The notes beneath the pieces were generated by a model, which ran no database searches, had not been told where the DNA came from, and saw nothing but the letters and a program-made list of their open reading frames with translations. From Candidatus Dormiibacterota bacterium (GTDB taxonomy: Bacteria > Chloroflexota > Dormibacteria > Dormibacterales > Dormibacteraceae): 64,000 nt of DNA. Numbering within the stretch: the first letter of the stretch is position 1; each line of letters begins with the position of its first letter. Positions 1 to 64,000 of the stretch are shown piece after piece. The stretch lies in the NCBI GenBank assembly GCA_003151935.1, contig PLYZ01000067.1, positions 33,784 to 97,783 of the forward strand, written 5' to 3'. A program made the translations under genes and the position numbers.

Positions 1-431
1 ACCAGTCGCTGGACCGCGCGGATGAAGGCCGGGTGGTCGTGGAAGCCGCGCACGAAGGTCAGCTCACCATGCCAGGCCTGTTCGAGCGAGCGTTGGTACC
101 CTCCCAGACTCATGTCGGCGAAATGCGGAGCGAGGGGAAGGCCGATCAACCTGCCCAGGCCGGCGCTCGATGCCTCGGCCGCGCCGTCCGCGATGAAAGG
201 CGACGCGTGCTTCATCCCGACGAACACCGGCAGCCCGAGGCGGTCGCCGATCGCGGCCGCCTGCGCTTGGGTGATCGACGTGAGGGGCGAGCCCCCGATG
301 GCCCGGTAGCGCGACTTCAGCTCGGCAAGAGATTCCGGCGAAGGCCTCCTTCCGCCCCGGATGTGCGTGAAGTAGTCTTCGATGCCATCGTCACCCGCAG
401 GGCTGCCATACGCCATGCAAATGACGCCCAC
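1..431 (-). CDS. hemH: Ferrochelatase (CpfC/HemH type), N-terminal part only; gene runs off the left edge
   Basis: My translation of the minus strand from GTG 431-429 gives VGVICMAYGSPAGDDGIEDYFTHIRGGRRPSPESLAELKSRYRAIGGSPLTSITQAQ..., a ferrochelatase N-terminus. It is absent from the ORF track because no stop lies inside the window. It sits directly downstream of hemE. Confidence 0.8.
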   Translation of the reverse strand, partial: MGVICMAYGSPAGDDGIEDYFTHIRGGRRPSPESLAELKSRYRAIGGSPLTSITQAQAAAIGDRLGLPVFVGMKHASPFIADGAAEASSAGLGRLIGLPLAPHFADMSLGGYQRSLEQAWHGELTFVRGFHDHPAFIRAVQRL

Positions 432-498
432 CCCCCCGAACTTTGAGGACCCGCGCAGCGGCGCGCCCTGAGTTCGCGGGGGCCCCTTCACGGTTGGC

Positions 499-1527
499 TC
501 ATGCGACACGCGCGACCTGCCACTCGTGCACGGTCTCGACGAGAAGCTGCAGATTCTCGAGCGGCGTCGACGGAAGGACCCCGTGCCCGAGGTTGAAGAT
601 GTGACCCGGCCGGCCCCCGGCACGGCGGAGGATGTCGCGCGCGCGCTCGCGTACGAGCTCGGGTGGCCCGAGCAGCACTGCAGGGTCGAGGTTGCCCTGG
701 ATGCCGCGGTCATGGCCGACCCTCTTCCAGCCGGCATCCAGCGGCACGCGCCAATCGAGCGACACGATGTCCGGCCCCGCGGAGGCGATCGATTCGAGCA
801 GCCCGGCCGTGTCCGTGCCGAAGTGGATACGCGGCGCGCCGGTGGAGCGAAGCGCGTCGAAGATGGAGCGAGTGTGGGGGAGAACCCGCGATTCGTAGTC
901 GTCCACGGCCAGGGCGCCGGCCCAGGAATCGAAAAGCTGGACCGCGCTCGCGCCGGCTGCCACCTGCGCCTGGAGGTAGCCCGCCATGGTCGCCGAGAGC
1001 TTCACCAGCAGCTGATCGAACGCTTCGGGTTCCGAGTACATGAATGCCTTCACGCGGGCGAAGTCGCGGCTGGGCCGTCCTTCGATCAGGTAGCTGGCCA
1101 GCGTGAACGGACCGCCGGCAAACCCGATCACGGGGACCGGGGACAGAGCGACGACGTGGCGAACCGCTGCGATCACCTGCGGCGCGGCCTCCTCCCCGGA
1201 CGGCACCGCGAGCCTTTCGACGTCGGCCGGCGACGCGATGGGCCGGGCGATGATAGGCCCGACGTTCTCCACGAGCTCAAACTCGACGCCCATCCCGCGC
1301 AGCGGAAGCATGATGTCCGCGAACATCACCGCTGCGTCGACGCCGAGGCGGCGCACCGGCTGCAGGGTCACCTCTGCGCACAGTTCCGGCTGCGCGACGA
1401 TGTCGACCAGGGTCCAGCGTTCGCGCAGCTTTCGATACTCGGGTAGAGATCGGCCCGCCTGTCGCATGAGCCAGACCGGCGTGATCTCGACGGCCCTGTG
1501 GTGAGCCGCCTCGATAAACCGGCTCAC
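499..1527 (-). CDS. hemE: Uroporphyrinogen decarboxylase
   Basis: 342-aa track ORF with PVWLMRQAGRSLPEYR near the N-terminus and a full-length URO-D pattern. The GTG start overlaps the hemQ stop (GTGA). Confidence 0.95.
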   Translation of the reverse strand: MSRFIEAAHHRAVEITPVWLMRQAGRSLPEYRKLRERWTLVDIVAQPELCAEVTLQPVRRLGVDAAVMFADIMLPLRGMGVEFELVENVGPIIARPIASPADVERLAVPSGEEAAPQVIAAVRHVVALSPVPVIGFAGGPFTLASYLIEGRPSRDFARVKAFMYSEPEAFDQLLVKLSATMAGYLQAQVAAGASAVQLFDSWAGALAVDDYESRVLPHTRSIFDALRSTGAPRIHFGTDTAGLLESIASAGPDIVSLDWRVPLDAGWKRVGHDRGIQGNLDPAVLLGPPELVRERARDILRRAGGRPGHIFNLGHGVLPSTPLENLQLLVETVHEWQVARVA

Positions 1528-2213
1528 CTCGCGCCGTTCGTGGCGCCGAGCAGTGCGGTGATCTCCTCGATCGGCCGGTGGATCGCGGTGAGAATCGGCG
1601 TGTCGCGCACGGTGGACCGGCGGCTGTCAGTTCCGCGCAGCGCGCGGACGAGCTCGCTGAACTTCGGCAGGTCGTCCGTTTCATACGCGACCAGAAAATC
1701 CATGTCGTCCAGGCCGAAGCTGTTCGCCAGCAGCTGGCGCACCTCGGGGTATTCGTGGCCGACGCGCATGTGCTCGTTCATGATCCCCTGCCGCGCCTCT
1801 TTGCCCAGCAGGTACCACTCAGTGCCTTTGGTGAACGGGTACACGATCAGATAACGCGCCCGCTCGCCGCTGAAGAGCGACTGTTCTTGCGGAGTCGGCT
1901 TCTTGACGTACTGCGAGGATTGGATCACGCCGAGGAAGCTCTCCTTCACGCTCATCCAAGCACCCATGCCTGACCGCAGCACCGACGCCGCTCGCTGTTC
2001 GAGTGAGTCCAGGGTTGGGGCGAGACTCCATAAGAGCAGATCCGCGCCGGGCTGCAGCCCGACCATCGAGTAGGAGTGAGTGACCACATCGGATTCCTGG
2101 CTGACAGCCGCTGAGAGTTCCTCGGCTGTCTCGCAGCGCTGCGCGGCCGGGAGGCGGCGCCACGCCGGATCCAGGCCGAGGGCGAGCGCATGGACGAACC
2201 TCGCTTCGCTCAT
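1524..2213 (-). CDS. hemQ: Coproheme decarboxylase (chlorite-dismutase fold, HemQ/ChdC)
   Basis: YLIVYPFTKGTEWYLL...MNEHMRVG...MDFLVAYETDD is the HemQ family pattern. ATG 2213 overlaps the hemB stop (ATGA). The track ORF starts 15 nt further upstream at a GTG. Confidence 0.85.
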   Translation of the reverse strand: MSEARFVHALALGLDPAWRRLPAAQRCETAEELSAAVSQESDVVTHSYSMVGLQPGADLLLWSLAPTLDSLEQRAASVLRSGMGAWMSVKESFLGVIQSSQYVKKPTPQEQSLFSGERARYLIVYPFTKGTEWYLLGKEARQGIMNEHMRVGHEYPEVRQLLANSFGLDDMDFLVAYETDDLPKFSELVRALRGTDSRRSTVRDTPILTAIHRPIEEITALLGATNGAR

Positions 2214-3217
2214 CGCTCGTTCAGCCACGCGGCCGCGTCGGCCGCGAAGTAGGTGACGATGACGTGGGCGCCGGCTCGAGCGATCGAGGTCAGCGACTCG
2301 AGGACCGCGCCTCTCCGATCGATCCAGCCGCGCTCCGCGGCCGCCTCGATCATCGCCGCCTCACCGCTGACCTGGTACGCGGCGAGCGGCACATCGAACC
2401 GTTGACGTGCCTGCGCCAGCAGGTCGAGCGAGGTGATCGCGGGCTTGACCATCAGGATGTCGGCTCCTTCGCTCGCATCGAGATCCAGCTCACGCATCGC
2501 CTCGCGACCGTTGGCCGGGTCCATCTGGTACGACTTGCGATCGCCGAAACCCGGCGTCGAGCCGGCCGCCTCCCGGAACGGTCCATACAGGACCGAGGCG
2601 TGCTTGGAGGCATAGGCGATGATCGCCGTGCCATGAAACCCGGCGGCGTCGAGGCCCGCACGCAGGGCGGCGACCTGGCCGTCCATCATCGCGCTCGGAG
2701 CCACGACGTCGGCGCCGGCTTCGGCGTAGGCGATGGCCGCATCCGCCAGCAGCGGCAGAGTCGCGTCGTTGTCGATGCGATCGCCGTCGAGGACTCCGCA
2801 GTGGCCGTGAGTCGTGTACTCGCACAGGCAGACGTCGGCCGCCAGCGCCAGCGGCAGCTTCGCGGCTTTGAGCCTGCGCAGCGTTTCCGGCACCGGGCCG
2901 GTTTCGTCCGCCGCTCCCTCGCCCCGTCCGTCCTTTGAATCCGGTATGCCGAAAAGCAGTACGCCGCCCACGCCGAGGCCGGCCAGGCGCTCGGCTTCGG
3001 CCACCGCGAGATCGGGGCTCAGTCGGGCATGGCCCTTGAGGGACCGGATGTCTTCGCGACGGCCGCGGCCTGAGACCACGAAGATCGGCGCGACGAGCTG
3101 TGCCGGGTGGAGCCGGGTCTCTCGCACCAGCTCCCGGAGGTGAGGATTGGCGCGCAGCCGTCGCGGCCGGTCGCCGGTCGGAATCGGAACAGTCCGGGTT
3201 CGAAGCAGCTCACGCAC
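2210..3217 (-). CDS. hemB: Porphobilinogen synthase (delta-aminolevulinate dehydratase)
   Basis: The C-terminal ~335 aa of the 478-aa track ORF are HemB (RPRRLRANPHLRELV..., ADVCLCEYTTHGHCG). The Arg/Pro-rich N-terminal extension overlaps hemD and looks non-coding. Start set at GTG 3217, which overlaps the hemD stop; ATG 3256 is the alternative. Confidence 0.9.
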   Translation of the reverse strand: MRELLRTRTVPIPTGDRPRRLRANPHLRELVRETRLHPAQLVAPIFVVSGRGRREDIRSLKGHARLSPDLAVAEAERLAGLGVGGVLLFGIPDSKDGRGEGAADETGPVPETLRRLKAAKLPLALAADVCLCEYTTHGHCGVLDGDRIDNDATLPLLADAAIAYAEAGADVVAPSAMMDGQVAALRAGLDAAGFHGTAIIAYASKHASVLYGPFREAAGSTPGFGDRKSYQMDPANGREAMRELDLDASEGADILMVKPAITSLDLLAQARQRFDVPLAAYQVSGEAAMIEAAAERGWIDRRGAVLESLTSIARAGAHVIVTYFAADAAAWLNER

Positions 3218-3917
3218 GTTTGTCGCCCTCCATCGGTAAAGCGTGTACGACGGCATCGGCGAGGCCGGACACGCTCGGGGCGTCCGCCTCTGAGAGGACC
3301 ACGAAGCCTCGCGAGCGCGCGCTGTTCGTGGTGCGAGGCCCGATTGTGATGGCGGGCATTTGCGCTGTGCCGCCCAGCTCGAGGAATCCTCGCACGGCCG
3401 ATCCCGAGGCGAAGACGACAGCCCGCAGGTCGGGATCGGCCAGCGCGGCACGCAGCTTTTCCGCCGAGGCGGCCGGTCCCTCGACTGTGCGGTAGGCGGT
3501 GACCTCTTCGACGGTCGCGCCCCGACGGCGCAAACGGTCGGGCAGGTCCTCCCCTGCCGCCGACGCCCGGACCAGGGCGATTCGCTTGCCCTGGACGTCG
3601 GGCAGAGTGTCCCCAAGGTCCGCCCCGTCGGCACGACCCGGCACATGTGACGGTTCGACGCCGCGCGCTCGGAGAGCTCGGGCTGTCTCGGGCCCGACGG
3701 CCGCGAATCGCGGCCCGGACGGCAGCGCGGCGAGCGCCTTGACGCCTCGCGCGCTGGTGAGCACGATCCAGTCGCAGTCCGCCAGCGGGCCGGCGTTGAA
3801 TTCGACCGGTTCTGTCTGCACCATCGGCACGGCGTGCACCCGGTAGCCTCGCCGGCGCAGCGCGTGCACGAGAGGATCGGATTCCCCGTCCGGGCGTGTG
3901 ACCAGGATCGCGATCAT
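3210..3917 (-). CDS. hemD: Uroporphyrinogen-III synthase
   Basis: MIAILVTRPDGESDPLVHALRRRGYRVHAVP... fits a HEM4-type protein. ATG 3917 overlaps the hemC stop (ATGA). The first 60 codons of the track ORF lie inside hemC. Confidence 0.8.
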   Translation of the reverse strand: MIAILVTRPDGESDPLVHALRRRGYRVHAVPMVQTEPVEFNAGPLADCDWIVLTSARGVKALAALPSGPRFAAVGPETARALRARGVEPSHVPGRADGADLGDTLPDVQGKRIALVRASAAGEDLPDRLRRRGATVEEVTAYRTVEGPAASAEKLRAALADPDLRAVVFASGSAVRGFLELGGTAQMPAITIGPRTTNSARSRGFVVLSEADAPSVSGLADAVVHALPMEGDKRA

Positions 3918-4801
3918 CGCAGCGCCACCTCGGCGAGCAGCCGCCGGCCGAGCCTGCCGGCCAGGTCCGTGCCCTCGGCGCGAGCGCCCTTCAGACGCTC
4001 CACCAGCTTGCCCGAGCCATCGCTGTTCACTCCGCCCGCGAGCAAGGTGAGCTCGTCCCCGCTGATCGCGGCGAGCGCTCCTACCGGCGCCCGGCACGTT
4101 CCTCCGGTCGCCCGGAGCACCTCGCGTTCAGCCTCCACCGCCAGGCGTATGTCCTGGTCGTCGATTTCTGAGACCAGCTGCATCAGCCGGACATCGGATC
4201 GCCGCACCTGCACCGCCAGCGCTCCCTGGCCCGGCGCCGGCGTGACGACGTCAGGCTCGAACCTCTCATCGATCCGCGAATGCCTGCCCAAGCGGTCGAT
4301 CCCGGCAGCTGCCAGCACCAGGGCATCGGCTGCGCCTTCGTCAAGGCGGCGCAGGCGCGTTTCCACATTGCCGTGCAGCGGAACCACCTTCAGGTCCGGT
4401 CGCGCGGCGAGAACAAATCCGGCTCGGCGCGGGCTGTCAGTGCCGACGATCGCGCCTCGGGCCAGCGATCCGAGGGAAGCCCCGCCGTACCTGGTGATCA
4501 AAGCATCGCGGGGATCGGCACGTTCGGGGTAGGCGGCGATGACAAGGCCGGGATCTTCCTCGAGCGGCACGTCCTTTGCGCTGTGGACCGCGATGTCGAT
4601 CTCCCCGGCGAGGAGGGCGCGGGCGATGGCGGCGACGAATACGCCCTCGCCGGGCGACATGTCGACCGGCCGCACGTCGCCTTCGGTCACGATCGGCACC
4701 AGGTCGACCAGGTGACCCGCGCGGCGCAACCGCTCCGCGATGAGCTCGCTCTGAGTCAGCGCCAGCTTCGAGCCGCGCGTCCCGAGCCGTATGGCTGTCA
4801 C
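3914..4801 (-). CDS. hemC: Hydroxymethylbilane synthase (porphobilinogen deaminase)
   Basis: IRLGTRGSKLALTQSE... N-terminus and full-length HemC pattern. The GTG start overlaps the stop of the upstream HTH gene (GTGA). Confidence 0.95.
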   Translation of the reverse strand: MTAIRLGTRGSKLALTQSELIAERLRRAGHLVDLVPIVTEGDVRPVDMSPGEGVFVAAIARALLAGEIDIAVHSAKDVPLEEDPGLVIAAYPERADPRDALITRYGGASLGSLARGAIVGTDSPRRAGFVLAARPDLKVVPLHGNVETRLRRLDEGAADALVLAAAGIDRLGRHSRIDERFEPDVVTPAPGQGALAVQVRRSDVRLMQLVSEIDDQDIRLAVEAEREVLRATGGTCRAPVGALAAISGDELTLLAGGVNSDGSGKLVERLKGARAEGTDLAGRLGRRLLAEVALR

Positions 4802-5445
4802 GACCGTTCCGCCGTGTAGCCGCTGGTCAGCGCCACCAGGAGGCGGTCCACGGCGCCTTCGCCTTCGACCAGCAGCGCGGTGGCCTCGCGCGTGTCGAGC
4901 CTCCGCCGCCGCGCGATCGCCGCCAGCTCAGCGGTGAACGCTCCGCGAAACCTGACGAAGGCCTCGAGCGTGGCGGAGAGAGATGCCCCCAGCGCCGCCG
5001 CGCGACGCCCGTACTGCGCGGCCTGGTCTTCCGCCTCGACGAGCTTGACCGCCGACGTGCGCGGTGCCTCGTTCAGATGATCGAGGAGCAGAAGCAGGAG
5101 CCTGCGTCCGCGGTCTTTCAGATCCGCCCGTTCGGCTTCGGTCAACGCCGCGATTCGGGGGTCGTTGGCCGGGCGCCCCGGTTGCCGGGGCCGCAGATAC
5201 GCGCGCGTCACCCTGGATGCGCTCGCGGTCAGGCCGGTCAGGATGGGACGGCGGCTGCGGGGCTGCGGCACCAGCGACTCGATCGCGCTGCGAGGGAACC
5301 GCCGGTGACCGCCCGGCGTGACGAAGGCGGCGACGTCTCCGTGGTCCGCCCACTTGCGCAGGGTCCCGGGCGTGATGCCGAGGAGCCTGCTGGCCTCGCC
5401 CAGGCTCAGCCATGGCGAGCGGGCATGCGACGTAAGCGACCCCAC
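4798..5445 (-). CDS. MerR/excisionase-type HTH DNA-binding protein with an uncharacterised C-terminal helical domain; first gene of the hem operon
   Basis: WLSLGEASRLLGITPGTLRKWADHGDVAAFVTPGGHRRF is the HTH_17/excisionase-family motif. It is translationally coupled to hemC. Confidence 0.7.
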   Translation of the reverse strand: MGSLTSHARSPWLSLGEASRLLGITPGTLRKWADHGDVAAFVTPGGHRRFPRSAIESLVPQPRSRRPILTGLTASASRVTRAYLRPRQPGRPANDPRIAALTEAERADLKDRGRRLLLLLLDHLNEAPRTSAVKLVEAEDQAAQYGRRAAALGASLSATLEAFVRFRGAFTAELAAIARRRRLDTREATALLVEGEGAVDRLLVALTSGYTAERS

Positions 5446-5530
5446 CGTGGAGAAATTATGGCGAAACCTGACGAAAGCTATCGATCCGGCGCACCGCGAT
5501 CAAGCCTTCGGTTTCCTCCATCATGGGTCC

Positions 5531-6259
5531 ATGCCGGTGCTGATCTCCGAAGACGGCCGCTGGTGGTGGGACGGCACGCGGTGGCGTTCGCGTTCGGTGG
5601 AGGGCCGGCTCGACCTGTTCTGGTTCACCAGCACGCCCGAATGGACCACGCGCGTGATCGTCACGGGCCTGATCGGGTTGATCCCAATCGTCGGGGCGAT
5701 CAACATGCTCGGCTGGGTGTTGACCGCCACGGACATGGTCCGCACGGGTTGGAAGGAGCTGCCGCCGGCGGGCTTCCGGCACCTCGAGAGGGGCGTCGCC
5801 CCATTCGTGGTCGGTTTGATCTACGGAGTCGCGCTGGCAATCGTCCTGGTCGTGCTGATTGTGTTCACCGTGCTTTTGGCCGTGTCCGGTCGAACCCACC
5901 TCGTGGTCGCGATCGGCATCGGCGTGCTGATCCTGCTGCTCCTGATCGCGTGGTGGCTGGCGGCCCTCTATCTTTTCGCGGCCGTGCTGATCGGGTCCGA
6001 CCGGCTCGGCATCGCCAAGGCGGTCGACCCGGCGCGTCTGTTTGCGCTGGCCAGGGCGAACCACGACGTCTCCCTGCACGTGGCCCTCCTGTACGCCGCG
6101 GCGACCATCGCGCTCGGCGCGATCAGCGGTTCGGTGAGCTTCTTCTTCCCGCTCGCCATCTTTCTCACCTCCCTCATCCTCCCCGCGATCTACGCGATCC
6201 TGGTCCCAAGCCTCGCCGCCTTCCGCGTGGAGGCCCCGACCGATCCAAAGCCGGCCTGA
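5531..6259 (+). CDS. Polytopic membrane protein (DUF4013-like) with an N-terminal GRWWWDGTRW motif
   Basis: Several long hydrophobic segments and good third-position GC. The track ORF start (5318) overlaps the divergent HTH gene. ATG 5531 or GTG 5447 are plausible starts, so the start is uncertain. Confidence 0.55.
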   Translation: MPVLISEDGRWWWDGTRWRSRSVEGRLDLFWFTSTPEWTTRVIVTGLIGLIPIVGAINMLGWVLTATDMVRTGWKELPPAGFRHLERGVAPFVVGLIYGVALAIVLVVLIVFTVLLAVSGRTHLVVAIGIGVLILLLLIAWWLAALYLFAAVLIGSDRLGIAKAVDPARLFALARANHDVSLHVALLYAAATIALGAISGSVSFFFPLAIFLTSLILPAIYAILVPSLAAFRVEAPTDPKPA

Positions 6260-6342
6260 TTTCGATGTCGGATAGTGCAGACATTGGTGCATAAAGCGAG
6301 GAAGATCCGGGCAGGGGTTTCGGCAGGGAAGGGATTGGGCGC

Positions 6343-6373
6343 GGTGGCGGTAAGCGGCTTGCGGACCGCCACC
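6343..6373. terminator. GC-rich hairpin (9-bp stem GGTGGCGGT/ACCGCCACC, 13-nt loop) between two convergent genes
   Basis: Seen directly in the sequence. It is followed only by a weak T-containing tract (GATTGATT), so terminator function is tentative. Confidence 0.25.
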
Positions 6374-6463
6374 GATTGATTCCCGGCTGAACCGACTCGG
6401 ACCGCCGCGAGGATTTAAATAGCCCGCGTGGCACAGACCGACCGCCTGCTCGACGGTGACGGC

Positions 6464-6802
6464 TTACGTCCTGGACGTTTCGTCCCATTCCGGGTGCTTG
6501 CGGAAAAGGCCGCCCCACCCGAGGTGAAACCAATGCTCTTCGCGATAGGGAGGCAGCGCCGTGACGTCGGCCTCCGAGAGGTCGGTCACGACGTGTTTCT
6601 CAGTGATCTTCTTGATTCGCACGGCTGAGATCTCGAGCACATGGCCTCCCGGCTTTCGCTTCACGACGATGCCGTGAAAGATGTCCTCCGCCTCGTCGCC
6701 GAGAAGGGATTCCGCCGTCCCGATCTCGGAACCGTCGGCCGCCACCACCGGCGCCCGATACGGCATCGCGCGCCACGCCACCGCTGTCTCGTCATCGAAC
6801 AT
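6464..6802 (-). CDS. PRC-barrel/DUF2171-like small protein
   Basis: VVAADGSEIGTAESLLGDEAEDIFHGIVVKRKPGGHVLEISAVRIKKITEKHVVTDLS resembles PRC-barrel proteins. ATG 6802 was chosen because the upstream 37 codons of the track ORF look non-coding. Confidence 0.5.
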   Translation of the reverse strand: MFDDETAVAWRAMPYRAPVVAADGSEIGTAESLLGDEAEDIFHGIVVKRKPGGHVLEISAVRIKKITEKHVVTDLSEADVTALPPYREEHWFHLGWGGLFRKHPEWDETSRT

Positions 6803-6866
6803 GAGGACAACGATACGCACGGCGAGCTTTACTCGCTGAACAAGGGCGCGTACAACAAGCATTGAG

Positions 6867-7637
6867 ATGAAGGACGATTCGATCCTCAGGCCCCTGTATA
6901 CGTTCGCGCCCAAGCTTCGTGCCGCGTCGAACAGGGCTTTGAGCGTCTACCTGCCCGTGCGTGCCGAGGGATTCGACATGCGTCAGTACGACATCGAGCT
7001 CGGACAGCTGAGGCGTAGGTACAAAGACCGCCTCGACGACGAAGAACAGGAGATCATGGAGCGAGAGCTGCGGCGCCTTAGCGAGCACCTCGAAGTCGTG
7101 AAGCCAGCCGGATGTCCGGCGCTTGCCGGATTCGGCGACGAACCGGTGGGTTTGCTCGAGCTGGTCAAGCTCCCGATGGAGACGGAGGCGAGGTTGGAGG
7201 TGGGCCCCTTGCTGCTCGCACCGATCGAGCGGCAGCTGGAGCGGTTTCCACCGGCGCTGATAGCGGTGGTCGACAAAGAGCACGCGAAGCTGTTCGCCGC
7301 CGTTCTCGATGAGGTGTATCCGCTCGAGCAGCTTCACGGAGTAGAGGTCAGGCGAAACAAGGCCGGCGGGACCTCCGCGCCGAGCAACCAACGCAAGGCG
7401 GACAACCGCACGAAGTCCAACCTCGAGCGGGTCATCGACGTCATCGGCCACGAAGTGCAGTCGGGCGCCTACAGGCGGATCTTCGTCGCAGGGCCGGAGG
7501 AGGCGCGCACGGAGCTCGAGCGCCTCATGCCGCCACCCCTGAAGCGCATGCTGGCCGGGCACCTGTCGGCATCCATCCAATCGACTCGACTGCAGCACCA
7601 GCTGCGCCAGGAGCTCGTGCTCGCCAGGTCCCATTGA
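6867..7637 (+). CDS. Bacterial eRF1/Pelota/Vms1-like protein (baeRF superfamily)
   Basis: 256-aa ORF. The central ...VVDKEHAKLF...VEVRRNKAGGTSAPSNQRKADNRTKSNLERV...IFVAGPEE... resembles the GG-x-S-x(n)-Q-R loop and the flanking domain of Vms1/baeRF proteins. The assignment is by eye only. Confidence 0.5.
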   Translation: MKDDSILRPLYTFAPKLRAASNRALSVYLPVRAEGFDMRQYDIELGQLRRRYKDRLDDEEQEIMERELRRLSEHLEVVKPAGCPALAGFGDEPVGLLELVKLPMETEARLEVGPLLLAPIERQLERFPPALIAVVDKEHAKLFAAVLDEVYPLEQLHGVEVRRNKAGGTSAPSNQRKADNRTKSNLERVIDVIGHEVQSGAYRRIFVAGPEEARTELERLMPPPLKRMLAGHLSASIQSTRLQHQLRQELVLARSH

Positions 7638-7722
7638 CCCGACGCCGCACTGACAGAAAACTCTCAGGCTCTCGGGCGAAGCAACATCTGCGTTTGCATC
7701 ACTGATTAGATAGGCGTCTCTC

Positions 7723-7888
7723 ATGTCGAGGCCATCCGACTCCGCGATCGAGGTGACCGCCCTGCGGATACGCGAGCCATCGCGGCACATTCCGTCGAAC
7801 CAGGGTGGAGACGGTCGGGCTGGACGGGATCGACCTGGCCATCCAGCCCGGGGAGCATGATCGCGTCGCGCATGATCAGCGCCAGTGA
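7723..7888 (+). pseudogene. Remnant of an ABC-transporter ATPase N-terminus (frameshifted, truncated before Walker A)
   Basis: ATG 7723 gives MSRPSDSAIEVTALRIREPSRH.... A second frame continues RVETVGLDGIDLAIQPGEH..., the typical pre-Walker-A strand, and then stops at 7886-7888. No GxxGxGKS follows in any frame. Confidence 0.4.
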
Positions 7889-7945
7889 GGCCGGCGTATT
7901 CGTCCGCTCGACGTACCTGCAGTACGTCGCCCTTTTCTAGGGGGC

Positions 7946-8770
7946 TCACCGATTCGCCACCAGCAGCTCCAGCGAGTCGACGAGCCTCGGGCCGGGCCGG
8001 TTGAAATAGGCGGATCCATCGAGGACGACAACGCGCTGTGCGCCCACCGCTTCGATCCGCTCGCGCACTCCGTCGGCTTCCGTCTTTGCCCGGGCGAGGT
8101 CGAAGCCGCACGGCGCCAGGATCAGCAGCTCCGGCCGCGCAGCCATCACCTCGCTCCAGTCCATCGCCACCGACGGGACGCCGGGCCGCGCCAGGCGATC
8201 GTCGATGCCGGCCAGGGCCAGCAGATCCGGCGTCCAGTGCCCGGCTCGATAAGGTGGATCGAGCCACTCGAGAAAAACGCCGCGGACTCTCGGAAGCAGG
8301 CGCACCTTCTGAGAAGCGGCCTCGATGCGCCGGCGCAACCCCTTCATCAACTCCGTGGGGTCGGCGCGACATGCCTGGGCCAGCTCTTCGATGTCGGTGA
8401 GAACGTCCTCGAAGGAATGAGGATGCTGCCGGATCATGCGAATTCCAGCGAGGTCCTGCGCGACCTGGTCGGCCGGAATCGCGCAAACGTCGCAGATGTC
8501 CTGCGCGACCACGAGGTCGGGCTCGAGTGCGAGGATGGCGTCGGTGTCGACGGAGTAAAGCGATCGGCCCTCCATCGCGGCCAGTGACACCTCCGCGTCG
8601 ATCGCACCGCTCGGCTTGTCGAAGAGCCGGAGCGTCGACCGCGTGACGATCGGGCGCGAGGCCGCCTCAGGTGGGTAGTCGCATTCGTGGGTGACGGCGA
8701 CGACCTGGTCCCCAAGCCCGAGCGCGAAAAGTGTTTCTGTCGCGCTCGGCAGAAGCGACACGATCCTCAT
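7946..8770 (-). CDS. BtuF/FhuD-type (Peripla_BP_2) binding protein without a signal peptide
   Basis: MRIVSLLPSATETLFALGLGDQVVAVTHECDYP...EPDLVVAQ...ELLILAPCG is the class III SBP fold. It starts directly with the first beta-strand, so there is no export signal. The ATG overlaps the upstream stop (ATGA). Confidence 0.75.
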   Translation of the reverse strand: MRIVSLLPSATETLFALGLGDQVVAVTHECDYPPEAASRPIVTRSTLRLFDKPSGAIDAEVSLAAMEGRSLYSVDTDAILALEPDLVVAQDICDVCAIPADQVAQDLAGIRMIRQHPHSFEDVLTDIEELAQACRADPTELMKGLRRRIEAASQKVRLLPRVRGVFLEWLDPPYRAGHWTPDLLALAGIDDRLARPGVPSVAMDWSEVMAARPELLILAPCGFDLARAKTEADGVRERIEAVGAQRVVVLDGSAYFNRPGPRLVDSLELLVANR

Positions 8771-9399
8771 CCGGCGCCGCCCTCTTGCCGCAATCGTTCG
8801 AGGACCTGCTGGAAGGCTTCGTACGGCTGGGCGCCGAGCACCAGGTAGCGCTGCCCAAAAATGTGCGCCGGGATGGCGTTGATTCCGACCGACTCGGCCT
8901 CGGCGCGATTCTTGTCGATCACGAGCGCGTAGCGATCCTCATCGATCGCCTTCCTCAGTTCGGTCGCATCCAGGCCGACTCCAACCCCGATCCGCACGAG
9001 GTCGTCCGTGTCCTCGAGCCGTCCGCTCCCCTCCCAGTGCGCCTTGAACAGCGCTTGGTGCATCGCCTCGAACTTTCCGTGCTCGCGCGCGAACTCCGCG
9101 GCGCCCAGCGCGCGGCGAGAGTTGATGATCACGTCGCGCTGCTGCATGGTGAGGCCGACCTCTGCAGCGATCTCCTCCAGGTGTTTTCGTATCTGTTCAA
9201 AGCGCGCGCCACCGAAATATGCTTCGCGCGGAATTCCCTCGAGAGGAGCCTCGGGGTGAAGCTCGTAGGGCAGCCAGGTCACGTGCACGAGGTTCTCCCG
9301 CTCGAGCTGCTCGACTCGGACCGAGTCGATGTAGCACCAGGGTCAAACGTAGTCGGAGAAAACGATCAGCTCGGCCGGCGCGGGTGGATTCATAGCCAT
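8767..9399 (-). CDS. DsbA/FrnE-like thiol-disulfide oxidoreductase with in-frame TGA (9345-9343) at the first Cys of the CPWC motif; candidate selenoprotein (U-P-W-C)
   Basis: The track ORF 8767..9288 lacks the redox helix. The same frame upstream reads MAMNPPAPAELIVFSDYV-TGA-PWCYIDSVRVEQLERENLVHVTWLPYE.... A hairpin lies 13 nt downstream of the TGA. Confidence 0.7.
9311..9329 (-). promoter_or_regulatory. SECIS-like hairpin downstream of the DsbA-like UGA
   Basis: The minus-strand RNA UCGACUCGG-U-CCGAGUCGA is a perfect palindrome. The stem starts at +14 from the UGA and the apical loop contains G and U. Confidence 0.55.
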
Positions 9400-9481
9400 C
9401 TGGAAACTATCCCTGAACCGGGAGGAGCGGGCGGGCCTGGTGCTCTCCGGCGCCGTCAAGACCCAGGCCCATCCGCAAGAG

Positions 9482-10348
9482 CTAGACTCGGGCCGCCGCC
9501 ACCTGCGCCGCGACCCGCGCGTTGTTGACCACCAGCTCGACGTTCAGATCGACGGATCGCCCTCCTGAGAGCTCCGCCATCCGCGCGAGCAGTCTTGGGG
9601 TGAGCTCCGATCCCGCGACGCCGGCGAGCTCTTGCACGGCGCGCTGAGCCAGCTCTTCCGCGCCGTCGAGCTCTCCGGGCGGTGGGACGGCCACGACGAT
9701 GCCACGCGTGCCCGTGTCCCAGGCGGCTCGCAGCACGCGTGCCGCTTCCTGCGGCCCGTCAACTCGAGCGCTAACCCGGCAGCCGCTGTGCCGCGTGTAG
9801 AACGCGGGGAACTCGTCGCAGCCGTAGCCGAGCACCGGGACGGAGAGGCTCTCCAGCCGCTCGAGCGTGAGCGGGAGGTCCAGCACGATCTTGGCCCCGG
9901 CGCAGAAGACCGCCACCGGCGTTCGACCCAGCTCCAGCAGGTCGGCCGACTGGTCTTCCGGATGCCCGCGGTGGACACCGCCGATTCCGCCGGTGGCAAA
10001 GAAGCGGATCCCGGCCATGGCGGCCGCGCGCATCGTCGCGGCCACCGTTGTCGCACCGACCTCGCCTCTGGCGATGGCCGGCCCGAGATCGCGCGAGCTC
10101 ACCTTGACGGCTCCCGCCGCCACCCGCTCGAGGTCACCGGCGCTCAGCCCGATGCGCAGCTTTCCATCGAGCACGGCCACGCTTGCGGGAACACCACCTT
10201 CCGCCCTTATCGCGGCCTCGCATTCGAACGCGGCTCGCAGGTTGTGCGGCGCCGGCAGGCCCTGCCCGACGATCGACGTCTCGAGAGCGACCACCGGGCG
10301 TCCAGCTGCTATGGCGTCCGCGACCTCTCGCGATATTTCGAGGACCAA
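9482..10348 (-). CDS. psuG: Pseudouridine-5'-phosphate glycosidase
   Basis: EISREVADAIAAGRPVVALETSIVGQGLP... is the IndA/PsuG pattern. TTG 10348 was chosen, just after the psuK stop. The track ORF starts at GTG 10444 inside psuK. Confidence 0.85.
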   Translation of the reverse strand: MVLEISREVADAIAAGRPVVALETSIVGQGLPAPHNLRAAFECEAAIRAEGGVPASVAVLDGKLRIGLSAGDLERVAAGAVKVSSRDLGPAIARGEVGATTVAATMRAAAMAGIRFFATGGIGGVHRGHPEDQSADLLELGRTPVAVFCAGAKIVLDLPLTLERLESLSVPVLGYGCDEFPAFYTRHSGCRVSARVDGPQEAARVLRAAWDTGTRGIVVAVPPPGELDGAEELAQRAVQELAGVAGSELTPRLLARMAELSGGRSVDLNVELVVNNARVAAQVAAARV

Positions 10349-10350
10349 GG

Positions 10351-11190
10351 TCAGCCGGGCCGCCCGCCGGTTCGCGTGACGGCTTCCGAGGCGACGATCA
10401 CCGCTCGCTCGGCCGCTGCCACCGGCGTGGCGCCGCGGAGCCACGCAGAGCAGAAGGCCGCGGCGAACGCGTCACCGGCGCCGGTGACGTCGACGTGCTG
10501 CACCACCGGAGCGGGTATGAGACGCCCGAACACGCTGCAGCCGAGGGAGCCAAGCTTGATCACGGGCACCTGCGCCATGTGCTCGACGGGAATTCCGATC
10601 GCCGCCACCTCCGCCTCTGTGCCGAATAGCAGCTCAGGCTTGAGGCGCGCCAGGTCGTAAGCCATTCTCGTGGGGCCGTATTCCTGCAGGCCGGCGACCG
10701 ATGAAAGGTCGATCGACAGCATTCCGCCGCCGTCGCGAACGAGCGTGATCGCGGCGCGCGTCGCCTGGCCGAGCGGATTCAGGAACAGCGAATAGGCGGG
10801 GACGTGGATCAGCTTCACGCCGTCGAACCAGGCCTCGACCAGGTCGTCCGGGCGCAACCCGACGCTGGCTCCGCGCTGGGTGGCCATGGCGTTCGCACCG
10901 TCGACTCCCACCAGGACAGCGATCGCACCGGTCGGCTCGCCGGCCCAGACCGGGCACACCTCGACGCCTTTGGCCTCGAGGTCTGACACCAGGCGCCTGC
11001 CGCGATCATCGTCTCCGACCCTCGTGACCAGGCGCACCGGCTCTCCCAGCGCGGCGGCCCAGGCGCAGAAGTTGGCCGCCTGGCCTCCACCGCCGACTCC
11101 TATCTTTGCCGATCGATCATCGTCAGGCCGCAGCGGGCCGTCGGGGACGATCGTGATGTCGAGGAGCAGGTCTCCGATGGAGAGAATCAT
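10351..11190 (-). CDS. psuK: PfkB-family sugar/nucleoside kinase (pseudouridine kinase-like)
   Basis: GGGGQAANFC...DVTGAGDAFAAAF motifs of ribokinase-like kinases. It lies directly upstream of psuG. Confidence 0.75.
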   Translation of the reverse strand: MILSIGDLLLDITIVPDGPLRPDDDRSAKIGVGGGGQAANFCAWAAALGEPVRLVTRVGDDDRGRRLVSDLEAKGVEVCPVWAGEPTGAIAVLVGVDGANAMATQRGASVGLRPDDLVEAWFDGVKLIHVPAYSLFLNPLGQATRAAITLVRDGGGMLSIDLSSVAGLQEYGPTRMAYDLARLKPELLFGTEAEVAAIGIPVEHMAQVPVIKLGSLGCSVFGRLIPAPVVQHVDVTGAGDAFAAAFCSAWLRGATPVAAAERAVIVASEAVTRTGGRPG

Positions 11191-11238
11191 TCGGCAACGA
11201 GGATAGCTGCGGCGCGCGAGCGGCTGCCGCGAGATGCT

Positions 11239-11802
11239 TCAGCCGGAGTGGACCTTGAAGATCAGCGCGTAGCCCTTGCCTGATTTGTTCACCACGTGGG
11301 CGCCCGCATCCAGCTCTTTCAACTTCTTCCGCACGCGGCTGATGTACGTGCGGAGCGATTCCTCAGGGAGCCGGTCGTCGTGCCACGTTTCCACCAACAG
11401 CTGCTGTGCCGAGAAGTACTTTTCGGGTCGGCTCATCAGCTTGGCCAGGATCTGAAACTCGCGTTTGGTCAGCGTGACCGAGCTCTCGCGGTAGGTGAGG
11501 GTCCTGGTCTTGGAGTCGATCGCGATCTCCTCCAGCTCGAGCTGCCGCTGGACCCAGTAACCCAGGCGCCTCCGATACCTCTTGAGCTGCAAGTCGATCA
11601 GCGTGATGTCATCGTTGAGGTCTGTTTTGGCCGCCGCGGAGACATGCATGAGGTCGCCGGTCACGCGCTGCAACAGGTCTTCCTTGAAGGCGATCATCTC
11701 CCGGTAGACGCTGATCCAGTGCCTTGTGTCCTGAGGCCTCAACGACTCCGGATCTTCGCCTTCGAGCAGGCGGTCGCGTTTAGGCCGCGCTTGGGGCACC
11801 AA
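11239..11802 (-). CDS. OmpR/PhoB-type winged-helix DNA-binding protein lacking a receiver domain
   Basis: The C-terminus LTKREFQILAKLMSRPEKYFSAQQLLVETWHDDRLPEESLRTYISRVRKKLKE...GKGYAL is a Trans_reg_C domain. The N-terminal ~95 aa are helical and charged, with no D-box/REC motifs. Confidence 0.7.
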   Translation of the reverse strand: MVPQARPKRDRLLEGEDPESLRPQDTRHWISVYREMIAFKEDLLQRVTGDLMHVSAAAKTDLNDDITLIDLQLKRYRRRLGYWVQRQLELEEIAIDSKTRTLTYRESSVTLTKREFQILAKLMSRPEKYFSAQQLLVETWHDDRLPEESLRTYISRVRKKLKELDAGAHVVNKSGKGYALIFKVHSG

Positions 11803-11900
11803 CCGATCCTACGCTTCGAATTGGTGCTGAAATTAGTGCGGAATGCCGCCAGAGCGTGGCTCCAGGCAAGGCGCCTTGAGCCAGAGCAAGCGTGTAAGGC

Positions 11901-12815
11901 TCAGCGCGGCATTGCGGGTGTGAGGAGACCCCACGCCTCCAACCGATCCCGGAGTTTGGCTTCGGACCGGTCGTCGAGCGGCTGAACCGGTGCGGCGCAC
12001 CAGGGCTCGCAGATTGCCTGCACGTGACAGGCGGCCTTGATCGCTGCAGGGAAGACGCCACCGCGCAGGAGCATCACCAGCTCGTACAGCCGGTCCTGGC
12101 CGTCGCGTGCAGCGACGAGGTCGCCGCTTTGGAAAGCCTCGAAGAGGCGAACGATCCAGCGAGGTGCCACGTTGGCCGCGCCGCAGATGGTGCCCGCGCC
12201 GCCCATGACGAGCGACGGCAGCAGCATGGTGTCGCTGCCTGTGAAGATGCGGAACGCGGGCATGTCTCGGGTGGCGAGGGCGACCGCCTCGAAATACTCG
12301 AAGTCCCGGCTCGAATCCTTTATGCCCGCGATGGTTCCCTCGCCGGCGAGGGTGGCCACCGTCGTGGGCTGCGCCACCACCTTCGTGTACTGCGGGATGT
12401 TGTAAAGCAGGATCGGGATCGGGCTGTTCCTCGCCACCTGCCGGTAGAAGGCGAGCAGGGTTGCCTGGTCGATGAGGTAATAGAAGGGAGGAGCGACCAG
12501 CGCGGCCGCCGCGCCGAGGCGTCCCGCCGCCTCCACCTCGATGCGCGCCGCCGAGAGGTGGCTCTGCGCCACCCCGCAGATCACGGGGACGCGCCCGTCA
12601 GCAGCCGCCACGACGCTCGAGAGAAGCGCTCGCCGCTCGGTTTCATCGAGCGAGGCGGTCTCGCCGGTCGATCCAAGCGCCAGGAGTCCATGGACACCGC
12701 CCTGGATCACGTGATCGACCAGGCGCCCCACTGCGGGCTCATCCACCTTCCCATCGCTCCGCAGGGGCGTGATGAGCGCCGGCAGCACCCCAGTCAGCTT
12801 TTCGACCTTGAACAT
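11901..12815 (-). CDS. Dihydrodipicolinate synthase-family (DapA/NAL-type) lyase
   Basis: GVLPALITPL...GVHGLLALGSTGE...PILLYNIP pattern of the DHDPS family. The specific substrate cannot be told from the sequence. Confidence 0.8.
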   Translation of the reverse strand: MFKVEKLTGVLPALITPLRSDGKVDEPAVGRLVDHVIQGGVHGLLALGSTGETASLDETERRALLSSVVAAADGRVPVICGVAQSHLSAARIEVEAAGRLGAAAALVAPPFYYLIDQATLLAFYRQVARNSPIPILLYNIPQYTKVVAQPTTVATLAGEGTIAGIKDSSRDFEYFEAVALATRDMPAFRIFTGSDTMLLPSLVMGGAGTICGAANVAPRWIVRLFEAFQSGDLVAARDGQDRLYELVMLLRGGVFPAAIKAACHVQAICEPWCAAPVQPLDDRSEAKLRDRLEAWGLLTPAMPR

Positions 12816-12826
12816 TTCAGGTAAGG

Positions 12827-13633
12827 CTAACCGGCCGCTCGGCTGTGTTCAGCGATACGGACCACCAGGTCGCGCTGCTCGGGCGTGAAGAACGGCACAT
12901 CGCCCGCCGAAGCGTTCTCGCGGACGTGGTCTTCCTGCTGGGTTGCGGTGAGGACGGCGCTCACCCGCGGGTCGCTTGCGACCCACTTCAGGACCGCCTG
13001 AGCCCAGGTGCTCACCCCAAGCTCCTCGAGCTGCGCAGGCGACGGACGGCGGTCGAGGATGCCGTGCTGTAGGGGGCTCATGACCAGGACCCCCAGGCCC
13101 ATCGATTCCGCCAGCGGCAGCAGCTCCCGCTCCGCGGTCCGGCGCAGCGGGTTGTAGGGGATCTGCACCATGTCCAGGCGCTTGGTCTTCATCAGGGCGG
13201 CCAGGTCTCGAAATGCCGACTCCTGATAGTGGGTGGCGCCCACCGCCCGCACCTTTCCCTCGCGTTTCAGGCGTTCGAGCAGAGCGAGCTGCACCGGCAC
13301 GTTGAGAAGGTTGTGAACCTGGTAGATGTCGACATGGCCGAACAGGCGTAAGGCGTGATCAGCCTGCCGCTCGCCCTCTTCGGCGCCGGCGGTCCAGATC
13401 TTGGTCGCCACAACCACGCGCTCGCGGACGCCCTCGAGCGCTCGAGAGAGGGTGGTCTCAGCTCGACCGTACATGGGCGACGAATCGAACAGATCGATGC
13501 CGGACTCGATCGCGAGCTCGACCAGCGGACGGCGGTCCTCGTCGGTATCGAACGTGCGCCAGGTCCCCATGCCGATGGCGGGGACTTCGATCGACGTGCG
13601 GCCAAGAAGGCGGCTAAGTCGGCGGCGGTCCAT
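12827..13633 (-). CDS. Aldo/keto reductase
   Basis: IGMGTWRTFD...DLFDSSPMYGRAE...ATKIW...YQVHN pattern of AKR proteins. Confidence 0.85.
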   Translation of the reverse strand: MDRRRLSRLLGRTSIEVPAIGMGTWRTFDTDEDRRPLVELAIESGIDLFDSSPMYGRAETTLSRALEGVRERVVVATKIWTAGAEEGERQADHALRLFGHVDIYQVHNLLNVPVQLALLERLKREGKVRAVGATHYQESAFRDLAALMKTKRLDMVQIPYNPLRRTAERELLPLAESMGLGVLVMSPLQHGILDRRPSPAQLEELGVSTWAQAVLKWVASDPRVSAVLTATQQEDHVRENASAGDVPFFTPEQRDLVVRIAEHSRAAG

Positions 13634-13668
13634 CCTCAGACCTTAGCGACAACTAGCATTTACGCCAC

Positions 13669-14355
13669 ATGACGCTGATGGCAAAGCTTGTAACGGAGCT
13701 GGTCGGCTCTTTCGTTTTCATGACCGTGATCGCACTATCCGGCGGGATCGGTTCGCTCGCCCCGCTCGCGATCGGGCTTGCCCTGACAGCGATGGTCTAC
13801 ATGGGCGGGCATGTGTCGGGCGCCCACTACAACCCGGCGGTCTCGTTAGGGCTGTTCTTACGCAAGGTCATAGACGCACGGACGATGGCGGCCTACTGGG
13901 GCGCGCAAATTCTTGCTGCGTTGCTCGCCTTCACGTTCGCCTACCTGCTCACCGGTCGGGCCGCGGGCGTCCACCCGGGTTCAGGTGTCTCATGGCTCTC
14001 TGCCCTGGCCGCCGAGGTCGTATTCACGGCCGCACTCGTCACCGTGATCTTCAACGTCGCCGCGACACGCGCCACGGCCGGCAATTCCTTCTACGGGATT
14101 GCGATTGGCTTCACCGTGGCTGCCGGCGCGTTTGCAGTGGGACCAATCTCCGGCGCGGCATTCAATCCAGCGGTCGGCATCGGGAGCACCTTGGTCGGTG
14201 TGGTCGCCGGCCACGGTTCGTGGGCAGACCTCTGGCTGTACATCGTGGGACCGCTGGCCGGAGCTGCGTTGGGCGCGGGCATCCACGCGATCCAGACGCC
14301 CGCCGAGCCGGTCACCCCGGAGAGTTCGGAGAGGCGCCTGGACTCGGCCGTCTGA
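13669..14355 (+). CDS. MIP-family channel (aquaporin/glycerol facilitator)
   Basis: Two NPA boxes (GAHYNPAVS and GAAFNPAVG) and six hydrophobic segments. Confidence 0.9.
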   Translation: MTLMAKLVTELVGSFVFMTVIALSGGIGSLAPLAIGLALTAMVYMGGHVSGAHYNPAVSLGLFLRKVIDARTMAAYWGAQILAALLAFTFAYLLTGRAAGVHPGSGVSWLSALAAEVVFTAALVTVIFNVAATRATAGNSFYGIAIGFTVAAGAFAVGPISGAAFNPAVGIGSTLVGVVAGHGSWADLWLYIVGPLAGAALGAGIHAIQTPAEPVTPESSERRLDSAV

Positions 14356-14364
14356 CCGCCGCCT

Positions 14365-15249
14365 CTAGCCCGCGGAGGCCACGAACCGGTTGCGCAGAAG
14401 GCCTATACCCCGAACCTCCGTCTCCATGACGTCGCCCGGCTTGAGGAACTCAGGCGGAGTGCGGGCGAAGCCCACTCCATCCGGCGTTCCGGTTGCGATG
14501 AGCGTGCCGGGCAAGAGGGTCATGCCCTTGGACACCCATTCGATGATCGCGTCGACGGGGTAGATCATGTCGCGGGTGTCACCTTCCTGCTTCACGGTGC
14601 CGTTGACCCGAAGAAAGAGCTTGAGCGCCTGCGGGTCTTCCACCTCGTCTCTTGTCACCACCCACGGACCGGTCGGGCAGGAACGGTCGAGGCTCTTGCC
14701 CTTGAAGTACTGGCCGCCCCATCCGCTCTGGATGTCGCGCGCGGTGACGTCGTTCAGAACGGTGTAGCCGAAGACGTGATCCAGCGCACGCGCGCGCTTG
14801 ATGTTCGCTCCGGGCTTGCCGATGACGACGGCGAGCTCAACCTCCCAGTCGATCTTGTCGCTGATGCTCGGGTCGATCGCGATCTCGGCGAATGGCTCCG
14901 TCAGCGACGTGATGGCCTTGGTGAAGATGGTGGGCGGGGCGGGCTCGCGGCCGTCCATGAATGCGGTTTCCTCGGCATGCTTCTGGTAGTTGCGTCCGAT
15001 CGCGATCACGTTGCCTCGCGGATCATCGAGTGGCGCCAGGAGCTCGAGGTCCGCGAGCCGGTGGGATTTCGAGTGGGAAGAGGACAGCGCGGCTCGGACG
15101 CGGGCCAGGCCCTCGTCACCCGCGTCGATCAGCGCCCGCATGTCCGCGGGCTCCCTGAGCTCCACGACCTCGTCGTTTTCATCGTTACTTCCCGGCCGCA
15201 ACGCGCCCAATCTGCGATCACCGCCGGCTTTGAACATCAGAAGTCTCAT
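14365..15249 (-). CDS. Fumarylacetoacetate hydrolase-family protein
   Basis: C-terminal FAH-domain pattern (GRNY..H..E...PPTIFTK...WEVELAVVIG...GYTVLNDVTARD...GTP.GVG). The start overlaps the livF-like stop. Confidence 0.85.
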   Translation of the reverse strand: MRLLMFKAGGDRRLGALRPGSNDENDEVVELREPADMRALIDAGDEGLARVRAALSSSHSKSHRLADLELLAPLDDPRGNVIAIGRNYQKHAEETAFMDGREPAPPTIFTKAITSLTEPFAEIAIDPSISDKIDWEVELAVVIGKPGANIKRARALDHVFGYTVLNDVTARDIQSGWGGQYFKGKSLDRSCPTGPWVVTRDEVEDPQALKLFLRVNGTVKQEGDTRDMIYPVDAIIEWVSKGMTLLPGTLIATGTPDGVGFARTPPEFLKPGDVMETEVRGIGLLRNRFVASAG

Positions 15250-16052
15250 CTCTTGTCGTCATCCTCCTCTGGCGAAGCCGGGGTGCTGGTCCCGGCTCCT
15301 AAAAACAGCTCCTCAAAGTCCTCACGCCTGAGGAGCTCGTCCGGGCGTCCTTCCAGCCTGGTCTGCCCGGAGACCAGGACGCTTGTCCAGTCGGCGATCT
15401 GCAGGGCCGCCCGCGCCCGCTGCTCAACCAACAACACCGCTTTGCCTATGCTCGCCAGCCGCTTCACGTGCTCGGTCAGCAGGGCGTCGGCGAGCTTCGG
15501 CGACAGGTTCGCCGTGGGCTCGTCGAGGATCAAGACCTTGGGGTCCAGCATCAGGACGCGGGCGATGGCCAGCATCTTCCGTTCGCCACCGCTCAGCTTG
15601 TCCGCGCGCCGCTTGAGCATGGGAGGCAGCTGCGGAAACACGTCTCCGACCTCTGCGACCCGTGTTCGGACCTGTGCGGAGGTGAGCAGGTATCCGCCCA
15701 TCTCCAGGTTCTCCAGCACGGTCAGAGGCTCGAAGATGTCGTTGACCTGCGGCACATATCCGACGCCGCGCTTGGCCAGGTCTTCGGGCGGGTGATTGGT
15801 GACGTCGTCCTCGCCCAGCAGAACCCTGCCGCCGGTCACCCTCAGGATGCCGACCAGGCTTTTCAGTAGGGTGCTCTTGCCAGCGCCGTTGGGTCCGATG
15901 ATCGCGACGATCTCCTTCGGCCCGACCGAGATCGACACGTCGCGTATGACGGGCACGCCGCCGTAGCCCGAGGTGACGTGCTCGGCTCGAAGGCTTGGTG
16001 CCGGCCGGCCCTCCACGCGCTGCTGGCTATCCAACGAGGTAAGCGTCAACAA
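15246..16052 (-). CDS. livF: HAAT-family (Liv-type) ABC transporter ATP-binding protein
   Basis: Walker A GPNGAGKST, signature LSGGERKM and Walker B LILDEP. Has a C-terminal acidic tail. The start may be slightly downstream, because the current one overlaps livG by 26 nt. Confidence 0.85.
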   Translation of the reverse strand: MLTLTSLDSQQRVEGRPAPSLRAEHVTSGYGGVPVIRDVSISVGPKEIVAIIGPNGAGKSTLLKSLVGILRVTGGRVLLGEDDVTNHPPEDLAKRGVGYVPQVNDIFEPLTVLENLEMGGYLLTSAQVRTRVAEVGDVFPQLPPMLKRRADKLSGGERKMLAIARVLMLDPKVLILDEPTANLSPKLADALLTEHVKRLASIGKAVLLVEQRARAALQIADWTSVLVSGQTRLEGRPDELLRREDFEELFLGAGTSTPASPEEDDDKR

Positions 16053-16800
16053 TCTCCTGCTGCTTCCTGAGGCTCGACATGGTCCCGCTGCCGATGACCT
16101 TGCCCTGTGCCATCACGACCACCGTGTCGCACAGCCGCTCGACCATGTGCAGCTCGTGCTCGACCATCAGGATCGTCAGGCCTTCGTGGCGCAGGTCCTG
16201 GAGGTAGTACTGAATCTCCTGCACGATCTTCGGATGCACGCCAGACATAGGCTCGTCGAGCAGGAGGAGCCGTGGCTGCAGCATCAAGGCACGCATGATC
16301 TCGATCAGGCGCTTCTGGCCGCCGCTCATCGTGCCGGCGTAGTCCGACTCCTTCGCCGACATGCCGAAGCGCTTGAGCAAGGCTCGTGCCTGCTGGACCA
16401 GCTTGCGCTCGTCCTCGATCCAGTAGCGCTTTCCCATGAGGGCTCCAAACAGCGAGTCGCCTCGGTTGTGCTGCGCAGCCACGAGCAGGTTCTCGAGCAC
16501 GGTCAGCCGCGCGAATTCGGAGGGCAGCTGGAACGTGCGGACGAGGCCGAGCCGCGCCCGCCTATAGGCGGGGAGCCGGGTAATGTCCTTGCCGTCGAAC
16601 ACGATCGTTCCGCTGCTGGTCGGCAGCGTGCCCGCAATGACGGCCATGAAGGTGGATTTACCGGCGCCGTTCGGCCCGATCAAGCCGGTGATCTTTCCGG
16701 GCGCGACTTCGATCGAGACTCCGTCCACTGCGTGCATGCCCTCGAAGTGTCGGTGGATGTCGGTGGCCACGAGCATCGGCTGGTCGGACCGAGGCGTCAT
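16027..16800 (-). CDS. livG: HAAT-family (Liv-type) ABC transporter ATP-binding protein
   Basis: GPNGAGKSTF, MSGGQKRLIEI and LLLLDEP motifs. ATG 16800 (MTPRSDQPMLVATD...) was chosen. The upstream 163 codons of the track ORF lie inside livM. Confidence 0.9.
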   Translation of the reverse strand: MTPRSDQPMLVATDIHRHFEGMHAVDGVSIEVAPGKITGLIGPNGAGKSTFMAVIAGTLPTSSGTIVFDGKDITRLPAYRRARLGLVRTFQLPSEFARLTVLENLLVAAQHNRGDSLFGALMGKRYWIEDERKLVQQARALLKRFGMSAKESDYAGTMSGGQKRLIEIMRALMLQPRLLLLDEPMSGVHPKIVQEIQYYLQDLRHEGLTILMVEHELHMVERLCDTVVVMAQGKVIGSGTMSSLRKQQEIVDAYLVG

Positions 16801-16808
16801 TGGGGAGC

Positions 16809-17765
16809 TCAATCCGGGGCGCCCTCGAAGACCCTGCGCGGCTCCGGCCGCACGCCCTCGGGCCTGAACCAGAGGAAGCCGATGATGAGCAGGCCAATCG
16901 CGACCCACTGCAGCGCCGGAATCAGGCCGGGCGGGCCGATCGAACTTGGAATGAACCTCGTGACCTCCTCGAAGCCGACCGGGACGAGCAACGCGCCGAG
17001 GACAGCGCCCAGGTTGTTGCCGCGCCCACCCACGATTACGGCGGCGAACAGGATGATCGTCTCGGGGTAGAGCCATACCGAGGGCGCCCAAAACGTGATG
17101 TAGCCAGTCAAGATGCCGCCGGACAAACCGGCGATGACCCCGCCGACGATGAAGATCGTCATCTTCAGGGCGACCGGGTTCTTGCCGATCGCCGTGGCGG
17201 CGACCTCGTGCTCGCGCATGGCCCGCAGGGTGCGGCCGTACGGCGAGTTGACTATCCGAAAGGCGACAAGAGCGACCAGCGCGGTGCATATAGCGGTCAG
17301 GCCCACGTAGAAGTACCCGTAGGTAGCAGGGTCGAACAGGTCAGCTAGAGGAGCTGGCACCAGTGCAAGACCGGCGGCGCCGTTAAGGAATGGGCGCGCA
17401 TTCGTGATCACCGTGTTTGCGATCACGGACAGCACCAGGAGAGCGATCGCCTGATAGTCGCTGCGCAATTTTCGGAGTACGACAAATCCAACCGGCACCG
17501 CCAGGAGGCCGCCGGCGATCGCGCCTCCGATCCACGGGATCGGGAAGGGAAGCTGCAGTCCGCCGACATAGATCTGAAACGAATAGTCGGGAGCTGTGTC
17601 GGGGGGCATCGAAAGCACAGCAGCTGTGTAGGCGCCCACCGCCTGGAAGACGATGAAGCTGAAGTTCACGATCCCAGCCACGCCGAACTGCAGGTTGAGC
17701 GCGAGGCAGGCGATGATGTCGACACCCGCGTAGATCAGCAGGTTGATGGCGTAGTAGGAGTTCAT
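16809..17765 (-). CDS. livM: Branched-chain-amino-acid-type ABC permease
   Basis: 318-aa polytopic protein with the LivM/BPD_transp_2 pattern, overlapping livH by 4 nt. Confidence 0.85.
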   Translation of the reverse strand: MNSYYAINLLIYAGVDIIACLALNLQFGVAGIVNFSFIVFQAVGAYTAAVLSMPPDTAPDYSFQIYVGGLQLPFPIPWIGGAIAGGLLAVPVGFVVLRKLRSDYQAIALLVLSVIANTVITNARPFLNGAAGLALVPAPLADLFDPATYGYFYVGLTAICTALVALVAFRIVNSPYGRTLRAMREHEVAATAIGKNPVALKMTIFIVGGVIAGLSGGILTGYITFWAPSVWLYPETIILFAAVIVGGRGNNLGAVLGALLVPVGFEEVTRFIPSSIGPPGLIPALQWVAIGLLIIGFLWFRPEGVRPEPRRVFEGAPD

Positions 17766-18646
17766 CCGGCCGCCGCCATCGCGCCTCGCTTCGCGAGGAG
17801 TCCCTGGGGCCTGAGAACCATCACAAGGACGAGGACGCCGAAGGCCACGACCTCCTTGTACTCAGGCGACCAGGCCGCCGCGCTGAGCTCGGTGATCAGG
17901 CCGATCAGAACTGCCCCGATCATGGCGCCGTAGGGCTGCCCGGCTCCGCCGAGCACCGCTGCGGCCAGGATGGTGATCAGAAATGCGGCGCCGTTGGCGA
18001 TGGCGAACGAGTCGGAGTTCAGCGCGGCGACGACGCCGGCAAGCCCACACAGCGCGCCCGTGATCAGCCAGACGGCGTCCACTACGCGTTGGGTCGGAAT
18101 GCCGCAGTTGCGCGCCAGCGTGGGATTGGCGGAGGTGGCTCGCATCGCTTTGCCCAGCCGCGTGTACTTCAGCAGGCCATGGATGAGGAGCATGACCACG
18201 ACGGCGATGCCGATGATCAATATCTGGTTCGTCGTCAGGATGATCGCGCCAAGCCGGATGAGACCGCCAGTGCCTTCCTGGTAGGAAACGCTGTAGTACC
18301 CGACGATCGGGAGCAGCAGGTTGGCCATCATGAGCGAGATCGCCAGGGAGACGATGACCATCCCGAGATACGACGTGCCTTTCCGCTGGAAGGGTGCATA
18401 CACGATCCTGTTCAGGAGAAACGAGAACGCCGCTCCGAACAGCGCGCCGACCACCATCCCGATCCAGATCGAGATCCCGGCCTTGTTGAGGTAGTAGGCG
18501 ACGTAAGCCGAGGAGATCATGACCTCGCCATAGGCGAGGTTGATCATGTTGGTGATCCCGAACTGCATGGTGAACCCGACCGCGGCAATGGCGATCACCG
18601 ACATGCTGACGAGGCCGAAGCCGAACGCCGCTACGAAAAGACTCAC
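17762..18646 (-). CDS. livH: Branched-chain-amino-acid-type ABC permease
   Basis: 294-aa polytopic protein with a LivH-like pattern. Confidence 0.85.
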   Translation of the reverse strand: MSLFVAAFGFGLVSMSVIAIAAVGFTMQFGITNMINLAYGEVMISSAYVAYYLNKAGISIWIGMVVGALFGAAFSFLLNRIVYAPFQRKGTSYLGMVIVSLAISLMMANLLLPIVGYYSVSYQEGTGGLIRLGAIILTTNQILIIGIAVVVMLLIHGLLKYTRLGKAMRATSANPTLARNCGIPTQRVVDAVWLITGALCGLAGVVAALNSDSFAIANGAAFLITILAAAVLGGAGQPYGAMIGAVLIGLITELSAAAWSPEYKEVVAFGVLVLVMVLRPQGLLAKRGAMAAAG

Positions 18647-18682
18647 GGCGTTCGACTCCTACCCTCGTGTTCTATTAAGGCT

Positions 18683-20002
18683 CTAGATGCCGCCCGCTGC
18701 GCTGATGTCCTGCGTCTGCTGCGGGGTCATCTGCCCGACCTTGACCTCATTGCCCTGGTTGTCGTAGGTGACCCAGATGTAGCCCGACTGGGAGTTGTTG
18801 TACTTGTCGAAGTTGTTCTCTCCGCCGGCGCCTACGAAGCGGATCGACTTGCCGGCCTTGATCGCGGCCACGCCGTCCTTATATGTGTTGACGACCGTGG
18901 CGCCGCTGGTTCCGTTTGCGATGTCCTTGATCTTGGGGTTGTAGACCGTCGGGTCGGCGCTGTTGGTGGCGACCATGGCCAGCGCGGTCATGATGATCCC
19001 GTCGTAGAGGTGAAGGGTCGATCCACGCTGCTTGTACTTCGGCGCATCCGCAAAGGTGGACGCGGCCGCGTTGAGATTGGTCTGGAACTCGGTGTAGGCC
19101 GGTCCTGAGAAGCTGTATCCGAGGTCCACGCCGCCGTAGTACTTGGTGAGATCGGCGACGCCGATCGCGTCACGGACCTGCTGGAACCACGTGGGGTCGA
19201 TGGTGGCGGAGGTGCCGATGAACGGAATCATCTGCCCGCCGTTCTGCGTCTTGACTTCCTTGAGGTAAGTGCCTGCAGAGCCGAGGGCTTCTGTGAGGAT
19301 AACGTCCGGCTTCGTGGCCAGCATCGCGGCGACCTCGGTCCGGTAGGACGAGGCGCCAAGCGTGATCGGCTGGTTGATCACGATGGTGCCGCCCAGCTTG
19401 GTGAATGCGTTGGTGGCCGGAGCAACGAAGGCCTGAGATCCGATGTCGTTGCCGAACACGAGCGCTGCCCTCTTGTAAGGAGCGTGGCCGGGTCCGTACA
19501 GGGCGCTCCCGACCATGGCGTACGCGTCAAAGATGTCCGCCGGCACGAGCCGGTGGAAGTAGGGCAGGGTCGTCTTGTTGAACTCCGTCTGCCCCGTCAT
19601 ACAGAACATCGGGATGTGGTGGAGGTTGATGATGGGCGCGACGGTCGCCGCCTCGTCGGACGTGCAGCCGACCACGGCCATCAGGTTGGAGTTGCTGGCG
19701 ATCATCTGGTTCGCCGCCGGCACCGCGTCGGCGGGCTCGCCGCGAGTGTCGAACTGCTGGCAGCTGACCTGCCGGCCGCCGACGCCGCCGTTGTTGTTGA
19801 TGGACGGAGCAGCCGCCAGGCAGGCGGCGTAATAGGCTGGGCCAAGTGCGGCGTCAACGCCGGTGAAAGGAGCGATGACACCGACCAGCAAAGCTCCGCT
19901 CCCGAGCCCGCTACCGCTGGATGAGCTGCCGCCGCCACACGCGACGAAAAGCACGAGTGCGCCGACCGCAGAGACGACCTTATACCGCTCGAACCCTCTC
20001 AC
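18683..20002 (-). CDS. ABC transporter substrate-binding lipoprotein (Peripla_BP_6/LivK-like)
   Basis: Signal peptide with a lipobox-like LFVAC followed by a GGGSSSSGSG linker, then a type I SBP pattern. Confidence 0.85.
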   Translation of the reverse strand: MRGFERYKVVSAVGALVLFVACGGGSSSSGSGLGSGALLVGVIAPFTGVDAALGPAYYAACLAAAPSINNNGGVGGRQVSCQQFDTRGEPADAVPAANQMIASNSNLMAVVGCTSDEAATVAPIINLHHIPMFCMTGQTEFNKTTLPYFHRLVPADIFDAYAMVGSALYGPGHAPYKRAALVFGNDIGSQAFVAPATNAFTKLGGTIVINQPITLGASSYRTEVAAMLATKPDVILTEALGSAGTYLKEVKTQNGGQMIPFIGTSATIDPTWFQQVRDAIGVADLTKYYGGVDLGYSFSGPAYTEFQTNLNAAASTFADAPKYKQRGSTLHLYDGIIMTALAMVATNSADPTVYNPKIKDIANGTSGATVVNTYKDGVAAIKAGKSIRFVGAGGENNFDKYNNSQSGYIWVTYDNQGNEVKVGQMTPQQTQDISAAGGI

Positions 20003-20046
20003 AATCGTTCCTCGCTCCCTGAGTAGTAAGGCTTGATCACGGACAG

Positions 20047-20058
20047 ATTGTCGACATT
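20047..20058. promoter_or_regulatory. Candidate GntR-type operator (ATTGTCGACATT, core palindrome TGTCGACA)
   Basis: Palindrome of the GT-N-AC type in the 75-bp divergent region between the ABC operon and the GntR gene. Confidence 0.4.
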
Positions 20059-20077
20059 ATTGGGGATAATCTGGCCG

Positions 20078-20773
20078 ATGGCAAGGACCCCGCTTCGGGA
20101 GCCGGTCGCGCCGGAGGCCGGAAACACAGCGTACCGGCGCCTGCGTGAGGGCATCGCGAGCGGCCAATTCCATCCCAACGAGCGGCTGGTCGAGGCCACG
20201 GTCGCGAACCGGTTGGGCGTCGGAAGGACCGCAGTTCGCGCGGCGCTGGTCAGGCTCGACCAGGAAGGCCTCGTGACCCTCGAGCCGAACCGTGGCGCAC
20301 GCGTCAGGCTCATCTCCGACCGCGAGGCCCTGGAGATCGAAGAGGTGCGGGCCACGCTGGAGGGGATGCTCGCGCGCAGAGCTGCGGCCAAAGCGACCCC
20401 CGCCGATCTGCGCGACCTGCGGCAGGTGATTGTCGAGATGCGCCAGCGCGTCGAGAAGAACGACGCGATCGGTTACTCAGACCTCAACGCGCGATTCCAC
20501 CAACGCATCTGGGCGGCCGCCGAGCACGCGACCGCCAGCCGTCTGGTGGGGAGCCTGAAGTCACAGAGCATTCGCCTTCAGTACCAGACGATCTTGCGGC
20601 CGGGGCGGACCGAGCGGTCCCTGCGCGAGCACGAAGCCATCTTCGATGCTTTGAAGGCGCACGACCCCAACGCGGCGGAGGAGGCGATGCGCGCGCACCT
20701 CGCCGAGGTCCAGGAAACCCTGAAGTGGGCTATCGAGGGACTGCATCGCGCGTCAACGTGGCTTCCCGGCTAA
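20078..20773 (+). CDS. GntR-family transcriptional regulator (FadR/FCD subfamily)
   Basis: YRRLREGIASGQFHPNERLVEATVANRLGVGRTAVRAALVRLDQEGLV is the wHTH, followed by an FCD-like helical domain. ATG 20078 was chosen. Confidence 0.9.
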   Translation: MARTPLREPVAPEAGNTAYRRLREGIASGQFHPNERLVEATVANRLGVGRTAVRAALVRLDQEGLVTLEPNRGARVRLISDREALEIEEVRATLEGMLARRAAAKATPADLRDLRQVIVEMRQRVEKNDAIGYSDLNARFHQRIWAAAEHATASRLVGSLKSQSIRLQYQTILRPGRTERSLREHEAIFDALKAHDPNAAEEAMRAHLAEVQETLKWAIEGLHRASTWLPG

Positions 20774-20805
20774 CACCCGGTCCTCGCAATCCCGTGCGAT
20801 AGCGT

Positions 20806-22047
20806 GTGCCGGCCATTAGCGACAAGGAAACGCGCCCAGCGCTCGCCCATCCCGAGCCGCTGATCCGCAGCCGGAGCGGCGCCCTGATCGCCGCGCTCAC
20901 GTTTTCCACGCTGGCCACCGGGCTGCTGCAGATCTGCCTGCCGCTGGAGCTGAGACAGCTACGGGCCAGTCCCAACGAAATCGGGCTGACCCTGTCGATG
21001 TACGGATTCGGGATGTTCGCCTTCGAATGGCTCTGGGGCGTCCTGGCGGATCGCGCCGGCTACCGCGCGCCGCTCGTCACTTCCCAGCTGTTGTATGCGG
21101 CCAGCATCGTGCTCCTCGCTCGCTCCAACTCCATATTCCTGATTGGGGTCAGCTACTTTCTCGCGTCCGGGATGTTGGTGGCGGTCGGGCCCATCGCGCG
21201 GTCTTATGTCGGCACAGCGCTGCAGGCCCGGCTCCGCGCCACCGGGCTCGCGCTGCTCGCGGCCTCGTGGGTCATCGCCGAAGCAATCGGGGCCGGAGCG
21301 GGTGGGCAGCTGATCGACCACTTCCCGATCCGCAGCGTATTGCTGGCGGCAGCCGCCCTCCCGGCCGTCTCCGCGCTGTTGTCGGCGTGGGTTTTCCGAC
21401 GCTATTCCCACGCCGAGCATCGCGGCGCTTGGACGGCAGACGACGACGCGCGTTCTGAGGAGTCCCGGGCCGGCGGCGGCGTGCTTCGAATCCTGACCGT
21501 GACAGCGGCCATGGTACTGCTGGTGCAGGTTGGCGCCGGCGGTGAGCTGGCCTTGCTTCCTTTGCTCGTCACGACCCACCTTCAGCTCTCGGCGGCAAGC
21601 GCGGGGACCGCGATGCTCGCCGTCGGCTTGATCGGAGGCCTCCTGCTGATCCCAGGCGGAAACGCCTCCGACCGATGGGGTCGCAGGCCCACCATGGTCG
21701 CAGGCGGGATCCTGTCGGCGATCGGATTCGTCATCTATGCCACTTCCGGCACCTTCGTCCAGGTCGTCGCCGGCGCCGCCGTCCGCGCGCTGGGCGCATC
21801 TCTGATCTGGCCTGCGGCGACTGCGTGGATGGCGGAGTCCATGCCGCGCCGGCGGCACGCCCTGTTCATGGGCCTCTTCGGCGAGTTTGAAAATGTCGGT
21901 ATCACACTCGGCCCGATCCTGGGCGGCGTGGCCTGGTCGCTCGCCGGAATCCAGGCGGCCTTCTACACCTATGCGGCGGCGGCCCTGCTTGCCTCCGTCG
22001 TCGCCGCCGTATTCGTTCAGCGGCGGCCGCCGTCCAACTCCGGCTGA
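20806..22047 (+). CDS. MFS transporter
   Basis: 413 aa, about 12 hydrophobic segments, with a D-R-x-G-R-like loop (LADRAGYR, SDRWGRR). Confidence 0.85.
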   Translation: MPAISDKETRPALAHPEPLIRSRSGALIAALTFSTLATGLLQICLPLELRQLRASPNEIGLTLSMYGFGMFAFEWLWGVLADRAGYRAPLVTSQLLYAASIVLLARSNSIFLIGVSYFLASGMLVAVGPIARSYVGTALQARLRATGLALLAASWVIAEAIGAGAGGQLIDHFPIRSVLLAAAALPAVSALLSAWVFRRYSHAEHRGAWTADDDARSEESRAGGGVLRILTVTAAMVLLVQVGAGGELALLPLLVTTHLQLSAASAGTAMLAVGLIGGLLLIPGGNASDRWGRRPTMVAGGILSAIGFVIYATSGTFVQVVAGAAVRALGASLIWPAATAWMAESMPRRRHALFMGLFGEFENVGITLGPILGGVAWSLAGIQAAFYTYAAAALLASVVAAVFVQRRPPSNSG

Positions 22048-22073
22048 GTAGCGCATCCAGCGACAATTCGCAG

Positions 22074-22325
22074 GTGCGCATCGCGCTCGGAGACATCTTC
22101 TCCTGGCTGGTGACGGCCCTTTTCGGCGTGATTACGCTCCTGCTCGCTTTCGAGAGCTGGGCGCTGCTCACCGATCACAAGCCGATCACCGATTACGTTC
22201 GGCCCGCCGTACACACCTACCCGGGCGTGGCCTTCGCGATCGCGGTCGTGGTCGGCATCCTGTTGGGCCACTTCCTCTGGGGTCCGGCCTACGGCCGGAC
22301 GTCTCCAACGGATCAACCGAAATGA
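22074..22325 (+). CDS. Small two-TM membrane protein (paralogue A)
   Basis: 83 aa. Alignable by eye with the next ORF (…P.T..VR..V...P...FA.AVVVGILLGHFLW). Confidence 0.55.
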   Translation: MRIALGDIFSWLVTALFGVITLLLAFESWALLTDHKPITDYVRPAVHTYPGVAFAIAVVVGILLGHFLWGPAYGRTSPTDQPK

Positions 22326-22534
22326 ACTTCAGCCCTGAGGCCATCCTGTCGCTGATCGCGACCGCCGGCGCGTTGGTCGCATTTCTTTTGATGCTCGAGG
22401 AGTCGATCGCGCTCAGGCAGGGAAGAGATCCGATGACCAACGGGGTGCGCTCGGTCGTGCGCCGCTTCCCTCGCATCACCTATGCCCTCGCGGTCGTCAT
22501 TGGAATGCTGCTCGGCCACCTCCTTTGGCCGTAG
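22322..22534 (+). CDS. Small two-TM membrane protein (paralogue B)
   Basis: 70 aa. The ATG overlaps the previous stop (ATGA). It shares the C-terminal ...YALAVVIGMLLGHLLW motif with paralogue A. Confidence 0.55.
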   Translation: MNFSPEAILSLIATAGALVAFLLMLEESIALRQGRDPMTNGVRSVVRRFPRITYALAVVIGMLLGHLLWP

Positions 22535-23472
22535 AACACTCCAGCAGCGTGGCGCCGGCGGCGCCAAGAACCCAGTGGGCCGGCACGGGCATGGTGCTGG
22601 GGTCGGCAACCGCGTTTGGGACGCTTGCCATTTTCGCCAAGCTTGGCTATGCCTCCGGCCTGGGCACGGAACAGACGCTGGCTTTTCGATTTCTCCTGGC
22701 GGCGATCGGTATGGTCGCGCTCGCACTGGCGCTCGGCCAGAACCCTCTGCGCCTCCAGCGCAAGCCACTCCTCATGCTCTTCGGCCTGGGCGCGATCGTC
22801 TATACGGGCCAGTCCCTGACCTACTTCGTCGCCCTCAGATCGCTGCCCGCGTCGCTTGTGGTGCTCATCGCATACATCTACCCGAGCCTGGTGGTCGTGG
22901 CGGCATGGCTCTTCCTCCACCGCGCGGTCTCGGCCTGGCACGGCGTAGCGCTCGCGATGAGCTTCGCCGGGGTCGCGCTGCTCGTCGGCGGCTCACAGTT
23001 CCATCTGTCGTGGGCGCTCGTCTGGCCACTTGTTCTGGCTGTCGCCTCGCCGATGATCTATACGGGCTACATCCTGATCGGCGAGCGCGTCATGGTCTCG
23101 GTGCCCGCGGTGGCCGCGAGCGCTGTGATCATGAGCGGAGCCGCCCTCGCTTTCTGCCTGCTGGCCGCGCTCACCCACGAGCTGGCGCTGCCGCGGAACT
23201 CGGGCGGATGGGTGGTCGCTGTCGGCATCGCGCTGATTCCCACGATGATCGCCATCTCGCTGTTCCTCGCCGGGTTGCCGCGCATCGGCGCCGCGCGTGC
23301 GGCGCTCCTCAGCACCTGGGAGCCGGTGGTCACCGTTTTTCTGGCGGTGATCGTGCTGGGCGACAGGTTGTCGCTGGTTCAGCTGCTGGGAGGCGTGCTC
23401 GTGATCGTCGCGGTGATCGTCGTGCAGGCGGCGCACCTGTGGAGGCCTGGGCTCTCGAACGTGCTGAAGTAG
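22525..23472 (+). CDS. DMT-superfamily (EamA-like) transporter
   Basis: About ten hydrophobic segments in two EamA-like halves. The start is uncertain. Confidence 0.8.
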   Translation: MAVEHSSSVAPAAPRTQWAGTGMVLGSATAFGTLAIFAKLGYASGLGTEQTLAFRFLLAAIGMVALALALGQNPLRLQRKPLLMLFGLGAIVYTGQSLTYFVALRSLPASLVVLIAYIYPSLVVVAAWLFLHRAVSAWHGVALAMSFAGVALLVGGSQFHLSWALVWPLVLAVASPMIYTGYILIGERVMVSVPAVAASAVIMSGAALAFCLLAALTHELALPRNSGGWVVAVGIALIPTMIAISLFLAGLPRIGAARAALLSTWEPVVTVFLAVIVLGDRLSLVQLLGGVLVIVAVIVVQAAHLWRPGLSNVLK

Positions 23473-23476
23473 GGAC

Positions 23477-24112
23477 CTAGCTTCGCTTGATGACGATCAC
23501 GGAGATGTCGTCGGCGGCGCGGTCGATTCGATCGGCGGAGTTCTTGATGTGCCTGTAGATCTCTCTCGACTTGAGGATGTGGCTGATCTCGTCCCCGCTG
23601 TCGAAGAGGCTGCCGACCGCCTGGTGATACAGGCTGTCGATGCGGTTCTCCGACCGCTTCGCCCTCACGGCGTGCTCGGAGGCGACCCCCGGATGGTCGA
23701 GCAGCTCGCCGACCGACGCTCGTATGTGGCGAGCGCCTTCGACGAGCACGACCGCCATCTCGTGAAGGCCCTCCGGCGGCGCGATCTTGTAGATCGAAAG
23801 CTCGATCGCCGTCTCGTTGGCCGCGTCCAGGATGTCATCGATCGCGCGTGAGAGGGCGAAGAGGTCTTCGCGATCGAAAGGTGTCGCATACGTGTGGGCG
23901 AGCTCGTCGATGAGGATCCGTCGCTTGGCGTCGCCCTCGCGCTCGATCTCCTTGATCTCTTCGATGAACTCGTCGTTGGCGGTGGGTTGGCGGCCGAACT
24001 TTTCGAGCGCCTGCAGCGCCCGTATCGTCAGGTCGGCCTGCTCGGACAGCAGCTGGACGAACCTCCGGTCGTTCGACCGCCCGAGGGCTTTGATCGTGCG
24101 GCCGATGCTCAA
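23477..24112 (-). CDS. DUF47 (PhoU-like) protein associated with PiT transporters
   Basis: ...EIEREGDAKRRILIDELAHTYATPFDREDL...SREIYRHIKNSADRIDRAADDI is the DUF47 pattern. TTG 24112 overlaps the PiT stop (TTGA). The track ORF start lies inside the PiT gene. Confidence 0.8.
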   Translation of the reverse strand: MSIGRTIKALGRSNDRRFVQLLSEQADLTIRALQALEKFGRQPTANDEFIEEIKEIEREGDAKRRILIDELAHTYATPFDREDLFALSRAIDDILDAANETAIELSIYKIAPPEGLHEMAVVLVEGARHIRASVGELLDHPGVASEHAVRAKRSENRIDSLYHQAVGSLFDSGDEISHILKSREIYRHIKNSADRIDRAADDISVIVIKRS

Positions 24113-25113
24113 GGTGCCATCCCAAAAAGCCTGACAGCAAAGTGAAGAGCCGCCGCCACCGCGACCGCCAGCGGCAGCGTCAGCAGCCAGCTGAACAGGA
24201 GCTCGCGGACGATTCCCCACCGCACCGAAGAGGCGCGCTGCGCCGCGCCGACGCCGACCAATCCACCATCGATCGTCTGCGTCATGCTCACCGGCGCGCC
24301 GGCCACGGCGAGCACGGCCACCACGGTGCCCGACGCAAACTGCTGCGCAAGCGCTTGCATCGGGCGGACCTTGAGGACTCCAAACCCGATCCGGCTAGCC
24401 ACGCGCCAGCCGCCGACAAGCGCACCCACGTAGAAAAATCCGAATGCGCCAATGATAGGCAGCGGCCTTGAAAACGCCACCTGCTGATGTTGATTTGAGA
24501 ATGACATGCCGACCGCGATCAACCCGACCGACTTCTCCATGTCGTTCGCCCCGTACGCGAATGCCTGCACCGCGGCTGTCAGCAGCTGCAGCCGCGCGAT
24601 TTGCAGCATGGCGGCATGCGCATGGGTGCCGAGGAATCGCCGGATTGCCCAGTAGAGGGCCAGCGCCAGCAACCCGCCACCGAGGACCGACACCGGCATG
24701 CCGACGAGGACACGCGCAACGCCGGCCCAATGCACGGCCGAGCGGCCGCCCGAAGCCAGGACCCACCCGAGCATTCCGCCGACGAGGGCGAGCGTCATGC
24801 TGGTCGGAATGCCGAATCGCCAGGACATCAGGACGACCGTGAGTGGCGAAAGGACGATCAGGACGTAGCCGAGCTCTCCCTGGCCGCGCAGGTCGATGAC
24901 GTTCGTGCCGATCGTCCGGGCCACCGCCGTACCGATGACAAGCGGTCCCGCGAGGCAAAACAGCAGCAGGACCGCAGCCATGGGCGGCGCGATCACGCGG
25001 CCCGACGTGAATGACGCAAGCAGGTTGCCGCCGTCGTTGAACCCGGAGACCAGGCCGAACAAACAGGGTGCGACGAGTGGAATGACCGCTTCGAGACTCA
25101 AGTCGGGCTGCAT
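24109..25113 (-). CDS. PiT-family inorganic phosphate (or sulfate) transporter
   Basis: GFNDGGN and GANDMEK signature repeats of the PHO4 family. Confidence 0.9.
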   Translation of the reverse strand: MQPDLSLEAVIPLVAPCLFGLVSGFNDGGNLLASFTSGRVIAPPMAAVLLLFCLAGPLVIGTAVARTIGTNVIDLRGQGELGYVLIVLSPLTVVLMSWRFGIPTSMTLALVGGMLGWVLASGGRSAVHWAGVARVLVGMPVSVLGGGLLALALYWAIRRFLGTHAHAAMLQIARLQLLTAAVQAFAYGANDMEKSVGLIAVGMSFSNQHQQVAFSRPLPIIGAFGFFYVGALVGGWRVASRIGFGVLKVRPMQALAQQFASGTVVAVLAVAGAPVSMTQTIDGGLVGVGAAQRASSVRWGIVRELLFSWLLTLPLAVAVAAALHFAVRLFGMAP

Positions 25114-25183
25114 CGTAAGCGCGCACCTGGAAGAGGTGTGAGATGTCGTTTAGATGGCATGCCGTGCGATGCAGAATGGGCCG

Positions 25184-25609
25184 ATGGCACACACCATCGA
25201 CGTCCAAGCTGGCGTGAGCTCGTTTCTCCAGCTGGACTATCTCTACACGCCCAGCAGCGATGTCGCGGCGGACGCGCGTTACTTCATCGACGTGCTCGGC
25301 GGGCGCCTCGGCTTTGCCGTCGAAGGCATGGGAGCGCGCGTCGCGCTGGTGGAGTTGACGGACGGCCCACCGCATGTACTCCTCACCGATCACCTGGAAG
25401 GCGACCGGCCGGTCTACATCTACCGCGTCGACGACCTCCGGAAGGCGACGGCTGAGCTTAGGAAACGAGGCTTGAAGAAGCAGCACAGCCTGGAGATCCC
25501 GATGGGTCCGTGCATGTCGTTCGTGACGCCGGGCGGTCATCGCATCGCCATCTACGAGCTGGCCAGGCCGGGCGTGCTCGAGCATTTCATGGGCCGCGCG
25601 GACTTCTAG
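25184..25609 (+). CDS. VOC/glyoxalase-fold protein
   Basis: Small beta-alpha-beta-beta-beta style sequence (…FYIDVLGGRL…VYIYRVDDL…HRIAIYE). ATG 25184 or 25154. Confidence 0.6.
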   Translation: MAHTIDVQAGVSSFLQLDYLYTPSSDVAADARYFIDVLGGRLGFAVEGMGARVALVELTDGPPHVLLTDHLEGDRPVYIYRVDDLRKATAELRKRGLKKQHSLEIPMGPCMSFVTPGGHRIAIYELARPGVLEHFMGRADF

Positions 25610-25619
25610 AGTTGACCGG

Positions 25620-27203
25620 ATGACCACGAAGCGCTGGATCCTGGTCGCCGCCGTCCTGGGCTCCGGCATCGTCTTCCTGGACTCGACCGTGGTCAACGTC
25701 GCCCTCCCTCGAATCGGTCGCGATCTGCCGCGCTCCTTCCTCGGCGTGCTCGAAGGCCAGTCGTACGTCTACAACGCCTATCTCCTGACCCTGAGCTCGC
25801 TGCTCATCCTCGCGGGCGCCCTCAGCGATTTCTACGGCCGGCGCCGCATGTTTCTCTACGGCCTCGTCGGCTTCGGCGCCACGTCGGTGCTCTGCGGCCT
25901 GGCCCCGACCATGGAGCTGCTCGTCCTGTTTCGCATTCTGCAGGGCGCGGCGGGTGCGCTGCTCGTCCCTGGGTCTCTGGCCCTGCTCACGGCCAACTTC
26001 TCGGGTGAAGAGCAGGGACGCGCCTTCGGCACGTGGGCGGGCGCGTCCGGAGCGACCACGATCCTCGGACCGGTGATCGGCGGGTTGCTCGTCGACACCA
26101 TCTCGTGGAGGGCGGCTTTCTTCATCAACGTCCCGCTCGTGGTCGTGGCCGTGTGGGCAACCTTGAAGCACATCCCGGAGAGCCGCGACGAGCAGGCGAC
26201 GCCACATTTCGACTGGCTTGGGGCCGCCGTCGTTGCGCTTGCGGTCGGCGGCCTGGCCTTCGGCGCGATCTATGGGCAGCAGCGGGCCTGGCGCGACCCG
26301 ATCGGGTACATCGCGCTCGCAGTCGGAGTGGTGGCGACGATCGCGTTGCCCATCCTGATGATGCGGTCGGCGCATCCACTGATCCCGCTGCACCTCTTCC
26401 GGTCGCGGAACTTCTCAGTGACCAACATCTCGACGCTTTTGATTTACGGCGCCCTGTACGTCACGTTCTATTACCTGACGCTCTTCCAGCAGGGCACGCT
26501 CGGGTATACCGCCGCCGCCGCGGGGGCCGGCGCGATTCCCGGCTCCTTGCTCCTCATCTTCTTCTCGCGCCGGTTCGGAAGCCTTGCCGCACGCTACGGC
26601 CCGAGATGGTTCATGGCGCTCGGCCCCGCGATCATGGCGCTGGGAGTCCTGTGGTACTCGCGCGTCCCGGCGACGAGCGCGCCGTGGCGGCTGCAGCCGG
26701 CCGACCCGAGCACCTACCTGCCGACGCTGTCTTACCTGATCGATTTCCTGCCCGGCTCGATGGTCTTCGGCGCCGGCCTGACGATGATGGTGGCTCCGCT
26801 CACGACCGCGCTCATGACCTCGGTGCCAGTGCGGAACTCGGGCGTCGGGTCCGCGATCAACAACGCGATCTCGCGCGTCGGCCCGCAGCTCGCCGGCGCG
26901 CTCATCTTCGTCTTTCTCACTGCGAACTTCTACTCGGCGCTTGCCTCCAAGCTGCCAGGCGTCGACGTTTCGTCGACCAGCTTTCGCAACCAGGTGAGCC
27001 CACTCAACACGCCACCCGATCCGCACCTTGTCGCGGTCGTGCGCGACGCCTCGACCTCTTCGTTTCACCTCGCGGTTCTCGTGGGCGCGGTCCTGCTCCT
27101 CGTCGGGGCATTGGTGAATGCCATTGGCATCCGCAATGCCGACAGCCTCGAACGTCAGCAGCCGGTGGCCGAGAGCGATCCGGTCCCACAAGCCGGCGCC
27201 TAG
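25620..27203 (+). CDS. MFS transporter, DHA2 (14-TMS, EmrB/QacA-like) family
   Basis: 527 aa with FLDSTVVNVALP and LSDFYGRRRMF motifs, typical of DHA2 exporters. Confidence 0.85.
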   Translation: MTTKRWILVAAVLGSGIVFLDSTVVNVALPRIGRDLPRSFLGVLEGQSYVYNAYLLTLSSLLILAGALSDFYGRRRMFLYGLVGFGATSVLCGLAPTMELLVLFRILQGAAGALLVPGSLALLTANFSGEEQGRAFGTWAGASGATTILGPVIGGLLVDTISWRAAFFINVPLVVVAVWATLKHIPESRDEQATPHFDWLGAAVVALAVGGLAFGAIYGQQRAWRDPIGYIALAVGVVATIALPILMMRSAHPLIPLHLFRSRNFSVTNISTLLIYGALYVTFYYLTLFQQGTLGYTAAAAGAGAIPGSLLLIFFSRRFGSLAARYGPRWFMALGPAIMALGVLWYSRVPATSAPWRLQPADPSTYLPTLSYLIDFLPGSMVFGAGLTMMVAPLTTALMTSVPVRNSGVGSAINNAISRVGPQLAGALIFVFLTANFYSALASKLPGVDVSSTSFRNQVSPLNTPPDPHLVAVVRDASTSSFHLAVLVGAVLLLVGALVNAIGIRNADSLERQQPVAESDPVPQAGA

Positions 27204-27213
27204 ACTTGCAGCC

Positions 27214-28776
27214 TTGATCTTCAAAAGCCCGTATCCGGACGTCGTGATCCCCGATGTCCCTCTGACCCCGTTCGTGTTCGGCAAGGCGGACCGGCTCGGT
27301 GACAAGGTCGCCATCGTGGAAGCGGGAAGCGGCCGCTCGTACACCTATCGGCAGATCGTGGACGGCGTCCGCTCCCTGGCCGCCGGCCTTCACTCTCGCG
27401 GGTTTCGGAAGGGCGACGTGCTTGCGATCATGTCTCCCAACCTGCCCGAGTATCCGATCGCATTCCACGGTGTGGCGAGCGCGGGCGGTGTGAACACCAC
27501 TCTGAACCCGACCTACACGGCCGACGAGATCGCGTTCCAGCTGAACGATTCGCGAGCGCGATTGCTGATCACCATCCCGCCGCTGGTGGGCAAGGCTCAG
27601 GAGGCGGCGGCCAAATCGAAAGTCGAGGAGATCATCGTGTTCGGCGAGGCGGAGGGTGCGGTTCCGTTCGCATCCTTGCTCGTCGATGGCGACGCCCCTG
27701 ACGTGCGCATCGATCCGGCCGAGGACCTGGTCGCTCTCCCCTATTCGAGTGGAACGACCGGGTTCTCGAAAGGCGTCATGCTCACGCACCGGAACCTGGT
27801 CGCCAATCTCGTCCAGATCAGCGCCGGGCTTGAGGTCTCTGAAGACGAGGTGATCCTCGCGTTTCTGCCTTTCTTCCACATCTACGGGATGACGGTGATC
27901 ATGAACCTGGGCCTGTACAACGGCGCGACGCTGGTCAGCATGCAGCGATTCGAGCTCGAGCCTTGTCTCCAGGCGGTTCAGGAGCACCGCGTGACCCGTT
28001 TCTTTCTCGTCCCGCCGATCGTCGTCCTGCTGGCCAAGCACCCTGCGATCGACAAGTACGACCTCTCCTCCGTGAAGCGCGCCTTCTCGGGCGCCGCGCC
28101 GCTGGATGCCGACCTTGCAAGCGCGGCGAGCAAGCGCGTCGGCTTCCGGCTGAGCCAGGGCTACGGTCTCACCGAGACCAGTCCTGTGTCGCACATCGTT
28201 CCCGACAGCGTGGCCGAGGTCATACCCGGATCGGTCGGCTCGGCGGTGGCCAACACGGAGTGCAAGATCGTCGATGCAGCCACCGAGCAAGAGCTCGACC
28301 GCAACGAGGACGGCGAGATCTGGATCCGCGGCCCGCAGGTGATGAAGGGCTACCTGAACAACCCGGAAGCGACCAGGAACTCCGTCGATTCCGACGGCTT
28401 TTTCCACACCGGCGACATTGGGCACATCGACGACGACGACCAGTACTTCATCGTCGACCGCCTCAAGGAGCTCATCAAGTACAAGGGATTCCAGGTGGCG
28501 CCCGCCGAGCTCGAGGCGCTGTTGCTGTCCCATCCGAACATCGCCGATGCAGCGGTGATTGGAGTGCTCGATGAGGAAGGGGAGGAAGTTCCTAAAGCCT
28601 TCGTGGTGCTCAGGGAGCCACAGCCACCTGAAGAGATCATGGAATTCGTGGCGGCGCGGGTCGCGCCGCACAAGAAGATCCGTCGTGTCGAGGTGGTCGA
28701 GCAGATCCCCAAGTCAGCGACCGGCAAGATCTTGCGCCGCATCCTGAGAGACCGCGAGAAAGCCGCCACGCATTAG
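27214..28776 (+). CDS. AMP-dependent acyl-CoA/4-coumarate-CoA ligase family enzyme
   Basis: IFKSPYPDVVIPD N-terminus, LPYSSGTTGFSKGV AMP box, YGLTE, and GDIGHIDDDDQYFIVDRLKELIKYKG. TTG 27214 was chosen, just after the MFS stop. Confidence 0.85.
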   Translation: MIFKSPYPDVVIPDVPLTPFVFGKADRLGDKVAIVEAGSGRSYTYRQIVDGVRSLAAGLHSRGFRKGDVLAIMSPNLPEYPIAFHGVASAGGVNTTLNPTYTADEIAFQLNDSRARLLITIPPLVGKAQEAAAKSKVEEIIVFGEAEGAVPFASLLVDGDAPDVRIDPAEDLVALPYSSGTTGFSKGVMLTHRNLVANLVQISAGLEVSEDEVILAFLPFFHIYGMTVIMNLGLYNGATLVSMQRFELEPCLQAVQEHRVTRFFLVPPIVVLLAKHPAIDKYDLSSVKRAFSGAAPLDADLASAASKRVGFRLSQGYGLTETSPVSHIVPDSVAEVIPGSVGSAVANTECKIVDAATEQELDRNEDGEIWIRGPQVMKGYLNNPEATRNSVDSDGFFHTGDIGHIDDDDQYFIVDRLKELIKYKGFQVAPAELEALLLSHPNIADAAVIGVLDEEGEEVPKAFVVLREPQPPEEIMEFVAARVAPHKKIRRVEVVEQIPKSATGKILRRILRDREKAATH

Positions 28777-28785
28777 TTCTCACAG

Positions 28786-29820
28786 ATGAGTCGCTTTCGA
28801 GAAGAGATCGGTGAGCAACCGCTGCTTGCCTCGCGGATGCTGGCGGACAGCCGCGGAGCGGTCGCGTCGATCGCGGCGCGGGTCCGCGAGTCGAAGTCCC
28901 GCGGTCTCGTCCTCGCCGCACGCGGCAGCTCGGACCACGCCGCGCTGTACGCGAAATATCTCTTCGGAGCTCGCAACCACATGCTCGTGACGCTTGCCGC
29001 GCCCTCGCTGTTCACGAGCTACGGGAGTCCGCCCAACCTCGACGGTCAATGTGTGATCGGCATCTCGCAATCGGGCTCCTCGCCGGACGTCGTTGCCGTG
29101 ATCGAGCAGGCAGCGCGACAGGGCCGGTTGACGATCGCGCTGACTAACGACCCGGAGTCGCGCCTGGCTCATGCCGCCGAGCTGCACCTTCCGCTGGGGG
29201 CGGGACCCGAGCGCAGCGTGCCCGCCTCGAAGACCTACGTCGCGAGCCTTCTCGCGCTCGCGTTGGTGTCGCAGGCGCTTGACCCGGACCCGTCATTCGA
29301 GGCTGCCCTCGGCCAGGTGCCGCCTGCGCTGGCCGCTGCCCTGGAGCAGGACGAGGAGCTGGATCGTCTTGTCCCAGCGCTCCTCGGTCCGCGGGCGATC
29401 GTGCTCAGCCGTGGTTTCAACTTCTGCACGGCGGAGGAGATCGCGCTCAAGCTCACAGAAACCAGCTACGTGCTCGCTCGCGCTTGGTCGGTGGCGGATT
29501 TCGAGCATGGCCCCGTCGCGGTGGTCGAGCCTGGGTTCCCGATCGTGCTCGTGGACGGGCGCGGACAGGTGTCGGCCGGCATGGAATCGATCGGACAGCG
29601 TCTGGCCGGCCTCGGGTGCCGGGTGGTGCGCTTGCTGGATGGAGCCGGCGACCAGGTTGCAGGAGAGGCGACGGTCAGCCTCGACTCCGGGTTGCCCGAG
29701 GAGCTGACCCCGCTCACGCTTACTGTGCTCGGACAGCTGCTCGCCCACCGGGTGGCCCTCGCCCGCGGTATCGATGCCGACCGGCCGAGAGCCCTCAACA
29801 AGGTGCCGCACACCTGGTGA
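28786..29820 (+). CDS. SIS-domain sugar-phosphate isomerase/deglycase (GlmS-C/FrlB/AgaS-like)
   Basis: Two SIS-like halves (LAARGSSDHAALY..., GISQSGSSPDVV...). Confidence 0.75.
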   Translation: MSRFREEIGEQPLLASRMLADSRGAVASIAARVRESKSRGLVLAARGSSDHAALYAKYLFGARNHMLVTLAAPSLFTSYGSPPNLDGQCVIGISQSGSSPDVVAVIEQAARQGRLTIALTNDPESRLAHAAELHLPLGAGPERSVPASKTYVASLLALALVSQALDPDPSFEAALGQVPPALAAALEQDEELDRLVPALLGPRAIVLSRGFNFCTAEEIALKLTETSYVLARAWSVADFEHGPVAVVEPGFPIVLVDGRGQVSAGMESIGQRLAGLGCRVVRLLDGAGDQVAGEATVSLDSGLPEELTPLTLTVLGQLLAHRVALARGIDADRPRALNKVPHTW

Positions 29821-29851
29821 GGGGCCGAGGTTGGGCGTTACCCACTTGACG

Positions 29852-30388
29852 ATGACCACCGTCGAGCGGTATGGCCCGGGTGAAGAGGCACACGATTTCG
29901 TGCCCGGCGACTTCATCCTCGCCCACCGCAATCACTTCCTGGCCAGGCTCATCGGCCAGGCGCAGAAGCGTCGTTTCAAGGGCGCCGATTCCGTCTTCGC
30001 GCACTGGACTCACACCGCGGTGGTGGTCGAGACGGACGGGGCCCTGGTCGAAGCCGAGATCACGGGCGTGCGGCAGAACCCGATCTCCAGGTACCGCGCC
30101 GCCGAGTACCACCTGGTACGCCTGGGCTCGGAGTTTTCCTCCGACGGCAGGGCTCGGGCGGTCGGCTACGCCAAAGCACAGGTCGGCCAGGGGTTCGGCT
30201 TTCTCGACATGTTCGGGGCGAGCCTTTACCTGCTGTTCGGCTGGCCGGTGCGGCTCATCCGGCGTGGCCACGAGATCTGTTCGGGACTCGTGGTGCGAGC
30301 GCTGCAAGCAGGCGGCCTGGTGCCGCAGCTCGACGCACTGCTGACCCTTCCCGCGGACCTGGCAAAGCTCTATGACGTGCGTCCCTGA
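29852..30388 (+). CDS. Permuted papain-fold (YiiX/C92-like, NlpC/P60 superfamily) protein
   Basis: His-before-Cys order: ...FAHWTHTAVVV...VEAE... then ...GHEICSGLVVRAL. ATG 29852 was chosen. Confidence 0.45.
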   Translation: MTTVERYGPGEEAHDFVPGDFILAHRNHFLARLIGQAQKRRFKGADSVFAHWTHTAVVVETDGALVEAEITGVRQNPISRYRAAEYHLVRLGSEFSSDGRARAVGYAKAQVGQGFGFLDMFGASLYLLFGWPVRLIRRGHEICSGLVVRALQAGGLVPQLDALLTLPADLAKLYDVRP

Positions 30389-30410
30389 GGCCGCCTAGGA
30401 TGGAGCTGCA

Positions 30411-31145
30411 GTGGCGATTCTGATCGATCGCGAGGAAGTCCAGGCCCTGGTCAAGCAGGGCGCACAGCTGGTCGAGGTGCTTCCCGCGAAGGAATACGCC
30501 GAGGATCACCTTCCAGGAGCTGTGAGCCATCCGCTCCGGCAGCTGGACAAAGAGGCCAACCAGATCGATCGCAACCGGCCCGTGATCGTCTACTGCTGGG
30601 ATGCCGCTTGAGACATGGCGCCCAGGGCCGCGGCGCGGCTCGAGAGTCTCGGATTCGACAGAGTCCATGAGTACAGGGCGGGCAAGCTCGACTGGCTGGC
30701 CGCCGGGCTGCCGGCCGAGGGCGAAAACTCGAACTGCCCACGCGCGGGCGAAGCGTCCCGCAAAGACGTGGTCGTCTGCGGCTTGAAGGACCGCTTGGGC
30801 GACGTCCGCGAGCGCGCGAGACAGGCGGGCTGGGACGTCGCAGTGGTCGTCGACGAAGAGCACATCGTGCTCGGGCTGATGAGGTCGAAGCAGCTGGAGA
30901 TGGATCCCAACCTGGCGATCGAGCTGGCCATGCGCCCGGGTTCCAGCACGTTTCGTCCTTACGTGTCGACCAAAGAGATGGCCGACTTCATGGTTGAGCA
31001 CGACCTCGACAGTGCTCCGATCACGACCTCGGACGGAAAACTCGTCGGCGTGCTGCTGAAGTCGGACACCGTACGCCTGGCGGCGGACGCCACCGCCTGC
31101 ACCCGCAAGCTGATAATCACGGCCGACCCGGCAGCCGACGCTTAG
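30411..31145 (+). CDS. Rhodanese-CBS-pair fusion protein with in-frame TGA (30609-30611) in the active-site loop; candidate selenoprotein (C-W-D-A-A-U)
   Basis: Track ORFs 30411..30611 and 30615..31145 share a frame and are separated only by TGA-GAC. Joined, they read ...RPVIVYCWDAA-U-DMAPRAAARLESLGFDRVHEYRAGKLDW..., one uninterrupted rhodanese domain followed by two CBS motifs. Confidence 0.65.
30625..30641 (+). promoter_or_regulatory. Hairpin 13 nt downstream of the rhodanese UGA (possible SECIS)
   Basis: GGGCCGC-GGC-GCGGCUC forms a 7-bp stem including one G-U pair. The small G-rich loop has no U, so it is less canonical than the other two hairpins. Confidence 0.35.
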
Positions 31146-31149
31146 CGGC

Positions 31150-33309
31150 TCAACCCGCCAGCGCGAGCGGCACCTTGTCCGCCTGCATCTCGTGTGGTGC
31201 TGACCTTGTGAATTGCACAGGTACGGAGAAGTGGAACTCCGTACCCGCGCCGGGCTTACTGTCGAACCAGATTCGCCCGCCGTGCATCTCGACGATCTGC
31301 CTGGCCAGAGGAAGTCCGAGCCCGGTGCCCATTACCTTGGTCGTCGGGTTGTTCGCGCTCCACTGATAGCGGGCGAACAATTTCTCATCGAAGTCGGCCG
31401 GTACGCCGACGCCACGGTCCCTGACGCCGATGACAACTTGGCCGGGGAGCCGGTGTGCCGACACGGTGACCTCACTGCCGTCCGACGAGTATTTGAATGC
31501 ATTGCTGAAGAGGATCTCGATCACCTGAGTCAGCCGGGCCGCGTCGCCCGCGACCGCGGGAAGGTCCGCGTCGATGTCGGTCGTGATTGTGTGTTCAGCG
31601 CGTGATGCGTTCGCGCGGGCGACCGCCTCGTGGAGCGCCGCTGCCAGATCCACCGAAACCAGGTGAACCTCGACCTTGTTCGCCTCGATCCGATCCACGT
31701 CGAGCATCCGATCCAGCATCTCGTCAAGGTGGTGCGCGTCGTTGTAGATGTCGCCCGCGAAGCCCTTGACCATCGGCAGGTCCAGGTCTTCGGCGTCTCG
31801 GAGCAGCTCGCTGAAACCCTGGATTCCGACCAAGGCAGTCCGAATCTCGTGACTCACCATGGTCAGGAACTCGCTCTTCAAGCGGTTCAGCCGCTCGAGC
31901 ACGCTGATGTTCGCCACCGCGGAGACCTCGGCCTGGTGTCTGGCGGTCGTGTCGTCGAACATTGCAATGAAGTAATCGACTTTTCCATCGGGCCGATGGA
32001 CGGCGGTCGTGCTCCAGTGCAACCAGATGCTCGTGCCGTCGCCGCGCACCGCCTCGGTTTCGGACTCGGAGGCGGTGACCGAGCCATTCGACAGGGCGGC
32101 GAGCTGCTCAGCAGCCCGAACCGCCTCCTCGGGCGGAAGGTACGAGGCGAGCGTCGTGCCGACGATCTTTCCTTCCGGCCGGCGCAGCAGGTCGGCGAGT
32201 CGAGGGTTGGCCTGGATGATCGTCATGTCGAGACCGATCCGGACCACGCCGAGCGGGGCGTACAGGATGATCTCGTTGAGAGTCGCGGCGTACTGGCGGG
32301 TCTTGATGAGCAGCGACCTCGACTCGCTATGCGCGTAAACTTGGGTCACCATGACGAGTATCGCGATGGCCCCGAGCACGAAGGTCCGGACGGGCCCGAT
32401 GCTGTTGCCGGTGATCGCCATCCCGATGGCGGTCAGCCCGACTCCCGCGATCGCCACCCATGGCATCGCCAGCTGCCAGACGTCGATCGCCTCGTCCTCG
32501 ACCGCTGCACGTGTGGCTCCGGCCGGCCACAGTGCCGCCAGCCCGATCATCAGATAGCCGGCCACCCAGCCGACGTCCAGCACGTTGCCGATTGCTCGGT
32601 ACGTGCCGTTCGCGTTCAGTAGCGCGAAGGTGGTGTCAGCCAGTGAGATGGCGGCCAGTCCGCAGAGCAGCAGCAGCAGCCGGCCATGCGCCTCGTCCCG
32701 CGCGCGGCGAGTGGCCAGCACCAGGATGGTTCCGATGACGATGTCGCCGGCCGGGTACGCCAAGTTGACGACCTTTTCGAGCAGAGGAGTCGCGGTGTCA
32801 TCGAAAACGATCTTCAGCCCAAGCGTCCAACTGACGAAGAACAACCCGAGAAGGACAATCGCGCCGTCCAGCCACAGCCGGAGCCTGGTCGAGGTGCCCC
32901 GGGGAGGTGAGAAGAAGGCCAGGACGCCGGCCGCTGCCAGCGGGATCGCTAGCAGGAACCCCGCGTCGGCCGCGGACGGATACGGAACACTGACGCCCAG
33001 ACCGACTTCGTAGACCGACCAGACGATCTCGCCCGCGCACCACGTGGCTGCTGACGCCGACAGCAGAATCCAGCCCAGCCGAGGCCTGCCGCTGTTCCGC
33101 CTCGCGGCCAGCACGCACAGGATGGCTGCGACCAATGCCGCGACGCCCTCGCTGATGTCGTCGAAGGCGATGACTCCTCGGTCTCCGCCGATCTTCAGCT
33201 CCACCCACACGACAAAACCGACCACCACGAGGATGGTGGCCGTCGCCGCCCAGAAGAAGACCTTGTAATCCCCAGCTCCGCTCCACGGAGGGGGCCGTGC
33301 CAAGCTCAC
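31150..33309 (-). CDS. Sensor histidine kinase: multi-TM N-terminal domain, PAS, HisKA, HATPase_c (orphan; paralogue of 49077..51290)
   Basis: ...RLKSEFLTMVSHEIRTALVGIQGF... is the H-box; N, G1 and G2 boxes lie near the C-terminus. GTG 33309 was chosen (GGAG 7 nt upstream). The track start at 33513 overlaps gnd. Confidence 0.85.
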   Translation of the reverse strand: MSLARPPPWSGAGDYKVFFWAATATILVVVGFVVWVELKIGGDRGVIAFDDISEGVAALVAAILCVLAARRNSGRPRLGWILLSASAATWCAGEIVWSVYEVGLGVSVPYPSAADAGFLLAIPLAAAGVLAFFSPPRGTSTRLRLWLDGAIVLLGLFFVSWTLGLKIVFDDTATPLLEKVVNLAYPAGDIVIGTILVLATRRARDEAHGRLLLLLCGLAAISLADTTFALLNANGTYRAIGNVLDVGWVAGYLMIGLAALWPAGATRAAVEDEAIDVWQLAMPWVAIAGVGLTAIGMAITGNSIGPVRTFVLGAIAILVMVTQVYAHSESRSLLIKTRQYAATLNEIILYAPLGVVRIGLDMTIIQANPRLADLLRRPEGKIVGTTLASYLPPEEAVRAAEQLAALSNGSVTASESETEAVRGDGTSIWLHWSTTAVHRPDGKVDYFIAMFDDTTARHQAEVSAVANISVLERLNRLKSEFLTMVSHEIRTALVGIQGFSELLRDAEDLDLPMVKGFAGDIYNDAHHLDEMLDRMLDVDRIEANKVEVHLVSVDLAAALHEAVARANASRAEHTITTDIDADLPAVAGDAARLTQVIEILFSNAFKYSSDGSEVTVSAHRLPGQVVIGVRDRGVGVPADFDEKLFARYQWSANNPTTKVMGTGLGLPLARQIVEMHGGRIWFDSKPGAGTEFHFSVPVQFTRSAPHEMQADKVPLALAG

Positions 33310-33423
33310 ATTCGTACTCCAGTCCAGGGTGTCACGCTCCGCTGCGCCCGTCGCCGTGCCGTCGGCTGGGGACTCGCCCCTCCGTTCATATGGGCCCCAG
33401 GCGGCCGTGGCCTTGGTTAATGT

Positions 33424-34866
33424 GTGGTCATGGCTGAGCACGAGATCGGCGTAGTCGGCCTCGCCACGATGGGCGAGAACCTGGCGCGCAACCTCGCGTC
33501 GCACGGTGCGCACGTCGTTGTCTACAACCGGACTCGGAAGCGAACCGACGGTTTCATGGCTGCGTACTCGGCCGGCGGCGACTTCCGGGCGGCCGGCTCG
33601 TTGGAAGAGCTGGCGCGGATCCTCAAGCCGCCTCGCGCGATCCTCCTCATGGTGAAGGCCGGGTCCGCGGTCGACGAGGCGATCGACTCCCTGTCAAAGG
33701 TGCTCGAGCCTGGCGACACGATCATCGACGGCGGCAACTCGCTCTTTCACGACACCCGGCGCCGCGCCGAAGCCTCGGAGAAAGCGGGCCTGGGGTTCAT
33801 CGGCGCGGGCGTCTCAGGTGGGGAGGAGGGAGCCCTCCGTGGACCCAGCATCATGCCGGGCGGCTCGCGCGCGTCTTATGAGCGTGTTGCGGAGATGCTG
33901 ACGGGGATCTCGGCCAAGGTCGATGGAACGCCGTGCTGCGCGTACATCGGACCGGACGGGGCCGGCCACTTCGTGAAGATGGTGCACAACGGGATCGAGT
34001 ACGCCGATATCCAGCTGATCGCCGAGACGTACGACTTCCTACGCCAGGCCCTGGGCATGACGCCGGGGGAGCTGGCTGCTGTCTTTCGCGAGTGGAACGA
34101 GGGCGAGCTGCAGTCCTACCTGATCGAGATCACGGCCAACGTGCTGGCCAAGGACGACGGCGCGAGTGGATCGGCGCTCGTCGACGCGATAGTCGATCAG
34201 GCCGAGCAAAAAGGCACAGGGCGATGGACGAGCGAATCGGCGCTGGAGCTCGGCGTGCCGCTGACGGGCATCACCGAGGCGGTGTTCGCGCGCATCGTCT
34301 CGAGCCAGAAGGCGCAGCGGGTCAAGGCTGCAGACATCCTCGCGGGACCGACGGGACGCGGATCCGCCGGACCCAACCCCGGCCTGGTCGATGATGTGCG
34401 CGAGGCGCTCTACGCGTCGAAGATCGTCGCTTACGCGCAGGGCTTCGAGCACCTGCGCGCCGGATCAAAGGAGTTCGGATGGGACCTCGATCTAGGCGCG
34501 CTCGCCACGATCTGGAGAGGTGGCTGCATCATCCGGGCGCGCTTTCTCGACCGGATCAAGGATGTGTATGCCGAGTCCCCGGACCTACCGAATCTCATGC
34601 TGGCCCCGTTTTTCCAGCAGGCGCTTGCGACAGCGCAAAAGCCATGGCGCTCCGTCGTCAAACAGGCGGTGGACCACGGCGTGCCCATCCCTGCCTTCGC
34701 CTCATCGCTGGCGTATTACGACGGCTACAGGCGGGCGCGCGGCCCCGCCAACCTCATCCAGGGCCTGCGCGACTACTTCGGATCGCACACCTACCATCGA
34801 AGCGATCGCGAGGGCTCCTTCCACACGCGCTGGGCGCAGGATGGAGCCGAGGTCCGGACCGACTAG
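33424..34866 (+). CDS. gnd: 6-phosphogluconate dehydrogenase (decarboxylating)
   Basis: IGVVGLATMGENLARNL...GAGHFVKMVHNGIEYADIQLI... is the canonical Gnd pattern. Start GTG 33424 or ATG 33430. Confidence 0.95.
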   Translation: MVMAEHEIGVVGLATMGENLARNLASHGAHVVVYNRTRKRTDGFMAAYSAGGDFRAAGSLEELARILKPPRAILLMVKAGSAVDEAIDSLSKVLEPGDTIIDGGNSLFHDTRRRAEASEKAGLGFIGAGVSGGEEGALRGPSIMPGGSRASYERVAEMLTGISAKVDGTPCCAYIGPDGAGHFVKMVHNGIEYADIQLIAETYDFLRQALGMTPGELAAVFREWNEGELQSYLIEITANVLAKDDGASGSALVDAIVDQAEQKGTGRWTSESALELGVPLTGITEAVFARIVSSQKAQRVKAADILAGPTGRGSAGPNPGLVDDVREALYASKIVAYAQGFEHLRAGSKEFGWDLDLGALATIWRGGCIIRARFLDRIKDVYAESPDLPNLMLAPFFQQALATAQKPWRSVVKQAVDHGVPIPAFASSLAYYDGYRRARGPANLIQGLRDYFGSHTYHRSDREGSFHTRWAQDGAEVRTD

Positions 34867-35921
34867 GCGGCTTTCGCCACCTTCGAGCGCAGCTTCCGCT
34901 TGAGCAAGGCGACGACCGCCGCTTCGTCAGCCCTGAGCTGGCGGTGGGCCTTGCCTGCCCCCAGGCTGCACGCGCTCTCGAGCGATCCGTCCATGTACGA
35001 ATCGATCACCGCCGGATATACATAGGCGCGGCGGCAGACGGCTCGTGAGTGTCCCAGTCTGCGTGCGACGCTGTCGATCGCGCTGACCACGTTGCGATTG
35101 GCCTCAGGTTCCGATTCGAAGCCGCCTGCTTCGCGCAGTGCGGATGTGGCCAGGACGGTGGCGGCCCAGGTGCGGAAATCCTTGGCCGTGTAATGCTCGC
35201 CGCTCACCGCGTGCAAATACTGGTTGACGTCGTCGGACGTCACCGTTCTCCGATTTCCATCGGTGTCGATGTACTGGAACAGCATCTGGCCGGGCAGCTC
35301 TTCGCATCGCTTGACCACTCCCGCGACCCTCCGATTGGTGATGCCGACCGCGACATCCCGGCCGCTCTTCCCTCTGAAGAGGAATCGCACCGTCGACCCT
35401 GTGACCTTCACATGCCGGCTGCGCAGCGTCGTGAGGCCGAACGACCCGTTGTCTCGCGCGTACTCCTCGTTGCCGATGCGCATGAATGTGAGCTCGAGCA
35501 GCCTGACGATGGTCGCGATGACTTTCTCGAGCGGCAGTCCGGGTTGCCCCAGGTCGCGCGTTACGCGGCGCCGGATTCGTGGCAGCGCGCGGGCGAATCC
35601 GGCGAGACGCTCGAACTTGTCGGCGTCGCGAACCTCTCTCCACTTTGCGTGGTAGATGTGCTGCTTGCGCCCTCGCGCGTCACGTCCGGTGGCCTGCAGG
35701 TGACCACGCGGCCGGGTGGAGATCCACACGTCTTTCCAGGCGGGCGGAATGACGAGGTCTCGGATCCGACCCAGCGTGGCCACGTCGGCCACCGGCTTGC
35801 CATCAGGGTTCCAGTAGGCGAAGCCCTTTCCCTTACGCACCCGCCGGATGCCAGGTTCGGCGTCCGAGGTGTAGACGAGCCCTGCCTCCTCGCGCGCTTC
35901 GGCAGCCGGGTCGAGGTTCAC
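34863..35921 (-). CDS. DNA topoisomerase IB (poxvirus-like bacterial TopIB)
   Basis: ...[11 protein letters not shown]...[19 protein letters not shown]...TAKDFRTW... and a C-terminal CRRAYVYP region with the catalytic Tyr. The start overlaps the kbl stop by 4 nt. Confidence 0.85.
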
Positions 35922-37105
35922 GCTGACTGCGCAACCTCCTGCCGCGTCTCGACGAATGCGGTGACCGCGCGTTCGAGATCGGCTTTCGAGTGCGCGGCCG
36001 AGACCTGCGTCCTGATCCGGGCCTTGCCTTGCGGCACCACCGGATACGAGAAGCTGACCACGTACACGCCTTTTTCGAGCATGACCTGGGCTATGCGGGC
36101 GGCCAGTGTCGCGTCGCCGACCATGACGGGCACGATCGGGTGGTCGCCGGGCAGGATGTCAAAGCCGGCAGCAGTCATCTGCCGGCGGAAATAGACCGTG
36201 TTGTCGCGCAATCGCTGACGGAGCTCGCCGGCCGTCCGGATCAGCTCCAGCACCTTCAGGCTCCCGGCGACGATCGCAGGCGCCACCGAGTTGGAGAAGA
36301 GGTAAGGACGCGAGCGCTGCCGGAGCATGGCAACCAGCTCCTTGCGTCCGGAGATGTAGCCGCCGCTCGCGCCGCCAAGCGCCTTGCCGAGCGTCCCGCT
36401 GATCGCATCGATCCTGCCCATGACGCCGTGGTGCTCGTGGGTGCCGCGCCCACCCGCACCCATGAATCCGACGGCATGCGAGTCGTCGATCATGACGAGC
36501 GCGTCATGGCGCTCGGCGAGCTCGCAGATCTCGGGTAGGGGCGCCAGGTACCCGTCCATCGAGAAAACCCCGTCCGTGACCACCATCCGGAAACGCGCTC
36601 CCGCGCTGTCCACGAGCTGGCGTTCGAGGTTGTTCATGTCGCGGTTTGCATAGCGCAGGCGCTTGGCCTTGCACAGCCGGATCCCGTCGATGATGCTCGC
36701 GTGATTGAGCGTGTCCGAGATCACCGCGTCGCGTTCGTCGAGGAGAGCCTCGAAGATCCCTCCGTTGGCGTCGAAGCAGGATGAATAGAGGATGGTGTCC
36801 TCGGTGCCCAGGAAATCCGTGAGCGCGGCCTCGAGCTTCTTGTGGATCTCCTGCGTGCCGCAGATGAACCGAACCGAGGCCATGCCGTAGCCCCAGCGAT
36901 CCAGGGCCTCTTTTGCCGCCGCGACGATGTCCGGGTGGTCGGCCAGCCCAAGGTAGTTGTTGGCGCAGAGGTTGAGGACGTCGTGGTCGAGCACGCTGAC
37001 GACCGAGCCCTGCGGTCCCATCAGCACGCGCTCCTGTTTCTCCAACCCCGCGCTGCGGATCTCATCGAGCTGGCTCACCAAGTGCGCTTGCATTTTTTTG
37101 AACAT
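35918..37105 (-). CDS. kbl: Glycine C-acetyltransferase (2-amino-3-ketobutyrate CoA ligase)
   Basis: 395-aa alpha-oxoamine synthase pattern (NNYLGL..., [17 protein letters not shown]). Directly downstream of tdh. Confidence 0.9.
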
Positions 37106-37119
37106 TCAGGTTTCCTCTG

Positions 37120-38151
37120 CTAGGCCGCGGTCCAGTCGAGCACGACCTTGCCGCAGCGGCCGGAGTGGGCGACGGTGAAGGCCTCCTCGAACTGGTGATA
37201 CGGGAAGCGATGAGTGATGACCGGCGAGATGTCGAGGCCGGTCTGGGTGAAGACCGACATCTGGTACCACGTCTCGAAGATCTGACGGCCGTAGACACCT
37301 TTGACCGTAAGCATCTTGAAGACGACCTGAGACCAATCGATGGGAAACTCGTGGTCCGGCAACCCGAGCATGGCAACGCGTCCGCCGTGGGCCATGGTCG
37401 CGATCATGTCGCGCAGCGCGCTTGCCTGTCCCGACATCTCGAACCCGACGTCGAATCCCTCTTTCATGCCGAGCTCTTCCTGCACCTGCGCGAGGGTAGT
37501 CGTGCGAACGTCGACCGCACGCGTCACGCCGACCTTGCGCGCCAGCTCGAGCCGGTATTCGCTGACGTCGGTGATGACGACGAAACGCGCGCCGTTGTGG
37601 CGCGCAACCATGGCCGCCATGATCCCGATCGGGCCCGCGCCAGTGACCAGCACGTCCTCGGCGACGACGCGGAACTGGGTTGCCGTGTGGACGGCGTTGC
37701 CGAACGGGTCGAAGATGGCAGCGACGTCGAGGTCGATCTTGGTCAGGTGCGGCCAGAGGTTGATGGCCGGCATGACTATGAGCTCGGCGAACGCGCCGTC
37801 ACGCTGAACGCCGATACCGACAGTGTTCGCGCAAAGGGCGCGGCGTCCGGCCAGGCAGTTGCGGCAGCGCCCGCACACGATGTGCCCCTCGGCTCCGACG
37901 ATCTCGCCCGGATAGACGGACGCGACGCCCTCTCCCAATTGCAGCACCTCGCCGACGAACTCGTGTCCGATCACAAGCGGCGGTTGGATGGTCGCCCGCG
38001 CCCATTCGTTCCAGCTCTCGATGTGGAGGTCTGTGCCACAGATGCCCGTTCGCAGGACGCGAATCAACACCTCACCGGGGCCGGGGGTCGGATCCGGGAC
38101 CTCCTGCAGCCACAGGCCCGGCGCCGCCTTCGCTTTGACCAGCGCCTTCAC
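37120..38151 (-). CDS. tdh: L-threonine 3-dehydrogenase
   Basis: [21 protein letters not shown]...ICGTDLHI...GHEFVGEV... is the Zn-ADH/Tdh pattern. GTG 38151 matches the usual MKAL... N-terminus; GTG 38199 is the alternative. Confidence 0.9.
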
Positions 38152-38281
38152 TCCCGGCAGGATAGCCCGGGTGCCGGGAGGAGATCGATGCCTCGTCACG
38201 TTCTGTGCGGCGCGCTGAGCATCAAAGCGGTGACCCGCATTTCAAGAGCCGCACCGGGCAGTTGGTTATGTTTCGCCTGGC

Positions 38282-39475
38282 ATGAAGCTGCGGATCGGGA
38301 TCGTCCTGCTGCTGGTCGTCCTCGGCCTGGGGACCTGGAACTATCTCCGCCCGATTCCCGGAGTGGCGGCCACCGGCTCGCCTCCCGCCAGCGAGGTGAT
38401 CGCCGGCACGCCGCCCGCGATGCCCTGGCCGAGCCGTGGTTCGGCCGCCGTCGGCGTCCAGAACCTCGGGTTCATAGCGAGCTCGGGCAACGAGCAGGCC
38501 ATTCCGGCCGCCAGCGTCACCAAGGTCATGACCGCGTTGGTGATCCTCGAGGACAAGCCGCTGAAGACAGACGACCCCGGGCCCACGATCACTCTCACCG
38601 ACGTTGACGTCCAGGCGTACGTCGCGGACCTCGCAAACAAGGAGTCTGTGGCCGCGGTGCAGGCCGGCGAGCAGATCACGGAGCTCCAGGCCCTCCAGGG
38701 CATGTTGATCCCGTCCGCGAACAACCTCGCAGAGACGCTTGCCCGCTGGGATGCCGGTTCGATCGATTCATTCGTCGCCAAGATGAACGCCCGCGCCGTG
38801 GCCTTGCACCTTACCCACACCAGGTTTGCGGACACGAGCGGAGCCAATCCAGGCAGCGTCAGCACGCCGACCGATCTCATATCGCTCGGCATGGCGGCGA
38901 TGCAGCAAGAGGTGTTCGCCCAGGTGGTCGGGATGGGCTCGGCCGTGATTCCAGTAGCGGGCACCGTCTACAACGTCGACGGCGTCCTCGGGCAGAGCGG
39001 GATCATCGGTATCAAGACCGGCTCCGGCCTGAATGCCGGAGCGAACTTTCTGTTTGCCGCGACCATATCCGTGGACGGAGTGCCGATCACGTTCTATGGA
39101 TGCGTGATGGGCCTGTCGACATTGGCCGACACGTTCGCGGCGGCCAAGACCTTGATCGGAGCGATGCAGGCGGCCCTGCACGTACGCCATGTCATCGCCC
39201 GCAATCAGACCATCGCCACCTACATCACTCCTTGGGGCGCGCAATCAGACCTGGTCTCGTCGGTCGACGTCAATCTGGTCGAGTGGCCCGGCATGGTGCT
39301 GAGGCAGCGTCTCGACACGCGGACGATCGTTGTCGACCAGCCGCTCGCGGCGGGCACGCAGGAGGGCACCGAGCACATGGTTCTGGGTGACTACAGCCTC
39401 GACATCCCGCTGGTCACGGCCGACCCGATGTATCCACCCGGCCGCTTCTGGCGGCTGACTCGCCTGAGCTTCTGA
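38282..39475 (+). CDS. D-alanyl-D-alanine carboxypeptidase (S11 penicillin-binding protein)
   Basis: SxxK (SVTK), SxN (SANN) and KTG (KTGSG) motifs, with an N-terminal hydrophobic signal/anchor. Confidence 0.85.
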   Translation: MKLRIGIVLLLVVLGLGTWNYLRPIPGVAATGSPPASEVIAGTPPAMPWPSRGSAAVGVQNLGFIASSGNEQAIPAASVTKVMTALVILEDKPLKTDDPGPTITLTDVDVQAYVADLANKESVAAVQAGEQITELQALQGMLIPSANNLAETLARWDAGSIDSFVAKMNARAVALHLTHTRFADTSGANPGSVSTPTDLISLGMAAMQQEVFAQVVGMGSAVIPVAGTVYNVDGVLGQSGIIGIKTGSGLNAGANFLFAATISVDGVPITFYGCVMGLSTLADTFAAAKTLIGAMQAALHVRHVIARNQTIATYITPWGAQSDLVSSVDVNLVEWPGMVLRQRLDTRTIVVDQPLAAGTQEGTEHMVLGDYSLDIPLVTADPMYPPGRFWRLTRLSF

Positions 39476-39524
39476 TCGCAGGTCGAGTCAGAATTGGCGA
39501 GCGATCTCCGAGGAGGTAACCGGT

Positions 39525-39938
39525 ATGCCAAAAGTAAAAGGGACGGGCACCAAGCAGTCACCGTGGCAGCTGACGACGCCGAGCGGATCGTCTGAATACC
39601 TGATGTACAGGGACGAATCGCTCGACCCGCCGGCGATCGTCTGCATGGTCGGCAAGACCGAGCTTCGATACGACGTCCGCGCGATCGAGGACCTCCACGC
39701 GATGCTCAAGAAGCAAGGCGACTGGGTGCCGCTCGGAAGCGCCGACGAGCAGAAGCCCGCGGCGGAGGGAACCGTCGAGGCATGGGGCAGGTCGCCGAAG
39801 AACCCGGTTGGCGGATGGTATGGGCTCAAGAAGGGACTGCGCGGCCGGTTCGGCATGTACATGCCGCCGCTGCTGGAGGCGCTGGACCTCGCCGAGGTCG
39901 AGCACAATCCAAAGAACAATCGCATGCGCGCGAAGTGA
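39525..39938 (+). CDS. Conserved hypothetical protein (DUF6855-like)
   Basis: 137-aa ORF with a strong SD (GAGGAGG). The sequence ...PWQLTTPSGSSEYLMYRDE...AIEDLHAMLKKQGDWVPLGSADE...GWYGLKKGLRGRFGMYMPPLLE... recalls a family I know only as uncharacterised. Confidence 0.6.
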   Translation: MPKVKGTGTKQSPWQLTTPSGSSEYLMYRDESLDPPAIVCMVGKTELRYDVRAIEDLHAMLKKQGDWVPLGSADEQKPAAEGTVEAWGRSPKNPVGGWYGLKKGLRGRFGMYMPPLLEALDLAEVEHNPKNNRMRAK

Positions 39939-40210
39939 TCAACCCGCTGCACGAAGCGCAGATCGAATACTGCGTCCCTTGAGACTATCTAGACCAGGCC
40001 GTGGGCCTGGCCAACGAGCTCCTGAGCCGCTGGGCCCCCGTAATGCGCGCGGTCGAGCTCTCGAGCGGCAGCAGCGGCCGATTCGAGGTCACCCTCGACG
40101 GCGAGCTCCTCTTCAGCAAGAAGGCGACCGGGCGGTTCCCGAAGCCGGGTGAAGTTGCCGGGCTCTTTGAGAAAAAGCTCGGCCCGGCCCTGGAGTGGAG
40201 ACAGCATTAG
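39935..40210 (+). CDS. SelW/Rdx-family protein with in-frame TGA (39980-39982) in the CxxU motif; candidate selenoprotein
   Basis: The track ORF 40001..40210 lacks the redox motif. The same frame upstream reads V-INPLHEAQIEYCVP-TGA-DYLDQAVGLANELL.... IEYC-x-x-U is the Rdx signature. GTG 39935 overlaps the upstream stop (GTGA). Confidence 0.75.
39994..40010 (+). promoter_or_regulatory. SECIS-like hairpin downstream of the SelW-like UGA
   Basis: CCAGGCC-GUG-GGCCUGG is a 7-bp perfect stem starting 11 nt after the UGA, with G and U in the apical loop. Confidence 0.6.
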
Positions 40211-40264
40211 GCTGCCGCTTCTGTAACAGTCCGCTCAGTTTCGACACCAGGCATCGATGACCGA

Positions 40265-40487
40265 TTGCGCAACCCTTGTCAGCTAGATCGCGCTCTTATC
40301 CTGGGCCACCGGCGGAGGATCGACCGGGAGATGGTGCGCGAAGCGGCCTGGCCCAAGGAGCAAGCACCGGCGATGTTCATCTGTGGGCCGACCGCATTCG
40401 CCGAGACTGCGGCCGATTTGCTAGTTGAAGCGGACTACGAGCCCGGCCTGGATCAAGACCGAGCGATTTGGCGCCACCGGAGGATGA
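40265..40487 (+). pseudogene. C-terminal remnant of an FNR-like FAD/NAD-binding oxidoreductase (N-terminal ~2/3 missing, 1-nt frameshift near the end)
   Basis: ...GHRRRIDREMVREAAWPKEQAPAMFICGPTAFAETAADLLVEADYEPG in one frame, then the canonical ending WIKTERFGATGG* in another frame (stop 40485-40487). Confidence 0.6.
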
Positions 40488-40671
40488 CGATGGAGATATC
40501 TGAGGCGACGTCAACCCGGTGGGACGGGTCCACGTTTACATCCAGGCGCCGGGCGTCGTCGTCCGCTGCCCCGACTGTGAGCAGGTCCTTATGCGCGTGG
40601 TGCAAGGGCGCGGTCGGTCCTGGGTCGACCTGCGCGGGATGCGCTGCCTGGAGTTCGCCGCTTCCCAGTAG
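40468..40671 (+). other. DUF6510-like zinc-ribbon ORF interrupted by in-frame TGA (40501-40503): pseudogene or fourth Sec candidate
   Basis: The frame reads ...EDDDGDI-TGA-GDVNPVGRVHVYIQAPGVVVRCPDCEQVLMRVVQGRGRSWVDLRGMRCLEF.... The TGA aligns with the second Cys of the family CxxCG motif as I remember it. The N-terminal part of the family is missing. Confidence 0.3.
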
Positions 40672-40802
40672 CGTGGCTACCCGAAGTAGCCTGGAAAAGT
40701 AATCAGGCGACCCGGATCCACCTTCCGACCGTTGTCCTAGTGCGCGTTCTGTAAGGAATCGGTAACTAAGTTTCGGTAAGCCTCTCGGGAAGGAGGGTCC
40801 CA

Positions 40803-41423
40803 GTGGTCGCACATCCGGTGCCTCGGATCAGGGGATGGTTGGATGCCGTGGTCGTCCTCGGCCACCTGGTCAAGGACCGGCAGGCGCTCGGCCACAATCG
40901 GCGCGTAGCGCACCTCTGCGTCCAGGTTGGACGCCAGATGGCGATGACGACGGCCGAGCTGCGAGTGCTCGCCCGAGCGGGTCTTCTGCACGACATCGGC
41001 AAGCTTGCGATCCCCGACCATATCCTCGAGAAGCATTCGCCACTGGACGAATCCGAGTGGCGGCTGATGAAGTCGCACCCCGAGATCGGCCTGTCACTCC
41101 TTGGCGACGGCCGGTCGCGGAGAGAGCTGATAGCGGTCCTCTACCACCACGAGCGGCTCGACGGCAGCGGCTACCCGTACGGGCTGGGCGGCGAAGCGAT
41201 CCCCATCGAGGCGCGGATCGTCGCGGCCGCAGACACCTACGACGCTTTGACATCGGACCGGCCCTACCGGACGGCCCGAGCCCCGCAGGAAGCGCGGCTC
41301 GTGATGATGGAAGAGGCTGGCCGGCGGCTCGACGCCAGGGTGGTGTCGGCCTTGCTCGCGGCCGTCGACTCCTATCCGGTCAGGCCGGCAGGTACCGCCC
41401 GGAGGATGTCGCTGGCCGGCTGA
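40803..41423 (+). CDS. Stand-alone HD-GYP domain protein (putative cyclic-di-nucleotide phosphodiesterase)
   Basis: GLLHDIGKLAIP, HPEIG, YHHERLDGSGYPYGL and AADTYDALTSDRPYR motifs. GTG 40803 is preceded by GGAAGGAGGG. Confidence 0.85.
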   Translation: MVAHPVPRIRGWLDAVVVLGHLVKDRQALGHNRRVAHLCVQVGRQMAMTTAELRVLARAGLLHDIGKLAIPDHILEKHSPLDESEWRLMKSHPEIGLSLLGDGRSRRELIAVLYHHERLDGSGYPYGLGGEAIPIEARIVAAADTYDALTSDRPYRTARAPQEARLVMMEEAGRRLDARVVSALLAAVDSYPVRPAGTARRMSLAG

Positions 41424-41472
41424 CCGGGCACACCGTCTTCGACCGCCAGCCACGATCGGTCACCATGATCAG

Positions 41473-42303
41473 GTGAAGTTCGGAATCGCGATCTTTCCGA
41501 CCGACTACGCGATCTCGATGGGAGAGCTTGCGCCCGCTGCCGAGCAGCTGGGATTCGAGTCGCTCTGGGTCGCCGAGCACTCCCACATCCCGACGAGCAG
41601 GACCTCTCCATGGGCCGGAGGCGGGGAGCTGCCCAAGCACTACTGGCACAGCATGGATCCGTTTGTCGCGCTGACCATCGCCGCCCTGGCGTCGAAGACG
41701 ATCCGGGTCGCGACCGGCATCTGCCTGCTCATCCAGCGCGACCCGATCCACACGGCCAAGGAGGTCGCCAGCGTCGACGTGATCTCGAACGGCAGGTTCA
41801 TCTTCGGCATCGGCGGGGGTTGGAACCGCGAGGAGATGGCCGACCACGGCACCGAGTTCAGCACGCGTTGGAAGCTGCTCCGCGAGAAGGTCGAGGCGAT
41901 CAAGGTCATCTGGACCCAGGACGAAGCCGAGTACCACGGCGACATGGTGGATTTCGGACCGATGTGGAGTTGGCCGAAACCCTTACAGAAGCCCCACCCG
42001 CCGATCATCCTGGGCGGCAGCGGGCCGAAGATCCTGGAGAGAGTGGTTCGCTACGCGGACGGCTGGATGCCGAATCGGGGTAATGTGATCGAGCGCATCC
42101 CCGAGCTTCAGGAAATGGCGCGAGCCGCGGGGCGGGGACCCATTCCCGTGACGTGTTACCCGAAGGCTGTCGCCGGCGAGATCGAGCGGCTCGCGAAGGC
42201 CGGCGTCGAGCGCTGCATCTACTACGTGCCGCCGGACGGGAGGGACCAGGCTCTGGCCAAGCTGGAGGAGCTGGGCCGGATGATCGAGCCCTACCGGGAC
42301 TAG
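41473..42303 (+). CDS. LLM-class (luciferase-like) F420-dependent oxidoreductase
   Basis: MKFGIAIFPTDY...LGFESLWVAEHSHIP...SNGRFIFGIGGGWNREE... is the pattern of the F420-dependent LLM subfamily. Confidence 0.8.
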   Translation: MKFGIAIFPTDYAISMGELAPAAEQLGFESLWVAEHSHIPTSRTSPWAGGGELPKHYWHSMDPFVALTIAALASKTIRVATGICLLIQRDPIHTAKEVASVDVISNGRFIFGIGGGWNREEMADHGTEFSTRWKLLREKVEAIKVIWTQDEAEYHGDMVDFGPMWSWPKPLQKPHPPIILGGSGPKILERVVRYADGWMPNRGNVIERIPELQEMARAAGRGPIPVTCYPKAVAGEIERLAKAGVERCIYYVPPDGRDQALAKLEELGRMIEPYRD

Positions 42304-42307
42304 CGCC

Positions 42308-43312
42308 TCAGCGCCCCTCGAGGAGCGTCGGCGGTATGCCGGCCCAGGTCCCGCCCTTGCGCCTGTATGCGATCCCCGACAGCATCTCCAGCACGACTCG
42401 GTTGGCGAGAAACGCCGTGATCTCGGCCGCGTCGTAAGGCGGCGACACCTCCACCACGTCGATGCCGACGACCGGCAGCTCGATGGCGATCCGCCGCACG
42501 GCGTCGAGGAGCTGGCGCCCCGTCAGTCCGCCAGGTTCTGGCGTGCCGGTTCCGGGCGCCATCCCAGGATCGACCACGTCGAGGTCGACCGACACGAAGA
42601 CTCCATCGCAGTCGTCGACCGCGATCGCGAACGCCTCCTCGAGCACCGCATCGAGGCCGCGCCGCACCACCTCGTGCATCTCGAACGACCGCATCTTCTG
42701 CTCGGCCATCCACTGTAGGGTCGGCGGTTCCGGCCAGTACCCACGCAGCCCGATCTGCAGAAATCGGTCGCCCCGGCACGCGCCGGACTCGATCAGCCGG
42801 CGCATCGGCAGCCCATGCCCGACGAGGCTGCCGAACTGGATCGTCCCGGTGTCGGCGTGGGCGTCGAAGTGGATGACCGAGACGCGGCCCCAACCCTTGA
42901 CCCGGGCCACGCCGGTCACGTCGGGCCAGGTGATGGTGTGATCGCCGCCCAGGATGATCGGGATGGCGCCCGCTTCGGTGGCCGTGCGGACCGCGCTTTC
43001 GAGCGCATCGAGCGGCACCCGCTGCTCGACACCCGCCATCTCGATGTCGCCCGCGTCCACCACGCGCAGCTCCCGGAGCGGGTCGACCCGTAGCGCAAGG
43101 TGCGGGCGCGACGCGTCGTGGGGCAGGTAATCGGTGATCCTGATCATCTTCGGCCCGAAGCGAGCGCCTGCCCGGTACGAGGTGCCGGCGTCGTAGGGCG
43201 CGCCGATGATCACGACGTCCGCGCCCTCGAGCGTCGAGGGCTGCGAGAGGTCGCAGCGGGCAACGCCGAGAAATGTCACGTCAGGGCCGTACATGCCTCC
43301 CAGACGTGACAT
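42308..43312 (-). CDS. Ureohydrolase (agmatinase/guanidino-acid hydrolase family)
   Basis: GGDHTITWP, HFDAHADT and SVDLDVVDPGMAPGTGTPEPGG are arginase-fold metal-binding motifs. Confidence 0.85.
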   Translation of the reverse strand: MSRLGGMYGPDVTFLGVARCDLSQPSTLEGADVVIIGAPYDAGTSYRAGARFGPKMIRITDYLPHDASRPHLALRVDPLRELRVVDAGDIEMAGVEQRVPLDALESAVRTATEAGAIPIILGGDHTITWPDVTGVARVKGWGRVSVIHFDAHADTGTIQFGSLVGHGLPMRRLIESGACRGDRFLQIGLRGYWPEPPTLQWMAEQKMRSFEMHEVVRRGLDAVLEEAFAIAVDDCDGVFVSVDLDVVDPGMAPGTGTPEPGGLTGRQLLDAVRRIAIELPVVGIDVVEVSPPYDAAEITAFLANRVVLEMLSGIAYRRKGGTWAGIPPTLLEGR

Positions 43313-43324
43313 CGAACTATTCGA

Positions 43325-44698
43325 TCAGGACCGCAGGTCTTTAGCCATCTCGGCGAAGTTGTCCACGTAATGCTGGACGTCTTCGACCGAGTGCTGCACC
43401 GACAGGGTCCAGTTCTCCTCCGCCCCGGGCGCCATGATCACGCCCCGGTTGCACTGGTAGAGCCAGCTCAGGTACGCCAGCGCCTTGTCCGTCTCGAGAT
43501 AGTCGCGGTAGTTGCGCACCCGACTGGCGCGGTAGGTGACTCCACCGCGCGCCGACAGCGTGATCACGTGACATGGCAGCTCGTGTTCGGCGATGGTCTC
43601 GTCGAGACCACCTTGCAGCGTCTCGGCGAGCGCATCGAAGTGCGAGTACGCCGACGCGTTCAGGATCTCCAGGAGCGTGACCTTGGAAGCGGCCATCGTC
43701 AGCGGGTTGCCGTTGAACGTGCCCATCTGTGCGACGCGCTTCGACTCGATCACCCCCATCACGTCGTCGCGTCCGCCGACCGCGCCGCACGGCAGCCCGC
43801 CGCCGATGGCCTTGGCCAGCGCGACCAGGTCAGGGGTCACGCCGAACCGCTCGGTCGCGCCTCCGGGCGAGATGGTGACGCCGGTCTTCACCTCGTCGAA
43901 GATCAATAGCGCACCGTGGCTGTGCGCCATCTCCTTGATCGCTGCCAGGTAGCCGGCATCCGGGAGCACGATGCCGAGGTTCATCATCGCCGGCTCGACG
44001 ATGATCGCAGCGACCTCGCCGCGGTGGTGCGCAAGCGTCTTCTCGAGCGCCGGCAGGTTATTGAACGGCACCACGGTCGTGAGCTCGACGATGGCGGCCG
44101 GTATGCCCTCGCTCTGCGGCACCGATGCGGGAGCATCTGCAGCGCCCATCAGGTCTGGTGGTGGCTCAACCGAGACCATGAGCGCGTCGTGGTGTCCGTG
44201 GTACGAGGCCTCGATCTTGATCAGCCGCTCCCGGCCGGTGAAGCCGCGGGCGATCCGGACCGCGTCGAGGGTGGATTCGGTCCCGGAGTTGGTGAAGCGC
44301 CACTTCGGCTGCAAAAATCGCCGCGCCAGCTCGCGCGCCACGATCACGCCGTCTTCCACCGGTTGCGCAAAGTGCGAACCGAGGCCGATCTGCCGGCTCA
44401 CCGCCTCGACGATCTTAGGGTGGGCGTGCCCGACCACCATGACCCCGAACCCGTTGTGGAAGTCGACGTACTCGTTCCCATCCACGTCCCAGACCCGGCT
44501 GCCATGCCCCCGTTCCATGAAGACGGGCTGTGGGGCGGCGTCCTGGAAGGAGGAAGGCACGCCGCGGGGAAGTACTTCACGAGCTTCGGTCCAGAGCTTT
44601 TTGGAGCGCGGCCGGGCCCGGCGGAACTTCTCTTCTTCGCCCGCTATCAGCTCTGCGACGCGGCTCGTGGGTACTTCGCGGGTGGTCCTGGTCGCCAT
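43325..44698 (-). CDS. Class-III PLP-dependent aminotransferase (GSA-aminomutase-like)
   Basis: ...GSRVWDVDGNEYVDFHNGFGVMVVGHAHP...FTNSGTES...LIFDEVKTG... pattern. Confidence 0.85.
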   Translation of the reverse strand: MATRTTREVPTSRVAELIAGEEEKFRRARPRSKKLWTEAREVLPRGVPSSFQDAAPQPVFMERGHGSRVWDVDGNEYVDFHNGFGVMVVGHAHPKIVEAVSRQIGLGSHFAQPVEDGVIVARELARRFLQPKWRFTNSGTESTLDAVRIARGFTGRERLIKIEASYHGHHDALMVSVEPPPDLMGAADAPASVPQSEGIPAAIVELTTVVPFNNLPALEKTLAHHRGEVAAIIVEPAMMNLGIVLPDAGYLAAIKEMAHSHGALLIFDEVKTGVTISPGGATERFGVTPDLVALAKAIGGGLPCGAVGGRDDVMGVIESKRVAQMGTFNGNPLTMAASKVTLLEILNASAYSHFDALAETLQGGLDETIAEHELPCHVITLSARGGVTYRASRVRNYRDYLETDKALAYLSWLYQCNRGVIMAPGAEENWTLSVQHSVEDVQHYVDNFAEMAKDLRS

Positions 44699-44728
44699 AG
44701 GTTCGCCCCCTTAACTCAGGCGGTCGCC

Positions 44729-44757
44729 TTGACAGCGGTGCGCCTTCGATCTCTAAT
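44729..44757 (+). promoter_or_regulatory. Near-consensus sigma-70-type promoter (TTGACA-17 nt-TCTAAT) facing the APC permease gene
   Basis: Read directly: -35 at 44729-44734 and -10 at 44752-44757, with a 17-nt spacer. Confidence 0.4.
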
Positions 44758-44841
44758 TGTGCCGAATTTCAGTCCAGCGTCATAAAAAGGGGCCCCACGA
44801 GCTCCCCTGAGCTCGGGGGATTGAAACCGGGGAGGGTTTGG

Positions 44842-46356
44842 ATGGGGGAATCTGCCGCCGTAGCCGGGCTTGTGGCCGAGAAGCGCAAGCTCAAGAAGTC
44901 GCTGTTCCGGTTTGACATGATCTTCTTCACGGTCTGCGCCATCGTGGCGATCGACACCATCGGGCAATCGTCCTCATATGGCGCCCAGGCAATCTTCTGG
45001 CTAATCGTGTCGGCGCTCACGTTCCTCATTCCGTATGGCCTCTTGACGGCCGAGCTGGGTGCGGCCTTCCCGACCGAGGGCGCCACCTACGACTGGGTGC
45101 GCCTGGCCTACGGCCACTTCGCCGGTGCCGTGGTCAGCGTCCTCTACTGGCTGAGCAACCCGATCTGGCTTGGCGGGACGCTCACAGCTACCGCCATCGC
45201 CACGCTGGACGCTCTCTGGGGGAGCAGCTTCACTGGCAACCGGGGAGCGGAGACGGTAATCGGCTTCGTGTTCATCTGGGTCGCTGTCACGATGAACATC
45301 CTGTCGCTGCGTTACATGAAGTGGGTGCCCAACCTCGGCGCATTCCTCAGGATCGGGCTCCTGCTCTTCTTCGCCATACTCGTGATCACGTCCGGCACCC
45401 AGCACGGATTTCATGGCAGCATGGGCGGATTTCTGCCGACTGACGCCACCGTCCTCATCGGCGTGATCGGGGTCATCGTCTTCCAGTGGATCGGCTTTGA
45501 GCTGCAGACCAACGCCAGCGAGGAGATGGAAAACCCACAGCGCGACATCCCGCGCGCGATCTACGCCTCGGGGTTGATCTCTTTCCTCGGGTACGCCATC
45601 CCGATCGTCGGCGTGATCCTGATCCTCTCCAAAGACCAGTTGAGCAACGTGGGGGGCTTTGTCGCCGCGTACCAGTTCGCCTCCAGCAGCGTCTTCGGAA
45701 GCGCCGCGCCGTTCTTCAACCACCTGGCCGGGTTGGCGGTCGTCTTCGTGCTGCTGTCGAGTGGGACGACGTGGTTGATGGGATCCGACCGCCTGATGGC
45801 CATCGGCGCGCTTGCCGGCTCGGGCCCCAAGCAGCTCGGGTATTTCTCAGCCCGGTTCGGGACCCCGATCGTGGTCAACGTCTCCTCCGGAATCATCGCC
45901 ACGATCTTCATGTACATCACCTTTTTCGTCACTGGCGGAAGTCTTCATGGCTTCTTCGCCGCAGTCCTCGGCCTGGTCATCTCGACCACCACCTTCTCCT
46001 ACATCCTGATCTTCCCGGCACTGCTCACCCTTCGCCGCAAGTACCCCAATGTTCCTCGTCCGTACGTCGTGCCTGGCGGCAACGCCGGTGCGTGGGCGTG
46101 CGTAATCCTCACGATGTTCTGGGTCGTCGCGGCCACCGTCTTTTCGATCTGGCCGGGCCTCTTCACCTACCTGTGGAGCGCTGACACCTCTGGCGTCAGC
46201 CGTACCACGTTTGAGGTGTACACGTTTGCGGTCGTGGCATTCCTGATCGCGGTGGCGATCGTCTTCTGGGCGGTCGGACGCGGCCACGCAATCCATGGCG
46301 GCCCGGTGAGCGCTGTCGCACCGACGCCAATGCCGGCTGGCGCGCCCGGCGCCTGA
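44842..46356 (+). CDS. APC-superfamily amino-acid/polyamine permease
   Basis: About twelve hydrophobic segments with an APC-type N-terminal region (KKSLFRFDMIFFTVCAIVAIDTIG). ATG 44842 is preceded by GGGGAGGG. Confidence 0.85.
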   Translation: MGESAAVAGLVAEKRKLKKSLFRFDMIFFTVCAIVAIDTIGQSSSYGAQAIFWLIVSALTFLIPYGLLTAELGAAFPTEGATYDWVRLAYGHFAGAVVSVLYWLSNPIWLGGTLTATAIATLDALWGSSFTGNRGAETVIGFVFIWVAVTMNILSLRYMKWVPNLGAFLRIGLLLFFAILVITSGTQHGFHGSMGGFLPTDATVLIGVIGVIVFQWIGFELQTNASEEMENPQRDIPRAIYASGLISFLGYAIPIVGVILILSKDQLSNVGGFVAAYQFASSSVFGSAAPFFNHLAGLAVVFVLLSSGTTWLMGSDRLMAIGALAGSGPKQLGYFSARFGTPIVVNVSSGIIATIFMYITFFVTGGSLHGFFAAVLGLVISTTTFSYILIFPALLTLRRKYPNVPRPYVVPGGNAGAWACVILTMFWVVAATVFSIWPGLFTYLWSADTSGVSRTTFEVYTFAVVAFLIAVAIVFWAVGRGHAIHGGPVSAVAPTPMPAGAPGA

Positions 46357-46392
46357 TCTTCAACCGCTGACGGGCCGGGTCCTCTCGGCCCG

Positions 46393-47973
46393 TCAGCCTT
46401 CGTATACAACCCGGCCGCCGACCACGGTGGCCTTGACTTTCATCTCGGCCAGCTCTGACATGGGCGTCGTGACCAGGTCGCGATCGAGCACCGCGATGTC
46501 GGCGAGCATGCCCTCGGCGAGCGTGCCCTTCTGATCTTCCGCGTGCTCCGCGTATGCGCCGCCCCTGGTCCAGGCGGCCAGCGCTTCGGAGAGCTTGATT
46601 CGCTGGTCGGGGAGCCATCCACCGGCGGGCTCGCCTGCTCGGGTCTGCCGCGTGACCGCCACATGCAGGCTCGCGGCGGGGTCGAGCGGTACGACCGGCC
46701 AATCAGTGCCGAACGCAACGTGGGCTCCTGAGTGGAGGATCGAGCGCCACGGCCAGCCGCAGGCCGCCCGCTCGGATCCGAGGTTGGGCAACCAGATCTC
46801 GAACAGGTTGCGGTTGGGCTCGGCGTGCTGAGGCTGCATGCTGGCGATGACGCCCAGGTCGGCGAACCGGGGGAGGTCAAGCGGCGAGGGCGCCTCGATG
46901 TGTTCGATCCGGTGGCGCCGCTCGCGTGTCGTCGAGGCGAAGGCGTCGAGGGCCTGCCGGATCGCCGCATCGCCGATGGCGTGCACCTGCACCTGCCACC
47001 CGCGGGCATCCGCCGCATGAACCGCGTGGGCCAGCTCGTCACGGCCCCAAAGGGGTGAGCCCAGCTCAGAGGTCCCTTCGTATGGCTCGAGCATCGCGGC
47101 CGTGCGCGACTCGACGACCCCGTCCGCGAAGGCTTTGAGAATCCCGGTGGCGATCCCCGGATTCGTTTTGTGCGCGCGGACCATCTCGTCGTAGAGGTCC
47201 AACCGCCCCTTCGAGGCTTCCGCATCGAGTCCAGGGACCAGGTCGAACGCCAGCCGCACGCGCAGCGTCAGCTCATCCGTCTCGTGAAGCGCCTTCCACA
47301 GCTCGAGCTGGTCCTGGCCCTCGCCGGCTTCTTGGACCGACCCGATGCCATGCTCCGCGGCCACCCTCATACCGGCGCGAAGAGCCTCGAGGTCTTCGGC
47401 CCTGGCGCGGGCGGGGATGTGGCGCGTCACGCTGAGCATCGCTGCTTCCTTGAGCACGCCCGAGGACGCGACTCCGGCTGTCAGCAGCGCGGGGGTGTTG
47501 GCCCAACCGGTGTGAGCGTCGAACGATTCGATATACGCGGGCCGGTCGGGGACCAGCCGGTCGAGGAGCTCGACGGTGGGCATCCCACCTGGGAACGCCG
47601 AGTAAAACCATCCCCGACCTACGACCCAGGGCCCTGTGTGGCCCGCCGCATAGACTGCGATCCGGCGCTCGACCTCGATCTGGGTTTCGGCTCCATAAAG
47701 ATCCAGCTCGGCCAGCGAGCGCGACGCCATCAGGAAGTGGACGTGCGCGTCATTGAAAGCAGGGAGGATGGTGCCGCGGCGGGCGTCGATGACTCGGGTG
47801 TGCCGGTTGCACAGAAGGCGAACGTCTGCGTCCGATCCGGCCGCCAGGATGCGGTCGCCCATGACCGCAACCGAGGTGGCGCGTTTTCGAGGAGGCCAGA
47901 CCAGGCCGTTGACGACCGCCAGCGATGCGATCTGCACGGCAGCATTCTGCGTGAATGCCACAATTGCACTCAA
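46393..47973 (-). CDS. Amidohydrolase-3 (YtcJ-like) metal-dependent hydrolase
   Basis: ...PAFNDAHVHFL..., HAIGD, and a C-terminal ...GTDWPV... pattern. The exact start is uncertain (TTG 47973 or a GTG a few codons in). Confidence 0.8.
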   Translation of the reverse strand: MSAIVAFTQNAAVQIASLAVVNGLVWPPRKRATSVAVMGDRILAAGSDADVRLLCNRHTRVIDARRGTILPAFNDAHVHFLMASRSLAELDLYGAETQIEVERRIAVYAAGHTGPWVVGRGWFYSAFPGGMPTVELLDRLVPDRPAYIESFDAHTGWANTPALLTAGVASSGVLKEAAMLSVTRHIPARARAEDLEALRAGMRVAAEHGIGSVQEAGEGQDQLELWKALHETDELTLRVRLAFDLVPGLDAEASKGRLDLYDEMVRAHKTNPGIATGILKAFADGVVESRTAAMLEPYEGTSELGSPLWGRDELAHAVHAADARGWQVQVHAIGDAAIRQALDAFASTTRERRHRIEHIEAPSPLDLPRFADLGVIASMQPQHAEPNRNLFEIWLPNLGSERAACGWPWRSILHSGAHVAFGTDWPVVPLDPAASLHVAVTRQTRAGEPAGGWLPDQRIKLSEALAAWTRGGAYAEHAEDQKGTLAEGMLADIAVLDRDLVTTPMSELAEMKVKATVVGGRVVYEG

Positions 47974-47976
47974 TCG

Positions 47977-49080
47977 ATGAAGCTCGAAACTGACGTGGCA
48001 AGCGCGTCGACGCTGCCCTCAACGGTCTATTTGGATCCCGCCGTTCTGGAGCGGGAGAAGGACCGCATCTTTTACCGTACGTGGCAGCTCGTCGCGCACA
48101 TGAGCGAGCTGGCGAGGGTCGGTGACTTCAAGCCGGCCAGCATCCTCGACGAGCCGATTCTCTTGACCCATGCACAGGACGGAAAGCTGCGCGGCTTCTA
48201 CAACGTCTGCCGTCACCGCGCCGCGCAGGTCGTGACGACGCGCGGAAATCGAAAGTCGCTCCAGTGCGGGTACCACGGCTGGGTCTACGGCCTCGACGGA
48301 AAGCTCCAGGTCGCGCGAGAGATGGAAGGCACCCTGAACTTCGACAAGGCGGACTTCGGCCTCGTGCCGATTCGTGTCGACACCCTCGGTCCCTTCGTGT
48401 TCGCCAACCTCGACCCCGCCGCCGCCCCGCTGGCGGACTGGATTGGCGCCATCCCCTCGGAGATCGCGTCGGCCGGGTACGACATGTCGAGCATGCGACG
48501 CATCGAGCGTCGCGACTACGACATCGCGTGCAACTGGAAGGTATACGTGGACAACTACCTCGAGGGGTATCACCTGCCCATCGCGCATCCGGGCCTCTTC
48601 AAGGAGCTGGAGTACGACCAGTACCGAGTGGAGACGTTCCGCTATTACTCAAAGCAGCACGCGCCGATCCGCGAGCTCAAGCCAGGCGAGGTGCCGGGTC
48701 GCGACCGCCGCTACATCCGAATGCCGGGTGCGGAAGACAACGCCCTTTACTACTGGATCTTTCCCAACACCATGTTGAACATCTACCAGGACAACATCAG
48801 CACCAACGTCATCCTCCCGTTGGGAGTCGATCGCACTCTAACGATCTTCGAATGGTTCTTCGCGGAGCCGGGCACGGGCGCCGGCTGGGAATCGATGCAG
48901 CAGACGATCGCTTTCTCGGACGAGATCCAGCAGGAGGACATCGCGGTCTGCGAGCAGGTGCAGAAAGGCCTGAGGTCGCGCTCCTACAGCCGCGGCCGCT
49001 TCTCCGCGCTGCGCGAGAACGGCGTGCACCACTTCCAGTCTCTGATCACAGAATTCCTGGGCCGCGACCAGATCGGCTAA
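47977..49080 (+). CDS. Rieske [2Fe-2S] non-haem-iron oxygenase, alpha-subunit type
   Basis: CRHR...CGYHGW Rieske motif and a catalytic-domain N-W-K...E-x-Y-H pattern. ATG 47977 was chosen; the upstream 269 codons of the track ORF are antisense to the amidohydrolase gene. Confidence 0.85.
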   Translation: MKLETDVASASTLPSTVYLDPAVLEREKDRIFYRTWQLVAHMSELARVGDFKPASILDEPILLTHAQDGKLRGFYNVCRHRAAQVVTTRGNRKSLQCGYHGWVYGLDGKLQVAREMEGTLNFDKADFGLVPIRVDTLGPFVFANLDPAAAPLADWIGAIPSEIASAGYDMSSMRRIERRDYDIACNWKVYVDNYLEGYHLPIAHPGLFKELEYDQYRVETFRYYSKQHAPIRELKPGEVPGRDRRYIRMPGAEDNALYYWIFPNTMLNIYQDNISTNVILPLGVDRTLTIFEWFFAEPGTGAGWESMQQTIAFSDEIQQEDIAVCEQVQKGLRSRSYSRGRFSALRENGVHHFQSLITEFLGRDQIG

Positions 49081-51290
49081 GCGTCAGGGGCCTTCGGCGG
49101 CGGGGCCGGAAGCGTGAAGCGGAAGTCCGAACCCGAGCCGAGAGCGGTGTCGACCCAGATCCGCCCGCCGTGCAGCTCGACGATTTGCCGCGCGATGGCA
49201 AGGCCCAGCCCGGTGCCGATGATCTTGCCGCTCGTCTTCTCGTACCGCTCGTAGCGACTGAAGAGCCGCTTTGCGAATTCGGGCGCGATGCCGGCGCCAT
49301 GATCGCGGACGCTGATCTCGACGAACCCTTCGCCGGCCTGGCTGGAGACGAGTATCTCGCCGCCGTCGGGGGAGTACTTGACCGCGTTTGTCAGCAGGTT
49401 GGAGATGATCTGGGCGACCCGGTCGGCATCGCACTGCGCAACCGGCTGCGCCGGGTCGAGGTTGACGCCGATCACGTGATCCTGGCTCGACGCTCGAGCC
49501 CGCTCGACCGCCTCCAGCACGAGGACGTTGATGTCTAACGGTTCTATGTGTAGCGTCAGGCGGCCGGCCTCGATCCGGTCGAGGTCGAGCATGTCGTTGA
49601 TCATGCGGTTGAGCCGCTGGGCATCCTTGTTGATGTCGGCGGCAAAGGATTTGACGTCTTCCGCGGCAAGGTCCGAGTCGCGGAGCATCTCGCTGAAGCC
49701 CTGGATGCCGACGAGGCCAGTGCGGAACTCGTGGCTCACCAGCGTGATGAACTCGCTCTTTAGCTGGTTCAAGCGCTCGATGCCGGCCAGGTGGGCGGTA
49801 GCCGCCTCGTTGGCCGCATGTTGCGCGTCAGTGTCTTCGTACATCGCGAGGAAATAGTCGACCCGGCCCGCCGCGTTGCGCACGGTGGTCGCACTCCAGT
49901 GAAGCCAGGCGCTGGTCCGGTCACCCCGGACGGCGCGACTGTCCGACTCGATGGTGTCGACTGCCCCGTTCCACAGGGGCTGGAAAAGCTGGAAGACACG
50001 CGCGAACTCGCTCGGGTCGAGGAACGCCGCGACCGGCCTTCCGACCAGGTGATTAGAGTCCACCCGCATCAGGGTGGCCATGCGCGGATTCGCGTCGATG
50101 ATCCGCATGTCGATGCCTACGCGCAAGATGCCGAGCGGGGCGTGCGTGATGATCTCGTCCAGCAGGTTGTTGCGGCGCTCCACCTGGTTTTCGGCCTGCT
50201 GGCTCTTGACGAGCAGCGACAGGGAGTCTCGGTGGGAGAGGACCTGGCTTCCCACCAGCAGGAGTCCGATGCTTCCAGCCAGGACTGTCTCGAAGCGGTC
50301 GAGGGCCTGGCCGCCCATGGCGAGCTTCATTGCGGTGACCGCCGCCGCAAGCAGGGCGACCCAGGGAAGCGCCAGCTGCCAGAGCTCGATCGGGCCTTCA
50401 GCCGCCACCTTCTCCGTGTCGGTGGCAGGCCAGATCGGCGCCAGCGCGATCATCAGGTAGCCGATCACCCAGCCCGCGTCGAGAAGGCTGCCGATTGTGC
50501 CGTAGGAGCCGCTTGCCGTCAGGTAGGCGAAAGTGCTGTCGGCAAGAGCCGCTGCAGCCAGGCCGCCCAGGAGCAGGAACATTCTGCCCAGCTCCGTCCT
50601 GCGCGCGCGTCGCAGCGCCAGCACGAGAACGGTGATCGTGATGATGTCGCCCACGGGGTAAGCAAGACCGATCAGGCGGGCGGGCGGTGACGCCGCCGAC
50701 GTGTCGTAGACGTTGCCAAGCCCCAGCGCCCAGGCTACAAACAGCAGCGACAGGGCGACGATGGCGCCCGCCAGGAGCGCCTCGCCTCGCGTGGTCAACC
50801 GGCTCGGCGCCGAAGTGAACGCGAACACCCCCGCTACCGCGAGCGGAATCGCCAGCAGGAAGCCGGCGTCTGCGGCAGAGGGGAATGGGACGCTCACCCC
50901 CATGCCGACCTCGTAGACGGACCAAACCACCTCGCCGATTCCCCAACTGGCGGCGGACGCAGCGAAGAATCCCCAGGCGAGGCGGGTCCGGTTTTCGGTA
51001 CGGAAGGCCGCCAGACCGCAGCTGACCGCGGCGAGGATCGCGGCGACCGCCTCTCCGATGTCGTCCACAGCGACTGTGGCGTCGTCGCCCCCGATGCGCA
51101 GCCCAGTCCAGGCGACGAATGCCACCGCCAGGATGGCGGCCGCGGTGGCCGCGATCGTGAATGCTCGCCAGCCTCTGAAACCGAAACCGCTGACGACCGG
51201 GACCAATCGGGACGCGGGCGATAAAACCAGGTTGCCCGGAGGCGCTCGCCGCAAAGCCGGAGCGAACGTTGGAGAAGGAGATTTGGCCAT
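49077..51290 (-). CDS. Sensor histidine kinase: multi-TM N-terminal domain, PAS, HisKA, HATPase_c (orphan; paralogue of 31150..33309)
   Basis: Collinear by eye with the other kinase across the TM region (…WSVYEVG.GVSVP.PSAADAGFLLAIPLA.AGV.AF…) and the catalytic core (LKSEFITLVSHEFRTGLVGIQGFSE). ATG 51290 is preceded by GGAG. Confidence 0.9.
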   Translation of the reverse strand: MAKSPSPTFAPALRRAPPGNLVLSPASRLVPVVSGFGFRGWRAFTIAATAAAILAVAFVAWTGLRIGGDDATVAVDDIGEAVAAILAAVSCGLAAFRTENRTRLAWGFFAASAASWGIGEVVWSVYEVGMGVSVPFPSAADAGFLLAIPLAVAGVFAFTSAPSRLTTRGEALLAGAIVALSLLFVAWALGLGNVYDTSAASPPARLIGLAYPVGDIITITVLVLALRRARRTELGRMFLLLGGLAAAALADSTFAYLTASGSYGTIGSLLDAGWVIGYLMIALAPIWPATDTEKVAAEGPIELWQLALPWVALLAAAVTAMKLAMGGQALDRFETVLAGSIGLLLVGSQVLSHRDSLSLLVKSQQAENQVERRNNLLDEIITHAPLGILRVGIDMRIIDANPRMATLMRVDSNHLVGRPVAAFLDPSEFARVFQLFQPLWNGAVDTIESDSRAVRGDRTSAWLHWSATTVRNAAGRVDYFLAMYEDTDAQHAANEAATAHLAGIERLNQLKSEFITLVSHEFRTGLVGIQGFSEMLRDSDLAAEDVKSFAADINKDAQRLNRMINDMLDLDRIEAGRLTLHIEPLDINVLVLEAVERARASSQDHVIGVNLDPAQPVAQCDADRVAQIISNLLTNAVKYSPDGGEILVSSQAGEGFVEISVRDHGAGIAPEFAKRLFSRYERYEKTSGKIIGTGLGLAIARQIVELHGGRIWVDTALGSGSDFRFTLPAPPPKAPDA

Positions 51291-51305
51291 TACTTCTCCG
51301 ATTCC

Positions 51306-51335
51306 ATGTTAATTCATCCGGCTTTCAATTAACAT
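51306..51335. promoter_or_regulatory. Perfect 9-bp inverted repeat ATGTTAATT-N12-AATTAACAT upstream of the histidine kinase gene
   Basis: Read directly. It is AT-rich against a GC-rich background and lies 16-45 nt upstream of the kinase ATG. Confidence 0.45.
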
Positions 51336-51518
51336 CACTAGGCAGTACCTGTAGCACAGCCGCGAGGGGTGTAGCGACGGCTCTGAGGAGGCACTGCGAT
51401 CAAGCCAACCATTGCGGACGATTCGGATCGCCAACCGGCATGTGACCAGGCGGAGGCCGAGCTCGAAGGGACGAGCCTGGTCCTGGCGCTCGCGGTATGT
51501 GGGATTGCGACCATCGCA

Positions 51519-51710
51519 TTGTCGCTGGCGGTCCTGCCCGCGGCGATCGCAATGCGGTTTTTTACATTTCCGGTCTGGGTCGGCGCCGCCGTCGGGTGTC
51601 TGGGCGCGGCGGTGGGTGGGGTGAAGTTGATTGCGATGGCGTGGGCCATGGGAGCGCGCCTCTTGGGCGGGCACTCGGCCGGCGGAGCCATCGCCGCCGT
51701 CGTCGATTGA
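51519..51710 (+). CDS. Small hydrophobic (2-3 TM) protein; start uncertain
   Basis: This frame has good third-position GC and a hydrophobic pattern from about 51477 (LVLALAVCGIATIALSLAVLPAAIAMRFFTFPVWVGAAVGCLGAAVGG...). The only canonical starts are TTG 51519 and a later ATG. Confidence 0.35.
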   Translation: MSLAVLPAAIAMRFFTFPVWVGAAVGCLGAAVGGVKLIAMAWAMGARLLGGHSAGGAIAAVVD

Positions 51711-51766
51711 ACCTCTTCTCGGAGCCTCAGGCGGCGCCGGTCTGTGCCGCAAAGGAGGTGATTTGA

Positions 51767-51865
51767 ATGCGAAAACTAATGTTTGCCGCCATCCTGGCGA
51801 CGATCCTGGTGCTGGTGCTGTCGATCGGCGTCGGCGCTGAGGGAGTCCCCGGCTGCTGCCTCTAG
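51767..51865 (+). CDS. 32-aa exported-peptide-like small ORF (MRKLMFAAILATILVLVLSIGVGAEGVPGCCL)
   Basis: Not in the 60-aa-minimum track. The ATG is preceded by AAAGGAGGTGAT with a 6-nt spacer. High third-position GC. Basic N-terminus, hydrophobic core, a small-residue site (GVGA), then an 8-residue tail. Confidence 0.6.
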   Translation: MRKLMFAAILATILVLVLSIGVGAEGVPGCCL

Positions 51866-51901
51866 AACCTGACTTTACTGGCCAGTTTCGTCAATTCATC
51901 T

Positions 51902-51915
51902 TTGTCAACTGACAA
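51902..51915. promoter_or_regulatory. Imperfect palindrome TTGTCAACTGACAA upstream of the XRE-TPR gene
   Basis: 5-bp arms TTGTC/GACAA around AACT, located 22-35 nt upstream of ATG 51937 in an AT-rich stretch. Confidence 0.35.
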
Positions 51916-51936
51916 TTAGTCGGATAAGCTGGCGTT

Positions 51937-53331
51937 ATGTCAGAGGTGTCCGCACACCCATCAGCCGAAGACGGCCCGAGGGAGATCGGGAAGGCCACCT
52001 CGGGCCGTCGCGGGCGCCGCCGGGGCATCGAGATCAAGCCCGGCACGGTCAAGCAAGCGAGATCTGACGCCGGCCTCAGCCTGGCCCAGGTCGCGGGCGG
52101 CGAGATCAGCCGCACCGCGATTTATTTCGTCGAGACCGGGAAGGCCAAGCCCTCGATGGAGACCCTGAAGCTCATCGCCGAGCGGACGGGGCGGCCTATG
52201 GACTACTTCCTCAGCAGGCCCAGCACGATGGAACCTCGTTCCACGGCAGGAACCGCCGAGATCGAACGGCTGATCACCGTCGGGGACTCGGTCGCGGCTC
52301 TTGCCTCGGGGGAAGCTCTTCTAGTCGCCGAGCGAGACCCTGACACTCGCGCCCAGATCAAGTTCCTGATGGCGACCGCGCACCTTCGGCTCGCTCAGTG
52401 GGTGCAGGCGCGCCGCCTGGCTTCGACCGCGAGGGCGCATTTCGAATCGGCGGGAGACCTGCTCATGACGGCCGAGTGTCTGGGCAGCGAGGCCTCGGCG
52501 GCGTACATGATGCAGGACCCGGGCGCGCTCGCCCTTGCTGAAGGGGCCGTGGCCACATGCCGATCGCTGAATCCGGTTCCGCAAATTACGGAGAGCCGCC
52601 TCCTGGGCATCCTTGCCGCGGTACATACGGTCAACCACAGCTGGCAGGCGGCGATCGACACCTATGAGCTGGCGATCGCGGCCGCGGACGTGGTTCAGGA
52701 CCTGCGCCGGCTGTCGATCATTTACACCGGGCTGAGCTGGGCGTACCAGGAGACCGGCCAGCTCGGCCTGTCGGCGCAATACGCTCGAAAGGCCATCGTC
52801 TTACACGAGACGCTCAACGATCGGCTGTCGCTCGCTCGCTCTGAAAACAACCTGGGGTTGCTGCTGCTTCGACAAGGGAACCCGGTCGACGCGCGAAGAC
52901 ACATTGAAAGGTCAATCAGCTTGTTTGACGACGCTGGCGTAGAAGCCGGGAAGGCGGGCGTCATCCTCAGCCTGAGTGAGCTGGAGCTCGGCGAGTCGAA
53001 TCCAGGGGAGGCGGCCCGATTCGCGAACCAGGCCCTCGAGCTGGCCGGCAGGCTCTCGGAGGACCCCTCGGTTGCCGACGCGCACGTCTGGCTGGGCCTG
53101 ATCGCGGAGGCGCGTGGCGAAGAGGCCACGGCGGATGGCGAGTTTGCGGCCGCTTTCGAAGTTTTGGAGAGACCAGACATGACACCGGACAGGGCAAGTC
53201 GCAGCCACGCCCGCTATGCGGAGATCCTCGAGGCCCGGGGTGACATCGTGGGCGCCGTCCGGCATCTCAAGCGCGCGCTCGCGGCCCGCTCGCAACAGCG
53301 CGCGATCGAAGCCAGGTCAGCCACCGCCTGA
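51937..53331 (+). CDS. XRE-family HTH + TPR-repeat regulator
   Basis: The N-terminal VKQARSDAGLSLAQVAGGEISRTAIYFVETGKAKPSMETLKLIAERTG is an XRE-type HTH. The remaining ~370 aa are repeated helical hairpins (e.g. NLGLLLLRQGNPVDARRHIERSISLF). Confidence 0.85.
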   Translation: MSEVSAHPSAEDGPREIGKATSGRRGRRRGIEIKPGTVKQARSDAGLSLAQVAGGEISRTAIYFVETGKAKPSMETLKLIAERTGRPMDYFLSRPSTMEPRSTAGTAEIERLITVGDSVAALASGEALLVAERDPDTRAQIKFLMATAHLRLAQWVQARRLASTARAHFESAGDLLMTAECLGSEASAAYMMQDPGALALAEGAVATCRSLNPVPQITESRLLGILAAVHTVNHSWQAAIDTYELAIAAADVVQDLRRLSIIYTGLSWAYQETGQLGLSAQYARKAIVLHETLNDRLSLARSENNLGLLLLRQGNPVDARRHIERSISLFDDAGVEAGKAGVILSLSELELGESNPGEAARFANQALELAGRLSEDPSVADAHVWLGLIAEARGEEATADGEFAAAFEVLERPDMTPDRASRSHARYAEILEARGDIVGAVRHLKRALAARSQQRAIEARSATA

Positions 53332-53338
53332 CCTGCGC

Positions 53339-54913
53339 TCAGGCCTGTTGCGCGTACTCCAGGGAATCGACCAGCGCCAGCAGCGAGGCCTCGATGATGT
53401 TGCTCGAGCACCCGACGGTGGTCCAGCGCTTGAGGCCCTTTCCGGATTCGATGAGCACCCGCGTGGTCGCGGCAGTGCCCGCGTCGCCATCAAGGATGCG
53501 CACCTTGTAGTCGTGCAGCGTCACTCCGCGCAGGCCCGGAAACCGCGGGCTGAGCGCTTTCCGGAGTGCCGCGTCGAGCGCGTTGACGGGGCCATTCCCG
53601 GCCGCGGCGGTGTGATAGACGGTGCCGGCGACCTCGACCTGCACGGTTGCCTCGGCGTTGACCGAGTCGCCGTTCTTGCGGACGTTCGTCGTGAAGTCGG
53701 CCACGGTCCAGGGGGCTTTGTAGCCCGGCTGCAGCCGTCGAACCAGCATCTCGAAGGACGCGTCCGCGGCCTCGTAGGAATAGCCGCGATGCTCGAGCTC
53801 TTTGAGGTGCTGCACCAGCCACCTGGTCTGGGGGTCGTCCCGGTCGAGCTCCAGCCCGAACTCTCGCGCCTTGGCGAGCACATTGCCGCGACCTGACAGC
53901 TCCGAGACGAGCACCCGGGCCTCGTTGCCGACGAGGGCCGGGTCGATGTGCTGGTATGAGTCCTTGTGCCGCAGGACAGCAGCGACGTGCTGTCCTCCCT
54001 TGTGTGCGAAGGCGCCGTGGCCGACAAACGGCTGCTGCAGCGGCAGGGCCAGGTTTGCGATCTCGGCCACCGTGCGAGACAGCTCGGTGAAACGCGCGAT
54101 CGAGGCCCCGGGCAGGGCTTCCACGCCGAGCTTCAGAACGAGGTTCGCCACCACCGAGACCAGGTTCGCGTTGCCGCAGCGTTCGCCGTATCCGTTGATG
54201 GTGCCCTGGACCATATCGGCTCCGGCCTGCACACCCTCGAGCGAGTTGGCCACGGCGAGCTCGCAATCGTTGTGCGTGTGGATTCCGACGCGAACCGGAC
54301 GATCGAGGTCGGAGAGCGCGCCGCGCACCGCCTCCACGCCGCGCCTGATCTCGGCCGGCAGGCTGCCTCCGTTGGTGTCGCACAGGACGACCCATGTCGC
54401 ACCGGCGCGGGCGGCGGCCAGGCAGACCTCGAGCGCGTACTCGGAATCCCGGGCGAAACCGTCGAAGAAGTGCTCAGCATCGAAGATCAGCTCCCGGCCA
54501 AGGCCCACGCCGTAAGCGACGGATTCCTCAACCATGGCCAGGTTTTCGTTGGGCGTGGTCTGCAGCACGGTGGTGACCTGCCACGGGTCGCTCTTACCGA
54601 CCAGGGTCCACACCGGCGCCGCACTCTGGGTGAGAGCGAGCAGGTTGGCGTCGTCCTCACAGCGGCCGTTGGCGCGCCGTGTCGCCCCGAACGCCGCGAG
54701 CTTCGCCCGTTTCAGGGGACGCTGGCGCAGGCTGGCGAACAGCTCCTCGTCCTTGGGGTTCGATCCCGGGAATCCGCCCTCCACGTAATCGAAGCCGAGA
54801 CCGTCCAGGGCGCGGGCAATGCGCACCTTGTCGGCGGCCGAGAAGGACACGGCCGGACCCTGAGCCCCGTCGCGCAGCGTCGTGTCGTAGATGACGATCC
54901 GCCGATTGGACAT
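53339..54913 (-). CDS. cimA: Citramalate synthase-type enzyme (LeuA_rel / CimA family)
   Basis: IVIYDTTLRDGAQGPAVSFSAADKVRIARALDGLGFDYVEGGFPGSNPKDEELF... plus the long C-terminal regulatory domain typical of the CimA clade. ATG 54913 is preceded by GGGAGG. Confidence 0.8.
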   Translation of the reverse strand: MSNRRIVIYDTTLRDGAQGPAVSFSAADKVRIARALDGLGFDYVEGGFPGSNPKDEELFASLRQRPLKRAKLAAFGATRRANGRCEDDANLLALTQSAAPVWTLVGKSDPWQVTTVLQTTPNENLAMVEESVAYGVGLGRELIFDAEHFFDGFARDSEYALEVCLAAARAGATWVVLCDTNGGSLPAEIRRGVEAVRGALSDLDRPVRVGIHTHNDCELAVANSLEGVQAGADMVQGTINGYGERCGNANLVSVVANLVLKLGVEALPGASIARFTELSRTVAEIANLALPLQQPFVGHGAFAHKGGQHVAAVLRHKDSYQHIDPALVGNEARVLVSELSGRGNVLAKAREFGLELDRDDPQTRWLVQHLKELEHRGYSYEAADASFEMLVRRLQPGYKAPWTVADFTTNVRKNGDSVNAEATVQVEVAGTVYHTAAAGNGPVNALDAALRKALSPRFPGLRGVTLHDYKVRILDGDAGTAATTRVLIESGKGLKRWTTVGCSSNIIEASLLALVDSLEYAQQA

Positions 54914-54944
54914 AAAAAAACCTCCCGACCCTGTTGCCGGGAGG
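54914..54944 (-). terminator. Intrinsic terminator/attenuator hairpin immediately 5' of the cimA start codon
   Basis: The minus-strand RNA CCUCCCGG-CAACAGG-GUCGGGAGG is followed by UUUUUUU and then AUG. The 3' arm contains the cimA Shine-Dalgarno. Confidence 0.7.
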
Positions 54945-54967
54945 TCCAACGACTCGAGCGACGTGCG

Positions 54968-55024
54968 CTAAGTCGGGGGACCTCCCCGGATAATCTCGAT
55001 CGCGATCGCAATCCAGCTACGCAT
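54968..55024 (-). CDS. Ile-rich leader peptide MRSWIAIAIEIIRGGPPT
   Basis: 18 codons with five Ile among residues 5-12. The stop lies 23 nt before the terminator stem. The coding region contains CCGGGGAGG, which can pair with the terminator 5' arm. Confidence 0.55.
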   Translation of the reverse strand: MRSWIAIAIEIIRGGPPT

Positions 55025-55092
55025 CGCTTCGAAGGCTAGACGATCTGACCCACGAGGAGTATGGAGTCCGGCACCAAATCCCGGCCAAGCGA

Positions 55093-55908
55093 TTAGTGGG
55101 AGGCGGACACCTCGCGAGTTCTCACCTGCACCTCCATGGTGCCGGTGGCCGATCCCACGTAGATGCCGCGAGTCGGCGCGGCGTCGCTGTAGTCCCGGCC
55201 CACGGCGAGCCGGACGTGATGCTCCGCGGCGCGTACGGGATGGGTGGCGTCGTAGCCGATCCATCCGCGTCCCGGCACCCAGGCCTCGGCCCAGGCGTGT
55301 GAGGCGGTCGTGGCTGCCCCAGCCGCGTGGATGTAGCCGCTCACGTATCGCGCCGGCACGCCCATCGACCGCGCGACCGCGATGAAAAGATGCGCGAAGT
55401 CCTGGCACACGCCCGCCCGCAGGGCGAGGACCTCGTCCACAGCGCTGTACACGTTGGTCACGGCCCGGTCGTAGGTGAACTCCCGGCTGATGGCGAGCGT
55501 CAGCTCGTCGAGCGCCTGCTCCACGGAGGGGCCGGAGCTCCGCTCGGCGATCGGATGACGGCTCGCCAGCTCCCGGATCCCGGGCGCGTCCTTCACCGGC
55601 GAGCGGAACCGCAGGAAGTCATGCACCAGGTCCTCTCCCGGGTTGACGTCGAGCACGCCGCCCGTCTCGACGACCGACCTGCTGGTCACGCTCAAGCTCG
55701 TGTGGGGGCGCACGAGGTTGAAGTAGTGGACGCTGTTTCCGTAACCGTCGAGGTAGGCGCCCGGCTGGATCCCCGAGCTGATCTCGAGGTCGAACTCAAG
55801 GCAGCGCTGTCCGTTGCCATCCATCGGTCGCAGGCGCACCTCCATCACGGTCTCCGCGATCGGGCCCGAATATCGGTACCGGGTGGTGTGCACGATCTCC
55901 AGCCTCAT
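55093..55908 (-). CDS. Transglutaminase-like cysteine peptidase family protein (Bact_transglu_N + Transglut_core)
   Basis: MRLEIVHTTRYRYSGP... N-domain and GVCQDFAHLFIAVARSMGVPARYVSGY...SHAWAEAW...YDATH catalytic C/H/D pattern. ATG 55908 overlaps the upstream stop. Confidence 0.85.
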   Translation of the reverse strand: MRLEIVHTTRYRYSGPIAETVMEVRLRPMDGNGQRCLEFDLEISSGIQPGAYLDGYGNSVHYFNLVRPHTSLSVTSRSVVETGGVLDVNPGEDLVHDFLRFRSPVKDAPGIRELASRHPIAERSSGPSVEQALDELTLAISREFTYDRAVTNVYSAVDEVLALRAGVCQDFAHLFIAVARSMGVPARYVSGYIHAAGAATTASHAWAEAWVPGRGWIGYDATHPVRAAEHHVRLAVGRDYSDAAPTRGIYVGSATGTMEVQVRTREVSASH

Positions 55909-56849
55909 TGCTGCTGCGGCATGGCGCGCCCCTCGTCGCCGATCACGTTGGCGGGGACCTTGCTCGGGTGGAAGTAGGTCTCCCTCATGGCAAGCTCGAG
56001 CTGCCGCAGCACGCCCCGGCATTCCGTTTCGAATTCGCGTGGGTGCTCGGCGACCATCTGGGTGGCTGCTCCGTTGAACATCGTGTGCAGCAGCGACAGC
56101 AGGCGCCGGGGCTTTGAGCGGCGGCCCGGGCCGTCGATCCTCGAGACCGAGTCCAGGGCGATCTGAGCCGAGAAGCGGGCGGATCGCGGCAACGCAGGTT
56201 CGAAGAGCAGGAAGTCGATGATCCTCTCCGCCGTCACGCCGCCCGAGTGGCGGGCCTGGTAAGACTCGTATGCGAAGCAGGACTTCAGCACGGCCGACCA
56301 CTCGAGGGTGTCCTCCGGCGCTTCGGTCAGCTCGGCCGACTTTCGCGTGACGAGGGTGGTGACATTCGCGGTGCGCTCGACGAACTTGCCGAGGCGGACG
56401 AAGTCGCGCGCCTCGTCGTGCTGCATCGTGTCTTCGAGCAGGCCGTCGACGAGCCTGACGCTCAGCTGCACGTCGTTGAGAAAGGGAAACAGGTCGGGCT
56501 GCCAGGTTGGGCCCTGGATGCGCCAGTGCAGCGCGTTGACCTGCTCATACAGCTCCGTGGGGAGCGAGGGGCGCACCGCCTGTGCGGCGATTCGGGCGGC
56601 GGCGACGCTCGATCGCACCGAGGGGCCCAGCGTGCCGGTGATCAACACCTCGACGGCCTCGGCCCGGCCGCTGGGGGTGCTGCCCGCCCAGCCGGCCAGC
56701 TCCATGAAGCGCGCCCAGAACTCCGGTCCTGGCTCATCAGTGCGGTCGAGGGAGAGCGACACATGCACGCCCAGGATGCGGGCGAGATGGTCGGCCCGTT
56801 CGAGGTGCCGGCCGAGCAGCGTGAGCGAGGTGGCGGCCCGGCTAAGCAT
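55905..56849 (-). CDS. Alpha-E domain protein (DUF403)
   Basis: MLSRAATSLTLLGRHLERADHLARIL... is the typical alpha-E N-terminus. ATG 56849 overlaps the ATP-grasp stop by 8 nt. Confidence 0.8.
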   Translation of the reverse strand: MLSRAATSLTLLGRHLERADHLARILGVHVSLSLDRTDEPGPEFWARFMELAGWAGSTPSGRAEAVEVLITGTLGPSVRSSVAAARIAAQAVRPSLPTELYEQVNALHWRIQGPTWQPDLFPFLNDVQLSVRLVDGLLEDTMQHDEARDFVRLGKFVERTANVTTLVTRKSAELTEAPEDTLEWSAVLKSCFAYESYQARHSGGVTAERIIDFLLFEPALPRSARFSAQIALDSVSRIDGPGRRSKPRRLLSLLHTMFNGAATQMVAEHPREFETECRGVLRQLELAMRETYFHPSKVPANVIGDEGRAMPQQQ

Positions 56850-58305
56850 CCTGGCTGTCCTCTCCATACTCCGCCAGGACCCAGGTGTCCCGGCTTCCGC
56901 CGCCCTGCGAGCTGTTGACGATCAGGGAGCCATCCTTGAGCGCGACTCGCGTCAGCCCGCCCGCCGTGACGTACACCTCGGGGCCGGTCAGGACGAAGGG
57001 ACGCAGGTCCTGGTGCGTGCGGCGCATCCGTCCGCCGTCGAAGATCGGCTGCACCGACAGGGCGACGACCGGCTGTGCGATGAAGCTCCGCGGCCGCGCG
57101 GCGATGCGCTGCCTGAAGTCCTCGCGCTCATCCTTGGTTGACTCCGGGCCGATCAGCATCCCGTATCCGCCTGAGCCATCGACCGCCTTGATCACCAACT
57201 CATGGATGTGCTCGAGCACGTACCGGCGGTCGTCGTCGAGAGCGCAGAGGTAGGTCTGTACGTTCGGCAGGATTGGGTCCTCGTCGAGGTAGTAGCGAAT
57301 GATCTTGGGCACCAGCGCGTACACCGCCTTGTCGTCCGCGACGCCGTTCCCAAGCGCGTTGGCGATGGCTACGTTTCCGGCCCTGTACGCATTGACCAGG
57401 CCGGCCACCCCGACGAGCGACTCCTGGCGCCCGAAGATCGGATCCAGCCATTCGTCGTCGAGCCGGCGGTAGATGACGTGGACCGGCTTGAGGCCGCGGG
57501 TGGTCCTCATGAAAACGTGGTCCAGGTCAACGACCAGGTCGGTACCCTCCACCAACTCGATCCCCATCTGCTTGGCCAGGTAGAGGTGCTCGTAGTAGGC
57601 GGCATTGTTGATGCCTGGAGTGAGGAGGACGATCGTCGGGTCGTCCACCCCCTCGGGCGCCAGCCAGCGAAGGTGGCGGAGCAGCTCGTGAACATAGCCC
57701 TCGACGGGCCGAACCGGATACCCGGCGAAGAGATCGGGCAGGACTCGCTTCATCACGTGGCGGTTGGCGAGCACGTAGGAGACGCCTGACGGCGTCCGCA
57801 GGTTGTCCTCGAGGACGAAAAAGTCGCCCTTGCCGTCCCGGACGAGATCGATGCCGGCGATGTGGCAGTGGATTCCCCGCGGCACCGGCAGGCCCTCGAT
57901 CTCGCGGAGGTACTGCTGGCTGCTGAGCACGATTTCGGGCGGCACCACCCGCTGCCGGAGGATGAGCTTGCGTCCGTAGACGTCATCGAGGAACAGGTTG
58001 AGCGCCGCCATGCGCTGCTTGAGCCCGGCCTCCAGGCGCCGCCACGTCTGCGCCGAGATGACCCGCGGGATGATGTCGAATGGAAAGACCTTCTCGGTCC
58101 CCTGGGCGTCCGGGTACACGGCAAAGGTGATCCCGTGGTTGCGAAACATCTGCATCGCGAGGTCGTGGCGCCGGGCGAGCTCCTTCGGGCCAAGCCGGTG
58201 AAGCTGCTCGTAGATTCGGCGGTAACCGGGTCGCGGGCGCCCGGAAGCCGCAAGCATTTCGTCGTAGAAACCGTTTGTCCTGTAGTCAGCGTCGAGGGAA
58301 TTCAC
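56842..58305 (-). CDS. Circularly permuted ATP-grasp type 2 protein
   Basis: ...FYDEMLAASGRPRPGYRRIYEQL...GITFAVY...FPFDIIPRVI...VLEDNLRTPSGVSYVL... fits the CP_ATPgrasp_2 family. GTG 58305 or 58314 was chosen; the track start lies further upstream. Confidence 0.85.
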   Translation of the reverse strand: MNSLDADYRTNGFYDEMLAASGRPRPGYRRIYEQLHRLGPKELARRHDLAMQMFRNHGITFAVYPDAQGTEKVFPFDIIPRVISAQTWRRLEAGLKQRMAALNLFLDDVYGRKLILRQRVVPPEIVLSSQQYLREIEGLPVPRGIHCHIAGIDLVRDGKGDFFVLEDNLRTPSGVSYVLANRHVMKRVLPDLFAGYPVRPVEGYVHELLRHLRWLAPEGVDDPTIVLLTPGINNAAYYEHLYLAKQMGIELVEGTDLVVDLDHVFMRTTRGLKPVHVIYRRLDDEWLDPIFGRQESLVGVAGLVNAYRAGNVAIANALGNGVADDKAVYALVPKIIRYYLDEDPILPNVQTYLCALDDDRRYVLEHIHELVIKAVDGSGGYGMLIGPESTKDEREDFRQRIAARPRSFIAQPVVALSVQPIFDGGRMRRTHQDLRPFVLTGPEVYVTAGGLTRVALKDGSLIVNSSQGGGSRDTWVLAEYGEDSQDA

Positions 58306-58353
58306 GGAGGCCACCGCTATAGTTTCGCCATCCCGACCAAAAGTAAGCCAGCG

Positions 58354-59178
58354 ATCAGCCTGCGCGTCGGCTGTGAGTTCAGCTACGACGTGACCGCGCC
58401 CACCCCCGTGACCGTCCAGGTCCGGCCCCGGTCCGACTCCAGCCATCAGCTGGTCAGCGAGACCTGGTCGACGACGCCATCACTGCCCGTCGACGAGTAC
58501 AGCGACATCTACGGCAACCCGGTCAAGCGCTTCGTGATGCCACCCGGACCGGTCGTCCTCCGCTACGACGCCGTCTGCGCCGTCCCCGACGAGACAGACC
58601 CCGACCCCAGCGCGGCGACCCAGGTTCCAGTCGAGGAGCTGCCCGGTCAGCTGCTGCACTTCACGTTACCCAGCCGCTACTGCCTGTCAGACGAGCTAAT
58701 GGGCATGGCGTGGCAGCTGTTCGGCCAGACGCAACCGGGAGCCCAGCGTGTGCAGGCGATCTGCGACTGGGTCCATGACAACATCAAGTTCAAGTACGGC
58801 ACGAGCAACCCGCTGACGACATCCGCCGACGTACTCAGAGACCGGATCGGCGTGTGTCGAGACCTCACGCACGTCGCAGTCAGCTTCTGCCGCGCCATGA
58901 ACATCCCTGCGCGCTACGTGTTTGGCTACCTGCCCGACCTCTACGTCCCAGTCGACCCCAACCCCATGGATTTCGCAGCCTGGATGGAGGTCTACCTGGG
59001 CGATCGGTGGTGGACCTTCGACCCACGTAACAACGCCCGCCGCGCTGGGCGTGTGCTCATCGGGCGCGGTCGGGACGCCCTCGACGTGGCCATGCTCACC
59101 ACCTTCGGCCCGGCAGCCTTCCAATCGATGACCGTCTGGGCTGATGAATACCCCACGAAGTCGGAGGCTACGCCGTGA
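58354..59178 (+). CDS. Transglutaminase-like family protein (divergent from the ATP-grasp operon); start codon unresolved
   Basis: ...ISLRVGCEFSYDVTAPTPVTVQVRPR... N-domain and GVCRDLTHVAVSFCRAMNIPARYVFGY...AWMEVY...FDP catalytic pattern. There is no ATG/GTG/TTG between the divergent gene and the conserved N-terminus; ATC 58354 is used as a placeholder. Confidence 0.7.
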   Translation: MSLRVGCEFSYDVTAPTPVTVQVRPRSDSSHQLVSETWSTTPSLPVDEYSDIYGNPVKRFVMPPGPVVLRYDAVCAVPDETDPDPSAATQVPVEELPGQLLHFTLPSRYCLSDELMGMAWQLFGQTQPGAQRVQAICDWVHDNIKFKYGTSNPLTTSADVLRDRIGVCRDLTHVAVSFCRAMNIPARYVFGYLPDLYVPVDPNPMDFAAWMEVYLGDRWWTFDPRNNARRAGRVLIGRGRDALDVAMLTTFGPAAFQSMTVWADEYPTKSEATP

Positions 59179-59212
59179 CTTCGCGGGGACCCGTGAAGGT
59201 CAAGGGCGATTG

Positions 59213-60085
59213 ATGGCGATCGAACGCACGTCGGTCGACTGGGCGTCGGCAAAGCGCGTGTCCTATCTGCTGCGGCAGAGCTTCCGCTACGAATACCCCA
59301 GCCCAATTCGCGACCTGAATCACCGCCTCGTCGTCATCCCGCCCGAGCGCTTCGGCGACCAGCGGCGCCTGCGCCACCAGCTTTCGGTCGATCGAGACGG
59401 CGTCCGGTTCGAGGATCGACAGGACCGCTTTGGCAACATGATCGTCGACGTCTTCGCTCCTCTCGTGTCCGAGACGATCGAGTTCGTGGCCGAGGTCTCG
59501 GTCGAGCGTTATGCCGCGGAGCCCAACCGGCTCGCCGACGGGTGGCTCACCGAAGGCTACCTGCTCGAGGCATCGCCGCTCACGGCCGCTGACGAGCGCA
59601 TCAAGAGGGCGGCTCAGGAGCTGGGAGATTCAGCGGAGTGGGGCCTGCCGCTGGCGGACACCATCAATGACTGGGTATATCAATCGCTGACCTACCAGCA
59701 TGGGGTGACCGGCGTCCGCACGACGGCGGCCCAGGCACTCGAGATCGGGTCCGGCGTCTGTCAGGACTACGCGCACGTGATGCTGGCGCTCTGCCGGGCG
59801 TGCGGACTGCCCTCTCGCTACGTCTCGGGCCACCTTCTCGGGCAGGGAGGGACGCATGCCTGGGTGGAGGTCGCCCTACCGACCAAGGACGGCACCGGCG
59901 ACGCGATCGCTTCGACCTTCGACCCCACGCATGCGAGCCGGGGCGGCCTGGGCTACCTGACGATCGCGGTTGGCGGCGATTACTCGGACGTGGCGCCCAC
60001 GTCCGGGACCTACACCTCGTCGGTGAGAGGCCGCCTGGTGACCAACAAGCAGGTCGCCCTCGTCGACGTCGAGTACGGCGACTGA
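59213..60085 (+). CDS. Transglutaminase-like family protein
   Basis: ...VSYLLRQSFRYEYPSP... N-domain and GVCQDYAHVMLALCRACGLPSRYVSGH...THAWVEV...FDPTH pattern. ATG 59213. Confidence 0.85.
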   Translation: MAIERTSVDWASAKRVSYLLRQSFRYEYPSPIRDLNHRLVVIPPERFGDQRRLRHQLSVDRDGVRFEDRQDRFGNMIVDVFAPLVSETIEFVAEVSVERYAAEPNRLADGWLTEGYLLEASPLTAADERIKRAAQELGDSAEWGLPLADTINDWVYQSLTYQHGVTGVRTTAAQALEIGSGVCQDYAHVMLALCRACGLPSRYVSGHLLGQGGTHAWVEVALPTKDGTGDAIASTFDPTHASRGGLGYLTIAVGGDYSDVAPTSGTYTSSVRGRLVTNKQVALVDVEYGD

Positions 60086-60152
60086 AGTGGGAGGAGGCCG
60101 GAGCCCCCTCCCGCCCTTCAGGGTTTACATCGTCGGGGTGACTTCGTAGACC

Positions 60153-60505
60153 GTGGCGAATTTCGTACTCGTGTACACCGGCGGCGGCATGCCCGTGCTC
60201 CAGGCGACCAACGACGTCGCCACACCGGAGCAGGTTGCCTTGCCTCGCTGCTGCTGGCGCTCGCCACCTGCCTGCTGGCGATCGGCATCCTATGGCGGCG
60301 GAGTCGTGCGCTGCGCTGGGCGTTCCGGCTGGAGATCACGTGCCTCGCCGGCTCGCTGCTCCTCTTGGTGCTGCCGATCGGCGCCAACCACGGTCCGGTC
60401 GCCTGGATGACGAATGTCGCCCTGCCGATCGCCCTGATCGTCCTGCTGCGCAAACCCGAGAGGCATTTACCTAGCCGCGTGAGGCGAGTCGCCCCTTTCG
60501 TGTGA
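60153..60505 (+). pseudogene. Possible frameshifted small membrane-protein gene
   Basis: Good third-position GC in one frame from GTG 60153 (VANFVLVYTGGGMPVLQATNDVATPEQVA). From about 60240 it switches to another frame (LASLLLALATCLLAIGILWRR...PIALIVLLRKPE...*, stop 60503-60505), which has no start codon of its own. Confidence 0.25.
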
Positions 60506-60944
60506 GAGCCTCATCGGCGTCTTCGGTCGTCACGACCTGGCGCCGGAAGTTCCTCAACGCAAAACGGTCGCAGGCAGTCTCGGCGGCGGAGCCCTTTCCA
60601 AGCACCTCATGCAGGTACCAGTGCATCCACTCATGGCAGTAGAGGAACCTCAGCACGTCACGGCGCCCGCGAAACAGAACCGTCTCGGAGGCCCAGGCAA
60701 ATCGCATGACGTCTCCGCGCTTGCGCCGGGCGGCAAAGATCACAGGCTCCTTGAAGGGCCGGAATGGAGTCGGCACCTGCAGCACGATGCGGCGCTCTTC
60801 GAACTCGCAGCGGGCGGCAAGGTGCGGGTGGGTCCGATAGCGCAGCGGCTTGATCACGACCTCGTAGTCGCACCGCGGCAGGCCTTCCAGGGCGCGGGTC
60901 GCTTCGGCGCCGCTGTATCCCAGGAGCTCGCTTCGGACGACCAT
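60471..60944 (-). CDS. Hypothetical protein with an HExxH motif (HEWMH); possible small metallopeptidase
   Basis: 157-aa ORF with coding-like codon usage and ...FLYCHEWMHWYLHE.... I do not recognise the family. Confidence 0.5.
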   Translation of the reverse strand: MVVRSELLGYSGAEATRALEGLPRCDYEVVIKPLRYRTHPHLAARCEFEERRIVLQVPTPFRPFKEPVIFAARRKRGDVMRFAWASETVLFRGRRDVLRFLYCHEWMHWYLHEVLGKGSAAETACDRFALRNFRRQVVTTEDADEALTRKGRLASRG

Positions 60945-61114
60945 GGCGTGACAGGGTACGCGCAGGCACGGATCAGTTGATGTCCGAACAGTTTCACAAG
61001 GTCCGGAACCAGGTGGACATGCTGCTCGGAATCGGTCTTACGCTGTAGGGCAAGGCGAGGTTCGCGCTGAAACCCCCGGCCACGACAATCCGCAAGCCTG
61101 AAGGAGAACAAGCA

Positions 61115-61597
61115 ATGGGCCCTTCGTCAGATGAAATCGACCGTCAGAGAAAAGAGACCCGCGAGCGCATCGATGAAGACTTCGGAGCTCTCGACCAGCG
61201 CGATGAGTCCAACGCGATGCGCTATGGCCGCATTGCTGCAGTCGTCGTCGGCGTGGCCGTGGTGGCCGGGGTCGGCTGGTTGATCTATCGGAAGATCAAC
61301 CGGCCGACGCGAAGGGAGCGGCTGCAAAGCTTGCTGATCGAGGCTCTCAAAGATCTCCCCGATTCCCTCCGGGAGCTGCCTGACGAGGTCGCCACGCGAA
61401 TCAAGAAGCCGATGCCTTCGATCAAGGTCTTCGTGAACGGCAAAGACGAGGCAAAGGAGCCCGGGCCGCTGAAGAGCATCATGCGCCGCGTTGGGCCTGC
61501 GGTGGTGGGCACCGCGTCGGGCGCCTTGATCGGACGCTTCACCCGGTCATCCGAGGCAGCCGACGAGACCAGGTCGAGCGACCCGTCACACGACTGA
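61115..61597 (+). CDS. Membrane-anchored hypothetical protein (DUF3618-like N-terminus)
   Basis: ATG preceded by GAAGGAGAA. A charged N-terminal helix, then one TM (IAAVVVGVAVVAGVGWLIY), then a charged tail. Confidence 0.5.
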   Translation: MGPSSDEIDRQRKETRERIDEDFGALDQRDESNAMRYGRIAAVVVGVAVVAGVGWLIYRKINRPTRRERLQSLLIEALKDLPDSLRELPDEVATRIKKPMPSIKVFVNGKDEAKEPGPLKSIMRRVGPAVVGTASGALIGRFTRSSEAADETRSSDPSHD

Positions 61598-61605
61598 CGC
61601 GGTCG

Positions 61606-62450
61606 ATGTCTCGAATCCGGCACCTGGTTGAACGCGCCCAAAGCACGGTTCCCTTTCGCGTGCTGGCCGCGTACGGTGAGAGCCGGGCGAGCAACTACGC
61701 GGCCGCGCTCGCGTTCGCGGCGTTTCTCGCCATGTTTCCGATGATGCTCGGAGTGCTGTGCATCATCGGTCTCGCGATCCGGGATCCGGCCACGGAAGCC
61801 AGGTTTCAGAACCTCATCCTGCAGATCTTTCCGGGCAACGCCCAGCCAGAGCTTCAGAGCGCGATTCGCGGCGTGAGGCAATCGGCCGGCTGGTTTGGCC
61901 TCATCTCTCTCGCCGGCCTCGTCTGGAGCGCCAGCGGAATCTTCGCGGCGATGGAGTTCGCGCTGACCCAGTCTTCGGCAACAAGCAGCGGAACATGCTC
62001 CGGCAGAAGCTCATGGGCTTCGCGATGATGATGCTGCTCGTGGTCGCGCTGGGAATCACAGTGGCGGCGGACGCGGCCGGGGGGTACCTCTCGCCGTATG
62101 TGCCTTTCGCCTGGGTGTTGAGCTTCGCAATCGGCGCGGCGGTGATGGTGGTGCTGCTCGTCTTGCTCTATCGCTTTGTTCCGAATCGTACGTTCAACTT
62201 GCGCGAGGTGCTGCCTGGAGCACTCCTCGCCGGCGTGCTGATCGAAGCCCTTTCGCTTGGGTTTCCCCTCTACGCTCGGTTCGCCGGCAGCTTCAACACT
62301 TACTGGGCCCAGTTCGGCCTGTTCTTCCTCCTCGCGACGTGGTTGTACCTGCTCAGCCAGCTGCTGCTGCTGGGAGCCGTGTACAACCGGTTCCGCCTCG
62401 GACAACCCGCGATCGTGGCTGGCCGGAATCCGGCCGTGTCCACGCTCTAA
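61606..62450 (+). pseudogene. YihY/BrkB-family membrane protein interrupted by a 1-nt frameshift near 61968-61973
   Basis: Track ORFs 61606..62028 and 61758..62450 are the two halves. ...GIFAAMEFALTQ in one frame continues as VFGNKQRNMLRQKLMGF... in the other. Confidence 0.7.
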
Positions 62451-62463
62451 TGTTGCGTGTGCC

Positions 62464-63381
62464 GTGCTGAGAAGCCTGCTTCTGTGGTGCGCTCAGAATC
62501 CCTGGCTTTCGACGCACGTTCCGCAATGGGGGTTCGCGCGGCGCGCAGTCAGGCGATTCATGCCGGGGGAGGGCCTGGACGCCGCGCTTAAGGCGGCGGT
62601 CGAGTTCAAGGCGCAGGGCATCGGATCGCTCCTGACGCGCCTGGGCGAGAACGTGAAGAACCTCTCCGAAGCCGGCGATGTGGTGGAGCACTACGAGTCT
62701 TTGTTCGCCAGGGTGGCGCAGGACGGCCTGGACGCCGAGATCTCGGTCAAGCCGACGCAGCTCGGGCTGGACATCGATCCGGCGGCGGCATATTCGAACC
62801 TCGAGCGGCTCGCTCGGGCGGCCGCGAAAACGAAGAGCTTCCTGTGGATCGACATGGAAGGGAGCGCCTATACGGAGCCCACCCTGGATCTCTACAGGCG
62901 GCTGCGAGCCGATCATCCCCGCACCGGAATCGCCCTGCAGTCTTACCTCCACCGCACCGTGGATGACGTGGTCAAGCTCCTGCCGTTGAAGCCCGCGATC
63001 AGGCTCGTCAAAGGCGCCTACGCCGAGCCGCCCGCGATCGCTTTCGCTGCCAAAAAGGACGTGGACGCGAACTACCTCGCGCTCTGCACGCTCATGCTGC
63101 CGCACGTCAAGCAGGGAAAGCTGCGGCTGGTCCTCGCGACGCATGACGTGGAGCTGATCGCCAGGATCGAGCGCATCGCGCGCGCGCTTGGCCTGGAACG
63201 GGCCCGGATGGAGGTGGCGATGCTCTACGGAATCCGCGCGGACCAACAGGCGCGGCTGGCACGCGAGGGCTTCGTAGTCAAAGACCTCATCTCCTACGGC
63301 GACGCCTGGTATGCGTGGTACCTGCGCCGGCTCGCTGAGCGTCCCGCCAACGTGCTGTTCGTGGCCCGTCAGCTCTTCTAG
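62464..63381 (+). CDS. Proline dehydrogenase (monofunctional)
   Basis: ...FMPGEGLDAALKAAVEFKAQGIGSLLTRLGE...ISVKPTQLG...IRLVKGAY...MLYGIR... fits the Pro_dh pattern. GTG 62464 was chosen, just after the YihY stop. Confidence 0.85.
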   Translation: MLRSLLLWCAQNPWLSTHVPQWGFARRAVRRFMPGEGLDAALKAAVEFKAQGIGSLLTRLGENVKNLSEAGDVVEHYESLFARVAQDGLDAEISVKPTQLGLDIDPAAAYSNLERLARAAAKTKSFLWIDMEGSAYTEPTLDLYRRLRADHPRTGIALQSYLHRTVDDVVKLLPLKPAIRLVKGAYAEPPAIAFAAKKDVDANYLALCTLMLPHVKQGKLRLVLATHDVELIARIERIARALGLERARMEVAMLYGIRADQQARLAREGFVVKDLISYGDAWYAWYLRRLAERPANVLFVARQLF

Positions 63382-64000
63382 GTCTTTGTCAGAAAAAGGT
63401 CGAACTCGATAGTCACCGTCGGGTCGACGGCGGTGAAGGGCACCTGTGGAGGCGATACGCCGTAGTCGGTCATGTTGATCGCCACACTGCCGGCGATCTC
63501 GATCTTGTCCCCGACCACCTGCGCCTTGGCGGTGGCCGTCACGTCCTTGGCGACGCCGTGGATGGTGAGCTTGCCCGGCACGGTGATGTCAACCTGGGCG
63601 CTGGTCACGCTTCCGGGGATTGAGGCGGCGGACGCTGTGAATGTCGCGTTCGGAAACTACTGCACATCGAGCTGGCGGCTCACGATGCCGTCGCGCTGAC
63701 TCACGTCGCGGCCCGCCACCTGGTCGATGCTGTGAAGGCTGCCCAGGCCTGCAGTCACGGTGATGCCGTTTGCCTGGTAGCCGGTCGCGTCACCGCCGAC
63801 CGTCCACGTCCCGGTCACGCTGGAGGTTTGAGCCACGGCGTCGTGCTTGGCCGTCTCGCCCACAAAAAGCTCCTTCACGCGATAGCGGGCTTGCGAGCCG
63901 GTGGTCACCGTCCAGGTTCCGGCCAGGCTTGTCGGGGTCGCAGCAGGGCTGGCGGTCGGGCTCGCGCTCAGCGCCAGGCTTGGCGGCGAGCTGCGCAGGT
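63378..64000 (-). pseudogene. YceI-family protein with an in-frame TAG (63659-63657); gene continues past the right edge
   Basis: Track ORFs 63657..63908 and 63378..63608 share a frame. The read-through gives ...RDGIVSRQLDVQ-TAG-FPNATFTASAASIP...GKLTIHGVAKDV..., one continuous YceI domain. The upstream frame stays open to 64000. Confidence 0.65.

Follow-up and report, generated by a model that had tools for sequence, protein, structure and literature searches.

The minus-strand gene at 9399..8767 very probably encodes a cytoplasmic FrnE-type selenoprotein of about 210 residues, with Sec19-Pro-Trp-Cys22 as its active site, as judged from its sequence and that of its relatives. The gene lies in a window of 64,000 nucleotides (the whole stretch of DNA analysed) from a Dormibacterota genome, the features of which are collected in Table 1. 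It forms a single frame of 210 codons with TGA 9345-9343 as the sole internal stop, translating as MAMNPPAPAELIVFSDYV before that stop and PWCYIDSVRVEQLE... after it, and it ends in a second TGA at 8769-8767. An alternative start, ATG 9393, occupies the commonest start position among relatives, and the nearest upstream ATG is 16-17 codons before the TGA in 51 of the 80 genomes compared. The listed ORF, 8767..9288, is the portion 3' of the first GTG after the internal TGA. With Cys put at the TGA, the Pfam DSBA profile (PF01323) aligns to residues 11-200 over profile positions 2-190/191 (E 1.5e-31; 110.1 bits, with a gathering cutoff of 25.6). Because PF01323 spans the whole read-through frame, the listed ORF can be recognised as a fragment that is missing its N-terminal part and, with it, the redox motif. 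The first-pass annotation had already described it as starting in the middle of a DsbA/FrnE fold and lacking the redox helix, and the profile is indeed reached from position 2 only via read-through. Towards the C-terminus, the segment GINAIPAH is invariant in the alignment of relatives and stands opposite GITGVPFF of FrnE; by analogy with known DsbA and thioredoxin folds, it is probably the cis-Pro loop. A promoter and terminator scan of 7600-9700 gave nothing over shuffle expectation.

Table 1. Features of the candidate selenoprotein genes and their surroundings, in window coordinates.
Feature	Position	Strand	Details
FrnE/DsbA-like CDS, full (candidate selenoprotein)	8767..9399	-	210 codons from ATG 9399; translation, Pfam DSBA, FrnE 5cnw match
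In-frame TGA, proposed Sec codon	9343..9345	-	Residue 19, first position of U-P-W-C; same codon TGA in 80/80 loci
Cys22, proposed resolving Cys of U-P-W-C	9334..9336	-	The protein's only cysteine; TGC/TGT in all genomes
SECIS-like upper stem-loop	9311..9329	-	5' arm UCGACUC 9329-9323, loop GGUCC 9322-9318, 3' arm GAGUCGA 9317-9311
Weak lower stem flanking the upper stem	9306..9335	-	3 bp; GCU 9335-9333 with AGC 9308-9306
GINAIPAH segment, probable cis-Pro loop of the thioredoxin fold	8863..8886	-	Pro177 at 8871-8869; alignment
BtuF/TroA-like binding protein, signal-less, coupled downstream	7946..8770	-	ATGA overlap 8770-8767; Peripla_BP_2
Rhodanese + CBS candidate selenoprotein	30411..31145	+	244 codons; in-frame TGA 30609-30611, motif YC-WDAA-U-D
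Rhodanese-CBS hairpin	30625-30641	+	GGGCCGC-GGC-GCGGCUC; begins 13 nt after UGA

The internal TGA is a conserved feature of the gene. All 80 Dormibacterota genomes retrieved, which are species representatives, independently assembled and 65-88% identical in the protein, carry TGA at the identical codon, and the frame is intact in 79; the same TGA is also present in several metagenomes. These data derive throughout from metagenome-assembled genomes (MAGs) and metagenomes. The flanks of the TGA are invariant (FSDYV-TGA-P[W/F]C-Y[I/V/L]DSVRV), the upstream start is kept as well, and the active-site motif reads U-P-W-C, or U-P-F-C in two genomes. On the 5' side, the residues of codons -8 to -1 are conserved although the synonymous positions change (Leu is written with 5 codons and Ser with 4). 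On the 3' side, codons +1 to +18 (PWCYIDSVRVEQLE...) are likewise conserved at the amino-acid level, and synonymous changes occur from +11 on. Where translation could first restart beyond the TGA differs between genomes, from codon +14 to codon +65, and in 18 of them this restart codon is an ATG at +51. The first-pass annotation placed the TGA at the first Cys of an SD-x-x-C-P-W-C-Y motif, and alignment to Cys-containing homologues agrees: SDIACPWCYI of FrnE (5cnw) matches SDYV-TGA-PWCYI column for column, and the first Cys of CPWC stands opposite the TGA both in FrnE and in the database protein P0006. The latter is 77% identical and a singleton Cys form; among the 120 nearest database proteins, the remaining 119 are truncated calls (about 170-190 aa) from which the catalytic motif is missing.

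Downstream of the TGA, the mRNA contains a hairpin that is under selection at the RNA level. The spacing of 13 nt between the TGA and the inverted repeat 9329-9311 is as originally described. The "perfect hairpin" claimed there stands as an inverted repeat; the 9-bp stem closed by a 1-nt loop that it implies is sterically impossible. ViennaRNA instead folds the repeat as an 8 bp stem with a GUC loop, and a 61-nt segment folds at -26.6 kcal/mol (z = -2.94), with none of 200 shuffles as good. Over 23 species, RNAalifold gives 7 bp and a loop GGUC[C/A]. All 7 core pairs form in 79 of 80 genomes, compared with about 17% expected from peptide and codon usage; owing to the phylogenetic kinship of the relatives, such counts are not independent, although synonymous sites in the flanks are almost saturated. 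All the hairpins compared share the GGU apex. Synonymous entropy collapses over codons -2 to +10, and in a set of 74 sequences Asp+6 is always GAC, Ser+7 always TCG and Val+10 always GTC (74/74 each). The codon for Arg+9 ends only in A or G; CGC and CGT, which account for 61% of the Arg codons in the rest of the gene, occur in 0/74, and the corresponding U:A or U:G pair holds in 80/80. The upper stem thus displays invariance and wobble-compatible changes, and compensatory double changes were not seen in it. Support for the lower stem is modest, with one pair showing a compensatory change from C-G to U-A in 2 of 23 sequences and 3 of 23 being broken.

Published criteria for bacterial SECIS elements specify a loop of 3-9 nt, a stem of 4-16 bp, a G in the first two loop positions, a spacing of 16-37 nt and an MFE of at most -7.5 kcal/mol (PMC13188914). 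The Dormibacterota element has a stem of 7-8 bp, a loop of GUC or GGUC[C/A] and a spacing of 20-21 nt, all within these bounds; the hairpin MFE is between -9.1 and -10.4 kcal/mol in 79 of 80 genomes and -7.2 in one. Its position and shape are therefore those of the published consensus, as proposed in the first-pass annotation, and its synonymous sites are frozen. A permissive Rfam scan of 9250-9420 returned only a chance miRNA match (E 6.5) and no curated family, and at the gathering threshold Rfam gave nothing in the window. The closest comparison is the E. coli fdhF SECIS, which is likewise a stem-loop within the ORF just past the UGA and has the identical apical GGUC, with a UGA-to-loop distance of 18 nt versus 20 nt here. 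The two differ in the helix: that of fdhF includes a bulged U and continues into a longer, imperfect lower part, whereas the Dormibacterota element has a perfect GC-rich stem of 7-8 bp and a weak 3-bp lower stem.

A second gene of the window carries the same arrangement. The Pfam Rhodanese profile covers residues 7-97 of the rhodanese-CBS protein (profile 2-101/102) and spans its in-frame TGA, which is kept in 31 of 31 metagenomic relatives; its hairpin forms 7 of 7 pairs in 32/32, and synonymous sites are again frozen. This candidate adds independent second support for Sec recoding in the window. Five rhodanese selenoprotein forms are listed in the 2026 catalogue (UxxS, UxxG, CxU, UxxG and UxxxxU; PMC13188914), and the C-x4-U motif falls outside all of them. 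We also scanned about 1.6 Mb for a TGA followed by 10-16 nt, a stem of at least 7 bp and a G-first loop, with coding periodicity on both sides. The scan yielded 89 matches, 88 of which belong to the DsbA-like or rhodanese-CBS family and 1 of which is a shadow-ORF false positive, so that the combined signature of TGA and hairpin is far beyond chance. As a separate matter, the read-through candidates at TGA 3291, 33694, 58480 and 53957 turned out to be opposite-strand shadows or translations of low complexity and were discarded.

Several other explanations of the TGA have to be weighed against Sec insertion. Lineage-wide reassignment of TGA to a sense codon (Trp or Gly) is hardly conceivable: it has nothing in its favour beyond the in-frame TGA itself and is refuted by stop-codon usage. 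TGA terminates 34 of the 56 called genes in the window, making it the commonest ordinary stop, and ends 60 of 78 copies of the DsbA-like gene itself, including the present one at 8769-8767; a coding signal across TGA is found in only two genes in the 64 kb. The claim that the recoding is local and not a codon reassignment is thus upheld. A nonsense mutation in a decaying gene, or a TGC/TGT codon miscalled during sequencing or assembly, is extremely improbable. In one locus (L075) a single nucleotide is deleted immediately 3' of the TGA, and an insertion of one nucleotide at that place is implied by the database protein P0200; damaged or mis-assembled copies therefore exist. Against this, the identical TGA recurs in 80 independent species assemblies and several metagenomes, with the frame intact in 79, and both flanks are under purifying selection. 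In a decaying gene, neither a protein identity of 65-88% nor frozen synonymous sites would persist, and a pseudogene is excluded because the TGA, the upstream frame and the segment between TGA and restart are conserved as protein in 80 genomes. The first-pass annotation had reasoned that the same break in relatives lacking a conserved hairpin would indicate a pseudogene; the relatives keep the TGA, the flanking protein and the hairpin.

The gene could also make two products, an 18-residue leader ending at the TGA and a DsbA-like body produced by reinitiation at a downstream GTG or ATG. We consider this very unlikely. All gene callers do give proteins of about 171-173 aa that start past the TGA, but the position of the first in-frame start shifts across genomes while codons +1 to +18 are kept as protein, and the restart product would be without strand beta-1, the CXXC motif and helix alpha-1. 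Read-through independent of a SECIS is also unlikely, if less so. Here the hairpin would stall the ribosome or make termination less efficient, and the UGA would be decoded by a dedicated suppressor tRNA or by a near-cognate one (Trp, Cys or Arg), giving a non-selenium product in a lineage without Sec machinery. Consistent with this, ARAGORN detected no tRNA-Sec in the window or in 115 loci, a tblastn search of the window and of local loci with SelA, SelB and SelD of E. coli (NC_000913.3) gave no match, and the searchable literature reports no selenium use in Dormibacterota. However, the absence of the machinery says little because the approximately 1.5 Mb searched is gene-local DNA and the genomes measure several Mb. 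Moreover, the UGA falls exactly on the catalytic Cys of the CXXC motif in a family known to use Sec at that position, where Trp or Arg at residue 19 would destroy the redox site. The element also fits the SelB-type bSECIS consensus with its fdhF-like GGUC apex, and the rhodanese-CBS gene has a UGA near a catalytic Cys with equal spacing.

Under Sec insertion, translation would start at ATG 9399 or 9393 and proceed for 16-18 codons to UGA 9345-9343. The stem-loop 13 nt past the UGA (7-8 bp, apex GGUC) would recruit SelB-GTP-Sec-tRNA(Sec), and insertion of Sec would compete with release factor 2. The ribosome would then melt the hairpin, which also codes for I-D-S-V-R-V-E, and run on to UGA 8769-8767, a stop that is without such a hairpin and overlaps the ATG of the coupled BtuF-like gene. 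In the folded protein, Sec would stand at the N-terminal end of helix alpha-1 in place of the exposed nucleophilic Cys, and may there attack substrate disulfides or sulfenates to give a selenenylsulfide, which Cys22 would resolve.

The gene joins a known family, as catalogues have included DsbA-like UxxC selenoproteins since 2005; in the present case the gene is conserved across the Dormibacterota. The Sargasso Sea selenoproteome provided the first description of such a protein (PMC1088965), and the 2026 catalogue lists it as DsbA-like selenoprotein form 1 (PF01323 / COG2761, UxxC; PMC13188914), in line with the earlier remark that DsbA-like selenoproteins are known from surveys. The Dormibacterota gene shares with form 1 the PF01323 domain, the UxxC motif with Sec in place of the first Cys of CXXC, a coding-region bSECIS right after the UGA and widespread Cys homologues. 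The published example is NIP15863.1, and the likeness is judged by domain, motif and SECIS. The hosts listed earlier for form 1 are marine metagenome organisms, anaerobes such as Anaeromyxobacter, Desulfovibrio and Desulfotomaculum, and Asgard archaea, whereas the present host belongs to a soil phylum.

Among solved structures, the best match is FrnE of Deinococcus radiodurans (5cnw/5cp1; E 4e-22, residues 11-201), a cytoplasmic disulfide oxidoreductase of the DsbA family. Both proteins have the SD-x-x-C-P-W-C-Y context and a helical insertion and are without a signal peptide; FrnE has Cys where the Dormibacterota protein has the proposed Sec, and its C-terminus extends about 50 residues further (260 versus 210 aa). 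The C-terminal tail of FrnE bears a second Cys motif. The Dormibacterota protein has a single Cys (C22) and no such tail, and is therefore FrnE-like and not a strict FrnE orthologue. With periplasmic DsbA of E. coli it shares the thioredoxin fold, the helical insertion and a CXXC-type active site, which is CPHC in E. coli and UPWC here. The stretch before the first strand of the domain is only about 10 residues long (MAMNPPAPAE). Since the Pfam domain begins at residue 11, there is no signal peptide; the protein is thus predicted to be cytoplasmic and is unlikely to serve in oxidising secreted proteins.

The downstream gene was described earlier as ATGA-coupled and as encoding a signal-less BtuF-like protein. 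The overlap is real, and Peripla_BP_2 covers residues 3-251 (profile 1-232), which leaves no room for a signal peptide. The text of Peng et al. 2016 says nothing of the BtuF-like selenoprotein family, so that a link of the neighbour to that family is a lead only. The 4-nt overlap between the two genes is present in about 30 loci, and three Cys of the BtuF-like protein (THEC and CxVC) are invariant in 36 sequences. A functional partnership between the two proteins is conceivable.

Dormibacterota form a phylum that is widespread in soil, and most descriptions present them as aerobic scavengers of trace gases. To our knowledge, they are not known to use selenium. Whether they are Sec decoders throughout the phylum is in our view evenly balanced; they would then have at least two conserved selenoproteins (the UPWC FrnE-like protein and the C-x4-U rhodanese-CBS protein), truncated in every public annotation, and in a subclade a redox cassette with the cytoplasmic Cys-rich BtuF-like protein. 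NCBIfam has no specific model for the DsbA-like selenoprotein. Because the calls are truncated, functional predictions for Dormibacterota miss a redox enzyme and, by implication, a need for selenium; the finding is of value chiefly for annotation and for biology at the level of the phylum. According to the 2026 review, selenoproteins are seldom retained by aerobic bacteria, and a probable Sec-oxidoreductase in 80 of 80 species genomes of a soil and peat phylum would be a useful counter-example. It suggests that selenium availability could matter for Dormibacterota. The hairpins of the two genes suggest a lineage-specific SECIS geometry (13-nt spacer, stem of 7-8 bp and small G-first loop) that could be used for selenoproteome mining. 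The invariance of the I-D-S-V-R-V-E peptide also offers a clean case in nature of a protein sequence held fixed by the RNA element that encodes it.

The dsbA-like gene is a single minus-strand frame of 211 codons (MAMNPPAPAELIVFSDYV*PWCYIDSVRVEQLE...GGAG*) with a TGA as its sole internal stop, and the listed ORF is merely the portion that follows the first GTG past this TGA. With the stop read as Cys, Pfam DSBA (PF01323) matches residues 11-200 against profile positions 2-190/191 (E = 1.5e-31), showing that the listed ORF is an N-terminally truncated fragment without the redox motif, as the first-pass annotation had proposed. The best solved-structure match of the read-through protein is Deinococcus radiodurans FrnE (5cnw/5cp1; E = 4e-22). 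The FrnE segment SDIACPWCYI and SDYV[TGA]PWCYI align column for column, which confirms that the TGA falls on the first cysteine of the CXXC motif (SD-x-x-C-P-W-C-Y). C22 is the only cysteine of the protein, which resembles FrnE but lacks its C-terminal extension and is not of the periplasmic DsbA type.

Features of the window discussed in the text
Feature	Position	Strand	Remark
dsbA-like gene	9399..8767	-	
Candidate Sec codon of dsbA-like gene (TGA)	9345-9343	-	
Inverted repeat after this TGA	9329-9311	-	begins 13 nt past TGA
Listed ORF	8767..9288	-	
Stop codon of dsbA-like gene (TGA)	8769-8767	-	overlaps ATG of next gene
BtuF/TroA-like gene (Peripla_BP_2)	7946-8770	-	signal-less; ATGA overlap with dsbA-like gene, translationally coupled
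baeRF-type gene	6867-7637	+	256 aa; Pfam baeRF_family10/baeRF_family2 (bacterial eRF1-like) matches
psuG (Indigoidine_A) and psuK (PfkB)	9482-11190	-	directly upstream, ~80 nt from dsbA-like start
Rhodanese-CBS gene	30411..31145	+	...PVIVYCWDAA*DMAPRAAARLESLGF...
Candidate Sec codon of rhodanese-CBS gene (TGA)	30609-30611	+	
Rhodanese-CBS hairpin	30625-30641	+	13 nt past UGA
LeuA-type gene (HMGL-like + LeuA_dimer)	53339-54949	-	
Rejected scan match	53957	+	

A homology search with the dsbA-like protein returned hundreds of relatives. Among the best 120 (76-98% identity), 119 are called at approximately 170-190 aa, with approximately 80% query cover and the same truncation point; the exception, database protein P0006 (207 aa, 77% identity), reads ...FSAYVCPWCYIDSVRVEQLE.... 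A scan of species-representative genomes gave 104 relatives, the best 80 of which were compared. Nearly all of these derive from Candidatus Dormibacterota MAGs, some bearing the older name "Chloroflexi bacterium CF_" and a few an implausible bin name. Contigs L003, L009, L023, L031, L035, L060 and L080, labelled Solirubrobacteraceae, Candidatus Acidoferrum, Micrarchaeaceae archaeon, Verrucomicrobiia or Nitrosopolaris, carry the Dormibacterota-type gene and are probably mis-binned in those MAG sets. The database protein P0152 (200 aa) has an internal duplication of DEVGLVMKQRD...LEDVDDL, probably an assembly artefact of the source metagenome.

In all 80 of these best loci the TGA occupies the identical codon, flanked by invariant FSDYV and P[W/F]C-Y[I/V/L]DSVRV, and the frame is intact in 79; locus L075 lacks one nucleotide of the CCC run directly past the TGA (TGACC-TGG). 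P0200 (Logan, 5 members) implies a 1-nt insertion in the same run, which carries gene callers past the TGA in a different frame. Either indel could be an error of homopolymer assembly or a genuine frameshift allele. On the 5' side of the TGA, Leu-8, Ser-4 and Asp-3 (codons counted from the TGA) are 100% conserved while using five, four and two codons, respectively, and an in-frame ATG lies 16-17 codons 5' in 51 of 80 sequences (79 loci plus the window). On the 3' side, codons +1 to +18 are conserved as protein. This holds even though the earliest codon at which translation could restart varies from +14 to +65. Taken jointly, these comparisons rule out a stop-and-reinitiate arrangement, a sequencing error and a pseudogene, the last being a refuting outcome named in the first-pass annotation. 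Nor is TGA reassigned: it terminates 34 of the 56 genes called in the window and 60 of the 78 complete dsbA-like copies, including the window copy, in line with the initial view that TGA is an ordinary stop here and the recoding local.

The hairpin following the TGA was placed correctly in the first-pass annotation, but the 9-bp stem with a 1-nt loop described there is impossible; folding gives an 8-bp stem capped by GUC, and the RNAalifold consensus a 7-bp stem capped by GGUC[C/A]. Synonymous-site entropy collapses across codons -2 to +10. Within the hairpin, Ser+7, Asp+6 and Val+10 are TCG, GAC and GTC in 74/74 sequences, whereas elsewhere Ser-4 uses four codons, Asp-3 is GAC in 60 and GAT in 14, and Val+19 uses four codons. 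Arg+9 is encoded by CGA, CGG, AGA or AGG only, its third base, A or G, being the pairing partner of stem U22, whereas 61% of the Arg codons elsewhere in the gene are CGC or CGT. All seven core pairs are present in 79/80 sequences versus 17% expected for random synonymous versions (peptide IDSVRVE fixed, the gene's own codon usage), the sequences being from related species and thus not independent trials. Synonymous sites on either side are nevertheless almost saturated (His+29: CAC in 37, CAT in 37), leaving ample time for the hairpin to have decayed. The apical G-G-U is invariant in 80 sequences. Change in the upper stem is wobble-compatible only (U-A to U-G), compensatory double changes being absent. 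In the RNAalifold alignment, a single compensatory change (C-G to U-A) is seen in the lower stem, which is weak and 3 bp long. These comparisons indicate that the hairpin is under RNA-level selection, supported in the upper stem by invariance and wobble-compatible change.

The element agrees with the published bSECIS consensus (PMC13188914) on each point: the apical loop is 3 or 5 nt (consensus 3-9 nt), the upper stem 7-8 bp (4-16 bp), loop positions 1 and 2 G[G/U] (consensus G there), the UGA-to-loop spacing 20-21 nt (16-37 nt), and the MFE -9.1 to -10.4 kcal/mol in 79/80 and -7.2 in one (-7.5 or lower). The archetypal SECIS of Escherichia coli fdhF (read from NC_000913.3) has the same apical GGUC, 18 nt from the UGA versus 20 nt here. 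The hairpin has no Rfam match, which fits the reported heterogeneity of bacterial SECIS elements (PMC13188914).

The conserved TGA, the alignment to Cys homologues, the selected hairpin and the absence of TGA reassignment all support the selenoprotein reading, and we consider it very probable that the dsbA-like gene encodes Sec. Residual doubt mostly concerns the host's Sec machinery: tRNA-Sec, SelA, SelB and SelD were not found in the window or the relatives' loci, which cover the surroundings of one or two genes only, and the searchable literature gave no link between Dormibacterota and selenium. DsbA-like selenoproteins themselves are, as first noted, well catalogued: the family (COG2761, UxxC) was reported from the Sargasso Sea in 2005 (PMC1088965), found in 41 organisms in a 2016 survey (Peng et al. 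2016), and listed in 2026 as "DsbA-like protein form 1, PF01323, UxxC" (PMC13188914). The hosts named for it are anaerobes, for example Anaeromyxobacter, Desulfovibrio and Desulfotomaculum, and the window gene has the defining features of the family. Mildly new are the conservation of this candidate across Dormibacterota and its uniform mis-annotation in public databases.

By analogy with bacterial Sec decoding and the DsbA/thioredoxin family, translation would initiate at ATG 9399 or 9393, and at the internal UGA the GGUC-capped hairpin would recruit SelB-GTP-Sec-tRNA(Sec) for Sec insertion. The ribosome would then unwind the hairpin, which itself encodes I-D-S-V-R-V-E, probably the reason why this peptide is invariant, and terminate at the final UGA, which has no SECIS. 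The predicted product is a FrnE-like thiol-disulfide oxidoreductase, cytoplasmic since it lacks a signal, with a minimal U19-x-x-C22 redox pair in which Sec would be the exposed nucleophile and Cys22 the resolving residue.

A mechanical scan for coding signal across in-frame TGAs found one further genuine case in the window, a rhodanese-CBS gene. The Pfam Rhodanese match (residues 7-97, profile 2-101/102) spans its TGA and is followed by a CBS domain; the motif YC-WDAA-U-D gives a candidate C-x4-U. The TGA is kept in 31/31 metagenomic relatives (61-95% identity), and a 7-bp hairpin (G[G/A]GCCGC-G[G/U][C/G]-GCGGCUC) retains 7/7 pairs in all 32 sequences, window included, with one G-U to A-U change and frozen synonymous sites. 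NCBIfam gives only weak similarity to TsoB (26 bits). Since C-x4-U matches none of the five catalogued rhodanese forms (UxxS, UxxG, CxU, UxxG, UxxxxU; PMC13188914), this candidate second selenoprotein, likewise mildly new, may represent a new form. One organism thus has two unrelated genes with UGA at or beside a catalytic Cys, and the hairpins that follow share one geometry. When approximately 1.6 Mb was scanned for the signature (TGA, 10-16 nt, stem of at least 7 bp, G-first loop, coding periodicity on both sides), 88 of the 89 matches belonged to these two families. The 89th, with a perfect 9-bp hairpin (AGGACAGCA-GCGACG-UGCUGUCCU) 13 nt past its TGA, is a false positive in a shadow frame of the LeuA-type gene; plus-strand ORFs around it have no Pfam match.

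The proposed ATGA coupling of the dsbA-like gene to the signal-less BtuF-like gene holds in the window, and the 4-nt overlap occurs in only about 30 of 80 loci. Three cysteines of the BtuF/TroA-like protein (THEC; CxVC, mostly CDVC) are invariant, and always Cys, in 36 sequences. Catalogued selenoprotein families include a BtuF-like one with CxxU (PMC13188914), so that a redox partnership between the two proteins is a reasonable lead, though not all of the phylum shows the coupling. The baeRF-type gene is convergent to the BtuF-like gene and two genes from the recoded TGA. It has a weak NCBIfam match to the Rv2629-family ribosome hibernation factor and is present in 20 of the retrieved loci; any link to recoding is speculative. 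Between psuG/psuK and the dsbA-like gene neither a sigma-70-like promoter nor an intrinsic terminator was detected, so that co-transcription of psuG/psuK with the putative dsbA-like unit is possible.

Follow-up and report, generated by a model that had tools for sequence, protein, structure and literature searches.

Results

Genes with in-frame TGA codons

The stretch of DNA analysed here (the window; 64,000 nt, 66% G+C) belongs to Candidatus Dormibacterota and carries three genes with an internal TGA, scattered along its length and unlinked to one another: a DsbA/FrnE-like oxidoreductase gene, a rhodanese-CBS fusion gene and a SelW-like gene of the Rdx family (Table 1). A fourth TGA lies in a DUF6510-like ORF next to the remnant of a reductase gene, and a relaxed scan of the window gave no candidates beyond these four. 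As an ordinary stop codon TGA is more frequent than any other, terminating 35 of the 59 confident genes at points that agree with Pfam domain limits; within the approximately 60 genes of the window it is found internally only three times, each time at a redox Cys position followed by a hairpin. The initial annotation held that the window lacks sel genes and tRNA-Sec, and this was borne out when it was searched for tRNA, Rfam families (no match) and sel genes, none of which was found; a tRNA search in 60 related loci was likewise empty. The BrkB/YihY gene of the window is frameshifted near 61975-62000.

Table 1. Positions of the recoding candidates and associated features, counted from the first nucleotide of the window.
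Feature	Position	Strand	Details
DsbA/FrnE-like thiol-disulfide oxidoreductase gene, TGA read through	8767..9399	-	210 aa, ATG at 9399, active site U-P-W-C
Predicted Sec codon TGA, DsbA-like gene	9343..9345	-	residue 19
bSECIS-like hairpin, DsbA-like gene	9311..9329	-	8-bp stem UCGACUCG/CGAGUCGA, loop GUC
Rhodanese-CBS fusion gene, TGA read through	30411..31145	+	244 aa, GTG start with GGAG upstream, loop C-W-D-A-A-U
Predicted Sec codon TGA, rhodanese-CBS gene	30609..30611	+	residue 67
bSECIS-like hairpin, rhodanese-CBS gene	30625..30641	+	7-bp stem GGGCCGC/GCGGCUC, loop GGC
SelW-like (Rdx family) gene, TGA read through	39935..40210	+	91 aa, C-V-P-U, GTG start
Predicted Sec codon TGA, SelW-like gene	39980..39982	+	residue 16
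bSECIS-like hairpin, SelW-like gene	39994..40010	+	7-bp stem CCAGGCC/GGCCUGG, loop GUG
Reductase remnant (C-terminus of a FAD_binding_6/NAD_binding_1 gene)	40318..40487	+	1-nt insertion (frameshift); DNA alignments to L005, L169
DUF6510 pseudogene	40484..40671	+	ancestral ATG 40484/40490, deletion, then C-terminal 55 codons in other frame
Fourth TGA, in DUF6510-like ORF	40501-40503	+	not a Sec codon
5-bp hairpin, DUF6510 locus	40514-40529	+	stem ACCCG/CGGGU, loop GUGGGA, starts 10 nt after TGA

The DsbA-like product, which has no signal peptide, matches Pfam DSBA with 110.1 bits (cut-off 25.6) over residues 11-200, and the match spans the TGA. A Cys orthologue with 77% identity (P0006) has CPWC at this site, and the TGA is kept in 79 of 79 species-representative genomes, almost all of them from Candidatus Dormibacterota. 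In the rhodanese-CBS product, the Rhodanese match (PF00581, 49.3 bits, cut-off 22.2) likewise spans the TGA (residues 7-97), with the CBS region at 174-222. Nine of ten Cys homologues have the second Cys of C-W-D-x-x-C at the TGA position, and the TGA is kept in 80/80 metagenome loci, down to ∼60% protein identity. The SelW-like product scores above the cut-offs of both Pfam Rdx (PF10262, 70.8 bits against 22.6; residues 9-75, again spanning the TGA) and NCBIfam TIGR02174 CXXU_selWTH (57.4 against 34.2), and with its CxxU it is a member of that family. The gene starts with a GTG that shares the sequence GTGA with the stop of the DUF6855 gene upstream of it, and it is translationally coupled to that gene. 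Cys homologues read IEYCxPC, and in the four loci to which the conservation comparison extends (the window, L005, L169 and L170) the TGA is kept every time, in the identical context IEYCVP-U-DYLD.

Codon statistics indicate coding on both sides of the TGA in all three genes. In the DsbA-like and rhodanese-CBS genes, the residues 5′ of the TGA are conserved although synonymous codons encode them, which shows that both sides of the TGA are translated. The comparison with Cys homologues for which the initial annotation had called thus places CPWC, C-W-D-x-x-C and IEYCxPC at the TGA sites, and together with the Pfam spans it agrees with the original description of three unrelated redox genes, each with a TGA at a Cys-equivalent position.

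Hairpins downstream of the TGA codons

Stem-loops had been placed 11-13 nt after the three TGAs, and we find them at 13 nt (DsbA-like), 13 nt (rhodanese-CBS) and 11 nt (SelW-like), with UGA-to-loop distances of 21, 20 and 18 nt and energies of -11.2, -12.1 and -13.2 kcal/mol, respectively. All three conform to the published bSECIS model (spacing range, 16-37 nt), although the model is loose: in a window this rich in G+C, 17% of random in-frame positions match it as well. A stricter geometry requires 7 or more base pairs without a mismatch, a G within the first two positions of the loop and a stem that begins 8-16 nt 3′ of the codon; 1.5% of the in-frame codons in the window's genes have it, as compared to 13% for a 5-bp stem of the DUF6510 kind. 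Because single-sequence folding is unexceptional for 66% G+C DNA (z = -1.6, -0.1, -1.6 and -0.8 for the four hairpins), the hairpins gain weight only from their geometry and their conservation across species.

That conservation is accompanied by selection on the hairpin codons. Synonymous variation within them is about one third of that in the rest of the gene, both in the DsbA-like gene (diversity 0.17 vs 0.48 elsewhere, p = 3e-4) and in the rhodanese-CBS gene (0.18 vs 0.54, p = 7e-4). Across 55 sequences each (distinct sequences for DsbA), 95.5% of pair cells are paired in the DsbA hairpin and 92.5% in the rhodanese hairpin. If one terminal pair is set aside in each stem (the loop-closing pair in DsbA, the outermost in rhodanese), all substitutions but one preserve pairing; among the seven core pairs of the rhodanese stem these are G-U/A-U, G-C/G-U and C-G/U-G changes, and no compensatory, two-sided changes were found in either alignment. 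The outermost, eighth rhodanese pair forms in only 22 of the 55 sequences; in relatives the loop is mostly GUG, and the stem reaches 8 bp where Arg codons are CGN. Three relatives retain the SelW hairpin; among them an A-U pair has become G-U and the pair closing the loop is lost. UGA and hairpin are conserved together in the three genes, with evidence of selection on RNA structure.

The DUF6510 locus

The fourth TGA had been put forward as a further recoded codon of the same geometry. Both the TGA and its hairpin are where they had been described, but the ORF is a pseudogene remnant and the recoding is not upheld. The proteins of PF20120 are small, have four Cys and are encoded between a FAD_binding_6 reductase gene and an HD_5 gene. 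The position before the HD_5 gene is conserved in the window; unlike in intact DUF6510 genes, however, the start codon of the window copy is in a different frame and its operon partners are gone. Two related loci (L005 and L170) have an intact reductase gene and four further genes between SelW and DUF6510, and in the window the operon neighbours have been deleted. DNA alignments to L005 and L169 reveal a 91-nt out-of-frame deletion with its junction at ∼40508/40509, which took profile positions 1-31 including the first (partner) Cys. The match to the family (65 bits) accordingly covers only the C-terminal 53 residues, at profile positions 32-84 of 86, and the copy is not a full-length, single-frame gene with both CxxC pairs; intact Cys homologues have 88-92 aa and 75-86% identity. 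Upstream of 40501 the TGA frame has a negative coding score, and its only in-frame start is a TTG 11 codons away, inside the reductase remnant. The hairpin fails the bSECIS model, with a spacing of 15 nt, and the best compliant hairpin reaches only -4.7.

Discussion

We conclude that this Dormibacterota window very probably contains three unlinked selenoprotein genes, predicted to be decoded by way of SECIS-like hairpins, together with a DUF6510 pseudogene. Judged from sequence, UGA in the three genes almost certainly specifies selenocysteine. In each mRNA, the short G+C-rich hairpin beginning 11-13 nt after the UGA, with its G-first triloop 18-21 nt downstream, would act as a bacterial SECIS element and recruit SelB carrying Sec-tRNA(Sec), and selenocysteine would be inserted at the UGA instead of a redox-active Cys. 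We infer that insertion depends on SelB and tRNA(Sec) and that selA/B/C/D lie elsewhere in the genome. Use of UGA for selenocysteine would also explain why public annotations cut the three genes short, as the initial annotation had suspected of gene callers: calls for close DsbA homologues have 171-173 aa, the rhodanese-CBS gene is split into a 66-aa 'Rhodanese' ORF and a 176-aa 'CBS' ORF, and the SelW-like gene is reduced to 69-71 aa.

Sequencing or assembly errors, or decay of the genes themselves, are very unlikely to account for the three TGAs. Decay is present in the window, both at the reductase/DUF6510 locus, with its large deletions and 1-nt insertion, and in the BrkB/YihY frameshift, and error or decay is the correct explanation for the DUF6510 TGA only. 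At the other three sites, however, the same codon is TGA in 79/79, 80/80 and 4/4 independent assemblies from many samples, purifying selection acts on the protein on both sides of it, and the diversity of the surrounding sequence rules out a shared systematic base-calling artefact at TGC-like codons. A random distribution of TGAs, which the initial annotation had taken as the mark of error or decay, is contradicted by these counts for the three genes and describes the DUF6510 case. Genome-wide reassignment of UGA, for example to Trp or Gly, would make the TGAs ordinary sense codons, and a SelW homologue (P0300) does have Trp at the position equivalent to U; yet because TGA is the commonest ordinary stop here, ending genes where their domains end, the code is not reassigned, and the restriction of internal TGAs to three hairpin-bearing redox Cys positions further reduces this explanation to an extremely small likelihood. 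We also consider it unlikely that the genes are expressed independently of selenocysteine, either because the hairpin promotes readthrough, with a near-cognate tRNA inserting Trp, Cys or Arg, or as two separate polypeptides, a short N-terminal one and a second from an internal start. Such starts exist downstream (VHVTW..., MAPRAA..., VGLAN...) and are the ones used by gene callers, and the selenocysteine machinery is itself predicted. Nevertheless, each of the three sites corresponds to a Cys of a redox pair (UxxC, Cx4U and CxxU), all three families have known selenoprotein forms, and all three hairpins have bSECIS geometry. Two separate products would break up the thioredoxin fold, the active-site loop of the rhodanese and the CxxU motif, and one would expect a leaky stop to be replaced by a sense codon, whereas this TGA is fixed across the phylum.

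For the DUF6510-like ORF the position is reversed. As a genuine novel fourth selenoprotein it would start at TTG 40468, in frame 11 codons upstream, and carry Sec for the second Cys of the first CxxC; in DNA and protein alignments alike its TGA does fall on the TGC of C-x-x-C-G, and a 5-bp hairpin with a GU-first loop follows it. This is highly improbable when considering that the deletion removed positions 1-31 and the partner Cys, that the ancestral ATGs are in another frame, and that the upstream in-frame stretch has a negative coding score and belongs to the reductase remnant. Full-length close homologues (∼50 sequences, 63-86% identity) all have Cys, and none bears the signature of a call cut short by a TGA; of three truncated calls (P0250, P0286 and P0291), P0250, the one whose locus was inspected, is cut by a contig end. 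In addition, the hairpin spacing of 15 nt is outside 16-37 nt, 13% of positions do as well, and the neighbouring operon genes are deleted. The TGA at 40501 is not a Sec codon but a remnant of a broken gene in a decaying operon, and its alignment with Cys is a by-product of the 91-nt deletion. The deletion, between short direct repeats (GAGGCGA / GCGGCGC), joined the opening 6 codons to the final 55, which are in another frame; the TGA itself comes from what used to be Ser-Glu codons, TCT GAG, and entered the downstream frame by accident.

The DsbA-like and SelW-like selenoproteins are from families already known. DsbA-like selenoprotein form 1 (PF01323, UxxC) was first reported from the Sargasso Sea metagenome (PMC1088965) and is listed in PMC13188914. 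The window gene belongs to this form: it shares the DSBA family, a CxxC pair whose N-terminal member is Sec, and a hairpin within the coding region, just 3′ of the UGA, with G in the apical loop. Unlike form 1 it represents a cytosolic, FrnE/COG2761-like branch without a signal peptide, and throughout Candidatus Dormibacterota its Sec is fixed (79/79 loci). None of the NCBIfam selenoprotein models matches it, so that annotations list a truncated 'DsbA family protein'. The SelW-like gene is an ordinary member of its group, with CxxU near the N-terminus, ∼90 aa, a GUG hairpin loop and a score above the NCBIfam cut-off, and shows no essential difference from other Rdx selenoproteins.

Members of Candidatus Dormibacterota are abundant in soil and are usually described as aerobes, and our literature search found no paper linking the phylum to selenocysteine. 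It is possible, though less likely than not, that the phylum has a sizeable and almost wholly unannotated selenoproteome, comprising cytosolic thiol-redox proteins in which Sec is fixed throughout the phylum and a new rhodanese-CBS class (C-x4-U); if true, this would run contrary to the view of selenoprotein-rich bacteria as mainly anaerobes.

The rhodanese C-x4-U form itself appears to be undescribed so far. Rhodanese-like selenoprotein forms 1-5 have the motifs UxxS, UxxG, CxU ('LYCAU', NF041203), UxxG and, in TsoB, UxxxxU (NF045694) (PMC13188914). As in those forms, the window gene has a PF00581 domain with Sec within the active-site loop, and the Sec residues of TsoB, at the catalytic and +5 positions, have a spacing equal to that of C-x4-U. 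Unlike forms 1-5, it keeps the catalytic Cys, so that only the +5 residue is Sec (C-W-D-A-A-U-D), and its rhodanese domain is fused to a CBS region. C-x4-U followed by D-M-A fits none of the five listed motifs, and the product is far under the cut-offs of NF041203 (24.7 vs 115) and NF045694 (26.1 vs 805). The best solved-structure match to the rhodanese domain is the BH2092-type rhodanese (PDB 3nhv/3o3w), a structural-genomics protein of uncharacterised function which, in contrast to the window protein, is all-Cys and single-domain, without CBS; its loop, Y-C-W-G-P-A-C-N, has the same C-W-x-x-x-C arrangement, and the U of the window protein aligns with its second Cys.

Results

All four in-frame TGA codons of the initial annotation, and the hairpins that follow them, are present where it placed them. 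A stop-to-stop scan for TGA with an open frame on both sides was useless alone, since the window is 66% G+C and the scan returned hundreds of matches. Once codon-usage scores were added, 18 candidates remained, and 15 of these were dropped (13 lay on the strand opposite a real gene, one was a normal stop where two genes meet, and one did not look coding). A long, high-scoring ORF was likewise an antisense artefact of the gene identified by Pfam as Amidohydro_3, showing that ORF length misleads at this G+C content, and the in-frame TGA at 48019 is simply the stop codon of the ORF upstream. After a relaxed scan, the only internal TGAs left were those of the DsbA-like, rhodanese-CBS, and SelW-like genes, each with coding support on either side (third-position G+C and codon-usage scores).

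Coordinates in the window and in related loci, with properties of the hairpins 3' of the TGA codons
Feature	Window (strand)	In-frame TGA	Stem	Loop	UGA-to-loop (nt)	kcal/mol	Related loci
DsbA-like	8767-9399 (-)	9343-9345	8 bp	GUC	21	-11.2	
Rhodanese-CBS	30411-31145	30609-30611	7 bp	GGC (most relatives GUG)	20	-12.1	
SelW-like	39935-40210	39980-39982	7 bp	GUG	18	-13.2	
Operon (eroded in the window and in L169): ECF sigma, anti-sigma (zf-HC2), lactonase, Oxidored_molyb, FAD_binding_6 reductase, DUF6510	40211-40700	40501-40503 (DUF6510)					L005 2144-6273; L169 6232-7273; L170 3073-7276
DUF6855	39603-39938 (+)						
Antisense ORF	47170-49080 (+)						
Amidohydro_3	46395-48018 (-)						
baeRF_family10	6867-7637 (+)						L001 14034-14804
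BrkB/YihY family	61660-62450 (+)						

In the DsbA-like product, the Pfam DSBA match runs continuously over the readthrough (residues 11-200, TGA at residue 19), and the active-site motif is U-P-W-C, where U is the predicted selenocysteine (Sec); a 207-aa homologue with 77% identity has C-P-W-C. All 79 species-representative genome loci with a locatable motif have TGA at this codon. Just 5' of it, residues L, F, S, D, Y, and V show little or no variation despite synonymous changes in their codons, and the piece before the TGA is therefore translated in the same frame.

The Rhodanese match of the second gene (residues 7-97, followed by CBS) likewise spans the TGA, at residue 67, within an active-site loop reading V-Y-C-W-D-A-A-U-D-M-A-P-R-A-A. 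All ten full-length Cys homologues compared (about 55-64% identity) retain the first Cys; opposite U, nine carry Cys and the tenth carries Arg. The best relative with a solved structure, BH2092 (PDB 3nhv/3o3w), has Y-C-W-G-P-A-C-N. Because both the homologue alignment and the BH2092 loop place U there, the predicted Sec is a substitute for the second Cys of a C-x4-C loop, at +5 from the Cys in the canonical catalytic position, which stays Cys. Each of the 80 metagenome loci retrieved carries TGA, including those with as little as about 60% identity.

The SelW-like product carries a Pfam Rdx (SelW/T/H) match (residues 9-75) over the TGA at residue 16, its motif is C-V-P-U where Cys homologues have IEYCxPC, and it scores above the curated NCBIfam CXXU_selWTH cut-off. 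The TGA is present in the window and in three related loci (4/4). One 95-aa representative (P0300) carries Trp (IEYCVPWDY) at the position that is predicted Sec in the window and Cys in others; a single substitution separates TGG from TGA. The stop of the adjacent DUF6855 gene (Pfam E = 6e-60) overlaps the SelW-like start as GTGA, which suggests that the two genes are translationally coupled. They are neighbours in L169 and L170 too, but not in L005.

The expectation that gene callers truncate or split such genes proved correct. The best 120 public DsbA-like proteins listed (71-98% identical) are 167-189-aa calls starting after the TGA, except for the C-P-W-C form; in public calls the rhodanese-CBS gene is split into two ORFs, 'Rhodanese' (66 aa) and 'CBS' (176 aa); and the closest representative SelW-like proteins are 65-72-aa calls that also start after the TGA.

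The hairpins were compared with a published model of the bSECIS, the bacterial hairpin 3' of UGA that directs Sec insertion, and those of the DsbA-like, rhodanese-CBS, and SelW-like genes agree with it. In this G+C-rich DNA a loose form of the model is satisfied by 17% of in-frame positions, and a stricter rule (perfect stem of at least 7 bp, 8-16 nt downstream, G-loop) by 1.5%. Single-sequence folding z-scores were weak and not significant. In alignments of 55 distinct sequences per family, 95.5% (DsbA-like) and 92.5% (rhodanese-CBS) of pair cells were paired, as against 13-55% when the pairing partner was slid by 1-3 columns, and the substitutions observed (U-A/U-G, G-U/A-U, G-C/G-U, C-G/U-G) preserve pairing. 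Neither alignment contained a two-sided compensatory change; strictly defined covariation is therefore lacking, and the structural argument rests on synonymous-site suppression. Codon diversity was 0.17-0.18 in hairpin codons versus 0.48-0.54 in the rest of the gene (Mann-Whitney p = 3e-4 and 7e-4); for example, TCG is the sole Ser codon, CGG the sole Arg codon, and 72 of 73 sequences use CTC for Leu. This suppression is a stronger signal of selection on the hairpins than the pairing changes are.

The initial annotation had also proposed, as a possible fourth recoded gene, the DUF6510 ORF, and this proposal fails. Close homologues (63-86% identity) are intact proteins of 88-92 aa with T-C-x-x-C-G-A-V-N-P-V-G-R-V, and the Pfam match in the window is partial (profile positions 32-84 of 86). 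The window copy retains the ancestral start and six codons (ATG ACG ATG GAG ATA TCT GAG GCG A), after which, in DNA alignments with two relatives, 91 nt are missing and the sequence picks up at CGTCAACCCGGTG in another frame. The TGA, from TCT-GAG of the old frame, seems aligned with a TGC codon because the deletion junction falls inside a short repeat (GAGGCGA / GCGGCGC). A Sec reading would have to accommodate the loss of the partner Cys and 31 profile positions, a negative in-frame codon score 5' of the TGA, and a sole in-frame start that is a TTG 11 codons upstream, within a remnant of the neighbouring reductase gene that itself bears a 1-nt insertion. The hairpin (5 bp, 15-nt spacing) falls outside the bSECIS model, whose spacing range is 16-37 nt, and is equalled at 13% of random positions. 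In relatives, ECF sigma, anti-sigma, lactonase, Oxidored_molyb, and FAD_binding_6 reductase genes lie between SelW and DUF6510; all five are deleted in the window, and L169 and P0241 (a chimeric sigma::DUF6510 ORF) have each undergone independent deletions in this operon. A Cys-aligned TGA with a nearby hairpin is thus insufficient, as a pseudogene deletion can imitate the signature. The six-gene operon is intact in some Dormibacterota, and its erosion in L169 has left a sigma::reductase chimera. A 53-aa DUF6510 call (P0250) was ruled out as a Sec-type truncation; it is cut by a contig end.

Discussion

We conclude that the DsbA-like, rhodanese-CBS, and SelW-like genes are real as predicted selenoprotein genes, conserved across a phylum and systematically mis-annotated. 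TGA is the normal stop of 35 of the 59 confident genes in the window and only three internal TGAs survived the relaxed scan, and the code is therefore not reassigned. Sequencing errors or decay, which account for the DUF6510 signature, are excluded for these three genes because their TGAs are kept across independent assemblies. Sec-independent readthrough of the three TGAs is a possible but unlikely explanation. As the initial annotation had stated, no sel genes were found in the window; ARAGORN found no tRNAs in the window or in 60 related loci, and the window contained no Rfam family at gathering thresholds.

Selenoproteins of the DsbA-like (UxxC; PMC1088965) and SelW-like (CxxU) kinds have both been on record since 2005. 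Five rhodanese-like forms are catalogued (UxxS, UxxG, CxU, UxxG, and UxxxxU; PMC13188914), but none of these motifs fits C-x4-U, the closest in spacing being TsoB (UxxxxU), and the rhodanese-CBS protein scores far under the cut-offs of the two dedicated NCBIfam rhodanese selenoprotein models. The motif suggests a Cys-persulfide/selenol or selenenylsulfide relay. A literature search for Dormibacterota or AD3 with selenocysteine or selenium returned nothing relevant. At least two cytosolic redox proteins appear to have predicted Sec fixed throughout a soil phylum, which would imply that these uncultured bacteria require selenium and possess Sec machinery. Three genes in 64 kb are suggestive of a 'selenoprotein-rich' organism but do not establish one, as they come from a single window whose syntenic loci are not independent. 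Hundreds of public entries would be truncated or split selenoprotein products ('DsbA family protein' of 171-189 aa, 'CBS domain-containing protein' of about 175 aa, and Rdx calls of 69 aa, among others), leaving protein databases without their catalytic N-termini.

Candidatus Dormibacterota (Dormiibacterota) MAGs are the source of nearly all close homologues and syntenic contigs, with a few labelled 'Chloroflexi bacterium CF_n' or otherwise, and a protein 100% identical to a window-encoded one is recorded from NCBI, JGI, ENA, and Logan assemblies. Six typical Dormibacterota Sec-DsbA contigs (L011, L017, L032, L041, L045, and L088) belong to MAGs labelled Solirubrobacteraceae, Acidoferrum, Micrarchaeaceae archaeon, Verrucomicrobiia, or Nitrosopolaris and are probably mis-binned. 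The gene content of the window is ordinary housekeeping and transport (haem biosynthesis, a branched-chain amino-acid ABC transporter, 6-phosphogluconate dehydrogenase, topoisomerase IB, histidine kinases, and others). A baeRF_family10 gene (bacterial archaeo-eukaryotic release-factor-like) adjoins the haem/DsbA region and is kept in relatives. The BrkB/YihY-family membrane protein gene has a frameshift near 61975-62000 that yields two overlapping ORFs and reflects either a pseudogene or an assembly indel.

Follow-up and report, generated by a model that had tools for sequence, protein, structure and literature searches.

A conserved in-frame TGA, most likely a selenocysteine codon, in the active-site loop of a rhodanese–CBS gene from Dormibacterota

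Two reading frames and one pair of domains

Two short open reading frames, placed one behind the other in the same frame, occupy positions 30411 to 31145 on the forward strand of the window (the whole 64-kb stretch of Dormibacterota DNA analyzed here). Are they two genes, one broken gene, or a single gene whose internal TGA is decoded as an amino acid? Read directly from the sequence, the first frame runs from a GTG at 30411 to a TGA at 30609–30611 and codes for 66 aa; after a single GAC codon (30612–30614), the second opens with an ATG at 30615 and codes for 176 aa (30615..31145), ending with a TAG at 31143–31145. This is the arrangement that the first-pass annotation had described, namely frames 30411..30611 and 30615..31145 in one register, split by TGA-GAC alone. 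When joined, they yield a product with Cys62 and Sec67 that reads ...NRPVIVYCWDAA-U-DMAPRAAARLESLGF.... We conclude that a single gene most likely spans both frames and encodes a rhodanese–CBS enzyme of 244 residues, with the in-frame TGA specifying selenocysteine (Sec). The coding sequence delineated below is based on the layout of the frames, their translation, Pfam searches with the joined product and a full-length alignment of orthologues from 80 genomes:

30403..30406, forward strand: putative Shine-Dalgarno sequence GGAG, proposed from the sequence, 4 nt 5' of the GTG start
30411..31145, forward strand: complete coding sequence of the probable rhodanese–CBS selenoprotein, 244 aa, with a GTG start, an in-frame TGA at codon 67 and a TAG stop
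30429..30701, forward strand: rhodanese homology domain, residues 7–97 (PF00581, E = 7.2e-13, 49.3 bits against a cutoff of 22.2 bits)
30594..30596, forward strand: TGC encoding Cys62, the canonical catalytic residue of rhodaneses, where the β-strand ends; TGC in 80 of 80 aligned sequences
30609..30611, forward strand: in-frame TGA, probably read as selenocysteine 67 (motif C-W-D-A-A-U-D), as indicated by its conservation and by Cys in homologues
30765..31085, forward strand: CBS pair (Bateman module), residues ~119–225, recognized by PF00571 and by a fold match to an AF2 model; boundaries approximate

The domain architecture is that of a single protein. The 66-aa piece alone matches the Pfam Rhodanese model only over positions 2–70 of 102, whereas residues 7–97 of the joined protein cover model positions 2–101; this near-complete match above the gathering cutoff is obtained with the joined protein only, and Cys62 stands at the start of the loop. 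The TGA sits inside this active-site loop, and the rhodanese domain is whole only when it is read through, in keeping with the earlier claim that neither half is a complete domain. That annotation had also assigned a CBS pair to the C-terminal half, which both Pfam and the fold bear out. Pfam detects one repeat, the second (residues 174–222, E = 3e-8, 34.1 bits against a 24-bit cutoff), while the whole C-terminal half is recovered by superposition: in the AF2 model of a Cys form of the family (P0004), it matches the CBS pairs of MgtE, AcuB and CBSX2 over ~120–130 columns (Foldseek, E = 1e-10 to 1e-9). This model is moderately confident, with a pLDDT of 82 that falls to ~71 in the loop block, and it places Cys63, the equivalent of Cys62, directly after a strand formed by residues 59–62.

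Conservation of the TGA and cysteine at its column

Of 80 species-representative loci, independently assembled and with 57–87% protein identity, 79 have the TGA; the remaining locus (L074) has TGC at this point in a syntenic orthologue. Together with the window, the 79 loci form the TGA-form alignment used below, with TGA in 80 of 80 sequences. The recurrence of the same TGA in independently assembled loci rules out chance or faulty sequencing as its origin, and the spread of identities among the 80 loci excludes a single contaminating source. On both flanks of the TGA, third codon positions vary and first and second positions are conserved—a coding signature. Further, full-length homologues share the motif YC-x4-C-D-[LM]-S-x-R-A-A, in which the second Cys occupies the TGA column. 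Cys is found at this column in 9 of the 10 close full-length homologues and, counted by eye, in ~51 of the 58 full-length representatives at 50% identity, as anticipated by the first-pass annotation, which had placed the TGA where a subgroup of rhodaneses carries a second Cys. Most of the truncated representatives at 50% identity also carry the TGA. As a separate observation, the first Cys has been lost from some of the Cys homologues, which keep the second.

These patterns bear on whether the TGA is a mere lesion, i.e., a nonsense mutation or a miscalled base in an ordinary Cys-type rhodanese–CBS gene. TGA and TGC are just one base apart, and the gene callers in all the sources inspected do report two products, a Rhodanese fragment of 66 aa and a CBS fragment of 176 aa. 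However, a pseudogene or an assembly error is at odds with the TGA being shared by the independently assembled species genomes and most of the truncated representatives, with the persistence of purifying selection on both halves, and with a downstream hairpin that is conserved specifically together with the TGA (see below). The comparative data effectively refute this explanation, and we regard its residual probability as negligible.

A further possibility is that the gene makes two polypeptides, with translation stopping at the TGA and reinitiating at the ATG at 30615, and the split rhodanese reassembling from its parts. The window and 51 of the 80 loci do have an ATG one codon past the TGA, and the TGA-GAC-ATG spacing could support termination–reinitiation. 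Yet in the other 29 loci this second codon after the TGA is CTG, CTC, CTT, ATC, ATT, ATA, ACA, GTC or similar—mostly non-start codons, which code for Leu, Ile, Val or Thr—and the residue varies just as an ordinary internal Met/Leu/Ile would; since no more than 51 of the 80 loci offer an ATG here, the second half is unlikely to be translated on its own. Moreover, the chain would be cut within the active-site loop, right at the conserved Cys of the homologues; full-length Cys forms exist as single chains; and the presence of Cys at the TGA column would be left unexplained. We consider two separate polypeptides very improbable.

Reassignment of the genetic code was rejected as a candidate: TGA is the commonest ordinary stop codon among the genes of the window and terminates most of them, so the code is not reassigned.

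A SECIS-type hairpin and further in-frame TGA genes

The region 3' of the UGA contains a hairpin of the kind associated with selenocysteine insertion:

30625..30641, forward strand: SECIS-type hairpin, 7-bp stem of 30625–30631 with 30635–30641, loop GGC at 30632–30634

The stem starts 13 nt past the UGA, with 20 nt from the UGA to the loop. Folding establishes that the hairpin reported at this position by the first-pass annotation is real, with a 7-bp stem; across loci, it recovers a 7-bp stem and a 3-nt G[G/U]N loop with minimum free energies of -11.4 to -15.5 kcal/mol. All four of the published constraints on bacterial SECIS elements (PMC13188914) are satisfied. The GGC loop had been described as less SECIS-like, which we correct here, as GGC conforms to G[G|U]N, the loop consensus of bSECIS elements (PMC13188914).

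The hairpin is under RNA-level selection. First, over 74 distinct sequences, 99.8% of the cells in the stem are paired. Second, the codons at +6 to +10 (GCC GCG GCG CGG CTC) do not vary synonymously in any of the 80 sequences, as against a mean of 1.46 bits (range 0.84–1.98) for 18 other conserved degenerate codons (Mann-Whitney p = 4e-4). Third, the last base of the Arg codon at +5 is a purine throughout and pairs with U. This constraint on the stem vanishes once the TGA is replaced: among 5 distinct Cys-form genes, 4 depart from the stem, compared to 1 among the 80 TGA forms (Fisher p = 1.2e-5). Locus L088 has TGC yet retains the hairpin, suggesting that Sec gave way to Cys recently there. 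We used synonymous-site conservation and this contrast between Sec and Cys forms in place of covariation; there are no compensatory changes in the stem, and 5 of its 7 pairs never vary, so that a stem this close to invariant offers no compensatory covariation and draws its support from the frozen synonymous sites only. An outer stem seen in the fold of the window (GAGAC...GUCUC) was not counted, as columns 37–41 vary in other loci. Rfam searches of the whole window at the gathering threshold, and of 30540–30720 at a permissive one, returned no SECIS or tRNA-Sec family, a null that is uninformative because the bacterial SECIS models of Rfam are family-specific.

We then turned to the machinery for decoding. 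None of selA, selB, selC and selD lies in the 64-kb window; ARAGORN finds no tRNA-Sec in the window or in loci L001–L060; and tblastn searches of ~707 kb (the window plus the locus flanks) with the E. coli proteins gave no match for SelA or SelB and a single one for SelD, in locus L070. In two Actinomycetota metagenome-assembled genomes (MAGs), the orthologue has a gene for a Sec-type SelD ~1.6 kb away, and this SelD has its own in-frame TGA (SHGAG-U-ACK); our SelD look-ups gave no attribution to Dormibacterota, the Sec-type selD being seen in Actinomycetota MAGs only. The neighbourhood of the gene contains no neighbour tied to sulfur or selenium metabolism, and neighbours are kept only within sublineages (MFS transporter, C92-like peptidase, methyltransferase, 6PGD and glycosyltransferase).

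The window does contain two other genes with an in-frame TGA: a SelW/Rdx-like gene with a CxxU motif (TGA at 39980) and, on the minus strand, a DsbA-like gene with a UxxC motif (TGA at 9345). Each has a hairpin of 7–8 bp with a GUG or GUC loop and a spacing of 18–21 nt, a recoding signature like that of the rhodanese–CBS gene. Both belong to catalogued selenoprotein families; they differ from the rhodanese–CBS protein in fold and motif and are not its relatives. These two genes are evidence that the organism decodes selenocysteine, and the co-occurrence of all three in one window suggests that Dormibacterota use it routinely. Dormibacterota are regarded as aerobic and as dominant in nutrient-poor soils. 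Selenoproteins are rarely retained in aerobic bacteria according to a 2026 review.

The same observations allow us to weigh a programmed read-through that requires no selenium, in which the UGA is decoded as Trp, Cys or Arg under stimulation by the hairpin, or is read by a suppressor tRNA particular to the lineage. Hairpins past a stop codon can promote read-through too, and such an explanation accords with the searches above, which yielded no Sec machinery from Dormibacterota. Several lines of evidence nonetheless go against it: homologues have Cys opposite the UGA, the hallmark of Sec/Cys pairs; both the geometry of the hairpin and its G[G/U]N loop fit the SelB-dependent bSECIS model; the other two TGA genes of the window belong to well-known selenoprotein families and have the TGA within their CxxU and UxxC redox motifs; one carrier genome has the Sec-type SelD beside the gene; and TGA is the main ordinary stop in the window. 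Selenium-free read-through thus strikes us as unlikely, and we infer that selenocysteine is actually inserted at the UGA.

Predicted selenoenzyme and comparison with known systems

Under selenocysteine insertion, the ribosome would pass the UGA at 30609–30611 without stopping, as the hairpin at 30625–30641 would recruit SelB carrying Sec-tRNA(Sec) and selenocysteine would be inserted as residue 67. The 244-aa product would carry the rhodanese domain at its N-terminus and the CBS pair at its C-terminus, and its active-site loop would be Cys62-Trp-Asp-Ala-Ala-Sec67-Asp. From the position of the motif and the moderately confident structure model, Cys62 and Sec67 may share the active-site cradle and make up a couple that is either a redox-active selenenylsulfide or sulfane-carrying, with Sec67 as the probable main nucleophile. 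Such an enzyme would differ from a simple one-Cys sulfurtransferase and work instead as a rhodanese of the sulfur-transferring or thiol-dependent reductase type, whose activity the CBS pair might tune according to an adenosine-type ligand. Taken as a whole, the explanation that combines one gene, a SelB/SECIS-driven Sec67, Cys62–Sec67 chemistry and tuning by the CBS pair is in our judgment highly probable. A more far-reaching joint reading adds that Sec decoding is pervasive, albeit unreported, in Dormibacterota and soil Actinomycetota, that the nucleophile is the second chalcogen of the C-x4-[U/C]-D loop and not the canonical rhodanese Cys, and that the protein is a nucleotide-gated selenoenzyme; this combination we put forward tentatively, and are inclined to doubt that it holds in full.

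If the reading as a selenoprotein is correct, this would be a sixth rhodanese-type selenoprotein form, the catalogue having five, with a new position for Sec (C-x4-U) and the first CBS fusion among the catalogued rhodanese selenoproteins. There would also be a practical consequence: gene callers in all the sources inspected enter the gene twice, as a 66-aa 'Rhodanese' and a ~175-aa 'CBS domain-containing protein', and such split calls account for more than 100 clusters at 90% identity and most representatives at 50% identity, so that a systematic annotation error across many soil MAGs would be put right once the Sec codon is recognized. As Sec forms appear to make up most of the family, and both natural Cys variants and members without the first Cys occur too, the family would provide a useful system for studying the role of the second chalcogen in the rhodanese active-site loop.

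A Sec-containing rhodanese fused to CBS modules had been thought undescribed, and this holds against both the 2026 catalogue and the NCBIfam cutoffs: neither a C-x4-U nor a CBS-fused rhodanese selenoprotein is in the catalogue, none of its rhodanese forms 1–4 is listed with a CBS pair, the term 'CBS' is unmentioned in the 2026 review, and no NCBIfam model reaches its cutoff on the joined protein. Literature searches for a rhodanese selenoprotein with a CBS domain, and for selenocysteine or selen* in Dormibacter, found nothing relevant.

The catalogued rhodanese-like forms 1–4 (PF00581 with UxxS and UxxG, and the NF041203 'LYCAU' type with CxU) resemble the present gene in being bacterial rhodaneses with a UGA-encoded Sec in or near the active-site loop and a SECIS element within the reading frame. 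They differ in where the Sec stands. In forms 1, 2 and 4, it takes the place of the canonical catalytic Cys (U-x-x-S/G), and in form 3 it lies two residues past that Cys (C-x-U); in contrast, the rhodanese–CBS protein keeps the canonical Cys and has Sec five residues on (C-x4-U-D). Its motif is C-x4-U rather than C-x-U, and it scores 24.7 bits against the 115-bit cutoff of NF041203.

The x4 spacing itself recurs in the catalogue entry for TsoB (NF045694, rhodanese/DsbD fusion-like), whose motif is given as UxxxxU. TsoB shows weak homology to the rhodanese part (E = 2e-6, query residues 5–117), but has Sec at both positions and a DsbD-like membrane module, as opposed to one Sec and a CBS pair here; at 26.1 bits against the 805-bit cutoff of NF045694, the rhodanese–CBS protein is not a TsoB member.

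On the C-terminal side, the cytosolic domain of MgtE, AcuB and CBSX2 share the fold of the CBS half at a sequence identity of only 15–25%. The matched structures were solved with ATP, AMP or ADP. A fusion to a rhodanese selenoenzyme is absent among the matched CBS-pair architectures.

The closest sequence relative of the rhodanese half in the PDB is BH2092 of Bacillus halodurans (PDB 3NHV and 3O3W; E = 2e-10), a single-domain rhodanese of unknown function, on which a literature search found no publication. Its loop, YCWGPAC, can be aligned with that of the rhodanese–CBS protein (ITYCWGPACNGATKAAAKF versus VIVYCWDAAUDMAPRAAARL) such that its second Cys falls on Sec67. BH2092 has Cys rather than Sec at this position, no CBS pair, and an Asn where the rhodanese–CBS family has an invariant Asp after the second chalcogen.

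A rhodanese–CBS gene interrupted by a conserved in-frame TGA

As the first-pass annotation had described, two open reading frames share a frame and are separated only by a TGA and a GAC codon:

30411-30608, + strand: first ORF, 66 codons, with a GTG start and ending at the TGA at 30609-30611
30615-31145, + strand: second ORF, 176 codons in the same frame, from ATG at 30615 (GAC lying between it and the TGA) to TAG at 31143-31145

By inspection, a GGAG is present 4 nt upstream of the GTG start. With the TGA read as selenocysteine (Sec), the joined product, rhodanese-CBS(U), comprises 244 aa with the canonical Cys62 and the TGA codon as residue 67 (VIVY-C-WDAA-U-DMAPRAAARLESLGF). In Pfam searches, the 66-aa piece alone reaches only positions 2-70 of the Rhodanese model (102 positions). 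With Cys in place of U, residues 7-97 of the joined product align to positions 2-101 (E 7e-13), across the TGA, and a CBS repeat is detected at residues 174-222. Further, in the AlphaFold2 model of a full-length Cys homolog (P0004, described below), the C-terminal half matches the fold of CBS pairs that bind nucleotides, among them MgtE with ATP, AcuB with AMP and ADP, and CBSX2 with AMP (~120-130 columns, E 1e-10 to 1e-9). Thus, neither half is a complete domain, and the joined reading is a single rhodanese domain followed by a CBS pair, as originally proposed.

A protein search recovered more than 100 clusters of ~175-aa 'CBS domain' proteins (75-90% identity), many labeled Candidatus Dormibacteraeota, which begin MAPRAAARLESLGF and represent the second half with its start placed at the ATG that follows the TGA (NCBI name 'CBS domain-containing protein'), along with about ten full-length homologs of 225-237 aa. 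The Stordalen Mire and JGI soil metagenomes also contain the locus, invariably split by gene callers into a 66-aa 'Rhodanese' and a 176-aa 'CBS' gene. Scanning one genome per GTDB species yielded 387 related stretches, of which we analyzed the best 80 (by record label, 37 Dormibacterota, 16 'Chloroflexi' soil MAGs, 18 Actinomycetota and 9 others). Of these 80 loci, 79 have TGA at the aligned codon and one (L074) has TGC, at 57% to 87% protein identity to the window product, and on both flanks of the TGA the third codon positions are free to vary with the amino acids kept. This conservation of the TGA together with a coding signature excludes a pseudogene or a sequencing error.

Among the close full-length homologs, nine of ten display the motif YCWDxxCDLSPRAA, with Cys at the Sec column, and the tenth has Arg there. 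When 1.84 billion 50%-identity representatives were searched exhaustively with the Cys form P0004, 147 proteins were returned at E <= 1e-30. Tallied by eye, the best 150 matches include ~58 full-length proteins and ~85-90 truncated ones whose first residue directly follows the U column (M[SA]PRAA...) or lies further on; hence, most family members appear to be Sec forms. The full-length representatives share the motif YC-x4-C-D-[LM]-S-x-R-A-A, with the second Cys kept in ~51 of 58 (by eye) and gone in three (P0155, P0158 and P0161). Four Cys forms (P0134, P0157, P0175 and P0179) have the first, canonical Cys replaced by Ser or Gly and keep the second, which hints that the second position may be the essential one. 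Among solved structures, the rhodanese half has its best relative in BH2092 (PDB 3NHV/3O3W), where the second Cys of the loop YCWGPAC likewise aligns with the Sec. The earlier suggestion that the TGA falls where a subgroup of rhodaneses carries a second Cys is thus borne out. Termination at the TGA followed by reinitiation, giving two polypeptides, is unlikely: the codon two after the TGA is the ATG seen in the window in only 51 of 80 loci, being Leu, Ile, Val or Thr in the rest, the break would lie inside the active-site loop, and the Cys at the TGA column would be left unexplained.

A SECIS-type hairpin under RNA-level constraint

The hairpin at 30625-30641 is common to all 80 TGA-bearing sequences (the window and 79 loci). 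It has a 7-bp stem and a 3-nt loop, G[G/U]N, positioned 20 nt after the UGA; numbered with the T of the TGA as 0, it reads G(+16) R(+17) GCCGC(+18 to +22) / GNN(+23 to +25) / GCGGC(+26 to +30) UC(+31 to +32). Folding gives the minimal hairpin an MFE of -11.4 to -15.5 kcal/mol. In the bacterial SECIS consensus (PMC13188914), an upper stem of 4-16 bp carries a loop of 3-9 nt with G in its first two positions (mostly G[G|U]N), the spacing is 16-37 nt and the MFE is <= -7.5 kcal/mol. Since the hairpin satisfies all four constraints, the worry in the first-pass annotation that its GGC loop is less SECIS-like proves unfounded: G[G|U]N is the consensus loop.

Five of the seven stem pairs never vary, one swaps G-U and A-U, and 99.8% of cells are paired; being almost invariant, these seven pairs offer no compensatory covariation. 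The synonymous sites carry the evidence and, at the sequence level, point to an RNA-level constraint on the hairpin. Across all 80 sequences, codon entropy is zero at codons +6 to +10 (Ala GCC, Ala GCG, Ala GCG, Arg CGG, Leu CTC), versus 0.84-1.98 bits (mean 1.46) for 18 other conserved 4- to 6-fold degenerate codons of the same gene (Mann-Whitney p = 4e-4). Arg +5 is only AGG, CGG, CGA or AGA, its purine third base pairing with U+31, and Arg codons elsewhere in the gene favor CGC and CGT. The stem is altered in four of five distinct Cys-form genes (GCCGCCCGCCGGC, GGCGCCTGGCGGC, GCCGCATGGCGGCTG, GGTGCGTGGCGGC) versus 1/80 TGA forms (Fisher p = 1.2e-5), which indicates that the constraint is tied to the TGA. 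The remaining case of an intact hairpin in a Cys form (TGC; L088 1832-2539, GCCGCGTGGCGGCTC), an exact match, is consistent with a recent Sec-to-Cys conversion. Codon choice beside the TGA (30606-30614 and aligned loci) is also restricted, with Asp +1 being GAC in 79/80 and Ala -1 being GCT or GCC alone, never GCG or GCA; this suggests selection on the immediate UGA context.

Probable companion selenoprotein genes and evidence for Sec decoding

A reassigned genetic code is ruled out, as the window genes end in TGA more often than in any other ordinary stop codon. Two further genes are interrupted in the same manner:

39935-40210, + strand: SelW/Rdx-like gene, CxxU (…IEYCVP-U-DYL…), TGA at 39980-39982; Pfam Rdx E 1e-19 for the joined sequence
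9399-8767, - strand: DsbA/FrnE-like gene, UxxC (…FSDYV-U-PWCY…), TGA at 9345-9343; Pfam DSBA E 1.5e-31 for the joined sequence

In each, one in-frame TGA lies within a classic redox motif, and a hairpin of 7-8 bp has its 3-nt loop, GUG or GUC, 18-21 nt after the UGA (CCAGGCC-GUG-GGCCUGG at 18 nt in the SelW-like gene; CGACUCG-GUC-CGAGUCG at 21 nt in the DsbA-like gene). Both families are in selenoprotein catalogs (2026 and 2022 reviews). For the SelW-like gene, which likewise has UGA-GAC, gene callers give only a 55-69-aa tail. Scanning the window for a TGA with such a hairpin at that spacing gave 9 hits versus 2.9 +/- 1.5 in shuffles; only three of the nine, the rhodanese-CBS, SelW-like and DsbA-like genes, lie in a continuous coding frame. 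Another TGA, at 22315 on the - strand (~22282-22315), precedes an 8-bp GC-rich hairpin, GTCCGGCC-GTA-GGCCGGAC, with no continuous frame across it; this is probably intergenic or terminator-like rather than a fourth SECIS.

The first-pass annotation held that a genome devoid of Sec machinery would refute this reading. The 64-kb window contains no tRNA-Sec, selA, selB or selD, and E. coli SelA and SelB queries found nothing in 707 kb of window and locus DNA. The SelD query gave one match there, in L070 (1432-2493, - strand; also L093 and L094); in two Actinomycetota MAGs, the distance between SelD and rhodanese-CBS(U) is ~1.6 kb. The L070 SelD has its own in-frame TGA at the E. coli Cys17 position (SHGAG-U-ACK) and is annotated in NCBI as SelD with a start after that TGA. 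From such a SelD beside rhodanese-CBS(U), we infer that some carriers, at least, decode Sec; the case for Dormibacterota is indirect. Downstream of SelD come Prok-JAB, ThiS and PALP genes, which look like a sulfur-carrier cysteine-synthesis cassette; L095 and L096 repeat this order.

Read-through of the UGA without selenium would also give a joined product but fits poorly with the pairing of Sec and Cys among homologs, with the SelB-type loop and with the two companion genes. The Sec reading is supported by the conserved TGA, the Cys column, the SECIS-type hairpin and those companions, and 30411-31145 is very probably a genuine Sec-encoding gene.

Predicted active site and relation to known rhodanese selenoproteins

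As modeled with AlphaFold2 from an alignment of 31 sequences (mean pLDDT 82, pTM 0.61), the Cys form P0004 has the first Cys right after β-strand 59-62, the canonical rhodanese catalytic position, followed by a 7-residue loop, C-W-D-T-V-C-D, and helix 70-80. This makes the second Cys/Sec the penultimate loop residue at the N-terminal end of the helix. Sec normally marks a catalytic redox residue, and some Cys homologs drop the first Cys, not the second; on both grounds Sec67 would be the principal nucleophile. Cys62 and Sec67 might form a selenenylsulfide or sulfane-carrying couple, with the CBS pair tuning activity by an adenosine-type ligand. We put forward this specific chemistry tentatively, at slightly below even confidence. 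The gene neighborhoods of the rhodanese-CBS loci gave no functional hint. The window also codes for two paralogous PAS/HisKA/HATPase sensor histidine kinases with closely alike multi-pass N-terminal membrane domains:

31150-33513, - strand: sensor histidine kinase
49077-51290, - strand: sensor histidine kinase

One of them is directly downstream of the rhodanese-CBS gene and convergent with it; in 9 related loci, one of the three nearest flanking genes is an orthologous kinase, which is directly downstream in 7 of them.

Recoding of this kind is standard, and selenoproteins with a rhodanese domain are already known: a 2026 review of prokaryotic selenoproteomes has five rhodanese-type forms, UxxS, UxxG, CxU (NF041203), UxxG and TsoB UxxxxU (NF045694), in line with the first-pass annotation. 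That review has no occurrence of 'CBS', 'CxxxxU' or Dormibacterota, and 'CBS' does not occur in the 2022 review or the deep-Sep paper. NCBIfam matches of the joined protein are all sub-threshold (NF041203, 24.7 bits versus 115; TsoB, 26.1 versus 805), and the view that a Sec-rhodanese fused to CBS is undescribed holds against these sources. Although earlier mention elsewhere is possible, the fusion to a CBS pair, the prevalence of Sec forms over Cys forms, Dormibacterota as host phylum and the Sec position itself appear to be undescribed: in contrast to the CxU of NF041203 and the two Sec residues of TsoB (UxxxxU), rhodanese-CBS(U) retains the canonical Cys followed by one Sec, as C-x4-U-D.
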